64,000 nucleotides of DNA, taken from Azolla caroliniana (lineage: Eukaryota > Plantae > Polypodiophyta). The notes beneath the pieces were generated by a model. The model did not search any database. It was not told where the DNA came from and saw nothing but the letters and a program-made list of their open reading frames with translations. The first letter of the stretch is position 1. Each line of letters starts with the position of its first letter. Location: positions 11,718,001 through 11,782,000 of the forward strand of contig JBHGNT010000013.1 in assembly GCA_043228905.1 (NCBI GenBank). The letters run 5' to 3'. Both the position numbers and the translations under genes were made by a program. Positions 1-64,000 of this stretch are shown here, in pieces.

Positions 1-249
1 GAGTGCCCAGACCAGGATGAGGAGGTCGGTGCAAAGAACCTCGCCAATACAGAAAGGTTTCAACCCGCTTCGCGAGAGCCTATTCCTCCGTTAGCCGGCG
101 AACCGGGAGAGCTAATAGAGCTTGATGATGAGCTTATAGAAGATATTTCGTTGGCCCGGCTAACAGGGGAAACCAATGCACGTATAGCCGAAGACAGTTC
201 TACACAAGATGATGAAGAAAATGACGTAGATGAATTGATTGCTATGTAA
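1..249 (+). pseudogene. 3' end of an ORF entering from upstream, acidic C-terminal tail (possibly a transposase tail)
   Basis: Frame 1 is open from base 1 to TAA at 247-249 (ECPDQDEE...DDEENDVDELIAM*). No diagnostic motif. Confidence 0.25.
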
Positions 250-670
250 TAGACTCTATAAAGAATATGACACTGACGATTTGTTAAGATTTCACATTAT
301 TAATACAAATTTTGGGTTTTACCTAGTGGATTCTATTCTTTATAATCATCTATATGTTTCAATTTTATTTTTATATACCTCATTAGTAGATTTATGATAT
401 TGGTTTCACCGCGTGCATAGCTGACTACCAAACTTATGGAGAAACATGAACTAGCTTAAAAGGAGGCTGATTTTGGTCCAAGCTAACCTTAACAGAACAT
501 GGCCCTATAATTATTGCCATGACTGTCCATGTTGTTATTATGGATCTTTGTCTTATATTGTTAAAACAGGTCTAGTTTCTATTCCATTGCTGCTTAGATT
601 GTGTAGTGTCTTGATAATGGTTCCAGTTGCGTTATCGTTCGGAGTTTGATCTTGTGTGAATCACCTAAGC

Positions 671-930
671 AATAGAGTAGATCAATTTTAAATATAGGTA
701 TGAAAGCCTAATAGGTTTGTTATTTCCACGACATTATCCTAAAGTTCACTGCCTTACATTGTGCACAATTATATACACATATGGTTTGATCCCATATGAA
801 CAAACTGAGGAATAGATTAGATCAACTTTTAATATAAGTATTGAATACTTTAATAAGTTAGTTATTCCAATCACTTATCCTAATGTGCACTATCCTACAT
901 TTTCGACAATTACATACATGCACGTATGGG
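671..930. repeat. Degenerate two-copy tandem repeat (~140 bp) in AT-rich DNA
   Basis: aataga(g/t)tagatcaa..tttaa(a)tata...ttatcctaa.gt.cact..c.tacattt...acaatta.ataca occurs at ~671 and ~811. Confidence 0.45.
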
Positions 931-1295
931 TCAAAGTATAAATTATATCTCATTTTATTAGTATGGATACAAGTACACCTCATAATTTTGTAAAACCTAC
1001 CTAATTAATATAAGTCTTTAAGTTAGTGTTTCCCTTGTCGCACAATAGTGCCATATTGAGCCATAGTTGAACTTTATTTAGATACATTAACTTATCAACA
1101 TGTCTAAACTTGCATGATTTCTAATGATCTCCACTCGTAGATCTATCATGTATTTTTATATTTGCAAATTCTTATCAAGTTGAGGAACATGTGATACTAG
1201 TGCATCCAATTATTGTAGAGAGGGTGTATTTGCTTCGTTTTAAGAAGATTCTACAAGTGGAATGCGCAATCCTTCCACTTGTGAACGCGAACGTG

Positions 1296-1553
1296 TTGGG
1301 AGATAAAAACCTTCTAAAAATAGCATGAACGTGGATAAGAAGAGGAAGGTTATAAAAGAAGAAGTGATATTAGTGAGGAGGGAGGCTAAGAGTGAAGGCC
1401 AAAGAGTGGATGAGGAGTGTTAGGAAGAAGTGTCTTTGTGGAAGAGGAAGTGTCTTAGAAGAGGAAGGTCTTTGGTTTTAGTTCAATGTGGAGTTTGTCT
1501 CCTTTGTATTCTCTTGATGTTGGAATATCAGAACATTCTTATTTCTTGCTCGC
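1296..1553 (+). repeat. Element A 5' LTR, left part
   Basis: Matches 10278-10533 with about 1 substitution seen. Confidence 0.9.
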
Positions 1554-1686
1554 TGTCAGGAACTCTATTAAGGCAGAGAAGGAATTAGTACTAAAAGAAG
1601 GATTAGTACTATTGTTGGGGAATAGTACTAAGACAGAGAAGGATTAGTACTATGAGAGGTGTCGAACTTTGAGAGAAGGAATGAGT

Positions 1687-1744
<58 letters not shown>

Positions 1745-2034
1745 TGATGCGAAAGATATATGTATTATATGACGGAAGATATACAACAGTAGTTAGAAGG
1801 CTTAAGACTGGCGTTGAACCGATTTGGTTCGAACTAATGCCTTGCGCCTCCTTTTATAGTGTCTTCAGGAATACTCCTGAAGTTTCTAGAATGTTCCAGA
1901 GAAATCTGGAATATACATCAATTTCCTAATAAAACCTAAATGAAAATAATATCCTTCAAATTACAACTCATAACCTAATGGTAAAGTCTCGACCCGTGTA
2001 ACAAAAGGTTATGGGTTCGAGTCTAGTTATGACA
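1554..2034 (-). repeat. Element B 3' LTR (481 bp, contains (GA)25)
   Basis: Appears identical to 6872-7336 except for the GA tract length (25 vs 17 units). Confidence 0.97.
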
Positions 2035-5000
2035 CTATCCCCCCTTTAAAACGACGAGTTTCACGAGTCGTTTTGGATTGAGGACCCGGTTTCTCGGGAT
2101 ATCGTCGATGGAAGTCTTCTAGAAGAGCACGAGCATTGGTCACATTCTTGATCGGTTCCCAAGTACGCTCGCTGGGACTATATCCTAGCCAATCGACTAG
2201 ATAGTAGAGCTTGTTGCGAACAATCTTGGAATCGAGGATGGCAGCGACCTCATACTCAGGTCCATCTTCGAGCTCGATAGGAGGTGGAGGTTGTATAGTA
2301 CGTCCTGGGATAGTGCTCTCGTGATAGGGTTCGAGGAGAGAACTATGAAACACCGGGTGTATCCGAAGTTGCGGAGGTAGCTCGAGACGAAAAGCGACAT
2401 CATTAATCTTCCCGATAATACGGAAAGGACCTAATCGTCGATAATCCAACTTCTCACATGGGCGAGTAGTCTTGATGTGTCGTCGTAGCAGCCACACCCG
2501 ATCTCCAATGTTAAAACTGGATGGAAGTCGATGACGATCTGCGTAGTCCTTGTGTGATTGTTGAGCTTGCTGGAGTTGAGTAGATAAATCCGCTTGTATC
2601 TTGCGTAACCGCTCCAAACGATCCTCCGCGCAAGGATTTGTGGACACTTCTGGGGTTTCAAGGACACACCACCGGGGATGATATCCCGTATAAGCGTAGA
2701 ATGGCGTGACTTTAGTCGATGCGTGGATAGCGTTATTATAGGCAAATTCGGCGAACGGAAGAATATCTGCCCAGTCATTCTGATGATAGTTGAGAAAGCA
2801 CCGCAGATACTGCTCCAGTGTTTGATTTGTTCGTTCGGCTTGACCGTCGGTTTGTGGGTGGTAGCCGGAGGAGAGGTTACAAGTGACCTTCAGCATTTTA
2901 AAAAGGTGCTTCCAGAATTTTGACACAAACTGGGGTCCACGATCGCTGATGATATTATCAGGGAGTCCATGATGCCGACATACTTCCCGCATGACAATTT
3001 CGGCGGTGTCTTCACTAGATATTTCTTTAGTACATGGTAAGAAATGAGCCATCTTCGTATATCGATCCACCACTGTGAGAATCGCACTGAATCCCTTAGA
3101 GACTGGAAGATCTGTAATGAAGTCAAGAGCAATGGATTGCCATGGCTTGCTTGGAATTGGTAATGGTTCTAATAAACCATATGGATGATGTCTTGGCATT
3201 TTCGCTCTGCAGCATGTATCGCAAGTCCGAACAAAATCTTCGACAAATTGTCGCATACGGGGCCACCAGAATGATCGTTGTACTAAATCTAATGTTTTAG
3301 TACTACCAAAATGTCCTGCTGTATATGTGTCATGGCAGTTTTGTACTACTCGAAGGCGGCAAGAACCATTAGGAACATACAAAAGTTCTTTAAAGAAGAG
3401 TAATCCATCACAGTATTTGAATTGCCGATAATCCGTACCTGGTGATTGTGATTGTGAACATGACGCTCGAGAGGGGTCAATTTGTGCTAGTATAGCTTGG
3501 GCGAAAGCGTCAGTCTTCAAGTCCTCACGTATAGTATTGGTAATGTCGGAATCCACGGGCATGTCAAAGATCTGTGCTGCTTGCAGTCGTGTTGGACCCA
3601 AGATTACTTGCTTCTGGTTATCGAAAGCTGGCTCACCGGGACGTGGTGTTAGATACGAACGCCGTGATAATGCATCTGCCTTCCCTTGGTGCTTCCCCGG
3701 ACGATATGTAATTTTGAAGTCGAAGCGTGTGAGGAAATGGGCCCACCGAGCTTGACGTCGATTCAGTACACGAGCATCTTGAAAGTAGGCAAGGTTCTTG
3801 TGGTCACTGAATACAGTGACCTGATGAGGAGATCCCTCCAGGAAATGCCTCCATTGCATAAAAGAATCAACTATTGCTAATAGCTCTTTATCATGAATTT
3901 CGTAGTTGATTTCGGCGGCGTCAAACTTACGGGAGTGGAAAGCCACAGGATGTAGCTTCTCGTCGTTACCCTGTTGTGACAGAATGCTCCCCAATGCGAA
4001 ATCCGATGCATCAGCTTCGATAATGAATGGTTTTTCCGGATCCACATGACCTAAAATTGGAGCTGATGTAAACGCCTTCTTAAGACTCTCGAAAGCCATG
4101 TCCGTCTCTTTAGACCAAATGAATGATTGTCCCTTCCTGGTGAGCTGTGTGAGAGGCAGCACAATTTTTGAGTAATTTTGTATGAACTTCCGGTAGAAAT
4201 TTGCAAAGCCTAGGAAGCATTGCACATCCCGCACCGAACGCGGAGTGTGCCATTCTATCACCGTTTTGACCTTGGCTGGGTCCATAGATATGCCTTCTGA
4301 GGAGATGACATAGCCGAGAAACTCCACTTGGTTGCACCCGAAACTACATTTCTCTAACTTTGCATACAGACCATGTTCTCGAAGTCGTTTTAGTACTAAT
4401 AGTACATGAGAATCATGTTCTTCTTGGGTCTTTGAATAAACCAGTAGATCATCCAAATAGATGATCAAAAAATCATCCAAGAGGTCTCGAAATATATCAT
4501 TCGCCATGTGCTGGAAGACTGCCGGCGCATTAGTGAGTCCGAACGGCATGACCGTATACTCGAAGTGCCCATATCTGGTGCGAAACGCGGTCTTCCATTC
4601 ATCTCCTGGTCGGATCCGTACGAGGTTATAGGCTCCTCGTAAGTCGATCTTCGTGAAGAACCTGGCACCGTTGATCCGTTCTAAAAGACTTGAGATAAGG
4701 GGAAGAGCATACCTATTTCTTACTGTGACCTTATTCAAGCCACGGTAATCTACAACGAGTCGAAGCGAGCCATCTTTTTTCTTGACGAAGAAAATGGGTG
4801 CGCCGGCTGGAGATTTCGAATGCCGAATGAAACCGTTCTCCAAATTCTCCTCTATATAGGCTCGAAGGACTTCTAGCTCGGTTGGTGACAAATTGTAGAT
4901 CGGCCCCCATGGCGGCTCTTTTCCCGGTTGTAAGTCGATGGCGCAGTCGTACGGCCGATGATGAGGAAGTGTGTTGGCTTGTACTTTATCGAACACATCA

Positions 5001-5623
5001 GCATACTGACGATACTTCTCGGGAAGTTGAACGGTGGACTCCTCTTTGGTGGTGCTGGAGGGTTGTACTGATATTGCAAAGAGAAACATTTCCTCCTTGC
5101 GCCCTTCCTCACGCAACTGACGTAGCGAAATGGTTGCAACCTTCTGGGTAGATCCTTGGGTTTGTCGCAACCGGATTTCCCTTGTCCTCCAATCTATGTC
5201 TGGGTCATGTAACTCGAACCATGGTAATCCTAAAACTATGGGATGTTCTGGAATACTAATAATATTAAATGATACTACACATGTTAAGTTATCTAGGACA
5301 ATATTAACGGGTTCCGACTCTTCTATGATATTACCAGAAGCAATGGGACGACCATCAATGACTACTACTGAGGCTGGACATGGGAGCTTTCTGAGAGATA
5401 TCTGATGAGCTCGGGCAAAATTCCTATCCATGAAGCAAGAATTAGCTCCGGAATCTAGAAGGGCTAAGGTATGTACTGGAGGGGTACTTTTAGTACTAAC
5501 TGCTACTTGGACTACGAACACATCACTAACTTGCTTAGAGGGAATGGAACCACTAATGGGCTGCACAGATCTAGGGCTGTCCAACCAAACGGCTCCTATT
5601 TTGGCTGGACTTAGTCGTTTAAC
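2027..5623 (-). CDS. pol: Pol polyprotein of B: aspartic protease, RT, RNase H, integrase, chromodomain; probably expressed by -1 frameshift from gag
   Basis: LLDSGA protease, YLDD RT, ADASD RNase H, H-H-C-C zinc finger and DDE integrase, GPF motif, chromodomain EYEVAAILDS...YLVDWLGY...TWEP. The frame is open upstream of the listed TTG (5584) through the slippery site. Confidence 0.95.
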   Translation of the reverse strand, partial: VKRLSPAKIGAVWLDSPRSVQPISGSIPSKQVSDVFVVQVAVSTKSTPPVHTLALLDSGANSCFMDRNFARAHQISLRKLPCPASVVVIDGRPIASGNIIEESEPVNIVLDNLTCVVSFNIISIPEHPIVLGLPWFELHDPDIDWRTREIRLRQTQGSTQKVATISLRQLREEGRKEEMFLFAISVQPSSTTKEESTVQLPEKYRQYADVFDKVQANTLPHHRPYDCAIDLQPGKEPPWGPIYNLSPTELEVLRAYIEENLENGFIRHSKSPAGAPIFFVKKKDGSLRLVVDYRGLNKVTVRNRYALPLISSLLERINGARFFTKIDLRGAYNLVRIRPGDEWKTAFRTRYGHFEYTVMPFGLTNAPAVFQHMANDIFRDLLDDFLIIYLDDLLVYSKTQEEHDSHVLLVLKRLREHGLYAKLEKCSFGCNQVEFLGYVISSEGISMDPAKVKTVIEWHTPRSVRDVQCFLGFANFYRKFIQNYSKIVLPLTQLTRKGQSFIWSKETDMAFESLKKAFTSAPILGHVDPEKPFIIEADASDFALGSILSQQGNDEKLHPVAFHSRKFDAAEINYEIHDKELLAIVDSFMQWRHFLEGSPHQVTVFSDHKNLAYFQDARVLNRRQARWAHFLTRFDFKITYRPGKHQGKADALSRRSYLTPRPGEPAFDNQKQVILGPTRLQAAQIFDMPVDSDITNTIREDLKTDAFAQAILAQIDPSRASCSQSQSPGTDYRQFKYCDGLLFFKELLYVPNGSCRLRVVQNCHDTYTAGHFGSTKTLDLVQRSFWWPRMRQFVEDFVRTCDTCCRAKMPRHHPYGLLEPLPIPSKPWQSIALDFITDLPVSKGFSAILTVVDRYTKMAHFLPCTKEISSEDTAEIVMREVCRHHGLPDNIISDRGPQFVSKFWKHLFKMLKVTCNLSSGYHPQTDGQAERTNQTLEQYLRCFLNYHQNDWADILPFAEFAYNNAIHASTKVTPFYAYTGYHPRWCVLETPEVSTNPCAEDRLERLRKIQADLSTQLQQAQQSHKDYADRHRLPSSFNIGDRVWLLRRHIKTTRPCEKLDYRRLGPFRIIGKINDVAFRLELPPQLRIHPVFHSSLLEPYHESTIPGRTIQPPPPIELEDGPEYEVAAILDSKIVRNKLYYLVDWLGYSPSERTWEPIKNVTNARALLEDFHRRYPEKPGPQSKTTRETRRFKGGIVS
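2035..2050 (-). promoter_or_regulatory. Polypurine tract of element B
   Basis: Minus strand reads AAAGGGGGGATAG immediately before the LTR TGTCA. Confidence 0.85.
5579..5623 (-). promoter_or_regulatory. Programmed -1 ribosomal frameshift signal (G_UUA_AAC + 6-nt spacer + 11-bp stem)
   Basis: Minus strand GTTAAAC GACTAA GTCCAGCCAAA-ATAGGAGCCG-TTTGGTTGGAC. pol is in the -1 frame relative to gag. Confidence 0.8.
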
Positions 5624-6780
5624 TCTTCTTCTAATTGGCTAAGGACATCAAATTTGTTTGCGAGATTCGGACTATTAGTACTATTAGGACTATTATGACT
5701 ATGAGGATTATCAGAGATTCCTACTGACATAGACTCGGGTTTAGTATAGTCAGAACTAACAATGACTTGGTTTACCTGCCTTCTTGGTCTATGGGGACAG
5801 TTTATCGCGATATGCCCTGGTCCACCGCAATAAAGGCATAATCGGTTTGTTCGGCGTCGTTGCTTTTCCTCCTCCGATAGCGGCCCACGACGACGTGTAG
5901 TGTCAATTTCCATTGGAGTTGGAGTACTTACTGGAGGCGCATTATGTGACTCCCTTTGAAAAGGTTTCGCTACCATTGAGGCATAGGTAGGCTCGGATCT
6001 TGCCCTCGGCATCTGAAATTGTCGTTCCGAACGTCGCTCGAAGAGGCGGTTGTCACATCTGACCGCTCGACTGATTGCTTCTGTTAATGATTTTGGCTCT
6101 TCAGGGAAAGTCAAGAGTAAATCCTTGACATCGTTGCGTAGACCATAGCGGAACTGCTCCATCAATGCTTGATCATCCCAGGGGATATCGGCGGCGAGTA
6201 GGCGGAAATCTGCAGCATATGCGGAGGCTGGACGGTCACCTTGGCGTAATCGCCGGATTTTGTTGATTGCAGTCCTTATGCTGTCAGTATCTCCAAAACA
6301 TGCTTTAAACTCACTTATGAATTCTTCAAAATTATTTAGTACTGGAGATTCCTTTTCTAGTAGCGGAGCGAACCATGCTAATGCTGAGCCATTTAACAAC
6401 GTGCCTACTAAACCCACTCGTGATGCATCGGTGGGATATCGGGACGGATGCATTTGAATAACTAACCGTACCTGGTTAAGAAACCCTCTAAACTGCGATC
6501 GCGTTCCATCGAACTTCGTGGGAAGGCCAATCTTGGGTTCTTTATGAATCCCTTGTGCTCCGTGCCCTTGTTGTTGCATTGCTACGATGGTTGCTTCGAG
6601 TTGTTGCACGCGTAACGCAAGTTCCCCATGCTGTTGTTGCGTTTGCTGCTTTTCTAAGGAAATTTGCTGAAGATCCCCCAACAAGCGTTGATTTTCTTGT
6701 TCCAAAGCATGAAACTTCTCTTTCAAGCATTGAAATTCCGAGAAAACGGATTGATACTCTTCAGCGCTAACGGTGGCCAT
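5611..6780 (-). CDS. gag: Gag of B (coiled coil, Ty3/PEG10-like capsid, CCHC knuckle)
   Basis: 389 aa. P.KFDG motif, LRQG..A..Y...F major-homology-like region, PMEID, CLYCGGPGHIAINC. Confidence 0.95.
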   Translation of the reverse strand: MATVSAEEYQSVFSEFQCLKEKFHALEQENQRLLGDLQQISLEKQQTQQQHGELALRVQQLEATIVAMQQQGHGAQGIHKEPKIGLPTKFDGTRSQFRGFLNQVRLVIQMHPSRYPTDASRVGLVGTLLNGSALAWFAPLLEKESPVLNNFEEFISEFKACFGDTDSIRTAINKIRRLRQGDRPASAYAADFRLLAADIPWDDQALMEQFRYGLRNDVKDLLLTFPEEPKSLTEAISRAVRCDNRLFERRSERQFQMPRARSEPTYASMVAKPFQRESHNAPPVSTPTPMEIDTTRRRGPLSEEEKQRRRTNRLCLYCGGPGHIAINCPHRPRRQVNQVIVSSDYTKPESMSVGISDNPHSHNSPNSTNSPNLANKFDVLSQLEEELND

Positions 6781-6857
6781 GGGATGAAGGAAAAGGGAAA
6801 TAAGAGACTAGTAGGAAAGGAGAGAGACAGAAGGAAGAGGGAGACTAGAAGGAAGAA

Positions 6858-6869
6858 AAATCGGTTCAA
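6858..6869 (-). promoter_or_regulatory. Non-tRNA primer-binding site of B (self-priming type)
   Basis: TTGAACCGATTT, 2 nt after the 5' LTR, lacks TGG and is the exact complement of LTR sequence 7116-7127 on the same strand. Confidence 0.8.
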
Positions 6870-6871
6870 AC

Positions 6872-7004
6872 TGTCAGGAACTCTATTAAGGCAGAGAAGG
6901 AATTAGTACTAAAAGAAGGATTAGTACTATTGTTGGGGAATAGTACTAAGACAGAGAAGGATTAGTACTATGAGAGGTGTCGAACTTTGAGAGAAGGAAT
7001 GAGT

Positions 7005-7046
<42 letters not shown>

Positions 7047-7336
7047 TGATGCGAAAGATATATGTATTATATGACGGAAGATATACAACAGTAGTTAGAA
7101 GGCTTAAGACTGGCGTTGAACCGATTTGGTTCGAACTAATGCCTTGCGCCTCCTTTTATAGTGTCTTCAGGAATACTCCTGAAGTTTCTAGAATGTTCCA
7201 GAGAAATCTGGAATATACATCAATTTCCTAATAAAACCTAAATGAAAATAATATCCTTCAAATTACAACTCATAACCTAATGGTAAAGTCTCGACCCGTG
7301 TAACAAAAGGTTATGGGTTCGAGTCTAGTTATGACA
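6872..7336 (-). repeat. Element B 5' LTR (465 bp), TATA box at 7154-7160
   Basis: Direct repeat of 1554-2034. TATAAAA on the minus strand. Confidence 0.97.
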
Positions 7337-7341
7337 CTCGC

Positions 7342-7494
7342 CTTCTCTATCTTTTTTCTTAGTTTCTTGAGTTATACTCTCTAATCATAATTACCTAGAG
7401 CTATATAATATATTATGATTTTAAACTCCATCTAATCGGTTTGGTCAAGCCCTCATATAGTGTATAACTATCTATTATCTTATACACTCTATCA
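7342..7494 (+). repeat. Element A 5' LTR, right part
   Basis: Matches 10534-10686 and ends ...CTCTATCA. Confidence 0.9.
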
Positions 7495-7498
7495 TTTT

Positions 7499-7515
7499 TG
7501 GCGCTCCAGGGAGGG
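7499..7515 (+). promoter_or_regulatory. PBS of element A (tRNA-Asn-like)
   Basis: TGGCGCTCCAGGGAGGG, 4 nt after the LTR. Resembles the complement of the plant tRNA-Asn 3' end (from memory, imperfect match). Confidence 0.55.
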
Positions 7516-7582
7516 CGGATCCTTTCCGTATAGGAAGAGAAGTTATCATTTAATTGTGTTACTATATTACATTAACTTAGCT

Positions 7583-8944
7583 ATGCAATTTGCATTTTCG
7601 GGTGAAAGAACACAAGATGCTGGTGCCTTTTTGGCATGCTTTGAGCATCATGCCATATCTATTGGACGCATCACCGACAACGAAAAGTTGCCCTTGTTGG
7701 TAGCTACATTCTATGGTCGTGCTCGAGATTGGTATGACTCTCTTCCGCAAAATGAACAAGGAGAATATCAATTATTGGTGCATCAATTTCGTACAAGATA
7801 TATTCAATGGAAAAGTGCAACTGAGGTAAGGGAGGAGCTTTTTCAACTAAAGATGGAATCACCTTTTGGTTTTTTAGAGTATGAACGAAATTTCCAAGAA
7901 TTGTGGACGACGTGGATTCGTCTTCGTGGTGGCACCGAAGACGAGTGGTTTAAGATAGAACAATTTAAGGTGGGCCTTGATATGCATTTCCGTTTGGAGG
8001 CAAGCTTGAAGGATCCAACGACTTTTCAAGCTCTTCTCCAAGTTTGTCAAGATTATGATCGACAAGTGAAGATGATGAGTTCCATGGGGGATCCCCAAAT
8101 GACGGCTTTGGGTGCAAATTTGATGCCTCGTGCCAACTTTCAAGCCTTATCTTCAATTGTGCATGGTGGACAAGTGTTTCCAAATGTGTATACCACCACA
8201 ACAATAAACCCAACAAGTATATCTCAAGAAGTGGAACAAGTGAAGAGTGAACAAGATACAATGGCGTTGGTGAATCGGCGCTTTGATGAAGTGATGGCCC
8301 ACTTGCAACAATCCCAAGCAATTCGCAACACTATTCCCGATGGTGGTGGCTCTAGAGGGCATCAAGGTGTAATTTGTTATTCTTGTCAAGAGGAGGGACA
8401 CTCAACAAGATGTCCTCATCGACAACAAAGAGGTATGGAAAGAGACATGTATGAAGTGCAACGGAATGGACAACGACCTATCAACAATGGAGTCGAAGGA
8501 AACGTAACACTCCCTATGGCTCAGGTTCCTACAATTCCTCATAATGTGAATCTTCTTAATTTTATTGATGATAGTGATAATTCTTTTGAAGTAGCTCCTG
8601 TGAAAAGGACAAGGTCCTCGCAAAAGGAGAAAGAAGTTGAAGGAGGATCTAGTGCCTCAAGACAAAAGAAGAAGTCTAAGGAGAATGAGAAAGAGGAAAA
8701 ATTGAGAAGGAGACACTCTAGAAGAAAGATCAAGATGGAGGACATTCCTATGGGTGAAGGTGTAGAAGCTTTCAATTTGAAGCATGAGTTGATTTCAAGT
8801 GGACCAAGGATAACATGGCCGCAACTTCTCCAATTATCTCCCACATTACGAAAGGAGTGGGGGCGACTTGCAAGTATTCGCCAAAGTCGGAAGACTGTGC
8901 ATTATGTGGGAATCGTGCGAGTAGAAGATCGAAAGGACATATGA
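7583..8944 (+). CDS. gag: Gag-like protein of element A
   Basis: ATG at 7583. FSGE...A.DWY retrotransposon capsid pattern and a CYSCQEEGH..C knuckle. Ends at a single TGA in frame with the protease. Confidence 0.75.
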   Translation: MQFAFSGERTQDAGAFLACFEHHAISIGRITDNEKLPLLVATFYGRARDWYDSLPQNEQGEYQLLVHQFRTRYIQWKSATEVREELFQLKMESPFGFLEYERNFQELWTTWIRLRGGTEDEWFKIEQFKVGLDMHFRLEASLKDPTTFQALLQVCQDYDRQVKMMSSMGDPQMTALGANLMPRANFQALSSIVHGGQVFPNVYTTTTINPTSISQEVEQVKSEQDTMALVNRRFDEVMAHLQQSQAIRNTIPDGGGSRGHQGVICYSCQEEGHSTRCPHRQQRGMERDMYEVQRNGQRPINNGVEGNVTLPMAQVPTIPHNVNLLNFIDDSDNSFEVAPVKRTRSSQKEKEVEGGSSASRQKKKSKENEKEEKLRRRHSRRKIKMEDIPMGEGVEAFNLKHELISSGPRITWPQLLQLSPTLRKEWGRLASIRQSRKTVHYVGIVRVEDRKDI

Positions 8945-9676
8945 CCCACCATCCCCGTCTCCATCAAAGGGTTTCACATCAAAGATGCGTTGGTTGATAG
9001 TGGTGCTAGGGTAAGCTTGATTTCTGAATTTGTAGTAAACAAAGTAGGAATTCCTATTAGTAGGTCATCTTCAACAAGGGTGGTTGTAGTAGATAGTGGA
9101 GTGGTGCATTGCACAAGCATAGTGGAGGATGTGTTCATCAAGTGTTTTGGAATAAGAGGAGAAGCTTGCAACAAATACCACATCAACTTGAAGGAAAGTG
9201 TATCAATTTCCCCAAAGCTTCGGCAATTGAGTGTTGAACAAAAGGAAGAATTTATGCAAGAGTTCAACGCATGGTTACAAGAAAGTTCCAATTATAAGAT
9301 GGAAGATTTGAGGTATGTGTCACCTATAGTTTTGGTTCCAAAGAAGAATGAGATCAATTTCAAACCCTTGAATGATTCGACCAAACGAGATGAATTTTCA
9401 CTTCCTTCTCGAGATGAGATTGTCGATAAAATGGTTGTTTATACAAAACAAGGTAGTGTGGACAATATGTTGTGCCAAAAAGGATTTCATGTGGATGATT
9501 CAAAGATTAACATAATTACAAAGATGACAATTCCGACAAGTCTTGAAGCTTTGAAAGTATTTGTGCAAAAGGTGCGCTCGCTCGAAAGATTCATTTATAT
9601 GTTGACATGCTTACTGCTATCAAGAGTGATGTATCCCATGGCCCTACTAGTCTTTGGAGAGTTAACGAAGACATAA
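8945..9676 (+). pseudogene. Protease plus internally deleted RT remnant of element A
   Basis: ALVDSGA protease and SPIVLVPKKN / DEFSLP..DEI RT N-terminal motifs, joined directly to GFHVDDSKI (RT C-terminal part). No YxDD, RNase H or integrase. Confidence 0.75.
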
Positions 9677-9937
9677 TGATTGTGGTAACCTCTTTCTTTG
9701 TGTTGACAAGGAGAAAGATGATGATGGAATTGTCAATGTGTGTGTGGGTGTGTCTAGGAGTGTGAGGTTTTTCCTACCGACTAGCGGGGGTTTTACTCAC
9801 ATAGTTTGTTTCTTTTTCTTCTCTCCTTCTTTGTCTATAGCCTACCATAAGGCGAAGGAGTTTTTTTTATTCTTTTTATCTTCGGCTCACCATAAATGGT
9901 TCGCTCAACAAGCAAGGGGGGGGGGGGGGGAGCTAAA

Positions 9938-10686
9938 TGTGAAAGTGTTTTTTGAATTCAAACCATTGAACACTAGATGGATATAAAGTATGGATAATTC
10001 ACATTTGGAGGATAAGAACACGAACTAAAACCTTAGGGAAGAAGTCAAAAGTAAAAGTACGAGACCAAGAGAAAAGTAAAAAGAGAAAACGCAGACTATA
10101 AAAAACAGTAAAAATAGAATGGTCATAACTCCCTCGTTGTTTATCCAAATATCACGTTTAAATATGGATTAGAAAGCTTGTAAAAAGAGCTTTCTATAGC
10201 TTTTTAAATCGCTTAATTTGGATATCGGATGAGGGAGATATGACGATTAGAAGGTCGATGTGTCATAGCTAAAAATAGGGAGATAAAAAGCTTCTAAAAA
10301 TAGCATGAACGTGGATAAGAAGAGGAAGGTTATAAAAGAAGAAGTGATATTAGTGAGGAGGGAGGCTAAGAGTGAAGGCCAAAGAGTGGATGAGGAGTGT
10401 TAGGAAGAAGTGTCTTTGTGGAAGAGGAAGTGTCTTAGAAGAGGAAGGTCTTTGGTTTTAGTTCAATGTGGAGTTTGTCTCCTTTGTATTCTCTTGATGT
10501 TGGAATATCAGAACATTCTTATTTCTTGCTCGCCTTCTCTATCTTTTTTCTTAGTTTCTTGAGTTATACTCTCTAATCATAATTACCTAGAGCTATATAA
10601 TATATTATGATTTTAAACTCCATCTAATCGGTTTGGTCAAGCCCTCATATAGTGTATAACTATCTATTATCTTATACACTCTATCA
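9938..10686 (+). repeat. Element A 3' LTR (start inferred from PPT 9914-9932)
   Basis: G15 tract, then TG at 9938. Only 10278-10686 is shared with the 5' LTR. Confidence 0.7.
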
Positions 10687-11079
10687 GCGTGCATGAGCCC
10701 TATACTTAGGAAATGACAAAGCATCACATGCACATTTAGTGTGCATGGACACTTTAGGTGAAAAAGCATGAAGCCATGCTTAGCCTCTTCCATCTTTATA
10801 TAAGGAGGAGAGAAATATGTATAAGGTTGTTGATTAATATACAAGGATGGATCAATCTAATATATTCGTGGGATTCACGAATTTTGCCATCTAAATTACT
10901 CTTATAATCTAAATATTGTTTTAAAATACACTAAACTCGTGGGATTCACGAGATTACTATCTTACTTCTCTTCCTATTAGTCATAACTAGCCTTAAGTTG
11001 TATTGCTCTTCCTCCTAGTCCAAAACCTCGGCGGTTCCCACCCGACTCACGCAACGATCCGGAGCCGAAGGGCACGACA
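10687..11079 (+). mobile_element. Element D: 3' portion of an LTR of the TGTC...GACA gypsy clade
   Basis: Ends ...CACGACA exactly where the LTR homology of C begins. Carries the clade U5 motif GTCCAAAACC...GGTTC at 11018. Confidence 0.6.
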
Positions 11080-11413
11080 CCGTGTGCACAAAACCATGGT
11101 TTTAGCCCATGGTTTTGTGCATGTCACAAGCATGGAAAGACCTATAAAAGCCTCTAGTTGGGCTTGTGTAAGGGGGGCTCACTATGTGATATCACCAACA
11201 CCACTATCATCAATATAATTATATTTGTCTTTATCTTCTTCATATTTTTCTATTTCTCAAGTGTACAATCTTTCTTCTTCTCAAGTGAACAAATTTCATC
11301 CAATCTTACATTGATCGTCATCTCTTCGATAATTCCGCGAACGTCCTCCTCAGTCCAAGACCCCGGTGGTCGCTCGAGGAGCACACGCACGCGCGAATCT
11401 TCGCGACAACATT

Positions 11414-11431
11414 TGGTGAACCCGACGTGAA
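11414..11431 (+). promoter_or_regulatory. PBS complementary to tRNA-Trp
   Basis: TGGTGAACCCGACGTGAA, identical at 24306 and 26352. Complement of the plant tRNA-Trp 3' end (from memory). Confidence 0.85.
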
Positions 11432-11452
11432 GAGTAGCAGGGGAGGACGAAG

Positions 11453-13105
11453 ATGGATGGCGAATATCTTATGGAGGCAATGTCAAAAAGGATGATGGAG
11501 TTTCTGAGAGAAGGGAAAAGAAGAAATGATGCCCAACAAGCCGTCGATAGGGTAGTCGAGCGAGTGAGCTATTTCAACGGCGCTGAAGTCCAAAGTTTTC
11601 TAAAAGTCTACAATGTGGAGATGGATTCAAGAGGTGTGGACGAAGCTATGAGGCTGGAGTACTTTTGTCGGGTGGTGTCTCAACCAATCTTCAAAGATGT
11701 AAAAGAGCTTCTAGAAGCTCATGATAGGTGGGCGACTTTCAAGAAGGCTCTATTGGAGGAATATGGCTATGAGAGACAAAAAGGACGAGATCGACGCAAC
11801 TTCGACCAATGGGTGACATCGGCGAAGACCCACCAAGGCGCGACACAAGCATTCGTAGACTTCGAGCATCGTTTTTCTCAATTGTTGGAGCGGGAACAAA
11901 GATTGGTGGGGGTCGATAAGGTCCTTATGTTCGTGAAGTCAATTGATCGAATGGAAAGGATGGCCATCGGCCTCAAACTCGAAGAAGATGATGGTGCAAA
12001 TGGCCTCATCGAGGATTGGAGCAAAGTGGAAAGTGTATGCCGACTACATGATAAGGGGCGAGCGAGAATATCGACGACAACAAGATGGCCCATGAGGGAT
12101 GATCGAAGAGGGGCGAGATGCAACAACGCGCCACCAACAACAGAAATAAAGCTTAAAAGGGAGACAAAACCGAGGCGAATGGTGATCGAGGAAGAAGAGA
12201 CCTCCCAACAAATGCAGGTTAATGAACTGGCCGATACAAAGGCTCAGGTTCGGTATGACGGTACCAAGAGAGAAGGTGCGAAACAAGTCACCTTCTTGTC
12301 TTACAAAGAAACGACGGCCAAGGACGAGGCCGATGATTCGAGGACGGAGAATGCCACTTCGAGGGAGGATAAATGTTTCGGAACACGCATTGTGTACGAA
12401 ACATCGGGTGATGAAGGTGCAAGCATGAGAAAAGCTTGCATGATCGAGGGAGATAAAGTGTTTGGGTCCGACGTGATTGAGGAGGTAGCCATGACAAACG
12501 ACATCGAGTCGGAGGTGTCTATGGACGAGTCGACGACGGATAGCCATGTCGACACTTTCTTCACGCTTGTTCCAGAGACTTCGGCGGTTGCGCCCATGTG
12601 CCAATGTGAGACCGGAGAGACAGAAGGTGGTGACGGGAAGAAGAAGGCCCAACACGAGGAGGAAGAAGATCGAGGACGAAAGGATATCCCCACACCTATT
12701 CTAGAGACTTCGGCGGTTGTGCACATGCGCCAACGTGAGACCGGAGAGACGGAATGTGTCGACGAAAAAGCGGAGGAGCGGAAGGGAGATGAGGAAGACA
12801 AGGTAAATGTGCATGAGTGAAGGGATTCCTTCACACCGGTTCCGGAGACTTCGGCAGTCGAGACCGTGTGTCGACATAAGACCGAAGATAAAGGAGGTGG
12901 CGAAGAGGAGTCAATATGGCTCGAGGCAAGCATACACAGAGGGAAGGATATGGCCAACGAGGAGGCCAAGGATGAAACCGCGGTTGAGTTCGATGGAGAG
13001 GCTGCATGCGGGAAGGAAGGAAGAGTCGAGAACCGGTCGAACCGGAAGACGATCCGGCCGGGATTCCGGCCTGAGCGAAGGAAGATCCACATGGGAGGCG
13101 ATTGA
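11453..13105 (+). pseudogene. gag: Gag capsid-like N-terminus fused to an acidic repetitive tail, with one in-frame TGA at 12818-12820
   Basis: N-terminus aligns with the G/H gag (F.G..V.S.L..Y..EM; D..L.FVKS.D). Three T.V/I.ETSAV repeats. ORF 12866-13105 is in the same frame. Confidence 0.7.
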
Positions 13106-14624
13106 CAGGGGCCGACTCGGCTGAAACCTGATTTGGCGAAAATCGATCGGACGATTCCGATCCAAAAGGGGGCCGACCTAGCCAGAATCAGTCGGTCGAG
13201 CCCGACTCGGGAAAATGCGAATGCAAACGAAGGCCAACCGAGCCAAGAAGTGATTGGCGGAGACCGATCCGGACAAGGTTAAACCCGGCATAATCGGAGA
13301 TGGACACGAACGATCCACAACACCTAGTTGAAGACGGTGAGCGTGAGGAGTGGCCAGGAATCCAATCGAAGGACACGCACGGTGGACGAAGGAAGAGCGG
13401 TCGGATCCATGACATCGTTCAGTAGATCTACTACAACCGATCGGGGAAGGTGTGAGCGCCGGATATGGTGGATCGGATGGCCACGGTGGTTCAGTTGGAA
13501 AGATTACGCATATTCGAAGTGGAAGACAAAGTCTGACGAGGTTGACGAGCGTGCAGAGGAACTTGGTTGATCACCGTTGCCAAAGATCTCACCTCTTCAC
13601 CTTTCTCGGCACATACCAGAGGATGTGCGGGTTTGGTGGGGGTGGATGTCGTGACGATTTTCGGCTACGGTGTGAAACCGAGTGAGACGAATAAACCAAG
13701 GATGTGCAACATTGCACATGCACTTAGCAAATAAACCTAAGGCCTAGTGGCACTTGAGTTCATACAGAGGGGCGCAAGTAAGGGTTGAACCTTGCACCTC
13801 TAAGATACAAGACAATTGCCTTACCACTAGGACAACTATCATATAGTGTAAATTTTATGTATTTACTTTTCATATATGAATTATAGATGAAACAACCATT
13901 AGAAAACCATGTGCACAAAACCATGGTTCTAAACCCATGGTTTGTGCATGACATAAGCAAAACCGTGTGCACAAAACCATGGTTTTAGCCCATGGTTTTG
14001 TGCATGTCACAAGCATGGAAAGACCTATAAAAGCCTCTAGTTGGGCTTGTGTAAGGGGGGCTCAATATGTGATATCACCAACACCACTATCATCAATATA
14101 ATTATATTTGTCTTTATCTTCTTCGTATTTTTCTATTTCTCAAGTGTACAATCTTTCTTCTTCTCAAGTGAACAAATTTCATCCAATCTTACATTGATCG
14201 TCATCTCTTCTATAATTCCGCGAACGTCCTCCTTAGTCCAAGACCCCGGTGGTCGCTCGAGTAGCAGACGCACGCGCGAATCTTCGCGACAACGTGGAAA
14301 ACCCAAATATGGGAAAAACCACAGCAGCCCTCAGACTGCAAAATATCACTATGTAAAGTAATACAACAATGGGGCACAAAGGCAACGACCTCTTGCTCCC
14401 TCGCTTTGCCACCAGGCGGTTACAATAGAGGCAACAACCTCTGTATATCGCTCTCGCTACCTCTCTTACTTACGCACTGTACAGAGGTTACCCCAATAAC
14501 TCTATCATCCTAATCATCAGGTTGCCCTAGGTCATATTTATATTAATATGACTTTCGGGCTATTTACAAATATAGCCCCAGTGGGCTCTCTGGAACATAT
14601 TTACATATATGTCCCTTCCATCCG

Positions 14625-14820
14625 ATGAGAGGTTCTCACCGGGCTTGCAACATCTGATTCTTACTGGGTCTTCCATTGCCGGGTACGCCACATCCGGTTC
14701 TAACTGGGTCTTCCGTTGCCGGGTACTCCACATCCGGTTCTCACCGGGTCTTCCTTTGCTGGGTACTCCACATCCGGTTCTCACCGGGTCTTCCGTTGCC
14801 GGGTACGCCACATCCGGATT
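14625..14820. repeat. ~36-bp tandem repeats in the U3 of E LTRs (also ~19400-19555, one unit fewer)
   Basis: Unit ccgggtac(g/t)ccacatccggttctcaccgggtcttccgttg. Confidence 0.8.
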
Positions 14821-14900
14821 TGGCCTCGGCCGAGTTGCTCATCAACACTGTCCTTCTCACTTCCCATCCGGAGGGACCTGTTTCCTAACAAACTCCCCCT

Positions 14901-17900
14901 CCACTCCGGCATGGGATGTCTTACTAGTCCGATCCGCTTCCGACATGCATCCAGCTTGTCGGGTATCAGTACTTTGGTCAGCATATTTGACCCGTTCTCG
15001 GTCGTGTGGATCTTCGTCAGCGCGAACTCGCGATCTTCTACTCGCTCCCAGATTCAGTGATACCTACGCTGGATGTGCTTCGTCCTGGAATGGTACGCTG
15101 TGTTCTTAGCAAGGTGGATGACACTTTGACTGTCGCAATAGAGCCGGTATTCATCTTGCCGGATACCGAGCTCACCGATGAAGTCCTTCATCTATAATAT
15201 TTCCTTGCTAGCTTCCACAGCCGCCATGTACTCCGCCTCTGTGGTTGACAACACAACCGTCTTCTGCGGCCTCTTTTGCCACGAAACAACTCCCCCTGCA
15301 TATGTCATTACATACCCGGATGTAGACCGGCTGGTATCCACATCAACTGACATGTCCGAATCGGTAAAATCGTCAAGTTGAGGTTTATCGGAGCCGAATC
15401 GGAGAGACATATTCGAAGTGCCCTTCAAGTACAGGAGTATCCATTTGACCGCAATCCAGTGCTCCTTGTCGGGATTGCTCATAAACCGGCTCACCACTCC
15501 GACTGCGTATCCAATATCCAGTCGAGTACACACCATTGCGTACATTAAGCTCCCGACGGCAGAGGGATATGGCACCTTCATCATATCCACCTTCTCTACT
15601 TTCGTCTTCGGGATTTGCTTACCGGATAATCTGCAGTTTGCCGGAAGTGTCGATCCGACCGGTTTTGCGTTTGACATGTTGAACCGTTGAAGCACCTTTG
15701 TCACGTACTTCTCCTGTGACAACCACAATTGCTTCTTTGGCCGGTCCCAGATGATATACATCCCCAACATCTGTCTTGCCGGATCCAAGTCTTTCATTGC
15801 GAAAGTTCGGTTGAGAGCCTTCTTCAGCATCCGTATTTTGGCTTGGTCCCGTCCGACGATCAACATGTTGTCCACGTACAGAAGGAGTATCAGGAAGTCG
15901 CCTCCTTCAAACTTCTTCACAAACACGTAGTGATCGACCTGCGTCTTGTGGTACCCTTGATCGGTCATGAAGGAGTCGAACTTCCGGTACCATTGTTGGG
16001 GAGCCTGCTTTAGTCCGTACAGGCTCTTCTTCAACCGGCAAACCAGGTGCTCCTTCCCTTTCTCCACGAATCCTTCCGGTTGCTGCATGTAGATCTCCTC
16101 TTCGAGGTCACCGTGAAGGAATGTCGTCTTCACGTCTAGCTGCTCTACCTCAAGGTCCATGCTTGCCGCTATACTCAGCACCGTCCGGATGGAGGTCATC
16201 TTTACTACCGACGCAAATATCTCATTGAAGTCCACACCCTTCTTCTGCTGGAACCCCTTCACCACGATCCTGGCTTTGTATCTCGGGGGGTTGCCGGCAT
16301 CTCCCGGTTTCAACTTGTATACCCACTTGTTTTGGAGTGCCTGCTTTCCTTTCGACAACTCCACCAATTTGTACGTATGGTTCTCATGCAGGGAATCCAT
16401 CTCATCTTGCATGGCACTTAACCATTTGCGGCTATGGGCGTCAGTTTTAGCTTCCTCTAAGCTTTCTGGCTCCCCCTCATCGGTTAGCAACACGTGCTCT
16501 GGATCCGGAAATCTCCGGGGGGCCCTTCTCTCTCTGAGAGGATATCTCCGTCTTTGGCTTTTGGCAACCGGCTCCTCTATTTGTTCTTCATCTGAATCCG
16601 ATTCGGGGTTTTGGCCGGTTCCGGTTTCAGCTTCCTCTACTTCTTCTTCTGCCGGTTCGGTATCCACACTGTAACCGGCTGGTTCCTCGAGTGTCAATCG
16701 ACTCTTAGCTGGGTGGGTCTGAATCTCATCGGAGTTCATTATCTTCTTCTCTGACTCCCAGTCGGCAAGATTCTTGTCCTCCATGAAGATAATATCTCGG
16801 CTCTGGAAAACCTTCTGGTCAACCGGGTCCCACACTCGGTAGCCGAACTCATCGTCTCTGTAACCCAAGAATATGCATGGCCGGGTCTTCAGATCCAACT
16901 TTCCTCTCCGGTCCTTAGAAACATGCACGTACGCGAGACACCCGAATACCTTCAGATGCCGGTAGGACACTTCCTTACCGGTCCAGACTCTTTGTGGCGT
17001 GTCTCCGTCCAAGGGTACTGAGGGTGATCTGTTTATCACATATATCGCCGTTGACAGTGCCTCAGCCCAAAACTTCTTGGGTAATTTTGCATGCTCTAGC
17101 ATATTCCGAACCCTCTCCATTATGGTCTGGTTCATCCTCTCGGCCAGCCCGTTTAGTTCCGGCGTCTTCGGCACGGTAAATTCGAGCCGGATTCCCTTCA
17201 AGCGACAGTACTCCTCGAATTGCCCCCGTTATCTGCTTGAACCGCCTTCAGCTTCCGGACGGTTTCTCTTTCCACTCTCGTGTGGAGCTCTTTGAAGACG
17301 TATAGCACCTGATCCTTCGTCTTCAATGGTGTGGTCCACAGCCTCCTGCTGTGGTCATCTATGAACGTCACAAAGTACTGTGCTCCGGCATGGGACTTTG
17401 TGTCCACTTGACACACATCGGTATGCACCAACTCCAATGGTGCATTACGTCTCATCGGTGGCCTTGATTGGAAGGAGGTCCGGTTCTGCTTACCGGCTAG
17501 GCAGTTGGTGCACCTCTCAAGATGCACGTTCTTCACCGGAATGAGGTTGTCATCGACAAGCCTCTTCATCCCCTTCACGCTCATGTGACACAGTATCTTG
17601 TGCCACAGCTCACCGGCAGTGTCGCAAGCCATGTTCACTTCTTCCGGGCATAACCGGGCATTCATCAGGTACAACGTGTTAACCTTCTAGGCCCGAGCCA
17701 CCATCAGGCTCCCTTTGCTGAATTTCATGACTCCGTTCCGGATGCTACCCGTGTAGCCTTCATCATCTAGCCGACTGGCTGATATTAGGTTCAATCGAAC
17801 CCCCGGAACGTGTCAGACATCCTTCAACAACAGCTTGCATCCGGTTGGTGTTGTCAACCACACATCTCTTGTGCCGACAATTCGGCATGTACCTTCATTT

Positions 17901-18889
17901 CCTATCCGGACACAACCGTGATCACCGGTTGTGTAGGATGAGAAGTATTTACAGTTCGGGGTAAGGTGGAACGACGCTCCAGAATCAACAACCCACGTTG
18001 TCTCGTTGCCGGCAAGGTTCAAATCACTCTCCTCGGTGATGCGCATAGACTCTTCTTCGCTTGCTGCGATTGCCATCGTTCCCTTCTGGTCCGGCCCCCT
18101 CCGGTCTTTACCGTTTCGGTCCGGTGTCCGCTTCGAATCGGTACTGTCGGTTTCCTTGTCTTTTCGGAAGTGCCGACAGTTCTTCTAGAAGTGTCCCAGC
18201 TTGCCGCAATAGAAGTAGGTAGGCCTCCCCCTTGACTTTGATCGTGTCCCCGACTTCTCCCGGTTCTGGGGACTATGGTTCTTTTGTCTTTCACGTTCTG
18301 ATTCGGTAAGGAGCGCTTTGGAGTCGGAGCTCGTGTCCTTATCTTTCTGATGCGGCTCTTCATCTAGCAAGCTCGACTTCACTCCTGCTAGGGATAACCG
18401 TTTCCCTTCCGGCCCGGCGTTGCCCAAAGTGACAACCAACGTCTCCCAGCTATCTGGGAGGGAACCGAGTAGGAGTAGTGCTAGTACCTCATCGGCGAGA
18501 GGTACTTCCAATGATGTTGCGTGGTGAATCAGCCCCTGGAAGGCATTCATGTGCTCCGCCATGCTGGAGCCATCTTGGTACCGGAGTCTTACTAGCTTCC
18601 GAAATACCGAAACCTGATTTACAACATTTTTGTTCTGAAACATAATGCCGATCTTCTCCCAGAGCTCATGAGCCTTACTCTCTTTATATAAGTTGTTGTA
18701 TAGAGTCATGTCACTGAAGCACAGTATGTACGCCGTTGTCTTCATGTGCATCACCTCCCATATCGTGGCATCGATTTTGTCCGGTCTCTTGTCCCCGAAC
18801 TAAACCAACAACCAAAGATCTTTAACCACGAGCATGTCCCTCATCTTCGACTTCCACACGGAATAGTTGGAGCCGGTGAGCTTGAACAT
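14901..18889 (-). pseudogene. Copia gag-pol of E, with frameshifts and stops
   Basis: Fragments 18185-18754 (gag), 17813-18076 (VDSGASFH protease), 17198-17674 (integrase) and 15192-17201 (integrase-RT-RNase H; YVDD mutated to YVDN). Confidence 0.9.
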
Positions 18890-19627
18890 GACTCCCGACG
18901 AATCGTCCGTTTTTCTGTGTCGTTTCACTCTGATACCACTTGATCGGAATACAGTTCCCTAAGCTATGCTCGGCCACAACCGAGACGTCGGATCAATCAC
19001 AGAAAACAAGGATGTGGGGAGATGTATCTACACACGAAACAATAAAGAAGAGAGTGCACAGGATGTTAACGTGGAAAACCCAAATATGGGAAAAACCACG
19101 ACAACCCTCAGACTGCAAAATATCATTATGTAAAGTAATACAACAATGGGGCACAGAGGCAACGACCTCTTGCTCCCTCGCTTCGCCACCAGGCGGTTAC
19201 AATAGAGGCAACAACCTCTGTATATCCCTCTCGCTACCTCTCTTACTTACGCACTATACAGAGGTTACCCCAATAACTCTATCATCCTAATCATCAGGTT
19301 GCCCTAGGTCATAGTTATATTAATATGACTTTCGGGCTATTTACAAATATAGCCCCAGTGGGCTCTCTAGAACATATTTACATATATGTCCCTTCCATCC
19401 GATGAGAGGTTCTCACCGGGCTTGCAACATCTGATTCTTACCGGGTCTTCCGTTGCCGGGTACGCCACATCCGGTTCTCACCGGGTCTTCCGTTGCCGAG
19501 TACTCCACATCCGGTTCTCACCGGGTCTTCTGTTGTCGGGTACGCCACATCCAGATTCGGCCTGGGCCGAGTTGCTCATCAACACTGTTCTTCTCAATTC
19601 CCATCCGGAGGGACATGTTTCCTAACA

Positions 19628-21790
19628 AACCACATGGCGCAGAGCCTTTCCGAGGTAGTAGCGCACCAGTCCAAAATGACGGAGATCAGATTAACCTTGG
19701 ATGGGAGAGCGGTGTTTTGGCATTCGTAGGTGGATCTGCTAGCAATCACGACCTTCGACCAGTTGCAGTCAGCCTTTCTGCGGTTTTTTCATCGGAGGGT
19801 GCCGCAACGTGAAATCCTCGGGCAGTTTTACACAATTAAATAGTTGTTGACCGAGATGGTCGCGGATTTCAACTGACGTTTCCAAAATCTACGGCGGAAA
19901 TTAGAACGGGGCCCGACGAAGGATGAGGCTAGGGAGACATTTCTGGCAGCATTATGCCGACCCATATGGACAACGCTCAATAACAATAGCGTGAAAAGGG
20001 AAATGACCGATATGGTCATAGAAAGAGCGCTATATCTCGAACTGGACGAAGAAGAGGAAAGGTTTTCCATGTCCTCATTACGACAAGCGTTACCTCAGGA
20101 CGAAGAACAACATTTTCATCAAGCGATCCAGTGCACGATTTGCTTGAATTCGGGCCATTCCGTAGTTGAATGCAACATGCGAATCCACTGTCCAATCTGT
20201 CACTTGAAAGCTCACACAGTTGAGCAGTGCGAGTACAATATGTTGAATAGAGCCATGCCCACAGTACGCAACGTGGACACACAACGTCCCCCACGCCGTA
20301 ATGAACAAAGGCGGCAGGAAGACCGACCATGGTATATGGATCACAATCCACGCGATGACCGGCACTACCGGAATCGCCGGAATCACAACGATTCTGAGGA
20401 AGACAAGCCGAAGGATGAAGACTATTGTGGCAACCCCATAAATACTAAAGGGGGCCGACGCTATGAGAATTAACATCCGGAACAAACGTGGCGGCTTCAA
20501 TGGGCCTCATGGAAAGCATCGGCAATATCAGGACCAATGGTGGTACAATGAAAGTTCGGACGATGATTGGCACCATGAACCACGTCGGGACCAACAACAA
20601 CCACTGCGTACGCTCCGACGTACGAATCAGGACCGGGAGGAGCAAGTCACACCTGGGGATTGGCACACACCACCAAGGGCCGAGAAGGGAGAATCTAGCA
20701 TCCATTGTTTTGTTTGTCAACAATCCGGACATTATGCCGCACAATGCCCAGTACGCAAGGGCAAGGGGCCTGCCATCAATACGATTACGGTGGAGTACAA
20801 CAAGTCACAACACGTTAGCAAACAAAAACTGCTGATTGGGCCACGCAAGATGAGATACGGCGGACAGCCCAAGCATGGGTTGAAAAAGCAAATGCGACAA
20901 ATACGGAGTGCATGCGGAAGGAATCCGCAAACACAGTGGAGCTATTGGAGGACGAGGAACCATCCCTGGACCCCATATGGCAAGTACGGACAGGATGCGA
21001 GATAACGTTAACAACCATGGAGAAGCTGCTGCAACTAGTCCCACGATTCCGCCAAGCCGTGGAAGAGCGGGTGACGGGTAGACCTGGGGTAAGCGTCGCC
21101 GCGAATTTTACGGACATTAGCGACAGACCAACAGTAGTGGATCACCACAACCCGACTATTAAGTTGATATTACACGGTCAGGAAATCCCAGGATGTGTAA
21201 TCGATGGCGGCTCGGGCGTTAATGTAATTAGTGCGAAGACATGCGAACAATTGGGAGTTTCAGAATGGGAAGCTTGCCCGTTCTGGCTCCCTTTGGCGAA
21301 TACCCGCTCAGTACGACCATTGGGGCTGATACACAAGGTAGGTTTTATCGTGAGAGGACATCGCTTCGACATCTCCGCGGTAGTCCTCGCCCTTGACGCC
21401 CCAGGGGCGTATCCTATGCTGCTGGGCCGACCGTGGCTTCATTCAACGAATATCAAACAGAGCTGGCAACTCAAGTGTATCAGCTTTCGACGCGGACGCA
21501 CCAAGGTTCGCGTACCAATAGAGGAAATGGCGACACAACCCAAGGGCATAACACCATTCTATGCAGACGATATAAATATGCTGGCTGGGGTGGATGATAC
21601 AGAATTAGAGGTATACCTAGACGAGCACCCTCGGATTATTCCACTGTTCGAAATTGACGTCATCAAAACCGTGACGGAATATGCCACGCCCGCTACACTC
21701 CACGACGAGGCTTACGAACCAAACCCGAAGTCAATATTAGAACTAAGTAGAGCACGGGCAACGTTTGAGAGGGAAATGGAAATTTCACAG
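19628..21790 (+). pseudogene. Element F, 5' part: degenerate non-chromovirus gypsy gag-protease
   Basis: Three CCHC knuckles (CTIC..SGH....C, CPIC...AH....C, CFVCQQSGH....C), IDGGSGVN protease, LLGRPWL. Frame resumes at 40201. Confidence 0.85.
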
Positions 21791-21883
21791 TGTCGTGGAG
21801 AAAACCGTCCCTAGGCGGAAACTGGGTATAACGTGCGTAAACCGGCCCTTACACGGGGGCACAAGTTTTGTTGTATAGTACGT

Positions 21884-22970
21884 TGTCGTGTGGTTTTCAC
21901 ACACAAGATGAAAACTAGTAAAATAATTATTTAAGATTAGCTTAATGTATTCATATAGATAGGTATCTTCAAGAGTTTCATAGCGTATTTTATTATGCAT
22001 GAAACGGATAAACAAGTATCAAGCTATGTGAGTGTAAAGTTTGGAGAAGAAGAAAGAAAAGACAAAACTGTGAGATATCCCACATAGATAAGACAACATT
22101 GGAACCCAGGATATATAAGGGAAACCAAAACATATTCATTCTATCAATGTATGGAACACAGAATGTTCAAGGTGACTTGGGCTACATTGTGTGGTGTGCA
22201 CGCTTCGGGCATACGCGCGTATGCACGGTCGTGATTATGCTTCGGGCATACACGCGTATGCATGGCCGTGATTACGCTTCGGGCGTATGTGCGTATGCAC
22301 GGTCATGTTAACGCTTCGGGCGTATGCGTGTAGGTGCGTATGCACGGTCGTGTTAAGGCTTCGGGCGTGTATGCGTGTGTGCATGGCCACGTGGACGTCT
22401 TCGGATGTACATGCGTGTGCAAGTTTCGCGCGTACGCGTGCAAGGTTGCATGGACGTTTCAGACGCGCGCAAGCGTGGATGCGTACATTGCGGCATGGTC
22501 GGGACTTTTGCGTGCGGACGAGCGCGCGGATGCGTACACGATGCGGTCGGGACGTGCGCATGCATGGATGCGTACACTACGTGGTCGAGACTTTTGTGCG
22601 TGGACGCGTCTACGGTTTGGTTGCGACGCACGTACGGATTGCGCACGGGCTAAACTTTATGGATGATTGGGTCATTTGGCTGAATTATACGGACAATCGC
22701 ATGCAACCAAAAGCCAAGGCCATGCAACTAAAAGTAAAAGGATGCATCTAAAAATGGAAGCATGCAATTAAAAGTAGAGGCCATCCAACTAAAAGTGAGC
22801 ATGCAAAGTAAAAATCGATTTTCTTTTGCAAATAAACTAATGATTTGTCTCTCCCACTTGTGTTATGCTTAAAACTTGCTTGTGTTGTACATGTTGCTCT
22901 AAATCCTTCTAGTCCAGAACCCTCGCGGTTCCGTCTCACGATCCGCACATAGTGACGGATTTTCATGATA
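21884..22970 (+). mobile_element. Element I: solo LTR inserted in the 5' LTR of G
   Basis: TGTCG start, ...CATGA(T/C)A end, exact 4-bp TSD ACGT. The empty site is visible in the 3' LTR of G (tagtACGTagatag). Confidence 0.8.
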
Positions 22971-23807
22971 ACGTAGATAGGTACAAGTCGGTTGAGGTGA
23001 AATCCTAGGTAGCAGGCATTCATTAAGGAGAAAATCGCTTCGGGCGTATGCGCGTATGTGCGTATGCACGGTCATGTTAACGCTTCGGGCGTATGCGTGT
23101 AGGTGCGTATACACGGTCGTGTTAAGGCTTCGGGCGTGTATGCATGGCCACGTGGACGTCTTCGGATGTACATGCGTGTGCAAGTTTCGGGCGTACGCGT
23201 GCACGGTTGTATGGACGTTTCAGACGCGCGCAAGCGTGGATGCGTGGATGCGTACATTGCGGCATGGTCGGGACTTTTGCGTGCTGACGAGCGCGCGGAT
23301 GCGTACACGACGCGGTCGGGACGTGCGCATGCATGGATGCGTACACTACGCGGTCGAGACTTTTGTGCGCGGATGCGTCTACGGATTGGTTGCGACGCAC
23401 GTACGGATTGCGCACGGGCTAAACTTTATGGATGATTGGGTCATTTGGCTGAATTATACGGACAATCGCATGCAACCAAAAGCCAAGGCCATGCAACTAA
23501 AAGTAAAAGGCAGGCATCTAAAAATGGAAGCATGCAACTAAAAGTAGAGGCCATCCAACTAAAAGTGGGCATGCAAAGTAAAAATCGATTTTCTTTTGCA
23601 AATAAACTAATGATTTGTCTCTCCCACTTGTGTTATGCTTAAAACTTGCTTGTGTTGTACATGTTGCTCTAAATCCTTCTAGTCCAGAACCCCCGCGGTT
23701 CCGTCTCACGATCCGCACATAGTGATGGATTTTCATGACAACGTAGATAGGTACAAGTCGGTTGAGGTGAAATCCTAGGTAGCAGGCATTCATTAAGGAG
23801 AAAATCG
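22277..23807. repeat. ~765-bp tandem duplication spanning the I/G junction
   Basis: 22277-23037 is repeated at 23038-23807, with CG microhomology at the join. Confidence 0.88.
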
Positions 23808-24346
23808 AGGCGTATCCCTGTCCGAAAGGACAGGGAATAAACATGATGTAATGGGTGGTAATGGCCTCCCTCCTTGGGCTATAAAAGAGAGGGAGAGGTA
23901 TGGGGAAAAGGGGGATCGCGCTTTGTAGAGGACGAAGTGCTGCTGGATTGGAACCGAGCTCTTCTCCTCTGTCTTCTCCATAGTCGTTCTATGCAGGTTT
24001 TCAGGAGGCCGACTTTGCTCCGCGGAACGCCCGAATGCTTCCGGAAGAGCCTCCATCTCGCGTTCTGTGTGTATGTGCAAGCGTCGGAGCCTATCACTTG
24101 CCGACTTGCCGGTTGTAACTCGGTTTATATATACATATACATTCGTTCTATCTCCATTGTTCAACTCCTGTGAATCTGTGTGTCTGTGTGTGTGTGAAGC
24201 ACATTGGTGGTTTCCTTCCCCTCTTCTCATTCGGTTATTCCTTGGTCGAAGGCCCCCGTGGTCCCGCCTCGTTCTCCATGCACGCGCGTAACTATGCGAC
24301 ATAATTGGTGAACCCGACGTGAAATAGGCGGCAGAGGAATAGAAAG

Positions 24347-25654
24347 ATGAGAGGGTCGGATCTTACAGAGGCCATGGCTTCGGTTGTGGATCGGATAGTG
24401 AGTGCACGTGAAGGCACAGGCGCCCTCAATAGGGCTATTGAAGCAGTCGTTGACACGATAGACCAGTTTGGTGGGAAGGACGTCACGAGCTATTTGGAGG
24501 CTTACCGAGCCGAAATGGTGATGAGGACATCCCGGAGGGCAGGCGACTGGCCTGATTCCCTCAGGTGGCGATGCCGGGCATCCACGCGGAGGTGCTTGAG
24601 GTATGGGCTGAGAGTCGGACCTAGGAAGAGTTTGAAGGTCGGCTCCTTGAAAAGTACGTGCTTGATGATGCGCTTCGGCTATCGAACTGGGACTTCATGG
24701 AATGGGTGCAGACCCCGGAAAAGGGGAGAAATGCGTCGGTGATCCTTCGGGAGTTTGAAGAATGTTTCGCGCGTCTTTCGGTGTTGGATCGGACCGTACT
24801 GGACACAAGTCGTGTCCTATTGTTCGTGAAATCGGTGGACGTAAGGGACCGGGAGCAAGTGGGCTTCCTGCTGGAGACCGATGGGTCGTGGTAAAGAGAG
24901 TCTACGGTCGTATTGAAAAACGACGTGAGTGGGTCGATAAAGGCTTGACGGGGGCGGGTTCCGTTGCGACAAGAAAGGTCGAGGTACCCCCACCGGTGTG
25001 AAGGGAAGAGACCTGAGATTGGCTCAAGACCGGCTCGGCTTCGACTAGCATGGTCAAAGGCTCGTCCGGAGGAGCGGCTCTAGAGGCGCTGACTCAGATG
25101 GTGAGGAATCTCCAGATTGCACAAGCACGGAGGGATGGCGGCGAACAAGCCTGTGATCGAAAGCCTCCGACTGGGAATTGGTGCTTGTGGTGCGACGCGG
25201 TCGGCCACGCCCAAAAGGACTGCGGGGACTTCGCCGAAGCGATAAGAGCTAACGTGGTGTACTATGGAACAATCGGGTGCACGCTAGCGAGACTCGAAGG
25301 GCCCTGGATCTGAACGTCGGACGAGGGGGTATGAAACAGCTGATGGAAGAAGCGGTGGCTCGCCACGTGGAGACCGTCCACTACTCGGCGTCGGTTGGAA
25401 TACGGGTTGGAAGTGATGAAGTCTGGAAAACGAAGGACTCTGGGTTCTGGCCATTGATGCTGGTAGGGCTAGCCGGCGTATGGCTAAGGAAAGAGAAAGC
25501 AGACTGCGCGGAAAGACGGGTCCGGGAGGTAACCGGGTGGGGTGACCCGGTCGAAGAGAAGATGGGCTTTGTGTAAGCCGCGTGCCAGAACTACGAGGTT
25601 CTGGTGGAAGACAAGCGCGCGGGAAAGACCGGGGGGGCTGGACCCTCGTAATGG
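24347..25654 (+). pseudogene. gag: gag of G, 5' part (frameshifted)
   Basis: MRGSDL.EAMASVVDRIV start shared with H; CLWCDAVGH....C knuckle. Confidence 0.8.
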
Positions 25655-26239
25655 TGTCATGAAGAAAACCGTCCCCAGGCGCAAACCGTGTATAGTGTGT
25701 GTGAACCGGCCCTTACACGTGGGCACGTCCCTTGTTGTATAGTAGATAGGTAGGCACAAAGGTTAAATCCTAGGTAGCAATATTCTATAAGGGAAATCGA
25801 GGAGTATCTCTCAGAGAATTAATGTGATGTAAATGGGTGAAACGGCCTCCCTCCTTGAGCTATAAAAGAGAGGGAGATGGGGGAGAGAAGATATCACGCG
25901 CTAGAAGGAACGAAGTGCTGTCGGATTGGGACCGAGCTCTTCTTCTCTGTCGTTCTCCATAGCTTTCTTTGCGCAGGTTTTCAGGAGGCTGATTCAGCTC
26001 TGTGGAACACTCGTGTGCTTCCGGCAAAATCTCCATCTTGCTCTCCTGTGTGCGCGGGTGATCAGGCGTCGACATCCACCTCGCCGACCTGGTCGGCTGT
26101 AACCGTTTGAGTCGTCTGCATACATACAAATACATGCCTATATTTACATACATACTCTAGTGTTCTCAACTCGCGTCTCCTGTGTTGTTGTGCCGCGTCC
26201 CCGTGCGCTTCTTTGTCTATACGTGAGTGAGCGTCTCTC

Positions 26240-26272
<33 letters not shown>

Positions 26273-26390
26273 TTCCTCACCTATTCCTCGGTCCAAGACC
26301 CTAGTGGTCCCGCCTTGTTCTCCACGCACGCGCGTAACAACGCGACATATTTGGTGAACCCGACGTGAACAGGTGGCAGAGGAGTAGAAG

Positions 26391-26894
26391 ATGAGAGGGT
26401 CGGACCTCGCAGAAGCTATGGCTTCGGTTGTGGACCGTATAGTGAGTGCGCGCGAAGGCACCGGCGCCCTTGATAGGGCTATCGAGGCGGCTGTCGGTAC
26501 GATCGGTTGGTTTAGTGGGAAGAATGCCATGAGCTACTTGGCGTCCTACCGGGCTAAGATGGTAATGAGGGACATTTCGGAAGAGAGGCGTCTAGCAGGA
26601 TTCCCTCGAGTGGCGATGCCGGGCATCCATACGGAGGTGCTCGAGGTACGGGCCGAGAGCCGGACCTGGGAGGAGTTCGAAGGTCGGCTCCTCGAAAGAT
26701 ACGGGTTTGAAGATGCGCTTCGACTTTCGAAGCGGAACTTTATGGAGTGGGTGGAGACCCCCGATAAAGGAAGGAACGCGTCAGTGCTCCTTCGGGAGTT
26801 TGAGGAACGCTTCGCGCGCCTCTCGGTGCTTGACCGGACCATTCTAGACACAAGCCGTGTCCTATTGTTTGTTAAGTCGGTTGACGAGCGGGAT
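26391..26894 (+). pseudogene. gag: Truncated gag of H
   Basis: Collinear with G gag up to FVKSVD, then replaced by Copia LTR J. Confidence 0.85.
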
Positions 26895-27002
26895 TTGCTT
26901 GACGGGAACCTTACGTTCCTTTTGCACGACGCTCGGCCACAACCGAGCGTAGTGTGATACACAGAAAACGGGAAGAAAAACACGACACAAAGGAGAGGAA
27001 GA

Positions 27003-30000
27003 TGTAAGGAATCGACCCTTCGATTCACCTTCACCACTCGGCCACAACCGAGTAATCGCGGATCAATGCAGCAGAAAATAGGAACCAAATGGAGAAACAA
27101 AACGCGAACACAAGGATTAACGTGGAAAACCCTAGATGGGAAAAACCACGGGAGTACAAGACTCCAAACCAACACTATACAAAAGAAGTATACAGTGGCG
27201 AGCTGCAAGGCGACGACCTTGAGCTCGCTGTCCTCGCCACAGGCGGCGGAAGTACACAGAGGCGTCGACCTCTTCCTCTCTCTCTCTCTCGCGATCTATC
27301 TCTCTCTCTCTCGGCTGCTCTCTCTCTTCACTCCTCTAGAGTGGAAAAACAGAAAAATGAATAGCAACGACAAAACTGTTTGCCCTAAGTCATATTTATA
27401 CACATATGACTTTAGGGCTATTTACAACTATGGCCTCAGGGGCCCTTAGTAGACATATTCACGGATATGTCCCTGCATTCAGATCTCTCTCCGGGTACAT
27501 TCGTCATCCGACTCAGAAGTCGGGATCTTCATCATCCGGTTCCGAAACCGAAACCGGGCTGGTCGGCATTCATCTCCGATATCCGACCATCCCATCCGAA
27601 GGGACCGTAATCCCAACAAACTCCCCCTTCACTTCGGCATGGGATGTCTTTCCAATCCGATCCTCTTCCTGCATGCTTCCAGCTTGTCGGGTGTAAGCAC
27701 CTTGGTCAGCATATCCGACCCGTTCTCGTCCGTGTGGATCTTCGTCAGCACGAACTCCTTGTCTTCTATCCTTTCCCGGATCCAGTGATATCTTCGCTGG
27801 ATGTGCTTCGTCCGGGAGTGATAGGCCGCGTTCTTCGCAAGGTGGATTGCGCTCTGACTGTCGCAGTAGAGTCGGTACTCCTCCTGTCGGATACCGAGCT
27901 CTCTAATGAAGTCCTTCATCCATATCATTTCCTTGCCGGCTTCAACAGCCGCCATGTACTCCGCCTCCGTGGTTGACAACGCAACCGTCTTCTGCAGCCT
28001 CGACTGCCATGAAACAGCTCCACCTGCATACGTCATCACATACCCTGATGTGGACCGGCTGGTATCTGCATCAGCCGACATATCCGAATCGGTGAAGCCG
28101 TCGAGTTCGGGCTTACCGGAGCCGAATCGGAGGCACACGTTTGCCGTGCCCTTCAGGTATCGGAGTATCCACTTGGCCGCGTTCCAATGCTCTTTGCCGG
28201 GATTGCTCATGTACCGGCTCACCACTCCGACTGCATATCCGATGTCCGGTCTCGTACACACCATGGCGTACATCAAGCTCCCGACGGCTGAGGCATACGG
28301 CACTTTCATCATATCCTCCTTTTCAGCCTTTGTCTTGGGACTTTGTTTGCTGGACAGCTTGCAGTTTGCCGGGAGGGTCGATCCGACCGGTCTTGCTTCC
28401 GACATGTTGAACCGGAGAAGCACCTTCGTCACGTACTTCTCCTGTGACAGCCACAACAGCTTCTTCTTTCGGTCCCGGATGATGTGCATCCCTAGTATTT
28501 GTCTCGCCGAACCCAGGTCCTTCATTGAGAAGGTTCGGTGAAGAGCCTTCTTCAGCATCCGTATCTTGACCTGGTCCCGTCCGACGATCAACATGTCGTC
28601 CACGTACAGGAGGAGTATTAGAAAGTCTCCTCCTTCGAACTTCTTCACAAACACGCAGTGGTCGGACTGCGTTTTGAGATACCCTTCGTCGGTCATGAAG
28701 GAGTCGAACTTCCGGTACCATTGCCGGGGAGCCTGCTTCAGTCCGTAAAGGCTCTTCTTCAGCCGGCATACCAGGTGCTCCTTCCCTTTCTTCTCGTATC
28801 CTTCCGGTTGCTGCATGTAGATCTCTTCATTGAGGTCACCGTGAAGGAATGCCGTCTTCACGTCCATCTGTTCTATCTCGAGGTCCATGCTTGCCGCTAT
28901 GCTCAGCACCGTCCGGATGGAGGTCATCTTCACTACCGGGGCAAATATCTCGTCGAAGTCAACGCCCTTCTTCTGCTGAAACCCCTTCACCACGATCCTG
29001 GCTTTGTATCTCGGGGGGTTTCCGACATCTCCCGGTTTCAGCTTGAACACCCACTTGTTACGGAGTGCCCGTTTTCCTTTCGGCAGCTCCACAAGTTCAT
29101 ATGTGTGGTTCTCATGCAGGGAATCCATCTCGTCCTGCATGGCACTCAACCACCTGCGGCTCCGGGGGGCCCTTCTCTCCCTTAGAGGATATCTCCGTTC
29201 CGGAGCTTCGGTAACCGGTTCTTCCGATTCTTCTTCATCCGAATCCATTTCGGGATCGGGGCCGGTTCCGGTATCATTTTCATCTTCTTCGGCCGGTTCT
29301 GTTTCTTCACCGTCTTCGGCCGGATCCTCGAGTGCTAACCGGTCCCTTGCCGGTCGGGACTGCTCCTCGTAGAGTTGATCCTCACCGGTCGACTTGGAGC
29401 TCTTCATCTTCTTCTCCGACTCCAAGTCGGCGAGTGTCTTGTCCTCCATGAAGATGATGTCTCGACTCCTGAATATCTTCTTGTCGACCGGGTCCCATAC
29501 TCGGTAGCCGAACTCGTCGTTGCCGTAACCGAGGAATATGCATGGCCGGGTCTTTGGATCTAGCTTTCCTCTCCGGTCCTTTGCCACATGCACGTATGCG
29601 AGACACCCGAACACCTTCAGATGCCGGTAGGATACTTCCCTACCGGTCCACACTCTCTGCGGCGTGTCTCCGTCCAAAGGTACTGAGGGTGATCGGTTTA
29701 TCACATATGTCGCCGTCGACATTGCCTCAGCCCAAAACCCCTTGGGTAATTTCGCATGTGCCAGCATACTCCGGACCCTCTCCATTATGGTCCAGTTCAT
29801 CCTCTCGGCCAGCCCGTTCAGTTCCGGCGTCTTCGGCACAGTAAACTCGAGCCGGATTCCCTTCGAGCGACAGTACTCCTGGAACTGTCCCCGGTATTCC
29901 CCTCCGTTATCCGCTCGTATCGCTTTCAGCTTCTTGCCGGATTCTCTTTCCACTCTCGCGTGGAGTTCTTTGAAGACGGACAACACTTGGTCCTTTGTCT

Positions 30001-32184
30001 TCATCGGTGCCGTCCACAGTCTTCGGCTATGATCATCTATGAATGTTACGAAGTACTGGGCTCCGCCATGGGACTTCGTTTCTACCTGACACACATCGGT
30101 GTGCACCAACTCCAGTGGTGCGCTACGTCTCGTCGGTGGCCTTGAGTGGAAGGAGGCTCGGTTCTGCTTACCGGCCAGGCAATCGGTGCACTTCTCCAGG
30201 TGCACATGCTTCACTGGAATGAGGTTGTCTTCTGCAAGCCTCTTCATCCCCTTCTCACTCATGTGGCACAGTCTCTTGTGCCACAGCTCACCGGCAGTGT
30301 CGGCTGCCACGTTCAGCTCTTCCGGACATAACCGGGCATTCATCAGGTACAGTGTGTTGACTTTCCGAGCCCGAGCCACTATCAGGCTCCCCTTGCTGAA
30401 CTTCATTACGCCGTTCCGGATGCTACCTGTGTAGCCTTCATCGTCTAGCCTCCCGGCCGAAATCAGGTTCAATCGAACCTCCGGAACGTGTCGGACATCC
30501 TTCAGCAGCATTTTGCATCCGGTCGGGGTTGTCAACCACACGTCTCCGATGCCGGCAATCCGGCACGTACCTTCATTTCCCATCCGAACACAGCCATGCT
30601 CACCGGCTGTGTAGGATGAGAAGTATCTTCTCTCCGGGGTCAGGTGGAACGATGCTCCGGAATCGACCACCCAGGTCATCTCATCGCCGGCAACGTTTAG
30701 TTCACCTTCTTCGGTGATGAGCATGATTTCTTCCTCACTTGCCGCGAGTGCCGTTGTTCCTTTCCGGTCCTGCCCTCGCCGATCCGAACCTCTCCGGTCC
30801 GTGGCTCCCCGGTATGCACCGTTTCTCTCCGGTGACTTCTTCGAATCGGTGTCGTCGGCTCCGTTGTCTTTTCGGTAATGCCGACAATTCTTTCGGAAGT
30901 GCCCCGGCTTCCCACAGTGGAAGCATGTGGGCCTTCCTCTTGACTGCGACCGGGTCCCCGACTTCTCCCGTCTCTGCGGACTCCGGTTCCATTGTCTTCC
31001 TCGATCCGATTCGGTAAGTAGCGCCTTCGGGTCGGAGGCCGGTTCTTTATCTCTCCGACGCGCTTCTTCGTTCAAAATACTTGTCTTTACCGTTTGCAAG
31101 GACAAGTTATCTTCTGTGCAGGAGGTGCTGAGAGTCACCACCAAGTTCTCCCAGCTTTCCGGCAATGTGCACATCAGGATGATGGCTTGCATTGCATCCT
31201 CCAACGGGAACTTGATCGCCGCAAGCTGAGATTCACTATCTTCCTCATCAGGGAGGTCCGGTTCAACGCATTCTTCCTCTCGTAGAGGCCCGACAGCTTC
31301 TTCCACATCTCATATGCGTTGGTGTCGTTCGCCACATGTTGTAGGACGCTTACATCGACATATTGTCGGATCGTCGCTACGGCTTTCCGGTTCAGGAGCT
31401 TCCACTCCGACTCAAGTACCCCTTTCGGTATTTCCGACCTGTCAATCGGTTCGTACAGGTCCCGAACAATCAGAAGATCCTCCATCTTGATCTTCCAGTC
31501 GGCGTAATTCTGCGCATTCAGCACCATCATCCCCGGCTGCCCGCTGCCGCCGCCTTCCATTTTCTGCAACAATCGCTCTGATACCAGTTTGTAAGGAATC
31601 GACCCTTCGATTCACCTTCACCACTCGGCCACAACCGAGTAATCGCGGATCAATGCAGCAGAAAATAGGAACCAAATGGAGAAACAAAACGCGAACACAA
31701 GGATTAACGTGGAAAACCCTAGATGGGAAAAACCACGGGAGTACAAGACTCCAAACCAACACTATACAAAAGAAGTATACAGTGGCGAGCTGCAAGGCGA
31801 CGACCTTGAGCTCGCTGTCCTCGCCACAGGCGGCGGAAGTACACAGAGGCGTCGACCTCTTCCTCTCTCTCTCTCTCGCGATCTATCTCTCTCTCTCTCG
31901 GCTGCTCTCTCTCTTCACTCCTCTAGAGTGGAAAAACAGAAAAATGAATAGCAACGACAAAACTGTTTGCCCTAAGTCATATTTATACACATATGACTTT
32001 AGGGCTATTTACAACTATGGCCTCAGGGGCCCTTAGTAGACATATTCACGGATATGTCCCTGCATTCGGATCTCTCTCCGGGTACATTCGTCATCCGACT
32101 CAGAAGTCGGGGTCTTCATCATCCGGTTCCGAAACCGAAACCGGGCTGGTCGGCATTCATCTCCGATATCCGACCATCCCAACA
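27003..32184 (-). mobile_element. Element K: young Ty1/copia (Tnt1-like)
   Basis: LTRs 27003-27618 and 31590-32184 (2 substitutions seen plus a 21-bp indel). TSD GAAGA, PPT 27619-27628, tRNA-iMet PBS 31574-31586. Confidence 0.96.
27629..31560 (-). CDS. pol: Copia gag-pol of K: pol open for ~1200 aa, gag frameshifted by a short deletion near 31230
   Basis: CFHCGKPGH...C, VDSGASFH, WHKRLCH..C..C, DDE integrase, YVDD, TDSD RNase H. The gag N-terminus (31174-31572 ORF) is in another frame. Confidence 0.9.
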
Positions 32185-32369
32185 GAAGATATACACACAC
32201 TACACAGGAGGTTTACGTGGAAAACCCCAAACTAGGGGAAAAACCATGGCAGTCCACAGGCTGCAAACTGTCGGTATGTAAGGATGTACAAAACAATGAG
32301 TCCACGGAGGCAACGACCTCGTGCTCACGATCTTCGCCACAGGCGACGGTTACAACAGAGGCAACAACC

Positions 32370-32413
<44 letters not shown>

Positions 32414-32850
32414 CAGTTACACATACTGATTTCGTGCAAGACAGAAATTGACAACAACTACTAACTATTAGTTTGCCCTAAGTCATATTTATACTAATAT
32501 GACTTTCCGGCTATTTACAAATATAGCCACAATGGGCTCTCAGAAACATATTTACGAATATGTCTCTTCCTCCGGTTCACACCGGGTCTGCACCATCCGG
32601 CTCTCCGGGACCGGGTACTCCTCATCCGGTTCATACCGGGCCTGCACCATCCGGCTCTTCGGAACCGGGTACTCCTCATCCGGTTCATACCGGGCCTGCA
32701 CCATCCGGCTCTCCGTAACCGGGTACTCTTCATCCGGTTAATACTGGGCCTGCACCATCCGGCTCTCCGGAACCGGGTACTCCTCATACCGAGTTTGTTC
32801 GTCGGCACTGTTCTTCTCCCTTCCCATCCGGAGGGACCTGTCTCCCAACA

Positions 32851-34419
32851 AGTTCGACCGGGATCGGATGGGTTGTCAACCAAGAGGACGAGGACGACAT
32901 GCGTTCCCCGATCCGGTTCGGCGCAAAGGTCCTCAGCGAGCGACAACAAGGATACGCCCAGGTTAAACGCGAGCTCTGGGGTATCATGTCGGCGGTAAAG
33001 GCCAATAAAGACTACCTGATCGGGACAAAGGTAATTATCGAGACAGACTGCTTGCCGATCCTTGGCATGGTTTCCGGATGCGTGACGCCGGACCTGGCAA
33101 TGCTCAGGTGGATAGCATACATCAAGTCCCTGAATCCGGAAATACGACACATTTCCGGGAAAGACAACGCCATGGCCGACATGCTTTCAAGGGCGAGGTT
33201 CGAAAACGACGGCGGCATGGTTTCAGAGGACGAGGAAGTCAACGTGGACTTCTTCGAGGCAGCTTACGTAACAACCGGTAGGGAATGCTCTCCAACGCTT
33301 AACGATTTCGACGGGAGCAAGTACGACAGGGAGTGGCTGCAGATCGGCGGGTTCCTGAAAACAATGACACCGGACGCGGCTTGGACAACGGACGAGGCCA
33401 ACCGGATTTGGAAGAAAGCCTACTGATTCTTTCTCCGAGACAGATACATATGGAAGCACCCGAAGAAGAGGAACGACATCCCGCTCCGAGTGGTGGCGAA
33501 GAAGGAGGAGCAGGAGGATTTGCTGGCGGCGTACCACGATAGCCCGTGGGCTGGACACCGTGGAACGTGGGCCACGTTCGAAAAGCTAAAGGAGAAGTAC
33601 TGGTGGCCGGGACTATACCGGGACGTGCATCAGTGCGTGACGACTTGCGAAACCTGTCAGGTGCACTCCATGATCCGACATCGGGACGAGCTTCACCCGA
33701 CCTACCCTCCGACCGTCCACTTCAAGTGGATGGTGGATTTGGTGACGATGCCAATGGGGGTAGGACAGATGCGGTATCTGGTGCTAGCTCGGGAAGATCT
33801 AATGAACCAGGTTGAAGGCCGAGGGGACTGGCCACGACTGCTACCTTATGCCTTGTGGGCGGACCGGACTACGCACAGTTCGGTAACCGGGTTCATGCCG
33901 GCCGAGCTTATGTTCGAGCAGAAGCCAATCATGCCAACAGAGCAAACGATCTCCTCGTGGGCCACGGTGGACTGGAGGGATAAGATGAGCCGGGAGGAAC
34001 TGTTGGCGACGCGGATTCGACAGCTCGAGCGGAGGCCGGAGGACGTAGAGCGAGCCGCGGAGAAACTTCGGGTAGCGAGGATAAGGAACAAAGCCCGGTT
34101 CGACTGAACACACCGGTTCAGGCCAAGGAAGATCGAGGAAGGCGACTGGGTGCTAGTCTACGACAGCAGCCTCGACAATCAGCACAGGGCCAAGCGGAAG
34201 TTTGCGAGGAGGTGGTTCGGGCCTTACGTAGTAACAGGCGCCAACGGCAATGGGACGTACCATCTCGCGGAGCTCGACGGTATGAGAATGGTAATACCGG
34301 TAGTGGGGAAGAGGATCAAAGCGTTCAAGAAACGGCACGACGGGGAGCCGGAGCTAGGGGGCATGGACAGCGACGACGAGCAGCCCGAGGCGGAGGATGA
34401 GTCGGTAAACGAGGAATAA
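32851..34419 (+). pseudogene. pol: RNase H-integrase remnant of H
   Basis: Collinear with G 37655-39473, except for a ~255-bp deletion of the integrase core at ~33822. Confidence 0.85.
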
Positions 34420-35075
34420 AGCAAGGATCGGTTCTCTCCTGTAGGAACCCAATTTTGGCGCATACCGGTGGATGCGCGGTTAGGTGGGGGCAGATGTCAT
34501 GAAAAAAACCGTCCCCAGGCGCAAACCGTGTATAGTGTGTGTGAATTGGCCCTTACACGTGGGCACGTCCCTTATCGTATAGTAGATAGGTAGGCACAAA
34601 GGTTAAATCCTAGGTAGCAATATTCTATAAGGGAAATCGAGGAGTATCTCTCAGAGAATTAATGTGATGTAAACGGGTGCAATGGCCTCCCTCCTTGAGC
34701 TATAAAAGAGAGGGAGACGGGGGAGCGAAGATATCGCGTGTTAGAAGGAACGAAGTGCTGTCGGATTGGGACTGAGCTCTTCTTCTCTGTCGTTCTCCAT
34801 AGCTTTCTTTGCGCAGGTTCTCAGGAGGCTGATTCTGCTCCGTGGAACGCCCGTGTGCTTCCGGCAGAATCTCCATCTTGCTCTCCTGTGTGCGTGGGTG
34901 ATCAGGCATCGGCATCCACCTCGCCGACCTGGTCGGCTGTAACCGTTTGAGTCGTCTGCATACATACAAATACATGCCTATATTTACATACATACTCTAG
35001 TGTTCTCAACTCGCGTCTCCTGTGTTGTTGTGTCGCGTCCCCGTGCGCTTCTTTGTCTATAAGTGAGTGAGCATT

Positions 35076-35110
<35 letters not shown>

Positions 35111-35187
35111 TTTTCCTCACCTATTCCTCGGTCCAAGACCCTAGTGGTCCCGCCTTGTTCTCCACGCACGCGCGTAACAACGCGACA

Positions 35188-35989
35188 ACGGTATGAAACC
35201 CGGTTCGGGCCAAAGCAGAATGATGTCGGTGCATCCGGCGCACCGGACAAGGCCAAGATGGCCGGTTATCGATTGAGCAAAGAGATCAAAAGGACCATGG
35301 ACCTACGAAAGGTCCTGGAGGAACGGATCCTCGACAGCAAAGTGGAGCAGTCGCTGAGGGAAATGCTCGGTATCTCCAAGAAGGAGTTCCACGACTCCAT
35401 CGTAGACTTGGTGAAGCGGAAAAGGCTTTTGACGGTGCCAGAGCCAGAGAAGCCGGTGGAGGTGCGAAAAACGCACTTAGAAGACATGGCCCTGGAGGAC
35501 GAATTGGTGGAAATCCACTACTCAAGGTTACATTGGGCTAGGGCCACTACGGAAACCCTTGTTCGGATCGGGGACATCCAGGAGCTGGTGGTGGCGTTGG
35601 TAGACGACGGTTTGGAGATCAACTTGATGTCCATGGACTTCTACAAGAAGGGAAAGTGGCCGATCAACACCAAGCACGGGTGGAAGATACGGGCAACAAC
35701 GCGCACCACGGAGGAGCTACATGGAGCCTACCCGAATGTACGAGTGAAAATCGGCGATGTCGAGATCGATCAACACTTCTTCGTGTAGGAGATGTCCTCG
35801 CATCCGGTGATACTCGAAGAACCGTACGTCATGGCGGCACGCATGGAGACAAAGGTGCTGGACAACGGTTTGGCACATGCACAAGTCAAGAGCCAGGATG
35901 GGCGCCACTTGGTCCAGTTCCTGACAATGCGACCGAACCATGAGCGTAACCGCGAGACCCTCGGTGGCGAAAACCGAGGGGATTTTTAG
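35188..35989 (+). pseudogene. gag C-terminus and protease of G
   Basis: ALVDDGLEINLM protease-like motif and HPVIL..PY. Ends ...RGDF* at a slippery heptamer. Confidence 0.78.
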
Positions 35990-38900
35990 AGAGGGCTATC
36001 AAGGCATGGGGCCGCAATAGTCCGGACACCCCGGAAAAACCCCATAGATGTACTATAGGCAAAAAGACTTGTACCATAGGTAGGAACTTTTGGTTCTCCG
36101 ATAGCAGAGGTTGTACGATAGCCGGCGTAGTTGGCCGGGAAAAGAAGCGGGCGGAGGAGCGACTTCAGGCATGCGGAGTCCTCGGCTCTGAAGAGGAAAT
36201 CAACGGAGCGGTGGAGGAAATCTCTTTCGACGACATCTTGGGGAAGTTACGGGAGGTGTTCAGAGAAGGCCTTAATGAGGACCGGACAATTCTGGTATGT
36301 TCGGAAAGGATGTACAAAGTCATCGCCAACTTCGGTAATGGGCTCGAGTCAGATCGGACGGCCCGAGTGGATACAAAGTACAAGATTGTGGACCGGAAGG
36401 TGAGGCCAGTCGCGGCACCCTTGCCGGAGGGTACTGAGTTACAGATAAAGGGGGTCGCGTCGGACCCAAGTTTATGAGATCTAGCCAGCATAGGAAACAT
36501 GTTCACCGACATAACGCTACGAGAGCTCAAGATCGGTGGGGGTGGCTTTCTACTGCCAACTGAAGAGGACCGGTTTCGGAGAATGCTCGGGAGGCACGGG
36601 AAGGCTTTCACATTCTCACCGGAGGAGATCAGGTGCATAGACCCGACGGTTGTAGAACCAATGGTGATCTTCACGGTACCGCATGTGCCGTGGAATCTCA
36701 AACCGATTCTGGTACCCAGAGCTCACATCCCGAAGCTGATGGAGCTATTGAAACGGAAGGTGGAAATGGGCATCCTCGAACCATCTAGCGCCCCATATTC
36801 AAATCGGTGGTTTACAATGCCAAAGAAGAACGACACACTACGCTTCATACAGGACCTGCAACCGGTCAACAAGGTGACCATTCGAAACGCAAGTATCAAA
36901 CTGACCATTGATGAGTTCGCGAAGGCCTTCGTAGGGAGGTCGATCTACTTAGTCAGGGATCTGTACTCAGGGTACGATCAGTTCCAACTAGCCATAGAGA
37001 GCAGGGATGTCACGACGATGCAGACTCCTCTCGGCCTAGTTCGGATGTGTACCTTACCGCAAGGGGAAACTAACTCGGTGGCGCACATGGTGAATGTGAT
37101 GAACAAGGTGTTGAAGGACTGCATCCCGGACATCACCATGCCGTTTCTGGACGATATCCCAATCAAAGGATGTCCGGTGGAGGCCAAGGATGAGTCGATC
37201 GGGCCCGATGGTTGCTGGAGGTTCGTGAAGGATCACATCCGCGACTGCGAGAAGGTGCTACAAAGACTCGGAAGAGCGCGACTCACCTTCTCTGCAGAAA
37301 AATCAGCCTTCGGACATCCTTCGATCTTGGTAGTCAGACACCTGTGCGGGCCTTATGGCCGGAAGCCGTCCCCGGCGAAGGTAGAAGCCATCTTCACGAT
37401 GGAGGATGATTGCGGGTTGGTCACGGAGGTCCGAAGGATCCTGGGGGCATGTGCGTTCTATCACATCTGGATTCTGCACTACGTGCATGTCATGGAACCG
37501 CTTTACGGGTTGCTAAAGAAAGGGCGTAAATTCGAGTAGAGAGACGAGCACACGGAGTCGGTCCGGAGACTGAAGGAGGCGCTCGCCGCGGCACCGACTC
37601 TCCGGAAATCGGTTTATGGCAAGGAAGTGCCCATTTACGTGACGGTGGACACGAGCCCCACCGGGATCGGGTGGTTGATCAATCAGGAAGATGAAGACGA
37701 CGTACGATTCCCGATCCGATTCGGGGCTAAGGTATTGAGCAAGCGACATCGAGGATACGCCCAAATCAAGCGCGAGCTATGGGATATCGTTTCGGCAGTC
37801 AAGGCCGACAAGGACTATCTCATCGGGACGGAAGTGATCATCGAGACGGACTACCTACCGATTCTGGGTATGGTTTCCGGATGCGCGACTCTAGACCTGG
37901 CGATGCTCAGGTGGATCGCGTACATCAAGTCCCTGAACCCGGAGATATGGCACATCTCCAGAAAGGATAACGCCATGGCCGATATGCTTTCAAGGGCGCG
38001 GTTCAGCAACGAGGACGGCATGGTTTCGGATAACGAAGAAGTCGGCGAGGACTTCTTCGGGTCAGCTAACGTAACAACAAGAAAGGGGGGCACTCCGGCG
38101 CTTAACGAATTCGACGAGAGCAAGTACGATGGGGAGTGGCTCCAGATCGGCGGGTTCCTGAAGACAATGACACCGGACGCGGCATGGACGAAGGAAGAGA
38201 TCAACCGGATTCGGAAGAAAGCGTATCAATTCTTCCTACGGGACGGGAGCATATGGAAGCACCCGAAGAAGAGAAACGACATCCCGCTCCGAGTGGTGGC
38301 GAGGAGAGAGGAACAGGAAGAATTACTGACGGCATACCACGAGAGTCCCTGGGCCGAACGCCGCGGGATGTGGGCCACATTCGAGAAGCTAAAAGGGAAG
38401 TACTGGTGGCCGGGGCTATACCGGGACGTGCATCGGTTCGTGACGACTTGCGAAAGCTGTCAAGTGCACTCCATAGTTTGACATCGAGACGAGCTTCACT
38501 CGACCTACCCTCCGACCATCCACTTCAAGTGGATGGTGGATCTGGTGATGATGCCGATGGCGGTAGGGCAGATGCGGTATCTGTGCTGGCTCGGGAGGAC
38601 TTGACGAACCAGGTGGAAGGTCGAGCGTTGCAGAACAAAACGACCACGGACGTGTGCTGATTTCTGATCGAAGAAGTGGTATGCTGGTACGGGTGCGTAG
38701 GTAAGATTGTGGCCGACCACGGAGAATTGGACGCGCAAGAGGCGGAAGAGTTGTTTGACCAGCTAGGGATTAAACTCTCACTCACCATTGCGTACAATCC
38801 GGAGGCTAACGGGAAGGTGGAGCGTGGACATGGGCCGATCATCAAAGTGTTAGTACGGGCATGTGGAGGCCAAGTCGAGAACTGGTCGTGGCTCTTACCC

Positions 38901-39473
38901 TATGCATTGTGGGCAGACCAAACCATGCATAGTTCGGTAACCGGGTTCATGCCTGCAGAGCTAACGTACGGGTAGAAGCCGATCATGCCAACGGAGTAGA
39001 CAATCTCCTCATGGGCCACGGTAGACTGGAAAGACGAGATGAGCCGGGAGGAGCTATTAGCGGCACGGATTCGGCAACTGGAGCGAAGACCGGAGGACGT
39101 GGACCGCGCCGCGGAGAAGCTACGGGTAGCGAGGGTAAAGAGCAAAGGACGGTTCGACCGGACTCACCGATTGAGACCGAAGAAGATCGAGGAAGGGGAC
39201 TGGATTTTAGTGTATGACAACAACCTCGACAACCAACACAGGGCAACGCGGAAGTTTGCAAGAAGGTGGTTCGGGCCTTATGTGGTGACAAGCGCCAACA
39301 ACAATGGGACCTACCATCTCGCGGAGCTCGACGAGATAAGGATGGCGGTACCGGTGGCGGGGAAAAGGATTAAAGCATTCAAAAAGCGGCACGAGGCTGA
39401 ACTAGACCTGGACGACCTGGATGACGACAACGGCCGGCTTGGAACAGATGTCGATCCGGAAGATGAAGGATAA
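35980..39473 (+). pseudogene. pol: RT-RNase H-integrase of G (-1 frame relative to gag-pro; stops and frameshifts)
   Basis: APYSNRWF..PKK..LRFIQDLQPVN, PFLDD, VDTS RNase H, YWWP..C..CQ, NGKVERGH, WFGPY. No chromodomain. Confidence 0.88.
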
Positions 39474-40200
39474 GCGTGGGCCGGTCTTCTCTGGCAAGAG
39501 TCTAATTTTGGCGCATACCGATGGATGTGCGGTTAGGTGGCGACGGATATCGTGGAGAAAATCGTCCCTTGGCGGAAACCGAGTATAACGTGTGTAAACC
39601 GGCCCTTACACGGAGGCACAAGTTTTGTTGTATAGTACGTAGATAGGTACAAGTCGGCTAAGGTGAAATCCTAGGTAGCAAGCATTCATTAGGGAGAAAA
39701 TCGAGGCGTATCCCGGTCCAAAAGGACAGGGAATAAACATGATGTAACGGGTGGTAACGGCTTCCCGCCTTGGGCTATAAAAGAGAGGGAGAGGTATGGG
39801 GAAAAGGGGGATCGCGCTTTGTAGAGGACGAAGTGTTGCCGGACTGGAACCAAGCTCTTCTCCTCTGTCTTCTCCATAGTCCTTCTGTGTAGGTTTTTGG
39901 GAGGCTGACTCTGCTCCGTGGAACGCCCAAGTGCTTCCGACAGAGCCTCCATTTCGCGTTCTGTGTGTCTATGCAGGCGTCGGAGCTTATCACTCACCGG
40001 CTTGCCGGTTGTAACTCCTCGGTTTATATATACATATACATTTGTTCTGTCTCCATTGTTCAACTCCTGTGAATTTGTGTGTCTGTGCGCGTGTGAAGCA
40101 CATCAGTGGTTTCCATCCCCTCTTCTCATTCGGTTATTCCTCGGTCCAAGGCCCCTGTGGTCCCGCCTCGTTCTCCACGCATGCGCGTAACTACGCGACA

Positions 40201-43062
40201 ATGGCAAGTCACCACCTCAGCCCTGGAAGAAGTAAACGTGGGTATGGTGTCAGAACCCCGTTTCCTCTCCATCGCAAAAGAATTAATGCCGGACCAGAGA
40301 AACGTGATGATAACACTACTCAAGAAGTATAAAGATGTGTTCTCTTGGGCCCAAGAGGACATGAAGGGGTTAGATCCGAAGTTCTATCAACATAAGATCA
40401 ATTTAGCAACCGACGCGAAACCGGTCCAGTAGCGTCGATACCGCATGAACCCAAACTACGCGGCCCGCGTAAAAGAAGAAATTGACAAACTCCTCAAGGC
40501 GGGATTCATACGGCCAGTTAAACAAGCTACATGGTTAACACCGATCATAGTCGTACCAAAGAAAAATGGCAAAATACGGGCATGCGTGGACTACCGAAAA
40601 TTAAACGTCGTAACCATTACAGACACATTCCCTTTACCTTTCACCAATAGCGTACTGGACATCGTCGCGGGGCATGCCATGTACAGTTTTTTAGATGGCT
40701 TCAGTGGGTACAACCAAGTACGCATGCACCCCGACAACCAAGAGAAGACGCGGTTGTCACGGACTGGGGAGTCTATGTTGCAGTCGTCATGATGTTTGGG
40801 GTAAAGACGGCGCCGACGACATTTCAACGGACAATCACGGAGATTTTTGGGAAATATATTCTGGCCTTCATGCAAGTTTTTTTGGACGATTTTGCAGTAT
40901 ATGGGAGAACAACCGACCATTTTACGCATCTACAACTGTGCCTGAAACGTTGCCGCACCGCACGCTTAAGCCTGAATCTTGCCAAATGTGCCTTCAGCGT
41001 TACCAGCGGGGCTCTCCTCGGCCATATAGTCAGCAAGGAAGGGATAGCGGTTGATCCGAATAAAATCTCCGCGATTACCCAAGCGAAAATGTCGACAAAC
41101 GTGAAATCACTCAACCATTTTTTAGGACACATACGATGGCACAGTCGGATGATACGCTATTTGGCGGACTTCGCCACGCCGTTACATGTCGTCGTTCATC
41201 GGACTCCCTTCCAAGGGACAGCTACGGAAGAAAAGGCATATGATGAGCTAAAGGTAATGCTAACGCAGGCACCTGTCGTACAGCCACCAGTTTGGACGAA
41301 GCCATTCCACGTGTTCGTAAATGCCTTTGACATAGCAATAGGTAGTGCGCTAATGCAGCTCACAGAGCCGAATTGGTACCGGCTGGGGTACTACGCTAGT
41401 CGTACATTATCAATGGCTGAGCGTAACTATTCCACAACGGAACGTGAGGCATTGGGGATGATCTACAACATCAATAAGTTCCGGCATTATCTTCTAGGGC
41501 GGAAATTCACGTTTCACATTCGGCACTGTTGTATCTGGTGGAGAAATAAGCGTTGATGAGGAAATTGGCGATATGGATGCTGTTGCTTCAAGAATTCGAC
41601 TTTATAATTCAGCACCGCCCGGGCACGCAACACGGAGTGGCAGATTTCTTGAGCAGACTCGATAATGGAGAAACGACACAGAGGGATGACGACGACTTTT
41701 CGGATGCAGACATTCTACGGGTAGCAACACTAGCAGAATGAATAGAAAAGATCTTCCCAGATCGATGGCTCATGGAAATGACCTACTTCCTGACCACGGG
41801 GTTACCGCCACCCCAATTACGGACGGATGAGAAAAACCAGTTGGCCGTCAAGAGTCGAAATTTTTGTTTAGTGGAAAACATACTATACCGCAAGGGCAGT
41901 GACGACATCTGGAGGCGCGGAATACGGTAGGATGAGAAGGCCGCGGTTCTACGTGAAGACCATTGTGGTACCGCAGGAGGACATTACGTGGGCGATGTTA
42001 CGGCCCGGAAAATTTGGCAAGCAGGACTGTGGTGGCCGACGATGCAAAAGGACGCATATGAATATTGCAGACAGTGTGATTTATGCCAACGACTGGGCCA
42101 ACCCACAGAAGTCGCAAGAATGCCACATCAACCAATGTTGCCACTAGATCCTTTCCAAAAGTGGGGGTTAGATTTCGTGGAACCTTTTACCCCGGCGGCC
42201 GCTCGAACAGGCAATAAGTACATCCTGGTGGCTACGGATTACTGCACCAAGTGGGTAGAAGCGAAACCACTACGCGAGAATATTGCGGCAGTCACGGCGA
42301 AATTCCTGTACGAACACATCTGGTGTCATTTCGGCTGCCCTACCGAGCTCATTAATGACCAAGGAAGTCACTTTCTGAATACGGTCATCAACGAACTTAC
42401 CCAACATTACGTGGTGGTGCACAAGAAAAATATGTCGTATTACCCGCAGGCAAATGGTTTGGCAGAATCGACGAACAAAACCGTCCAAACTATCCTAAAA
42501 AAGATAGTCAATGAGAACAGGACGGATTGGGACACCAAGTTGCATAGCGTGTTATGGGCATACCGTACCAGCTATAAGAGCAGCATACAATCAACACCGT
42601 TCAGGCTGGCATTTGGTCTGGAGGCCGTGATGCCAGTTGAATTCCAGGTACCTAGTCTACGAATTCAAATACGAGCCCAGCTACCAGAGGGCAAATCCGC
42701 ACAAATACGGCTACAGAGACTACTAGAGCTAGGAGAAACAAGGGTACGCAGTATGGCCATATTAGAGCAGGAACGGCGGCGGTGCAAAGCATTCGTTGAC
42801 CGACACCGACATGCGCGTGAAAAAGATTTTACGGTTGTAAAAGCGGTATTAGTTTTCCAATATGCCAAGAAAATTACGATTCCGCTGGACAGGCCCGTAC
42901 TGGATAGTAGGAGCAGAACAACGCACGTTTCAACTGGGCACGCTGGTCGGGGAAGTGTTACGACAGAAAGTGAATGGGTTTCGCCTTAAACCTTATTTGG
43001 GACCTACGCCACCTGACCCATTCCACGCCGGACAAGACAAAGCCGGAGAATCCGCGGAGTAA
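40201..43062 (+). pseudogene. pol: Element F: RT-RNase H-integrase (degenerate)
   Basis: VPKKNGKIR.CVDYR, FLDDF, ERNYSTTERE, WGLDF, QANGLAE, WTGPY. Confidence 0.9.
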
Positions 43063-43410
43063 GTAGACGGCCCCACTTGTATTATAGTGTAAAAATAGTA
43101 TTGTATGTAACCGTTACGAAAAAAAGGAAAAGAAAAAAGAGAGAGAAGATAGCGACGCTATTAAAAGGACTTAAGGCATGCATAGACTTCTAGACCAAGA
43201 ACACGTGGCACCACGATGGCTCACCGACCAATGAACCCTAGGCCACAAAAAGAAGGAAATAGAAGGTTTTTTGCACAATACAGAAATCAACCTTCTTACT
43301 CTCAGCGCTCTCATCGCTCCCCTTCCTCACCCTCTTCTCCATCCTATCATAGAGCTCAAGCCCGCCGCAACCAATAGTCTTCACCCACTAGCCACGAGCC
43401 TATTCCGACT

Positions 43411-45392
43411 ATGCTGATATTAATCTCTACAGCCTTGCGTCGATGGCTCGTAGAGAAACGCTTGGATGGGTACATCAGGGTCGTTGAGGCACCTCCACAC
43501 CCTGATGCACTAGACATCGGGCGACAGCTCCGCAGCTACGGAGCCCAACACCACCTTCGAAGCAATCTGAGAACCACGACCGATGATTACGGCCCAGTCA
43601 CAGCAGGGGAAAGCCATATTGATGGCGGAAAGCCATATCAGACATGGCCCATGAGTTCGGCGCACTATTACAATTCGGAACCTCTTTTGAACTCATGGAA
43701 TTCTTGGCAACGCAACATATAAAAGTCTCACAACGAATGGCCGAGGAGCACGCGGAGCGCCAAATGATCGAGTGCGCATTAACACAAACGGCGGAAAGCG
43801 ACGATGAGGATCAGTTAGCCAGAGTCGGCAGGCAGAGGAACGCCGGTATACACCGAATGGGGATGGAACTACCCCCATTAAACGCAGCCCTTGTCAATGT
43901 TCATAGGGAACTGGCAAAGGTCGGTATGGGTGCCAAGGATATGGCGATTAAAAATAAAAATGTCTGGAAAAAGGTTAAACTGACCCAAGCCGAGCTACAA
44001 AAGGCCAATTAACGCAGCACGGAGTTGGAAAATAACGCGACTATGGTGCAACAGGCACCTCCACCAACAACTAACGCCGTCGAAGCCCTGAGGGAAGAAA
44101 TTGAAGCTCAGACCACCATTGCCTCAAAAGCAAAACGGGTCGTGCAACTAGCGGAATCAGAGATTGACCGCCTCCGCGCTGAACTTCACTAGTCCTCAGA
44201 CAGAGAAAAGGACATCTGGGCCAATGGCCGAAAGGCAGTGAAGACCCCTGAAGAGAAACTCACAACGGAGACAGCACATCACACCTGGACGAAAGAAGAA
44301 AATGCCCAATTACGGGAGGAAGCGAAAAAATCGGAAGCGGCAATCGCGGGACTCCGGGCCTTATTGGAGAAGAAGAAAGCATGGTTCGACGAGCAGTTGG
44401 TGAGAGAATAGGAGAGAAGGCATCAGCTCGAAATCCGCCTGAACAATGAAATGGGAAAACTGGAAGAACTATATGCAAAGGAATCCCAGCTTTGGGCAGG
44501 AATGAGGAGAACGTATGAGGAAGCAGTGGCAGTTAATCAGCAAGAAATTGCAAACCTCAAGAAATCTGTAGAAGAAGCACACAACCGTTGCCAAGCCATA
44601 ATAGACAACGTGTGCATCCTTCTGCAAATGAATCGGGAAAGGTTTAGGGTGCAATTAAAAACGGTGCTAGACAAAGGATGGATGGCGTGGGCTGCACAAG
44701 CGGCGGAATTGCATACGTATCGAGTGGACTAGGAGAACCAAAGGAAAGACGGCCAAGGGTTTTACAAACTCAATGACGAATGCATTGCAGCAGTACGCGA
44801 GGAACTCGCACAACTACTAGATGATTTTGGCGAAAGTCAGGAGAACCTGTTTCACCAGATCACGCAAGCCGGCAACATGCGAACAAACGAGGAATCCATC
44901 GCGACACCAATTCCAGATACTGCCGAACAAGAGGAACCTAAGGCCATGTCACTAGAAATTACCACTATGGTGAACAACATGGAACGGCGAGCGGAGTCCC
45001 CCGCAATACCAGACAGCGAAACCACCGACCAGGAGGAACCCCAACCACCGGAGCATATGCTTCTGGCCGACCACACGGAGGACGTTCCGGACCAAGAGGA
45101 ACCGCAACCCCACTCCCCAGAGCGTACAACGACGGCCAACATCACGGAGGAAGTGAGGGACTAAATAGAGCCATGACCTACCGCAAGCCCGCAGACGGCT
45201 AAACCAACCCCCATAGCCCAAGAAGATCCCGCAGAAACCGGACCACCCACAAAGGACGACCGTGACGCCATGAGAAGCCCTCCCGACCAAGTAGGGGAAC
45301 CACACAACGACGTGCCTACGAGCCCTACGCCGTCCCCGGACACGGACACCGTAGCAGAACCAAACATCAGGGCCATTTTGGAGGAAGATTAA
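43411..45392 (+). pseudogene. Extra ORF of element F between pol and the 3' LTR (coiled-coil-like, then E/P/T-rich), fragmented
   Basis: Successive plus-strand fragments 43411-43722, 43644-44012, 44451-44732, 44877-45164, with a final stop just before the PPT. Confidence 0.6.
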
Positions 45393-45406
45393 AGGGGTGG
45401 GTCCGA

Positions 45407-45799
45407 CGTGCCATGGCACTGTCCCACAGGCGTGCCAAGTGTTGTCCACCGGAATAGTAACCGACGGACAAGAGCACAGTAAAATGGAATAGTATAATAT
45501 TGTAACGCATGTAAATGGTTCACGCGGGAAGCGTGAACGGCTAAAAGACCCTGCATATATAAAGGGCAGAAAACCTCTGATAGAGGTAGCATGTAATTTT
45601 GAATGTAAAAGGTGTATCTTAATAGAGTTCTATCTTCTCTAATATCTGTGCGTATCTGTGGTTAATCTACTGTGTGTCTATAATCCACTGATATCCACTG
45701 TCTAAGGAGCTCGGTTGTAGCCGTCTCCCTTATACGCTGCTAGGTTACGGGAGGTATCCCACTAAGTATTACGCATAGACGCTACCATTCGTTGTCACA
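45407..45799 (+). repeat. Probable 3' LTR of element F
   Basis: Follows the PPT AAAGGGGTGGG, has TATATAAA at ~45556 and ends GTCACA. The partner LTR is outside the window. Confidence 0.55.
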
Positions 45800-45840
45800 C
45801 GGTCACTTTGAGGTCTAGGTCGAAGGACTGACTATAGACC

Positions 45841-46463
45841 ATGTTCCTAATCGGTAACACCACAACCCACATACAGGAGCCTGATTGTACTAAGAACGAG
45901 CATACTAGCATCACTCATGAGGATAGTGCAATAAAAACCACCGAGGAAGGGGAGCACGATGGTCTTAAGAATGAGGTGATTATCACCAACCAGGAGAAGT
46001 TCACCATGAGTACTGCGACAACCCACATACAAGAGCCTAATTGTACTGAAAACAAGCATACTAACATCACACATGACGATAGGACAATAAAGACCACCCA
46101 GGAAGGAGAGCACGATGGTCTTAAGAATGAGATAACTATCACCAGCCAGGAGGTGACCATGAGTACTACTACAACCCAATACAGGAGCAACAACATTTGG
46201 AGAAATAGATGAGTGGTAATTTGACTATCAACAGTACCTTTGTGGATGTGTGTACAAGCATTGCAATTGCAGAAAACACACTTGCTCTCTCAAGCTTGCC
46301 ATTGGTCCAAGGTGCCCGTACATCCACCCCTATCTCTAATGGCTTTGATGATGAAGTGCCACTTAGTAAGTTGATACCTAAAGGCTTTAAGATGAAGAAG
46401 AATGTAAAATCACAGAAGATTGGCACCAATAACAAGCACATTACAAGATCGGCGAAATTGTGA
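45841..46463 (+). pseudogene. 3' fragment of an unknown ORF with ~51-aa tandem repeats
   Basis: TTHIQEP.CT.N.HT.ITH.D..IKTT.EGEHDGLKNE occurs twice plus a partial copy; ends DDEVPLSKL...basic tail. Confidence 0.4.
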
Positions 46464-46743
46464 AATGGTGCCTGATTGTCTTTCTATTGAGAAGTCTGTA
46501 CTTGAACTACATATGAACTATTAGTTATGTTTGTACTTGAACTATTTGTAATACCAAAATATTGTCTAAATTGCTAATGTGAAATGTTTTATTGACTCCA
46601 ACTCACTCATCTAGTGTTGTTAGCGTAATGTGAAATGCTATATTGCTAATTGTAGAGAATGAGAATGTTGACAATTGCCAATTGTCATGCAACAATGATC
46701 GTGTTGATTTCATATCAGATATTGCCTCCATCTGTGCATTAGG

Positions 46744-46990
46744 GAACATTTGACATTCATATTAGTACTAAACTAAGATGCATGTATCCGTCTAACTGAG
46801 ATACTTTGGGAGACTACTATGTATTAGTGAACATTTGACATTCATATCAATACTAAACTGACATATGTTATATCTGTCTAAGTGAGAAACGTTGGGAGAT
46901 TACTATGTATTAGTGAACATTTGACATTCATATTAGTACTAAACTAGGATATATATATCCATCTAACTGAGGTACGTTGGGAGACTAAAG
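46744..46990. repeat. Three ~85-bp tandem repeats
   Basis: gaacatttgacattcatat.a.tactaaact...ttgggaga.tact at 46744, ~46829 and ~46915. Confidence 0.8.
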
Positions 46991-47461
46991 TAGTATGCAT
47001 ATTGTAATAAGTTTGGGTTGTATTGATACTTGCGAAGTATGGTCTCCTTGAGTGCACATAGGTAGAGTTGAATAGAGACTTAACACAATAGGGATTAGAA
47101 ATAAAAAACTCTATAATTACTAAATTTAAACATTTACTACTATAATTACAAGAAATACTTACTATTCAGATTGATACTTGTTTTACACTACTGGTATTGA
47201 TACTTGAATAAGTTTGGGCCATGTTGATGCTACTAAGTATTGATACTTGAATAAAGACTTCACACAATAGGGATTAGAAACAAGCAACTCTATAATTACC
47301 ATGAACACTTACAAAACAAGCTCAATAATGACTAGAAACACTATATCGATTCACTTCTCAATCATCAAAATTAATAATTGATCTAGATACAATGTACAAA
47401 TAGTGAACTACAAGAGGATTTTTTTTCAGTTTCCAACGACAATGTATTAATAGGGCAACTT

Positions 47462-50400
47462 TCAAGCATTAAACAGAGAGACCTGCCCCAATATGTGCTC
47501 ATGAACCTCTTGGGGGACCTTGTAGAAAATGTTGTATCCCTTAACCTTGTGCTTTGCTTGAGTCATATTGAACTTGATCACAATAATGGCAGCATCGTAG
47601 ATTATTGCGGTGGGTGCATCTCTTAGTAATGCATATGTGTTATTGCACTGCGGCAACTTTGCGTAATAGTTTCAATACACAACAGACTCACCAATGTTGA
47701 ACATGTTGCCCCAACCATCCCTCGCCACTTATTTCAATAATGTCTTCCCTTGCTTGCACACCACAATGTAGTAGTCTTCTAAATCTTCATTTTGAGGAGA
47801 TTTGAGCACTGCCAAATGATCTCCAACTTCCAATAAAATTGCTAAGTCTTCACGTTGGTTGTAGTATACAATATTGTTTGAATGTGCATCCTCTTCAATA
47901 TCATCTTGTTGTTCATGCTCAAGCTTCTGCAACTTCCAGGGCTCCACGATTGATAGGTTGATGCATTCATCCCAAGCTTCATCTATACACATGGAACAAA
48001 AGCATGATAAAGTATGGAGTAACAATTGTGTTGTGTCCTTGAGGCTAAACCCTAATATACAATGGATGATGTGTGTGCCTTTCACGGTTTTACAACCATA
48101 TGATTTAGTTCTATCGACCTCATCAACGTGAACCTCAACAAACAATCTGTTCTTACCATCATTTGACATCTTCCATCTTAGCCACTCCACAACATCATGT
48201 GCGTTTTGTAACTTTGCACCATTACTATCCAACTGCTCACTTGTAAGAGCATGTTTGATCACGGCCCCCGCGCCATCATGCTCTCCTTTTCCATGTCCAG
48301 ACCCGAAGTAGTTCCATTGCATACGAATGTTGAATAGGGAGAAGTACCTGCTTTTGTATCCTAGGTTTCCAACAAACATTAGTAACAATACTCTGACAGA
48401 AACATAATTAGTACGGATGGATTTGTACAAAATTACGTTGAAGCACAATACTATGTTAAAGAACAAGAATACTAACAAGGAAAAGATGATTAGTATAGAC
48501 TCACGTGAATGGACAATGCTATGTTGTCAATCGAGAGTACTATACATCCATTAATACTGATTTAGTATACATACAAAACAAAGCACAGTATAATGTATCC
48601 ATGGAGAACACTCTACACCGATTAAAAGATAAATAGTACTATGTTGCCAACCAAGAGTACTTAACATCCATTAGTATTGATTTAATACGGATACGTCACA
48701 AAGCATAGTACAATGTGTTCATGGAGAAACACTCTACATGTATTAAAAGATAATTAGTACAAACTCTTCAATATTGGGCAATACTATGTTGTTGACGACG
48801 AGTACTTTACATCCATTAATACTGATTTAGTACAGATACATCACACAATACAATACAATGTGTCTATGGAGAACGCTCAACATGGATTAAAAGATATCTA
48901 CTACAAACTCTTAAGAATAGACAATACTATGTTGTCAACGACGCGTACTTTACATCCTTCAATAAATACTGATTTAGTACAGATACAACACACAACACAA
49001 TACAATGTGTCTATGGAGAACACTCTACATGGATTAAAAGATAATAAACACATATTCACGAGAAAGGATAGTACTATGTGATCAATCAAGAACACTTAAC
49101 ATGGTTACAAACATAATTGGTATGCATGCATTTGTTTGAATAGTATTGTGTTGTCTATCAAGAGTTTTTTATGTAGATGAAAACGTAAAATAGTATTGAT
49201 GCACAAGGGCGAACAGAACTAAGTTGGAGGGGACGTGATGGGAGAATACCCGCTTGTCTTGCAAGAATACTAAAACAGTTAGTGTGTAGACAATTAGTAC
49301 AAACGCAATAGGGAGTACCATATTAAGATGTAAACTTTGAACCCAACAAGTAGGAGAATTACAAGTAGTACTGATTCACATGACGGATGAGCACGAAAGT
49401 ATTACTTCCTTAGACATTGCATTATAAGTACTAAACATATGGATTAAAAATTATCTGGCGATAAAGTAGAACGATCGTGTTGCCTTAAACTGCGAGGCAA
49501 CACCATTAGACCAGACCCAATGGCGGTTAAAGCTAAACCTGAGAGACAATAAATCTGCATGGTAAAGCTTAAAATAATGTTGAACAAATAGTGTATCATG
49601 CTTTTTATCATCCAAAATGTAAAATATTGATTTCTTATGTAACTCACTGCCTTGTCTCAAATAGCAAATATGTACAAGTATTGTAAATTGATCATTTTAC
49701 CAATGCATTGATTGAACCTCATTTTGAACTTTAAATGTATAGTTTTCTACAAAGTCAATAACGGATACCATGACACCCGGTGGTAAGTTATTAATACATT
49801 CCTTGAACTATGAATTTTTCCAATAACTCTGGAAGTTATGTGGAATGAACTCCCCAAGTTGTTTCTTAAATTCTGAGACAAGGGTAACATCACATGTCTC
49901 CTTATATACTTCTTTTATACGCTTACTAACAAGTCCCATACTCGAAAATATTTCCATTTCACAATATAACTATTTCCCAAGTCAAGCTCTTGTCCACAAA
50001 ATAATGATACGACGATGTACGACGATGCCACTCACATGATGGTTCTTTTTCACAAACACAAGACCTCCATAACTCAGAAACGGATGCATAAGTCATGTTT
50101 CCTGCATTACACCTATTATCCTCTCCATTTGGTCTACAAACCTCACAAGTGCAGACACATAATTCCCCGTTTATACCCTTAGAATCAGTAAGCATTGCAT
50201 TCACTCCAAGCCTTAACATGTCCATTTTCATGTGGTACACACAACAACATGTATTCCTCTCATTTAATTTTCTAACATAATATGGTTTCAAACCTTGGAA
50301 CTTGCGAAATCCAACAGTGATGCTTGGATGTTGGTCTTTAAAGTTCATGTACAATTCAACCTACATCAGCCAATATAGAGCAAACATTAATATACACTTG

Positions 50401-51056
50401 GTCAAAACAAAAAATTATGGAATGTGAATTGATATAAAAACATGGAATACCTCAGTCATCTCCAAGAAGTGTCTAGGGTGAATTGGGTACTTACCCCGAC
50501 TTATTCGTTGTCTACACACGTCCTTCTTGTTTGGTGAGACACGCGTATTTTTTGCCCAAAACGAATCCACTTTCTCAATAATCTCTTGAGACAAGGCATC
50601 ACATCGTCGTCTACGTCCTAACCCCACCCACTTGAATTGGCTTGAGTGTATATTTCAACGATGTTTCCTCAAGTTCCTTCTTTGAATACCCAGGGCTAAG
50701 GCAACTTTAGTATCACTATATTGTTTTTCTCTCGCACCGTTCACAACCATGTGTAGGGTTGCCCTCTTTGCAACAAGTTTGTCTATGCTCTCTACACCTT
50801 TCACTAGGTCTAGGGATGACTTCATAGACTCTACAATTTCTTCTGAAACACATTGGTCCCTAAATTTTATTCTCACCATGTCTTCATTCAAACGTTGATG
50901 GTGTAACACTCTACATATAATATCCTTACGATCCTCCTCACTAAATCTCTTCGCTATTTCTACCAAATAACGGACTATGTGAAGAACCACTCATCTCTTG
51001 GTCCTTTCGGATATACATGACTTACTTGACAACTCACTCTCGTTGGGGACTATCAT
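47462..51056 (-). pseudogene. Intron-containing DNA transposase pseudogene, Sola2-like
   Basis: FK..HP.I.VG..KF..LKP..V...CCC..H; IDFVENY...QNEVQSMHW (~49755); WS(D>N)GVASQFK (~49505); WNYFGSGHGKGEHDGAG (~48290); SCFC..C. Introns 50361-50450 (GT-AG) and ~48348-49454. Confidence 0.65.
48510..49100. repeat. Degenerate tandem array (4-5 units, ~120-145 bp) inside the transposase intron
   Basis: ctatgttgtcaa...gtact.tacatcc.ttaatactgatttagtac...atggagaacactctaca..gattaaaagata, repeated. Confidence 0.75.
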
Positions 51057-51173
51057 GGTCACTAGATTTATCCAAAAAAATTAAGTGTCTTGCGAGAGTA
51101 GTTAATGTTATATAGACTACACTAAGAAATCACTGTCACATGTTTTTAAATGCGGCCTGCAAAGTGAGAAATC

Positions 51174-51385
51174 ATTTCAAAAATGACAAATAATCATTTC
51201 TTTATTCACAGATTTCTAAAAATGAAATACATTTCAAAAATGACAAATAATCATTTCTTTATTCACAAATACGTTAGAAATATGTTTCAAAAATGACAAA
51301 TAATCATTTCTTTATTCACAAATACGTTAGAAATATGTTTCAAAAATGACAAATAATCATTTCTTTATTCACAGATTTCTGAAAA
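51174..51385. repeat. Four ~52-57-bp tandem repeats upstream of the transposase
   Basis: tttcaaaaatgacaaataatcatttctttattcaca x4. Confidence 0.85.
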
Positions 51386-52178
51386 TGGGAAATTTTAGTA
51401 CTGAAAATGAAAAACTAGATTTCCAAATATGAGACTAGATAGAATTCTGAAAATGTCAAAATTAAGAATAGGGGTGCTTACCAAATAAATCAATTATCGT
51501 CGAAGTCTCAAACAGGTATTGGAATACATTCAAATGAGTGGAAGAAGTGACGAAGGTGAATGCGGTATTGTGCCTCCAATCGGTGGACAAACCCTCAAAT
51601 TGATGGAGGATGCATTGTATTTCAACGATAATATGCCTCAAATCAGTGGAGGGAGCTTCGAATCTGTGTGATATTTGCCTCGATTCGATGGAAGGATCCT
51701 CGACTCAATGGAATAAGCCTCAAATCACTGCAAGATGAAAACTACAATCGGTGGAAGAACCCTGAAATCGTTCTCGAAGAAGTCACTAATGGCTGTTATA
51801 AGAGGCCTCAGATCAGTCTCTAATCCTCAACTCAAACCCTAAAACATGTTTAGTGTTGAAGCACCCAAATATCTCAGATAAGGTTTACGCACTCTAACGA
51901 TATACATGCGTAATAAAACCCTGAGATGGGAGGACAACCCAAAACTTGACATGGATGTCTGAGATGAAGAGCTCAAAGAAACTCAGAGGTATAGAGGGAG
52001 AGGAGTTGGTGTGAGGGGAAGCGCCAAAAAACGTTCAAATCCACGTGAGGGGAAAATAGCCCCACAAATGGAAATAACATCTCCTTGCATGCTCCCCCCA
52101 TGCATTGTCTTGAATGTCACTTGTACTACACTCACCCCACTCCCCAAAATCAAATGTTTTTTTCTCTTATTTTTTTAC

Positions 52179-55100
52179 TGTAAAAGATTATGTGTTGAAG
52201 CAATATAGGAAACCGAACAACAGAAAACACAGGTTTAATGGAAAGCTTAGGTTTGCACAGTACGTACGGGAGAGAGAGAGAGAGAGAGAGTAAAACACAA
52301 GAAAATTCAATTTCAAAAACTAACACTCTGTACATACATCGTGCTCAGTGAGCACCTTTTATACAAGCCCTGACAATGGGCTGACACAAGTACTAACAGT
52401 ACTTGACTGCTCATAAATGAGCATTGACTCTTACTCCCAAAACTATTCCTTACGAGGAATATCTCTCTAACGGCCTTTCGGTTTACGCACCGGTCTGCGT
52501 ATCGGTTTCCAACCGATCCGGTTCTCGACTTGCTTAGCCGATCCGGCCGATGTTGAGCTTGTCTCTCAACACTCCCCCTCAAGCTCAACTTGAGGTTCTT
52601 CAGGATCTTCCTGATCACCGCTCCGGTTCCTCCTGGCTCCACGCCTCGCTCGCGCTCCTCAGCCTATTCGACTCCGCGCGCTTAGACCCGTCCGGTCGAC
52701 TTGTCTGCTCCCATGGCCCTTCACAACTCCCTTGTTGTCGCGGTGTTGGCGCTTCTTCTGCTGCCTTCTTTTCTGCTTGGCCCTCGGTCGATTCAGTGTA
52801 TCCGAATCAAACATCTGAACCGACTCGGCTACCTCCGATCGGTTTTCGCTCTCGTCCGAGTTGGCTGTCTCCAACTCGACTTCGGTCTTCTCGCCCTTGA
52901 CGGCGTCATCTCCCCCATGCTTGGTTGGCTTCGGCTCTTTCTTTTGGTTGTTCCCCTTATGTCCGCTTCTGGACTCTTCCGCGAATCCGCCCTCGGCTTC
53001 TTCAGCCGATCCGAAGTCGAATTCGTCATCCGACTTGGTGTCACAGCCTCTTCAGCTCCCTTCCTGCTCCCTTGCTCGGTCTTTCGAGACTGTTCTCCCC
53101 CTCAAGTTTGGCACGTCGAGGTGACGCAACCCAAGCGCACCCGAGAATTGCCGCAACTTGTCCAGACCAAGGGGCTTGGTGAAGATGTCAGCAATTTGCC
53201 GATCCGTCGAAACATACTGAAGTTCGACATCACCAGAAAGGACACACTCACAGACAAAATGGTAGTGCACCTCAATGTGCTTGGTCCATGCGTGGAAAAC
53301 AGGGTTCTTCGCGAGTTGGATGTTGTTGAGGTTGTCGCAGTAGATCATCGTCGGATCGGACACCTCCTCATGCAGGTCCTTAAGTAGCCGCTTCAACCAT
53401 ATGGCTTCGCATGTTGCGACAACCGCTCCTCTATACTCGGCTTCGATGCTCCACAGTGCAACTGTCGGCTGCTTCTTACTGCTCCACGCTATCGCAACAC
53501 TCCCAAGAGAGAACGCGTATCCGGACATGGATCGGCGATCAACGGCGTTGCCAGCCCAATCAGCATCGGTGTAGCCGACCAATTGTGAGGTTGTACCGGT
53601 CCGATATAGCAATCCCCAGTCCTTAGTGCCACTTACGTACCGCAGTACGCATTGCGCACACTGAAGGTGCTCCTCGGTAGTTCGCGCCATGAACTGACTG
53701 ATCACCCTGACCGGATAACTGAGATCGGGTCGGATGATTGTCAAGTAGATAAGGCTTCCGACAATTTGTCGGAACCTCGTCGGGTCGCATACCTTGCCGG
53801 AATTGGGGCGAAGCTTGACGGTTCTATACAGAGGAGTCAAGACGGACTTATAGTCGACCATCCCGAATTTGAAGAGCAAACTCAGCACATAATGGCGTTG
53901 GCTGATCAATATATGCCTTCAGGGGTGCGGATCACTTCGATCCCAAGGAAGTAATGAAGATCCCCCAAATCCTTCATGTCGAACAATGCCGCAAGCTGGA
54001 GCTTCACGCGGTCGATTTCTCCTAGGTCGGCGCCGGTGATGACCAAGTCATCAACATATAGTAAAATATTGACTAGACCAACTCGACCTTTCCAGATGAA
54101 CAGGGAAGAGTCCGATTTTGACGTTGCAAAGCCCATCTGACGCAGTTGCTGCGTGATCTTCGCATTCCAAGCACGCGGGGCTTGCTTCACTCCGTAAAGG
54201 GACTTCTTCAATCGGCACACTGCCGACGTGTTCGTTCCGGAGTGAAATCCGGGGGGTTGTACCATGTACACCTGTTCCTCAAGCTCACCTTGCAAGAACG
54301 CATTCTTTACATCCATCTAATGTAAGTGCCACCCCTTTGCCGCAACTACCACGAGCAAAACACGGACGGTCGTCATCTTCACGACTGGCGCAAACGTCTC
54401 ATCGTAGTCAATGCCGTGTTTCTGTGTGTAGCCCTTTGCCACTAACCGGTCCTTGTATCGGTTCACCGAGCCGTCAGTGTTGTACTTGACCTTGAAAACC
54501 CACCTACATCCGATCACCTTCACACCCTTCGGTGCGTCAACTAGGTCCCAGGTCTCATTTTTCGCCAATGCGTGCATCTCTTCCTCCATCGCGGCGCGCC
54601 AATTCGCGTCCTTAGCCGCTTTTGCGTAGCTCTCCGGTTCACGCACTTCCGCTACATAGGTCATGTACGCATAATGATGCGCCATGTACTCGTTGTATCC
54701 GAACCGCACAACTGGGTTCTTCTGGTGGGTAGATTGGCGTAATCGGTCATTAGCCGATGTCGAGGTCTTTTCGGCCGACGTGGACTTCGCTCTTGAAGAC
54801 CTATCACCGCTTCCCTCAGAGTCGGACTCGCGTCGGTCTGACTCGTTCCTATCCGTGCCGGAATCTGACACCTTCTTCTTCCCTTTCTCTTTGCGCGTAA
54901 GCCGTCTCCTCGGCTTACTACGCGGGGAATGCACGGCCGAGTCTCCACTACTCGCCGGCTCTTCATTGAACTGGTCGAACCGACTCAATCGTCCATTCGG
55001 TCGACTTAACCGAAACGAAATCGGACTCTCTTCGCGGGTCCCGATTTCAAGCTCATCCAGAGGCATCTCAATCTCACTGACCTCATCGTCAGACCTCGGA

Positions 55101-58100
55101 TTGGAGTTGAGATCCGGAGTCGGAGGCAAGTACCAAGACGTGGATTCATCAAACACAACGTCGCGGCTCACGCTCGCTTATTTGGTGTGCGGGTTATAAC
55201 ACTTATAACCCTTCTGCTCGTCCAAGTAACCGACAAAGATACATTTCTCGGCCTTTGCGTCCAACTTCCTCTGTTTCTCCTTCGGCACATGCGCATATGC
55301 AATGCTATCGAAGACTCGTAAGTGTCGCAAGTTCGGCTTCGTTTCGAAATATAGCTCGTGCGCCGACACTTTTTCTCCGATCCGATTCTGGATGTATACC
55401 GCGGTTCGTACCGCCTCAGCCCAATAGAACTTGGGCAAGCTCTTCTCCTCCAACTTCCTTTGTTTCTCCTTCGGCACATGCGCATATGCAATGCTATCGA
55501 AGACTCGTAAGTGTCGCAAGTTCGGCTTCGTTCCGAAATATAGCTCGTGCGCCGACACTTTTTCTCCGATCCGATTCTGGATGTATACCGCGGTTCGTAC
55601 CTCCTCGGCCCAATAGAACTTGGGCAAGCTCTTCTCCTCCAGCATTTCCCGTGCTGCTTCCACAACCGACCGATTTTTCCTCTCGGACACGTTGTTTTGC
55701 TTCGGCGTGTTTCTACAATTGAATTCGCGCCGAATTCCCATCTGTTGCAGATAGCCGTTGAATTGACCGGAAAAGTACTCTTTTCCGCCATCCGACCGCA
55801 AGCACTTGATCTTTCTTCTTGTTTCCATTTCCAAGAACCTTTTGAGGTCCCGAAAACAATCGAAGACTTCGCTCTTCCTCTCAATGAGGTAGATCCACGT
55901 GTGCCGCGTGTAGTCGTCAATGAAGGAGACGAAATATCGGCTCCCGCCAAGACTAACGTTTTGTGCCGTTCCCACACATCGGAGTGTATCAAGTCGAGCT
56001 TTTTCCGGCTCCGGGTACACTCGTTGGTGAAAGGAAGTTGGTGTTGCTTCCCAAGCTGGCAGGCTTCACAAATTTGTACCTTCCGGCCACTAAATTTGGG
56101 CAATCCGAACACCACTTGTTTCGATTGCAGGTCTTGAAGCCGCTAATAGTTAACGTGGCCTATCCTCTTGTGCCATAAGTCGATGTCCGACTCAACTTTC
56201 TGTCCCTTTGCGAACATTGCGGTGCCACCGTTAGTAGAGTCGAGGATGAACATCCTCCCATCTCTGTGCCCTTGCGCAATAACACGGCCTTCTTCCTCAA
56301 TTAAGCACCCAAGGTGTGTAAACCGGACCTCCATCCCTTGGTCGACGATCTGTCCGACCGACACCAAGTTCTTTGTGATTGTCGGGACGTGTAGCACGTT
56401 CATGATTTTCCCTTTCTGCCCGACATGGCTCAGGGGAACTTCTCCGACATTTGCGATCGGATGCAAAGTGTCGTCTCCGGTTGCGACTACGCCTGGTTGC
56501 ATCGGTTTTTCTAGGTACGAGGACCACTCCTTATGGCTCGTCATGTGATTTGACGCGCCGGAGTCGATGTACCACACCTCGTCCGATTTCGGGGTGGTCT
56601 GCTTCATTGAGTTTGCTTCGTGTCTTGTCACGAAGACTTACCCTTTTCCGGCTTCTCCGGATCCTTCGGCGTAGTGTGATCACTGCCGATTTCCTTTGTC
56701 GGTATGTCTGGAACCAGTTCTCTCCGACTCGACTCGCTTTTTCCAGCACTCGCTCTCCCTGTGGCCTTTCTTGCCACAGTACCAACATTCTGCGGCGGAT
56801 TTCCCTTGCCGGTTCTCGTCGCCTCGACTCCCCCTGTTTCCGGAGGGTCCGGAATTGCTGTCGGCATCACTTCGGTGCCTTCTTCCTTGATCCCGTCCGC
56901 CGCCTCCATTGCGTACCGACTCGCCTCGTCCGCCACGACCACGGGGCCTATCTCCCTCCATGTACAGCATCTTGTTGTCGGCATGCGTGCTTGTCGACGC
57001 ACCCGCGTGGTTCTCCTCGATAAGGAGCATCGACTGTAAGTCGAAAAATGACAGCGTATTCTCCCGTGTACACACAGCAGTTCGGAACGCTCCGAACTTT
57101 GACGCCAAACCCCCGAGACAGACCTATACCATCTCGCTTTCCTCGATGTTCACATCGATGGAAGCTAAGGAGTCGTAGATGTCCTTGATCGTCGAGGTAT
57201 AGTCAGCCATCGACAAATCGCGTTGTCGTAGGTTGCTCAACTCCTATCGGAGTTAAAGCTTCCTGGCTATGGTGCTCGCGGCGAAGACCTTCTTCAAATT
57301 TTCCCTCGCACCCTTCGGCGTTTTTGCATCCCGAACGTAGCTTAATAGATGTTCGCCCACACAACACGCGAAACAGTACAACACTCTGCTCGCCGATTGT
57401 TCCCACGCCGGGAAGTCTTTGTGCGTCGATTCGGGTGCCGCGTCATTCGCTCCTTCGACCTAGCTCCAGTAACCATGCCCAAGTAGGTACTGGTGCATCT
57501 TGTAGGCCCAAGATGCGTAGTTAGTTCTGTCGAGCTTCTCCGTCGGAAGCGAGCTAGCCATTCCTCTGTCCATCGGTTTTCTTGTTCTTCTTCGTTGGTT
57601 TTCCTTCACGCAAAGTCGGCTGCAGAGGTTCTCAACCCTCGCGCTCTGATACCATGTAAAAGATTATGTGCGGAAGCAATATAGGAAACCGAACAATAGA
57701 AAACGCAGGTTTAATGGAAAGCTTAGGTTTGCACAGTACGCACGGGAGAGACAGAGAGAGACAGAGAGAGAGACAGAGAGAGACAGAGAGAGAGTAAAAC
57801 ACAAGAAAAATCAATTTCAAAAACTAACACTCTGTACATACATCGTGCTCAGTGAGCACCTTTTATACAAGCCCTGACAATGGGCAGACACAAGTACTGA
57901 CAGTACTTGACTGCTCATAAATGAGCATCGACTCTTACTCCCAAAACTATTCCTTACGAGGAATATCTCTCTAACGGCGTTTCGGTTTACGCACCAATAC
58001 GGCCTTCCTACGCATCGGTCTACATACCGGTTTCCAACCGATCCGGCCTAACCGATCGGTCCCAACTGATCCGGTCCTCAGCTTGCTCAGCCGATCTGGC

Positions 58101-58124
58101 CGATGTTGAGCTTGTCTCTCAACA
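52179..58124 (-). mobile_element. Element L: full-length degenerate Ty1/copia
   Basis: LTRs 52179-52571 and 57655-58124, TSD TTTAC, PPT 52572-52579, tRNA-iMet PBS 57641-57654. Confidence 0.95.
52566..57561 (-). pseudogene. Copia gag-pol of L with frameshifts and stops, a 189-bp integrase duplication and a C-terminal extension
   Basis: CWYCGKKGHRESEC, IDSGASNH, WHKRIGH, FIDD/SDGG, YVDD, YTDADWAG, TKHIEVHYHF. Confidence 0.88.
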
Positions 58125-58210
58125 TTTACCAATTATTTAGTACTAACAGTATCGAAAGGACTGACGTTTTTTGTGGCAAAAAACTATACTTTTCTGGTAC
58201 ACCGTAATGT

Positions 58211-61200
58211 GCTGCAACCTCGGACGCATGCACCACTCCTGTGATGGCCAAAGAAGACGAATGCAAACCGGACACCGAAGCGCTCATGGAGCTCCGTAGG
58301 GCGCAGGACGCATTTGAACGAGAGATGGAGATTTCTGGACGGGTCATGACGTCGGCATTAGAAGAAATCAATGTCGGAACCACCAAAGAACCGTGACCAC
58401 TCTCAATTGCGAAGGATTTACCGCCTTCCGAGAAGATGGCCCTGATCGAACTACTACGGGAGTATAAAGATGTGTTCGCATGGTCACACAAAGACATGAA
58501 AGGGCTGGATCTGAAATTTTACCAACACCAGATCGACCTCTCGACAGACGTGAAGCTAGTCCAACAACATCGATATTGAATGAGCCCGAACTACGCAGAT
58601 AAACTTTTAAAAATCGGATTCAATCGATCTGTCAGAAAGGCAACCTAGCTGCGTCTAATCGTCGTAGTGTCGAAGAAAAACAGAAAAATCCGCGTACGCA
58701 TTGACTATAGGAAATTGAATGTGGTTACACTAACCGACACATTTCCCCTACCATTCACGAATGGGGTGCTGGACGTAGTGGTCGGCCACGAAATGTACAG
58801 CTTCTTAGATAGCTTTAGTGGCTACAACCATATTCGCATCCATTTGGATGATCGGGAGAAGATGGCGTTCGTAATAGACTAGGGTGTATTTGTAGCAGTC
58901 GTGATGATGTTCGGGCTCAAAACCGTGCCGACAACATTTCTACACATCATCATGGAAATTTTCAACGAATACATACCCCCCTTTATGCAGGTCTTCCTCG
59001 ATGATTTTGCAATTTATAGCGTGCGAACAAACCACCTTCGCCATTTACGGGTATGTTTGGAACGATGCCAATCGGCGAGGCTTAGCCTCAATCCGGCCAA
59101 GTGCGTGGTCGGCGTTACAAGTGCCACGCTCCTCGGCCATATAGTAAGTCGCGAAGGCATTGCGGTTGACCTAGGGAAAATCAAGGCGATCATCGAAGCA
59201 CTGGCCCCGAAGAATGTCAAAGCCCTGAGTCGAATCCTCGGACAAATCTGATGGCATAGTTGGATGTTGCGCTACCTAGTTGATTTCGCGACACCTCTAC
59301 ATGCGGCAATGCATCGTCCGCCATTCCAATGGACAGAAATAGAGGACAAAGCATACATGGCCGTTAAGGTAATGCTAACACAAGCACCAGTTGTCCAACC
59401 ACCGGACTGGACGCGGCCATTTCACGCGTTTGTCGATGCGTTGGACATCGCAATCGTCAATGCTCTCATGCAATTGACCGAGCCGAACTGGTATCGGTTG
59501 GTCTATTATTCGAGCTAAAAACTTTCGACTGCTGAACGGAACTACTCCACTACCGAACAGGAAGCCCTAGGGATGGTCTACAACATAAACAAATTTTGAC
59601 ACTACCTATTGGGTCGGAAGTTCGTGTTTCATGTGGATCATCCGGCCCTCTTATACCTTGTCTCCAAACAGTCGCTCACAGGAAGCTGGCTAGACGGATG
59701 TTGTTCATGCAAGAGTTCGAATTTGAAATTCAGCATCGGCCAGGAACTCAACACCTGTAGCGAACTACTTAAGCCGCGTCAAGAATGGAGAAGACACCAT
59801 AGGTGGTGATGACGATTTTCCGGACAGTGGAATATTATGAATTTCGGCCACAGAGGCCGAAGCGGAAACAATGCCGCCAGAGGACAAATGGCTCGAAGAG
59901 ATGAGTCATTTCTTGACTACCAGATTGCCTCCCCCGCAGATGCGGAGAGATGAAAAGAAGCGTTCGGCAATCTACATCCGGATTTTTTGTCTATTAGAGA
60001 CAATGCGTCGATGTGTCCAAAGCGACGAAAAGGTGACGATACTACGGGAAGCGCACTGCGGCATTACCGACGAACATTACGTTGGGGAGTCGATAGCTCA
60101 GAAATTCTGGCAGAGTGGCCTCTGTTGGCCAACTACACAAAAGGATGCGAAGACATATTGTCAACAGTGTGATCTTTGCCAACGAATGGGCCAGCCAACG
60201 GAACACACCCGAATGTTGCACCAACCAGTGCTACCCTTGGAACCTTTCAAGAAATGGGTCCTAGATTTTGTCAACCCTTTCACCCCAACAACAACGCATA
60301 CTAGAAATTGATACATCCTCGTGGCCATGGATTATTGCACAAAATGGGTGGAGGCAACGGCACTTAGCGACAACACAGCAGCTTCAACGGCGAAATTCTT
60401 GTACAAAACCATCTGGTGCCGTTTCGGTTGTCCCATAGAGCTAATTAGCGATCAAGGGAGGCATTTTATGAACAAGGTGGTACGCGAATTAACGAATCAT
60501 TACGTGGTCATACACAAGAAGAGTACCCCCTACTACCCCCAAGCAAATGGACTAGCGGAATTGTCGAACAAAACTTTACAGAACATTCTAAAGAAAATCA
60601 TCAACGAGAATCGGGTAGACTGGGATATAAAGCTCCAAAACGCACTCTAGGCATATCGTACGAGCTTCAAGACAAGTACCCAGTCGACGACATTCCGACT
60701 AGCGTTCAAACTAGAGGCTATGATGCCAATCGAATTTCGGGTTCCGAGTCTTCACATACAAGTCCGTGAACATTTGTTTGAAAATGTGTCGGAGCAAGTC
60801 TAGCTCCAACAGCTTTTGGAACTTGGCGAAGATCATATCGTCAGCATGGCGAACTTGGAGCAAAAGAAAAGACGGTGCAAGGCCTTTGTCGATAGGCATC
60901 AAAAAGGCAAAGAAAAGGACTTTGAAATCGACAAAGTCGTATTAGTGTTCCAAACATGCATGGGGCAGATGAACGGAAAACTTCGATTTCGATGGACCGG
61001 ACCGTACTGGATCACAAATATCAAAAACGGCACTTTCGAACTCAGGATGCTAGCTGAAGAAGTCTTGCCCAACAAAGTCAACGGATTCCGGCTAAAACCA
61101 TATTTGGGGCCCACGCCACCAAACCCATTTTCGAAAAAGCTGGACACACTAACTGCCGAATCACTCCCTGCCAAAAGCAACTTTGCAAGATTGACCCCAC

Positions 61201-61470
61201 TCTCTCTAAATCGAGGGGAAGTTAATGAACCATTATTGTACCATGATTGTAAATTACCATTTTACTCGAAAAAAAGAAAAGAAAAAAAGGGGCATTCAAA
61301 CATATTTAAAGCCTTTTATTTAAAACCTTTTACATGCAGACATGCAGTCCAAGAAAGGCAATTAAGTACTCATTCACACGCGTGGCAATGGCTCGATGAA
61401 TCTTGATCAAGGACCTCTCTCGCCCCTCGTCACAAAAAGAAGAACGTAGCGTCTTCTCTCACATTTCTCA
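58211..61470 (+). mobile_element. Element M: degenerate gypsy pol fragment related to F (RT-RNase H-integrase), no LTRs in view
   Basis: Collinear with F (FEREMEIS, FLDDF, QANGLAE, LRFRWTGPY, LKPYLGPTPP), with many stops. Confidence 0.85.
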
Positions 61471-62299
61471 CACAGATGAATGCAGATGGAAGTTAATTCT
61501 AATACACCTTAGTTGGAATTGGGAAGACAATGTATGTTGGCCACTCCATGAGATGTGAGTGTCTCCATTGGAGTTCGTTTTGTCTTACATCATTGGCCCA
61601 TGTGGAACTACATACAAGGCATTAATGGTATCTCTAATGTGCTTAATGAGGATAGGCACGTGCTAAGTTTCCAAGATGTGCCATAATTTACTCTTGTGCC
61701 AACACTAGAGGCATCACATAGGCTCTTTCATTGGGAATTAAAGAATAGTAACATAAGTGTTTGCATGTATGGTTATCAGCTCAACTCATAACATTTACAT
61801 GTTACTTCTCCCATCTCCTTGGGTTCAAGAGCATGCAATGAAACTACAGAAATGGTGGAAGACTAGACATCCTACACTTCGAAAATCAGCTTTGCTACTT
61901 AAACAAAGGGTGTTCTTGTGGCAATGTTAATTTGTGTATACTTTTGGTTGGATTCCACTTACAAAAAAGGAGAACTAGTCATTCTCTTTGTTTGCAATTT
62001 CATTGAGAATCAACAACACTATTTTTTGTGTATGTGGTTGAGGTGAAAAAATAAAGAAAAAAAGGAGAGGGTGTAAATACTCATAGGTGTTTTTTGGATC
62101 CTTCTAATAATCTTTTTTTGGGAAATACTCAAAGTGTTTTGCATGATTTGAAGGCACTTGAACACGCTCACAATACTCAAGTGACCCAAGTATTTCCTAG
62201 GTGATCATAATAGAGTGTTATAGTGTGAATGGACCTTTATAAATGTACAAATAGAGAGTTCTTGGACGTTTATACTCAACCCCCACTAGTGTAGCTTGC

Positions 62300-63500
62300 C
62301 AATAATTGTCTAAATCTACAATGTATGAAAATGTCCTTGTACCAAATCCCTTATTAATGCTTTCAATATGTTACAACCTTCTCGTCAGCATGGATATTCC
62401 GTTTTAGGTCTCATAAGCATTTTTAATGAGTTCCTCCATGTTAACCATTGGCATGCTCTGGGATGGAGATCCCATTTCATTTATTCTAGTTGGGACCATA
62501 TCTCATTGACAAACCTCTTTCTTTAGGATTTGCCACCTTGAAATAGGCCATCCATGGTTGGTTGCTACAGATGTCACTAAAACTCATAATTGATTTGCAA
62601 GACTTGATGACATGCTCATTCTCTTTTTGTTGTATCTACAAACTGTTCTTCAAGTCTTCATACTACTCAATCCTTGAGTAGCCCATCCACACCAACACAA
62701 TTTTCTAGTTGTATACCAAGTTGCATCCTTCCTTCTTGGTCAAATGACCTCAAGAGAAACAGTACCACAACCATCCTTTCATCTTGCCCCATACTCTTCC
62801 TTATCAAGCTCCCTAAAATTCCATAGATTATTATTATCTATTTTGCAATTTCTAAAACGTCCAATAGCTCTATCACTGGATCATCAAGTGAAAATAATGT
62901 CTTAAATCTCGTGTAAATGTAAGCAAAGACAAGTCAAATCTAGATTTTTCATGGAATCAATGATGTCAATAGGTGATCAAGCTGTTCTTGGAGATACAAG
63001 TTCCCTAATAGTAACTTATGATTTTGAAGCTCCCACAATGAGATGATAGAGAAAATTGCTTAGAACTGTAAATCAATTGAAGGAATGTACGAAAATTGAG
63101 ACAATGTCAATGATGACGATTTCAAACTATTATCATATGCTTCAACCTTTCCGTCTCAAAAACCCCTATCTTTAATCTCCCTATCCTTATTAAGTAGACA
63201 TATGTCGTTTAAAATTTCAATAATCAACTTCTAATTGGCTTCATAATACATTCTGATATCATACAACTTCTGAAAGAAATTCAACTTTGAGAAGAGAAAA
63301 CTGGTTTAATCATAGAATCCATCTTCCTGATCTTGCTCCCTTGCTGCCTTATTTGCAAGATCGATTGATTTGAACCATAAAAATGCCTGTTCAAAAACAT
63401 TCAGATAATTGTCAGATTTCACAGGCAACTTCCCATATAGCAACATTTCTATGAGAAAGATGACATCCAGCAAGTTCATGAATATGTACAAAAGATCGGT
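62300..63500 (-). pseudogene. Very ancient gypsy-like pol relic
   Basis: Only traces of an integrase zinc-finger-like pattern (GHL...KD...KT) near 62620-62760 on the minus strand. Confidence 0.25.
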
Positions 63501-64000
63501 TGTTATTGAAATTTGATCACATAGTTTTCAGATTTCCAGAAATGTCAACAAAAGGTTTCCAGATTTCCAGAAGAATCATCAACAGAAGCTTTAAATAACA
63601 AATGCTTGGTTGAGGATCACTACGTTTTAATATATTTATGTTCACCTATATAAGGTTCCTTTATCAAGGTTTGATTGAGCATCCATCATCCACTACAGAT
63701 TTTGAATATCTTCCAAAACACTACATTTCGTTTAACAAATTTTAGCAGGTTTTTCTCTTTAAAGCTGCTAAATCTGGAAAAAAAACTTGAATTGCCATGA
63801 GAATTAAGAATTTTAAGAATGTCTAAACAACTATAAAAGCTCTCCAGATTGTTGGGTAAAAGTAATATTACAAAAACAATTCATGAGCATCTAACAACGC
63901 AAGCATTCTCTAGTTTCTAGCAGAGCGGTAAAAAGGCCATTTAGCATTTTCGTTACATAATGCTACTAACTGTTAGTAGCAATAGGCTAGGTTTGTTTGA

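What the first reader, a model, noticed from the sequence alone, without database searches (positions are those of the whole stretch)
6858..7160. Self-priming (tRNA-independent) PBS in an intact young chromovirus
The PBS position of B reads TTGAACCGATTT (minus strand, 6869-6858) and has no TGG. Its perfect 12-nt complement AAATCGGTTCAA lies in the LTR at 7127-7116, starting 33 nt from the start of TATAAAA (7160), where the transcript 5' end is expected. This is the geometry of S. pombe Tf1, whose first 11 mRNA bases anneal to the PBS and are cleaved by RNase H to form the primer. The element has open gag and pol and apparently identical LTRs apart from a microsatellite, so it may be active.
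Basis: partly seen in the sequence, partly recalled or inferred. Interest (0 to 1): 0.72.

Follow-up and report, generated by a model that had tools for sequence, protein, structure and literature searches.

The report
Self-priming Tcn1 retrotransposon, likely moss
A young, intact jumping gene has no tRNA docking site; the 12 bases after its left repeat pair with the predicted start of its own RNA, and relatives keep this pairing with different letters, so it likely primes its own copying, a trick shown in yeast Tf1 and already predicted in print for this plant group of elements.

Summary
Observation confirmed. The element (7336-1554, minus) is an intact Ty3/gypsy chromovirus with LTRs identical but for a 16-nt microsatellite indel and a 5-bp TSD. 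After CA-GT the PBS (6869-6858) has a perfect 12-nt complement at 7127-7116, 33 nt from TATAAAA (1 of 20,000 shuffles). In 45 related sites plus this one, 17 different PBS 10-mers track their own LTR (311 Watson-Crick + 5 G-U of 322 free positions). Pairing stops at a pyrimidine/A step, mostly 31-33 nt from TATA, the expected start. Self-priming is likely; start site, cleavage and activity were not shown (no RNA data, no host tRNA set). It files under the plant Tcn1 clade (about 79% RT identity to SM-Tcn1, by eye), for which Neumann 2019 already predicted self-priming in 83% of 1500 elements; this scan noted the same layout twice before in other, moss or probably moss, genomes. Extras: SM-Tcn1, published as lacking such a site, has the same layout; and a U3/R hairpin (z -5.35; 16 of 38 sequences) would mask the 3' copy of the primer. 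New member of a known kind.

The parts
1554..7336 (-). Whole element, 5,783 bp, Ty3/gypsy chromovirus of Tcn1 type
6872..7336 (-). 5' LTR, 465 bp, TG...CA
7154..7160 (-). TATA box TATAAAA; 31-33 nt before the primer start in 38 of 41 sites with a run of 10 or more pairs
7116..7127 (-). Predicted self-primer AAATCGGTTCAA; predicted +1 at A7127, preceded by C
   Evidence: start site inferred
7108..7114 (-). Short conserved tract after an unpaired C7115 that can pair with the GT spacer and the GAC of the LTR end (candidate second duplex)
   Evidence: pair 14 is A-U in 15 and G-U in 10 of 25 rows; GTC/GAC 94.7% paired, little two-sided change; not significant by energy
7097..7154 (-). Predicted U3/R hairpin that buries most of the primer copy; can form only where U3 is in the RNA (3' LTR, or a start upstream of +1)
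   Evidence: -24.9 kcal/mol, z -5.35, 0 of 200 shuffles; without U3 z 0.02
6989..7042 (-). TC microsatellite in R/U5, 16 nt longer in the 3' LTR
6870..6871 (-). GT spacer between LTR end and PBS; likely the 2 nt trimmed by integrase
   Evidence: conserved in relatives; role inferred from retroviral knowledge
6858..6869 (-). PBS TTGAACCGATTT, no TGG, complementary to 7127-7116
5611..6780 (-). gag, 389 aa (Retrotrans_gag, Ty3_capsid, weak CCHC knuckle)
5617..5623 (-). Candidate -1 frameshift heptamer G TTA AAC in the gag/pol overlap
   Evidence: function inferred
2027..5638 (-). pol frame, 1203 aa: protease, RT (YLDD), RNase H, HHCC and core integrase, SH3, chromodomain with Y1129-W1150-Y1153
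2038..2047 (-). Polypurine tract AAAGGGGGGA
1554..2034 (-). 3' LTR, 481 bp; second copy of the primer sequence at 1825-1814
1549..1553 (+). Target-site duplication CTCGC, left copy
7337..7341 (+). Target-site duplication CTCGC, right copy; the sister LTR of the host element holds the empty site with one CTCGC at 10529-10533

Best explanation
This is a young, intact Tcn1-type chromovirus whose PBS is the exact complement of a 12-nt LTR tract, and it likely primes reverse transcription with that tract as the predicted 5' end of its own RNA, as yeast Tf1 does. Shown: complementarity, covariation in relatives, intact gag/pol, TSD. Inferred steps: (1) Pol II starts at A7127; (2) nt 1-12 loop back 246 nt onto the PBS; (3) the element's RNase H would cut after nt 12, beside the unpaired C13, giving a 3' OH; (4) RT would copy the GT spacer and U5-R, jump to the 3' R, and finish; (5) plus-strand synthesis would copy the primer back into the PBS, which helps keep the two matched; (6) integrase would trim GT to expose CA. 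A U3/R hairpin would keep the 3' copy of the primer from competing.
For: Perfect 12-nt complement 2 nt after the LTR, 1 of 20,000 shuffles; pair probability 0.56-1.0 when folded from 7127. 31 of 78 fetched loci held both sites, found by flanking motifs and not by complementarity: 23 pair 12 of 12, 4 have one G-U, 3 one mismatch, 1 two. Over 12 distinct haplotypes 101 of 108 free positions pair, permuted mean 67.8, 0 of 100,000. 10 of 20 pairs change on both sides, 53 cells, 0 of 500 shuffles. With 14 more sites: 17 PBS 10-mers, 311 WC + 5 G-U of 322. Pairing stops at the predicted +1: positions -1 and -2 pair in 2 and 1 of 32; the -1/+1 step is CA or TA in 40 of 41. Neighbouring LTR elements, 6 of 8 repeat pairs with a TGG PBS, reach only 5-7 nt of self-complement. 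SM-Tcn1 has the same layout. Tcn1 clade: self-priming predicted for 83% of 1500.
Against: No start-site, cleavage or cDNA data. Host tRNAs could not be searched (no genome). The flanking duplexes of the Tf1 'pretzel' were not recovered by energy: leader-to-LTR duplex p<=0.05 in 3 of 29, U5-end duplex in 4 of 29. 5 of 46 sites have unbroken runs under 10 nt and L063, left out of that table, pairs at 10 of 12. L062 and L068 have TATA 38-40 nt away. Relatives are contigs that may collapse many copies, and kin share changes. One contig joins U3 plus primer to antisense U5, which a 5'-end primer would not give.
Confidence: 0.9

Rival explanations
1. The same 12 bases prime, but from another copy: the 3' LTR copy of R, or a longer transcript cut after the primer, so the primer carries U3 at its 5' side.
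For: The sequence is present twice in the RNA. One contig in run X6 (depth 3.5) reads U3 and primer, then antisense U5 from the GT spacer.
Against: Pairing ends sharply at a pyrimidine/A step mostly 31-33 nt from TATA, which fits a true 5' end. With U3 attached the primer is buried in a hairpin in this element. The contig is single, from a run only guessed to be RNA, and any template switch at a 12-nt match gives this join.
Confidence: 0.04
2. A host tRNA or half-tRNA primes, and the LTR match is a structural pairing with another job (packaging, circularisation).
For: Half-tRNA priming without TGG exists in plant copia lineages. Host tRNAs were not searched. L077 carries TGGTATCAGAGC 9 nt behind its self-matching site.
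Against: No TGG; 17 different PBS 10-mers each follow their own LTR, which a host tRNA would not explain. Half-tRNA priming was reported only for Ty1/copia. The window's element has no second PBS-like tract in its leader.
Confidence: 0.04
3. Chance complementarity in one copy.
For: Two other 12-13-nt complements to the LTR exist in the internal region.
Against: Position right after CA-GT, 1 of 20,000 shuffles; compensatory changes in relatives.
Confidence: 0.01

Closest known systems
Plant Tcn1-clade chromoviruses (REXdb, Neumann et al. 2019, PMC6317226; passages and supplementary file MOESM5 read)
   Same: Chromovirus of 5.8 kb (clade range 5,466-9,444), 5-bp TSD, overlapping gag and pol frames, chromodomain with aromatic cage, no tRNA PBS, LTR complement of 10 nt or more starting 0-5 nt after the LTR (the paper's own test).
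   Different: Nothing essential. The passages read give a prediction by sequence match; covariation, the fixed TATA distance and the U3/R hairpin were not in them. The element table and domain FASTA were too large to read and may list this family.
SM-Tcn1 of Selaginella moellendorffii (Novikova et al. 2010, PMC2864245; passages and supplement S3 read)
   Same: 161 of 205 RT-core residues identical (79%, counted by eye). Its record reads TTGACA-GT-TTGATTCAGATT after the LTR and AATCTGAATCAA-CACCAGTC in the LTR, 33 nt from TATATA: the same layout and flanks.
   Different: Other primer letters; its complement extends 3 nt further (by eye). [quoted passage not shown]
Tf1/Tf2 of Schizosaccharomyces pombe, Tj1, Tosmo1-3 (Tf1/sushi group); seen through PMC7175516, PMC4600332, 10.1101/2022.12.06.519325, PMC11042837, PMC5341516 (passages only; the original Levin papers were not held)
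   Same: Chromodomain-bearing Ty3/gypsy element; PBS just after the 5' LTR pairs with the 5' end of R; intact RNase H residues.
   Different: Predicted primer 12 nt against 11; gag and pol in overlapping frames rather than one frame or a stop; the two flanking duplexes of the pretzel are only partly seen; mechanism proven for Tf1, not here.

Membership tests
Ty3/gypsy chromovirus | Domain order PR-RT-RH-INT with C-terminal chromodomain | tested here: met
   RVT_1, RT_RNaseH, Integrase_H2C2, rve, SH3_Tf2-1, Chromo (E 6.7e-14); protease below Pfam cut-off but LLDSGA present
Ty3/gypsy chromovirus | TG...CA LTRs, PPT, TSD | tested here: met
Tcn1 clade | Clusters with Tcn1 in an RT-RH-INT tree | tested here: inconclusive
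   No tree with REXdb references (file too large). By eye 161 of 205 RT residues match SM-Tcn1; most named hits from other hosts were 43-64% identical over their best segment
Tcn1 clade | Group I chromodomain with aromatic cage (Y24, W45, Y48) | tested here: met
   Y1129, W1150, Y1153, spacing 21 and 3
Tcn1 clade | 5-bp TSD, length 5.5-9.4 kb, overlapping gag/pol frames | tested here: met
Tcn1 clade | LTR complement of 10 nt or more to a stretch 0-5 nt after the 5' LTR, no tRNA 3'-end match | tested here: met
   12 nt at offset 2, no TGG; criterion
Tcn1 clade | Host is a moss or club-moss | tested here: inconclusive
   Neighbours carry TGGTATCAGAGC and TGGTGAACCCGACGTGA sites (read as Met and Trp PBS from memory) and one has a 4-bp ATGG/ACGG flank, as described for moss Phygy; no host gene seen in the window
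Tf1-type self-priming | Transcript 5' end coincides with the primer | not testable with these tools
   Only contigs were served; indirect support from TATA distance and pairing boundary
Tf1-type self-priming | Primer/PBS pairing maintained through sequence change | tested here: met
Tf1-type self-priming | Two flanking duplexes (pretzel) | tested here: inconclusive
   U5-end duplex conserved but short; neither flanking duplex significant by energy, 4 and 3 of 29
Tf1-type self-priming | RNase H cuts the duplex and the fragment primes | not testable with these tools
   RNase H motifs present; needs experiment
tRNA-primed LTR elements | PBS begins TGG and matches a tRNA 3' end | tested here: not met
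   PBS begins GT-TTG
Half-tRNA-primed elements | PBS matches an internal tRNA segment | not testable with these tools
   no host genome; no tRNA gene in the window

The most novel reading that the evidence does not exclude
Tcn1 elements carry an 'anti-primer' in U3, between TATA and +1, that co-evolves with the self-primer and locks it in a hairpin wherever U3 is transcribed. Only a molecule that starts exactly at +1 then has a free primer: the 3' LTR copy and read-through transcripts from neighbouring elements are shut out. This would be a start-site checkpoint for self-priming, and this intact young copy would be a ready plant test system.
Probability: 0.3. Interest if true: 0.55.

Novelty: new member of a known kind. 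Interest (0 to 1): 0.27.

Why it matters
Self-priming is proven for yeast Tf1; for the plant Tcn1 clade the papers I could read give a prediction from sequence match only. The covariation and the sharp pairing boundary found here strengthen that prediction, fix a testable start site and cut site, and correct the statement that SM-Tcn1 has no priming site. The copy is intact and very young, so it is a usable substrate for a test in a plant. The mechanism itself would not surprise a specialist. The U3/R hairpin would, if it proves to gate priming.

Tried and rejected
Own genome: not held, so no host tRNA search and no copy count. Expression: no RNA holder listed; the runs laid were contigs and cannot show a start. 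Original Tf1 papers and the Esnault/Levin review were not held. REXdb element table and FASTA too large, Novikova DOC files unreadable. First scan of relatives by longest inverted repeat gave false picks where the LTR was cut, so it was replaced by motif-anchored scoring. The 14 sites added were picked partly by best complement and lean towards pairing; the unbiased set is the 31 loci. Dropped before the count of 46: six gag-proximal PBS sites whose R region is not in the contig (L003, L005, L027, L031, L055, L064 plus strand; homology stops short, mostly at the TC repeat), five with too little upstream DNA (L014, L017, L023, L024, L028), and L063 (10 of 12). In one search two of 25 rows (L076, L077) are misaligned, which lowers the counts. 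A third, outer helix (AGC/GGC with U5) was only 68% paired and is not claimed. Leader duplex of the pretzel: not found. In the narrow hairpin test (26 nt of U3 plus primer) this element alone was not significant, p 0.17; it is in the wider window. Fold-back joins like the X6 contig: none credible among 77 PBS-like sites of the 78 loci. No other Tcn1-type PBS in the window. Look-ups of earlier notes by sequence and by place gave nothing relevant.

Full report
Anatomy. The element lies on the minus strand from 7336 to 1554 (5,783 bp). The 5' LTR is 7336-6872 and the 3' LTR 2034-1554; they have no substitution and one 16-nt indel in a TC microsatellite. The 5-bp duplication CTCGC flanks it. The element sits inside one LTR of another Gypsy-type element (1298-7494, sister LTR 10278-10686), and the sister LTR holds the empty site with a single CTCGC; the host LTRs differ at 1 of 414 positions. 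So the insertion is real and younger than an already young host. gag (6780-5611, 389 aa) and pol (5638-2027, 1203 aa) are open and overlap in the -1 frame over G TTA AAC (frameshifting inferred). Pol holds protease, RT, RNase H, integrase, SH3 and a chromodomain, with catalytic motifs and the cage residues Y1129, W1150, Y1153 (cage defined in PMC3350952, passages).

Observation. After the LTR's CA come GT and then TTGAACCGATTT (6869-6858). Its perfect complement lies at 7127-7116, 33 nt from the start of TATAAAA. One of 20,000 LTR shuffles matched this well; two other 12-13-nt complements to the LTR occur elsewhere in the internal region. Folding from 7127 to the gag start gives the duplex pair probabilities of 0.56-1.0. 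As an internal control, eight other repeat pairs in the window, six with a TGG-type PBS, reach 5-7 nt in either orientation.

Relatives. A gag alignment (42 of the 120 listed proteins) found 295 relatives in metagenome contigs, of which the best 80 were kept as 78 loci. In 31 loci both the PBS and the primer site could be placed by their flanking motifs alone: 23 pair at 12 of 12, 4 have one G-U, 3 one mismatch, 1 two. The motifs fix three pairs; at the nine free positions 101 of 108 cells pair over 12 distinct haplotypes, against a permuted mean of 67.8 (0 of 100,000). On an alignment of 25 rows, 10 of 20 pairs change on both sides (2 of 500 shuffles) in 53 cells (0 of 500), and sliding the partner drops pairing from 90% to 20-52%. 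These shuffles ignore kinship, but the gag tree shows the main PBS types on separate branches, with at least 10 changes among 11 types. Fourteen further sites, picked partly by complement, extend the set to 46: 41 have unbroken runs of 10-13 pairs, 17 different PBS 10-mers occur, and 311 Watson-Crick plus 5 G-U pairs fill 322 free positions. Rows dropped are listed under Tried and rejected.

Where the RNA starts. No start was observed. Indirect signs: pairing ends abruptly, with positions -1 and -2 paired in 2 and 1 of 32 rows; the step there is CA in 38 and TA in 2 of 41; TATA lies 31-33 nt upstream in 38 of 41, 38-40 nt in 2, and is not held in 1. The 3' end of the duplex (CAA with TTG, beside GT) is fixed while its length varies from 10 to 13, so the cut would be set by the LTR end, after nt 12 here (inference).

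Mechanism. For Tf1, the first 11 bases pair with the PBS and RNase H cuts between bases 11 and 12 (PMC7175516, passages); about half of the cDNA keeps a copy of the PBS at its 3' end (PMC11042837, passages); Tf2 transcripts that start downstream of the LTR cannot support reverse transcription (PMC5341516, passages). The same path fits here, with a 12-nt primer. Tf1 also needs two flanking duplexes (10.1101/2022.12.06.519325, passages). A short one at the LTR end is conserved (pair 14 A-U in 15, G-U in 10 of 25 rows; GTC/GAC 94.7% paired), but neither flanking duplex beats shuffles by energy (4 and 3 of 29).

What is known. Neumann et al. 2019 (PMC6317226; passages and file MOESM5) place moss and club-moss Tcn1 elements with the Tf1/sushi group and predict self-priming for 83% of 1500, with 5-bp TSD, overlapping gag/pol and caged chromodomains. 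This element meets those features. Its RT core matches SM-Tcn1 at 161 of 205 residues (by eye). Novikova et al. 2010 (PMC2864245, passages) found no priming site in SM-Tcn1, yet its record shows the same layout with other letters. The host is likely a moss: neighbours carry PBS types and a 4-bp flank described for moss lineages (tRNA names recalled); this was not confirmed. Two earlier notes of this scan describe the same layout in other genomes. Seven paper searches were answered; their listings and the passages read showed no experimental test in a plant, but the Levin and Butler originals were not read and REXdb's large supplements could not be.

A side finding. The stretch from TATA across +1 (7154-7097) folds into a hairpin of -24.9 kcal/mol (z -5.35, 0 of 200), which vanishes without U3 (z 0.02) and is the strongest of the 47 windows scanned along the LTR and leader. 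It recurs at z <= -3 in 16 of 38 distinct sequences, against 2 of 38 for the next window. In L073, L075 and L076 the U3 arm matches three unrelated primer sequences; over 13 lineages, own pairs beat permuted ones (22 of 100,000), a result carried by those three. It is absent in more than half of the sequences, and template switching could create such palindromes without function. If functional, it would hide the 3' copy of the primer and any primer in a read-through transcript. Searches (listings only) showed no description of it; that is a weak negative.

Verdict. Real feature, likely self-priming (0.9), new member of the Tcn1/Tf1-sushi kind. Interest 0.27; the hairpin-gating reading has probability 0.3 and would deserve 0.55.

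Noticed in passing
window 1298-10686: The element is nested in the 5' LTR of a young Gypsy-type element with gag and a stop-broken protease/partial pol; its sister LTR keeps the empty target site (10529-10533).
   Followed up: yes
L077 1133-1165; L076 1910-1945: A distant relative carries TGGTATCAGAGC (Met-tRNA-type PBS, name recalled) 9 nt behind its self-matching PBS; L076 has a decayed version. Possible double priming site or a captured LTR end.
   Followed up: no
window 7116-7198, run X6: One contig (201 nt, depth 3.5) joins U5-GT-PBS of a related copy to antisense U3 exactly at the primer: a fold-back product, made in vivo or in the library.
   Followed up: partly
window 7154-7097; L008, L010, L073, L075, L076, L077: U3/R hairpin that buries the primer copy, with different letters in different lineages.
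   Followed up: partly
PMC2864245 supplement S3 (SM-Tcn1 record, positions 395-406 and 499-510): Self-primer and PBS are present although the paper reports none.
   Followed up: yes
window 11079-14293, 23741-40200, 25655-35187: Three elements with PBS TGGTGAACCCGACGTGA; the one at 11079-14293 is short (about 3.2 kb) with a 460-aa frame (11438-12820) that has no Pfam match.
   Followed up: no
window 27003-32188, 14291-19552, 52179-57995: Three copia elements; 27003-32188 has LTRs 99.3% identical and a 1226-aa open frame, nested in the Gypsy element at 25655-35187.
   Followed up: partly
window 6960-6890: Four AGTACT palindromes form two small hairpins in U5 of this subfamily, absent from most relatives, whose R-U5 is about 100 nt shorter.
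   Followed up: no
window 47700-51000: Broken minus-strand frames that look like a DNA-transposon transposase (my reading of the translation; the one frame scanned had no Pfam match).
   Followed up: no

What the first reader, a model, noticed from the sequence alone, without database searches (positions are those of the whole stretch)
11080..40204. A gypsy clade that appears to integrate at CpG with 4-bp target duplications
All five insertions of the TGTC...GACA clade have CG at the centre of a 4-bp flank. I in G is ACGT/ACGT (21880-21883, 22971, 23741), and the empty site is preserved in G's other LTR. H in G is ATGG/ACGG (25651, 35188). G in F is ACAG/ATGG (21787, 40201), which is ACGG decayed on opposite strands and restores the F frame ATT TCA CGG CAA GTC. 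The right flank of C is ACGT (14292) and of D is CCGT (11080, reverse complement of ACGG). Elements B, K and L in the same window have ordinary 5-bp TSDs, and plant gypsy elements normally make 5-bp TSDs. The integrases of G and H lack a chromodomain. Inference: a sequence-level or methyl-CpG-level targeting mode that steers insertion into CpG-rich transposon DNA. CpG decay would hide these TSDs from standard LTR finders.
Basis: partly seen in the sequence, partly recalled or inferred. Interest (0 to 1): 0.82.

Follow-up and report, generated by a model that had tools for sequence, protein, structure and literature searches.

The report
Phygy-type retrotransposons inserting at CpG
The jumping genes nested here do insert at four-base sites centred on CG, but that habit is already published for the Phygy group of moss retrotransposons, to which they likely belong, and their integrase likely reads the DNA letters and bend rather than methyl marks.

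Summary
All five sites are CG-centred; three two-sided sites give exactly 4 bp against empty sites. In related metagenome loci, 22 of 25 LTR flanks have central CG (background 0.065, P about 1e-23).

It is not new: Neumann et al. 2019 list Phygy with 4-bp NCGN duplications in 100% of 186 elements. G, H and C likely belong to that lineage: 27 of 27 Physcomitrium proteins hit them and none hits the window's other gypsies; no chromodomain or aRH. REXdb itself was not testable.

Small addition: 21 of 22 CG sites are VCGB (background 0.48), the VYRB rule of 4-bp retroviral integrases; the closest solved fold is foamy-virus integrase. Sequence and bend readout is likely; methyl-CpG reading is untested and has no support here.

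Corrections: TGTC...GACA ends do not define the clade (the chromovirus at 1554-7336 has them, with a 5-bp duplication); 22971 and 23741 are one junction. The scan noted NCGN before in a fungal genome (e1-10582392).

The parts
21791..40200 (+). Element G, decayed Phygy-type Ty3/gypsy; 5' LTR 21791-24301 (split by I), 3' LTR 39548-40200; net length 7012 without nested I and H
   Evidence: LTR pieces 599 of 654 aligned bases identical
21787..21790 (+). Left target copy of G in F, ACAG (CG decayed to CA)
40201..40204 (+). Right target copy of G in F, ATGG (CG decayed to TG)
25655..35187 (+). Element H, Phygy-type, LTRs 25655-26347 and 34495-35187; RT region absent, copia DNA at about 26900-32850
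   Evidence: (LTRs 663 of 693)
25651..25654 (+). Left target copy of H in G, ATGG
35188..35191 (+). Right target copy of H in G, ACGG
21884..23740 (+). Element I, solo-LTR-like unit in G's 5' LTR, with a tandem duplication that repeats its 3' end and right flank
21880..21883 (+). Left target copy of I, ACGT
23741..23744 (+). Right target copy of I, ACGT (22971-22974 is its duplicate)
39637..39640 (+). Empty site of I in G's 3' LTR, ACGT
11080..14291 (+). Element C, short (gag-like ORF 11438-12820, no pol); 5' LTR cut at 11080, 3' LTR 13647-14291
14292..14295 (+). Right target copy of C in a copia LTR, ACGT
10687..11079 (+). Element D, 3' part of an LTR only
   Evidence: (81% to L038)
11080..11083 (+). 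Right target copy of D in C's 5' LTR, CCGT; empty site at 13963-13966
24306..24323 (+). Primer-binding site of G (same motif at 11414 in C and 26352 in H)
   Evidence: its complement is a CCA-ended plant small RNA; tRNA-Trp isotype recalled, not tested
35063..35962 (+). DUF4100 and protease region of G, 36-57% identical to Physcomitrium patens proteins
36478..39470 (+). RT, RNase H and integrase of G; stops and a frameshift near 38583; no chromodomain
1554..7336 (-). Control: chromovirus with chromodomain, TGTC...GACA ends and 5-bp duplication CTCGC

Best explanation
These are nested Ty3/gypsy retrotransposons with 4-bp CG-centred target duplications, likely of the Phygy lineage, and their integrase likely selects the site by reading DNA sequence and bend, without needing methylation. 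Shown: 4-bp stagger, central CG, avoidance of T at the first and A at the last position (VCGB), no chromodomain or methyl-reader domain, foamy-virus-like integrase fold. Inferred: a symmetric intasome kinks the target at the central pyrimidine-purine step, as foamy-virus integrase does, and added base contacts narrow YR to CG. A conserved Glu at the position of foamy-virus Ala188 and the long loop of the C-terminal SH3-like domain are candidate contacts (untested). Because CG density varies about tenfold, copies would tend to pile up in GC-rich repeats; later methylation and deamination would turn the duplications into TG or CA.
For: Phygy: 4 bp, 100%, NCGN, n=186. 27 of 27 P. patens proteins hit G/H/C, 0 of 27 hit the other window gypsies. 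RT-RH-INT 54-57% identical to the best Riccia polyproteins, which carry DUF4100; the quick tree nests G among them, far from the window's chromovirus. 22 of 25 flanks CG-centred, only at the right offset. 21 of 22 VCGB against 0.48 expected, P about 2e-6. Serrao 2015: 4-bp integrases favour central YR and disfavour T/A at 0/+3, largely independent of chromatin. Best solved relatives are PFV integrase structures. Glu in 96% of 72 sequences aligns with PFV Ala188. G's LTRs decay at CHG (12 of 32) as much as at CG (22 of 88), against 5 of 154 at CHH, yet targets are only CG-centred.
Against: Bendability alone does not explain it: CG is only 21-25% of VYRB sites, so an extra determinant is required and none is shown. 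PFV Ala188 contacts bases 3 positions outside the joining point, not the centre. No REXdb Phygy sequence could be compared (file too large), and no P. patens RT is in the tree. G (7012 bp) and L001 (about 7300 bp) are below the Phygy size range of 7656-9968. H's LTRs show little CHG decay (1 of 31). Nearly all CG in these repeats is probably methylated, so the flanks cannot separate CG from methyl-CG. The 25 flanks come from a dozen assemblies with related names, and two pairs flank single solo LTRs (L031, L018), so they are not all independent.
Confidence: 0.7

Rival explanations
1. The integrase needs or strongly prefers methylated CG, read inside the catalytic core or the SH3-like domain, which aims new copies at already silenced repeats.
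For: All five window sites lie inside other retrotransposons; CG decays faster than CHH in the LTR pairs, so the host likely methylates these repeats; the lineage has no chromodomain to reach heterochromatin; Phygy domains are reported as enriched in liverwort centromeres (passage).
Against: No MBD, SRA or chromo family in 24 of 24 proteins; the fold matches listed are all integrases; CHG appears methylated in G but is never the target centre. The window and the loci were picked as repeat-rich, so nesting is expected.
Confidence: 0.12
2. The elements form a sister lineage of Phygy, part of a wider CG-targeting clade that may include fungal elements; the mechanism would be the same sequence readout.
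For: Only 36-57% identity to P. patens proteins; size below the Phygy range; many unnamed relatives at 32-48%; an unchecked scan note reports NCGN duplications in a fungal genome; Ginger1 transposons make CCGG/CCGT duplications.
Against: Phygy is the only non-chromovirus clade that the passages read name for P. patens, and duplication length, motif and domain content agree. Phygy is already reported from a liverwort.
Confidence: 0.13
3. The CG-centred flanks are chance or a boundary artefact of CG-rich repeats.
For: The nest has 0.067 CG per position; two window cases are one-sided and two need decay to be read as CG.
Against: 22 of 25 outside flanks, with at most 2 at any other offset; empty sites fix the boundaries; the same trait is published.
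Confidence: 0.01

Closest known systems
Phygy clade, non-chromovirus Ty3/gypsy (Neumann et al. 2019, PMC6317226; passages and Additional file 5 read)
   Same: 4-bp NCGN duplication, no chromodomain, no aRH, no extra ORF, short element; proteins closest to P. patens among named mosses.
   Different: Described there as specific to P. patens; these copies are only 36-57% identical to P. patens proteins and somewhat shorter. The paper gives NCGN; here the outer bases are restricted to VCGB. It offers no mechanism in the passages read.
Prototype foamy virus intasome (Serrao et al. 2015, PMC4422553; passages read)
   Same: 4-bp stagger, central YR step, T/A avoided at the edges (VYRB); best structural match of the integrase.
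   Different: PFV has only a weak preference and takes any YR; here the centre is almost always CG. A works-like comparison, not membership.
Ginger1 DNA transposons (Bao et al. 2010, PMC2836005; passages read)
   Same: Gypsy-like integrase, 4-bp duplications CCGG (75%) or CCGT/ACGG (24%).
   Different: Cut-and-paste elements with inverted repeats, no RT. CCGG, their main target, is absent from the 22 sites here.
Tcn1-type chromoviruses such as RLG1 (PMC7466625; passages read)
   Same: Gypsy elements of non-seed plants that gather in repeat-rich DNA; one in this window has the same terminal four bases.
   Different: They carry a chromodomain and make 5-bp duplications without a fixed motif.

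Membership tests
Phygy | RT-RH-INT groups with REXdb Phygy sequences | not testable with these tools
   REXdb fasta too large to read. Indirect: 27 of 27 P. patens gag/protease-region proteins hit G/H/C and 0 of 27 the other gypsies; tree with Riccia relatives only.
Phygy | 4-bp target duplication | tested here: met
   3 of 3 two-sided sites, against empty sites.
Phygy | NCGN target motif | tested here: met
   5 of 5 window sites (two as decay pairs); 22 of 25 loci flanks.
Phygy | No chromodomain, no aRH, no extra domain | tested here: met
   G and H; 0 of 24 relatives carry one; one weak RVT_3 hit at E 0.047 overlaps the ordinary RNase H.
Phygy | Primer-binding site for tRNA-Trp (81% of Phygy) | tested here: inconclusive
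   A conserved PBS follows the 5' LTR of C, G and H and occurs 14 times in the loci; its complement is a CCA-ended small RNA. The Trp isotype is my recall; no tRNA gene was recovered (0 of 31 loci).
Phygy | Size 7656-9968 bp (descriptive; the paper calls size of little use for classification) | tested here: inconclusive
   G 7012 bp but decayed; intact relative L001 about 7300 bp.
Chromovirus (Tcn1 and others) | Chromodomain after integrase | tested here: not met
   Absent in G, H and 24 relatives; present in the control element.
OTA/Tat | Additional archaeal-type RNase H | tested here: not met
   No second RNase H family hit.
Selgy | tRNA-Ala PBS, about 5 kb, 4-bp duplication without motif | tested here: not met
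   Size 7.0-7.3 kb and fixed CG centre; PBS isotype not tested.
Ginger1 | Terminal inverted repeats, no RT | tested here: not met
   Direct LTRs and RT present.

The most novel reading that the evidence does not exclude
The Phygy-type integrase reads methyl-CpG directly in its core or SH3-like loop, with no accessory reader domain, and so aims new copies at silenced repeats; the same CG readout is shared by a plant-fungal gypsy clade and Ginger1 transposases.
Probability: 0.1. Interest if true: 0.75.

Novelty: new member of a known kind. Interest (0 to 1): 0.2.

Why it matters
The trait itself is in print, so the finding mainly confirms it in a host that is probably not P. patens. What stays useful: it is the one plant LTR lineage that Neumann et al. 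report with a target motif, the passages read give no mechanism, and the VCGB pattern plus a conserved Glu give a concrete test of how a weak YR preference becomes near-strict CG choice. For annotation, exact-TSD filters lose older copies (2 of 3 two-sided cases here). If methyl-CpG reading were shown, it would be a new route to heterochromatin without a chromodomain.

Tried and rejected
Genome-wide tally: no genome held; replaced by 80 of 108 metagenome loci and by contig loose ends, which give majority letters only, with agreement 0.42-0.55, and mix genomic flanks with PBS or PPT sequence (behind the LTR end the majority was the PBS in X1 and X4). Extended consensus beyond the 4 bp: nothing clear in 25 flanks; first outer base purine in 18 of 25. 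TGTC...GACA as a clade marker: rejected. Gypsy 7436-9676 as a 5-bp control: its two flanks do not pair, so it was not used. tRNA isotype: pattern scan of viral contigs gave 31 loci and no tRNA; a paper search did not link miR894 to tRNA-Trp. Ylt1: one paper not held, another has no mention. Atlas: generic retroelement clusters, no useful taxa. Cluster members gave no organism names. The careful tree did not finish; the quick tree has long-branch joins among distant rows. Paper searches for other LTR elements with CpG targeting returned nothing relevant, but subscription journals are not covered. Runs with word shares under 0.2 were not used, except X10, which was laid.

Full report
Anatomy. 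The window is a nest of LTR retrotransposons. F (gypsy) holds G (21791-40200); G holds I in its 5' LTR and H (25655-35187) in its gag-protease region; H holds copia DNA. Further left, C ends at 14291 inside a copia LTR, and D ends at 11079 inside C's 5' LTR. The left parts of C and D are missing. The host is inferred to be a non-seed land plant from named relatives in Riccia, Physcomitrium and Adiantum; the lineage was not determined, and no genome is held.

Observation. Empty sites fix the length at 4 bp for I (G's other LTR), H (three related loci; two more distant ones lack CG there) and G (other F copies in contigs). Other F copies and two of the three closest G relatives read ACGA at those sites, whereas both flanks of the copies that were hit end in G. 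C and D show one flank each, ACGT and CCGT, matching the empty site in the host's other LTR. The 22971 flank duplicates 23741. Three control elements have exact 5-bp duplications, one of them a chromovirus that also begins TGTC and ends GACA.

Test outside the window. A scan with an intact relative gave 108 metagenome stretches, of which 80 were kept. Profiles of LTR ends gave 68 hits in them; 42 were dropped by rule (22 next to the purine tract, 15 next to the primer site, 3 without terminus, 1 at a contig end, 1 reverse-strand echo) and 26 were kept, 25 distinct. 22 of 25 have CG at the centre, against 0.065 expected (P about 1e-23); no other offset exceeds 2. The misses are ACAT (fits decay) and two with a mutated terminus. 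Two pairs flank single solo LTRs, and the assemblies have related names, so independence is partial. In four sequencing runs from three coded organisms, the majority letters before the LTR start end in CCGT, CCGA, ACGT and ACGT (23, 15, 12 and 14 contigs; agreement 0.44-0.55).

What is known. Neumann et al. 2019 (PMC6317226, passages and Additional file 5) write that Phygy elements have an insertion preference for NCGN, unlike other plant lineages, and list 4 bp in 100% of 186 elements, tRNA-Trp priming in 81%, and no extra domain. Jedlicka et al. 2019 (PMC6911290, passages) also find 4-bp duplications most common in Phygy and GC-rich centres in 4-bp duplications. Phygy is reported in the liverwort Apopellia (PMC12885004, passages). 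Additional files 1 and 3 of Neumann et al. could not be read and hold the per-element TSDs and sequences, so the VCGB pattern may already be visible there.

Membership. A search seeded with a Riccia homologue returned 27 P. patens proteins among the best 120. All 27 hit G, H or C, best segments 36-57% identical, and none hits the other gypsies of the window. Since Phygy is the P. patens non-chromovirus clade in the passages read, membership is inferred at about 0.85. It is firmest for G and H, weaker for C (gag only), and rests on LTR likeness for I and D. Size is slightly under the published range. The primer site is conserved, and its complement appears in print as the CCA-ended small RNA miR894 mapped to gypsy repeats (PMC5846777, passages); that it is tRNA-Trp is my recall.

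Mechanism. Of the 22 CG-centred flanks, 21 avoid T first and A last (VCGB), against 0.48 of background NCGN (P about 2e-6). The one exception, TCGT, pairs with CCGT around one solo LTR and may be decayed. This is the VYRB pattern of foamy-virus integrase, which kinks its target at the central step and clashes with T at the joining point (PMC4422553, passages). The integrase of intact relative L001 folds with mean pLDDT 84.8, and its best matches are PFV intasome structures (E 7e-20; sequence E 2e-20). No chromo, MBD or SRA family appears in 24 of 24 proteins. Since CG is only 21-25% of VYRB sites, something must narrow the choice. A Glu kept in 96% of 72 sequences aligns with PFV Ala188, in a helix one residue shorter, but Ala188 contacts bases outside the duplication, so this is a lead only. 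LTR pairs decay at CG (H 13 of 97, G 22 of 88) more than at CHH (6 of 207, 5 of 154); CHG is mixed (G 12 of 32, H 1 of 31). Methylation thus explains the decayed flanks; nothing here shows that it guides insertion, and nothing excludes it.

Verdict. Real, already described for Phygy, with a modest refinement (VCGB) and a testable mechanism. The scan noted NCGN duplications before in a fungal genome and Phygy-like nests in this genome; those notes are unchecked and are not counted as support. Interest 0.2.

Noticed in passing
window 1554-7336 (-): Chromovirus with identical LTRs (464 of 464 aligned bases), two open frames and a chromodomain: a very young insertion.
   Followed up: partly
window 22283-23037 / 23052-23807: Tandem duplication of about 770 bp that copies the 3' end of I plus 67 bp of G's LTR.
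   Followed up: partly
window 34455-34494 and 39508-39547; about 20 loci: A conserved 40-base stretch precedes the 3' LTR; the purine run is short and broken by T and C, and a palindromic hexamer lies upstream of it.
   Followed up: no
25 flanks in L001-L080: In element orientation NCGC occurs 8 times and GCGN once (P 0.039, uncorrected), a possible asymmetry of target choice.
   Followed up: partly
window 11414, 24306, 26352: The primer site is complementary to the small RNA listed as miR894, which suggests that miR894 is a tRNA 3' fragment able to pair with these elements.
   Followed up: partly
window 1298-10686: The gypsy here has right flank GCGTG, matching the empty site in a D-like LTR (L038), but its left end does not pair with it; the left parts of D, C, E and F are absent, which suggests a deletion or recombination.
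   Followed up: partly
window 33799-33825: H's integrase lacks about 75 residues of the catalytic core relative to intact relatives.
   Followed up: no
L001:187-7491: Tandem array: LTR, internal region, LTR, then a second primer site and internal region.
   Followed up: no
window 47732-48526 (-): A 265-residue frame with no Pfam hit, in AT-rich DNA beside short tandem repeats.
   Followed up: no
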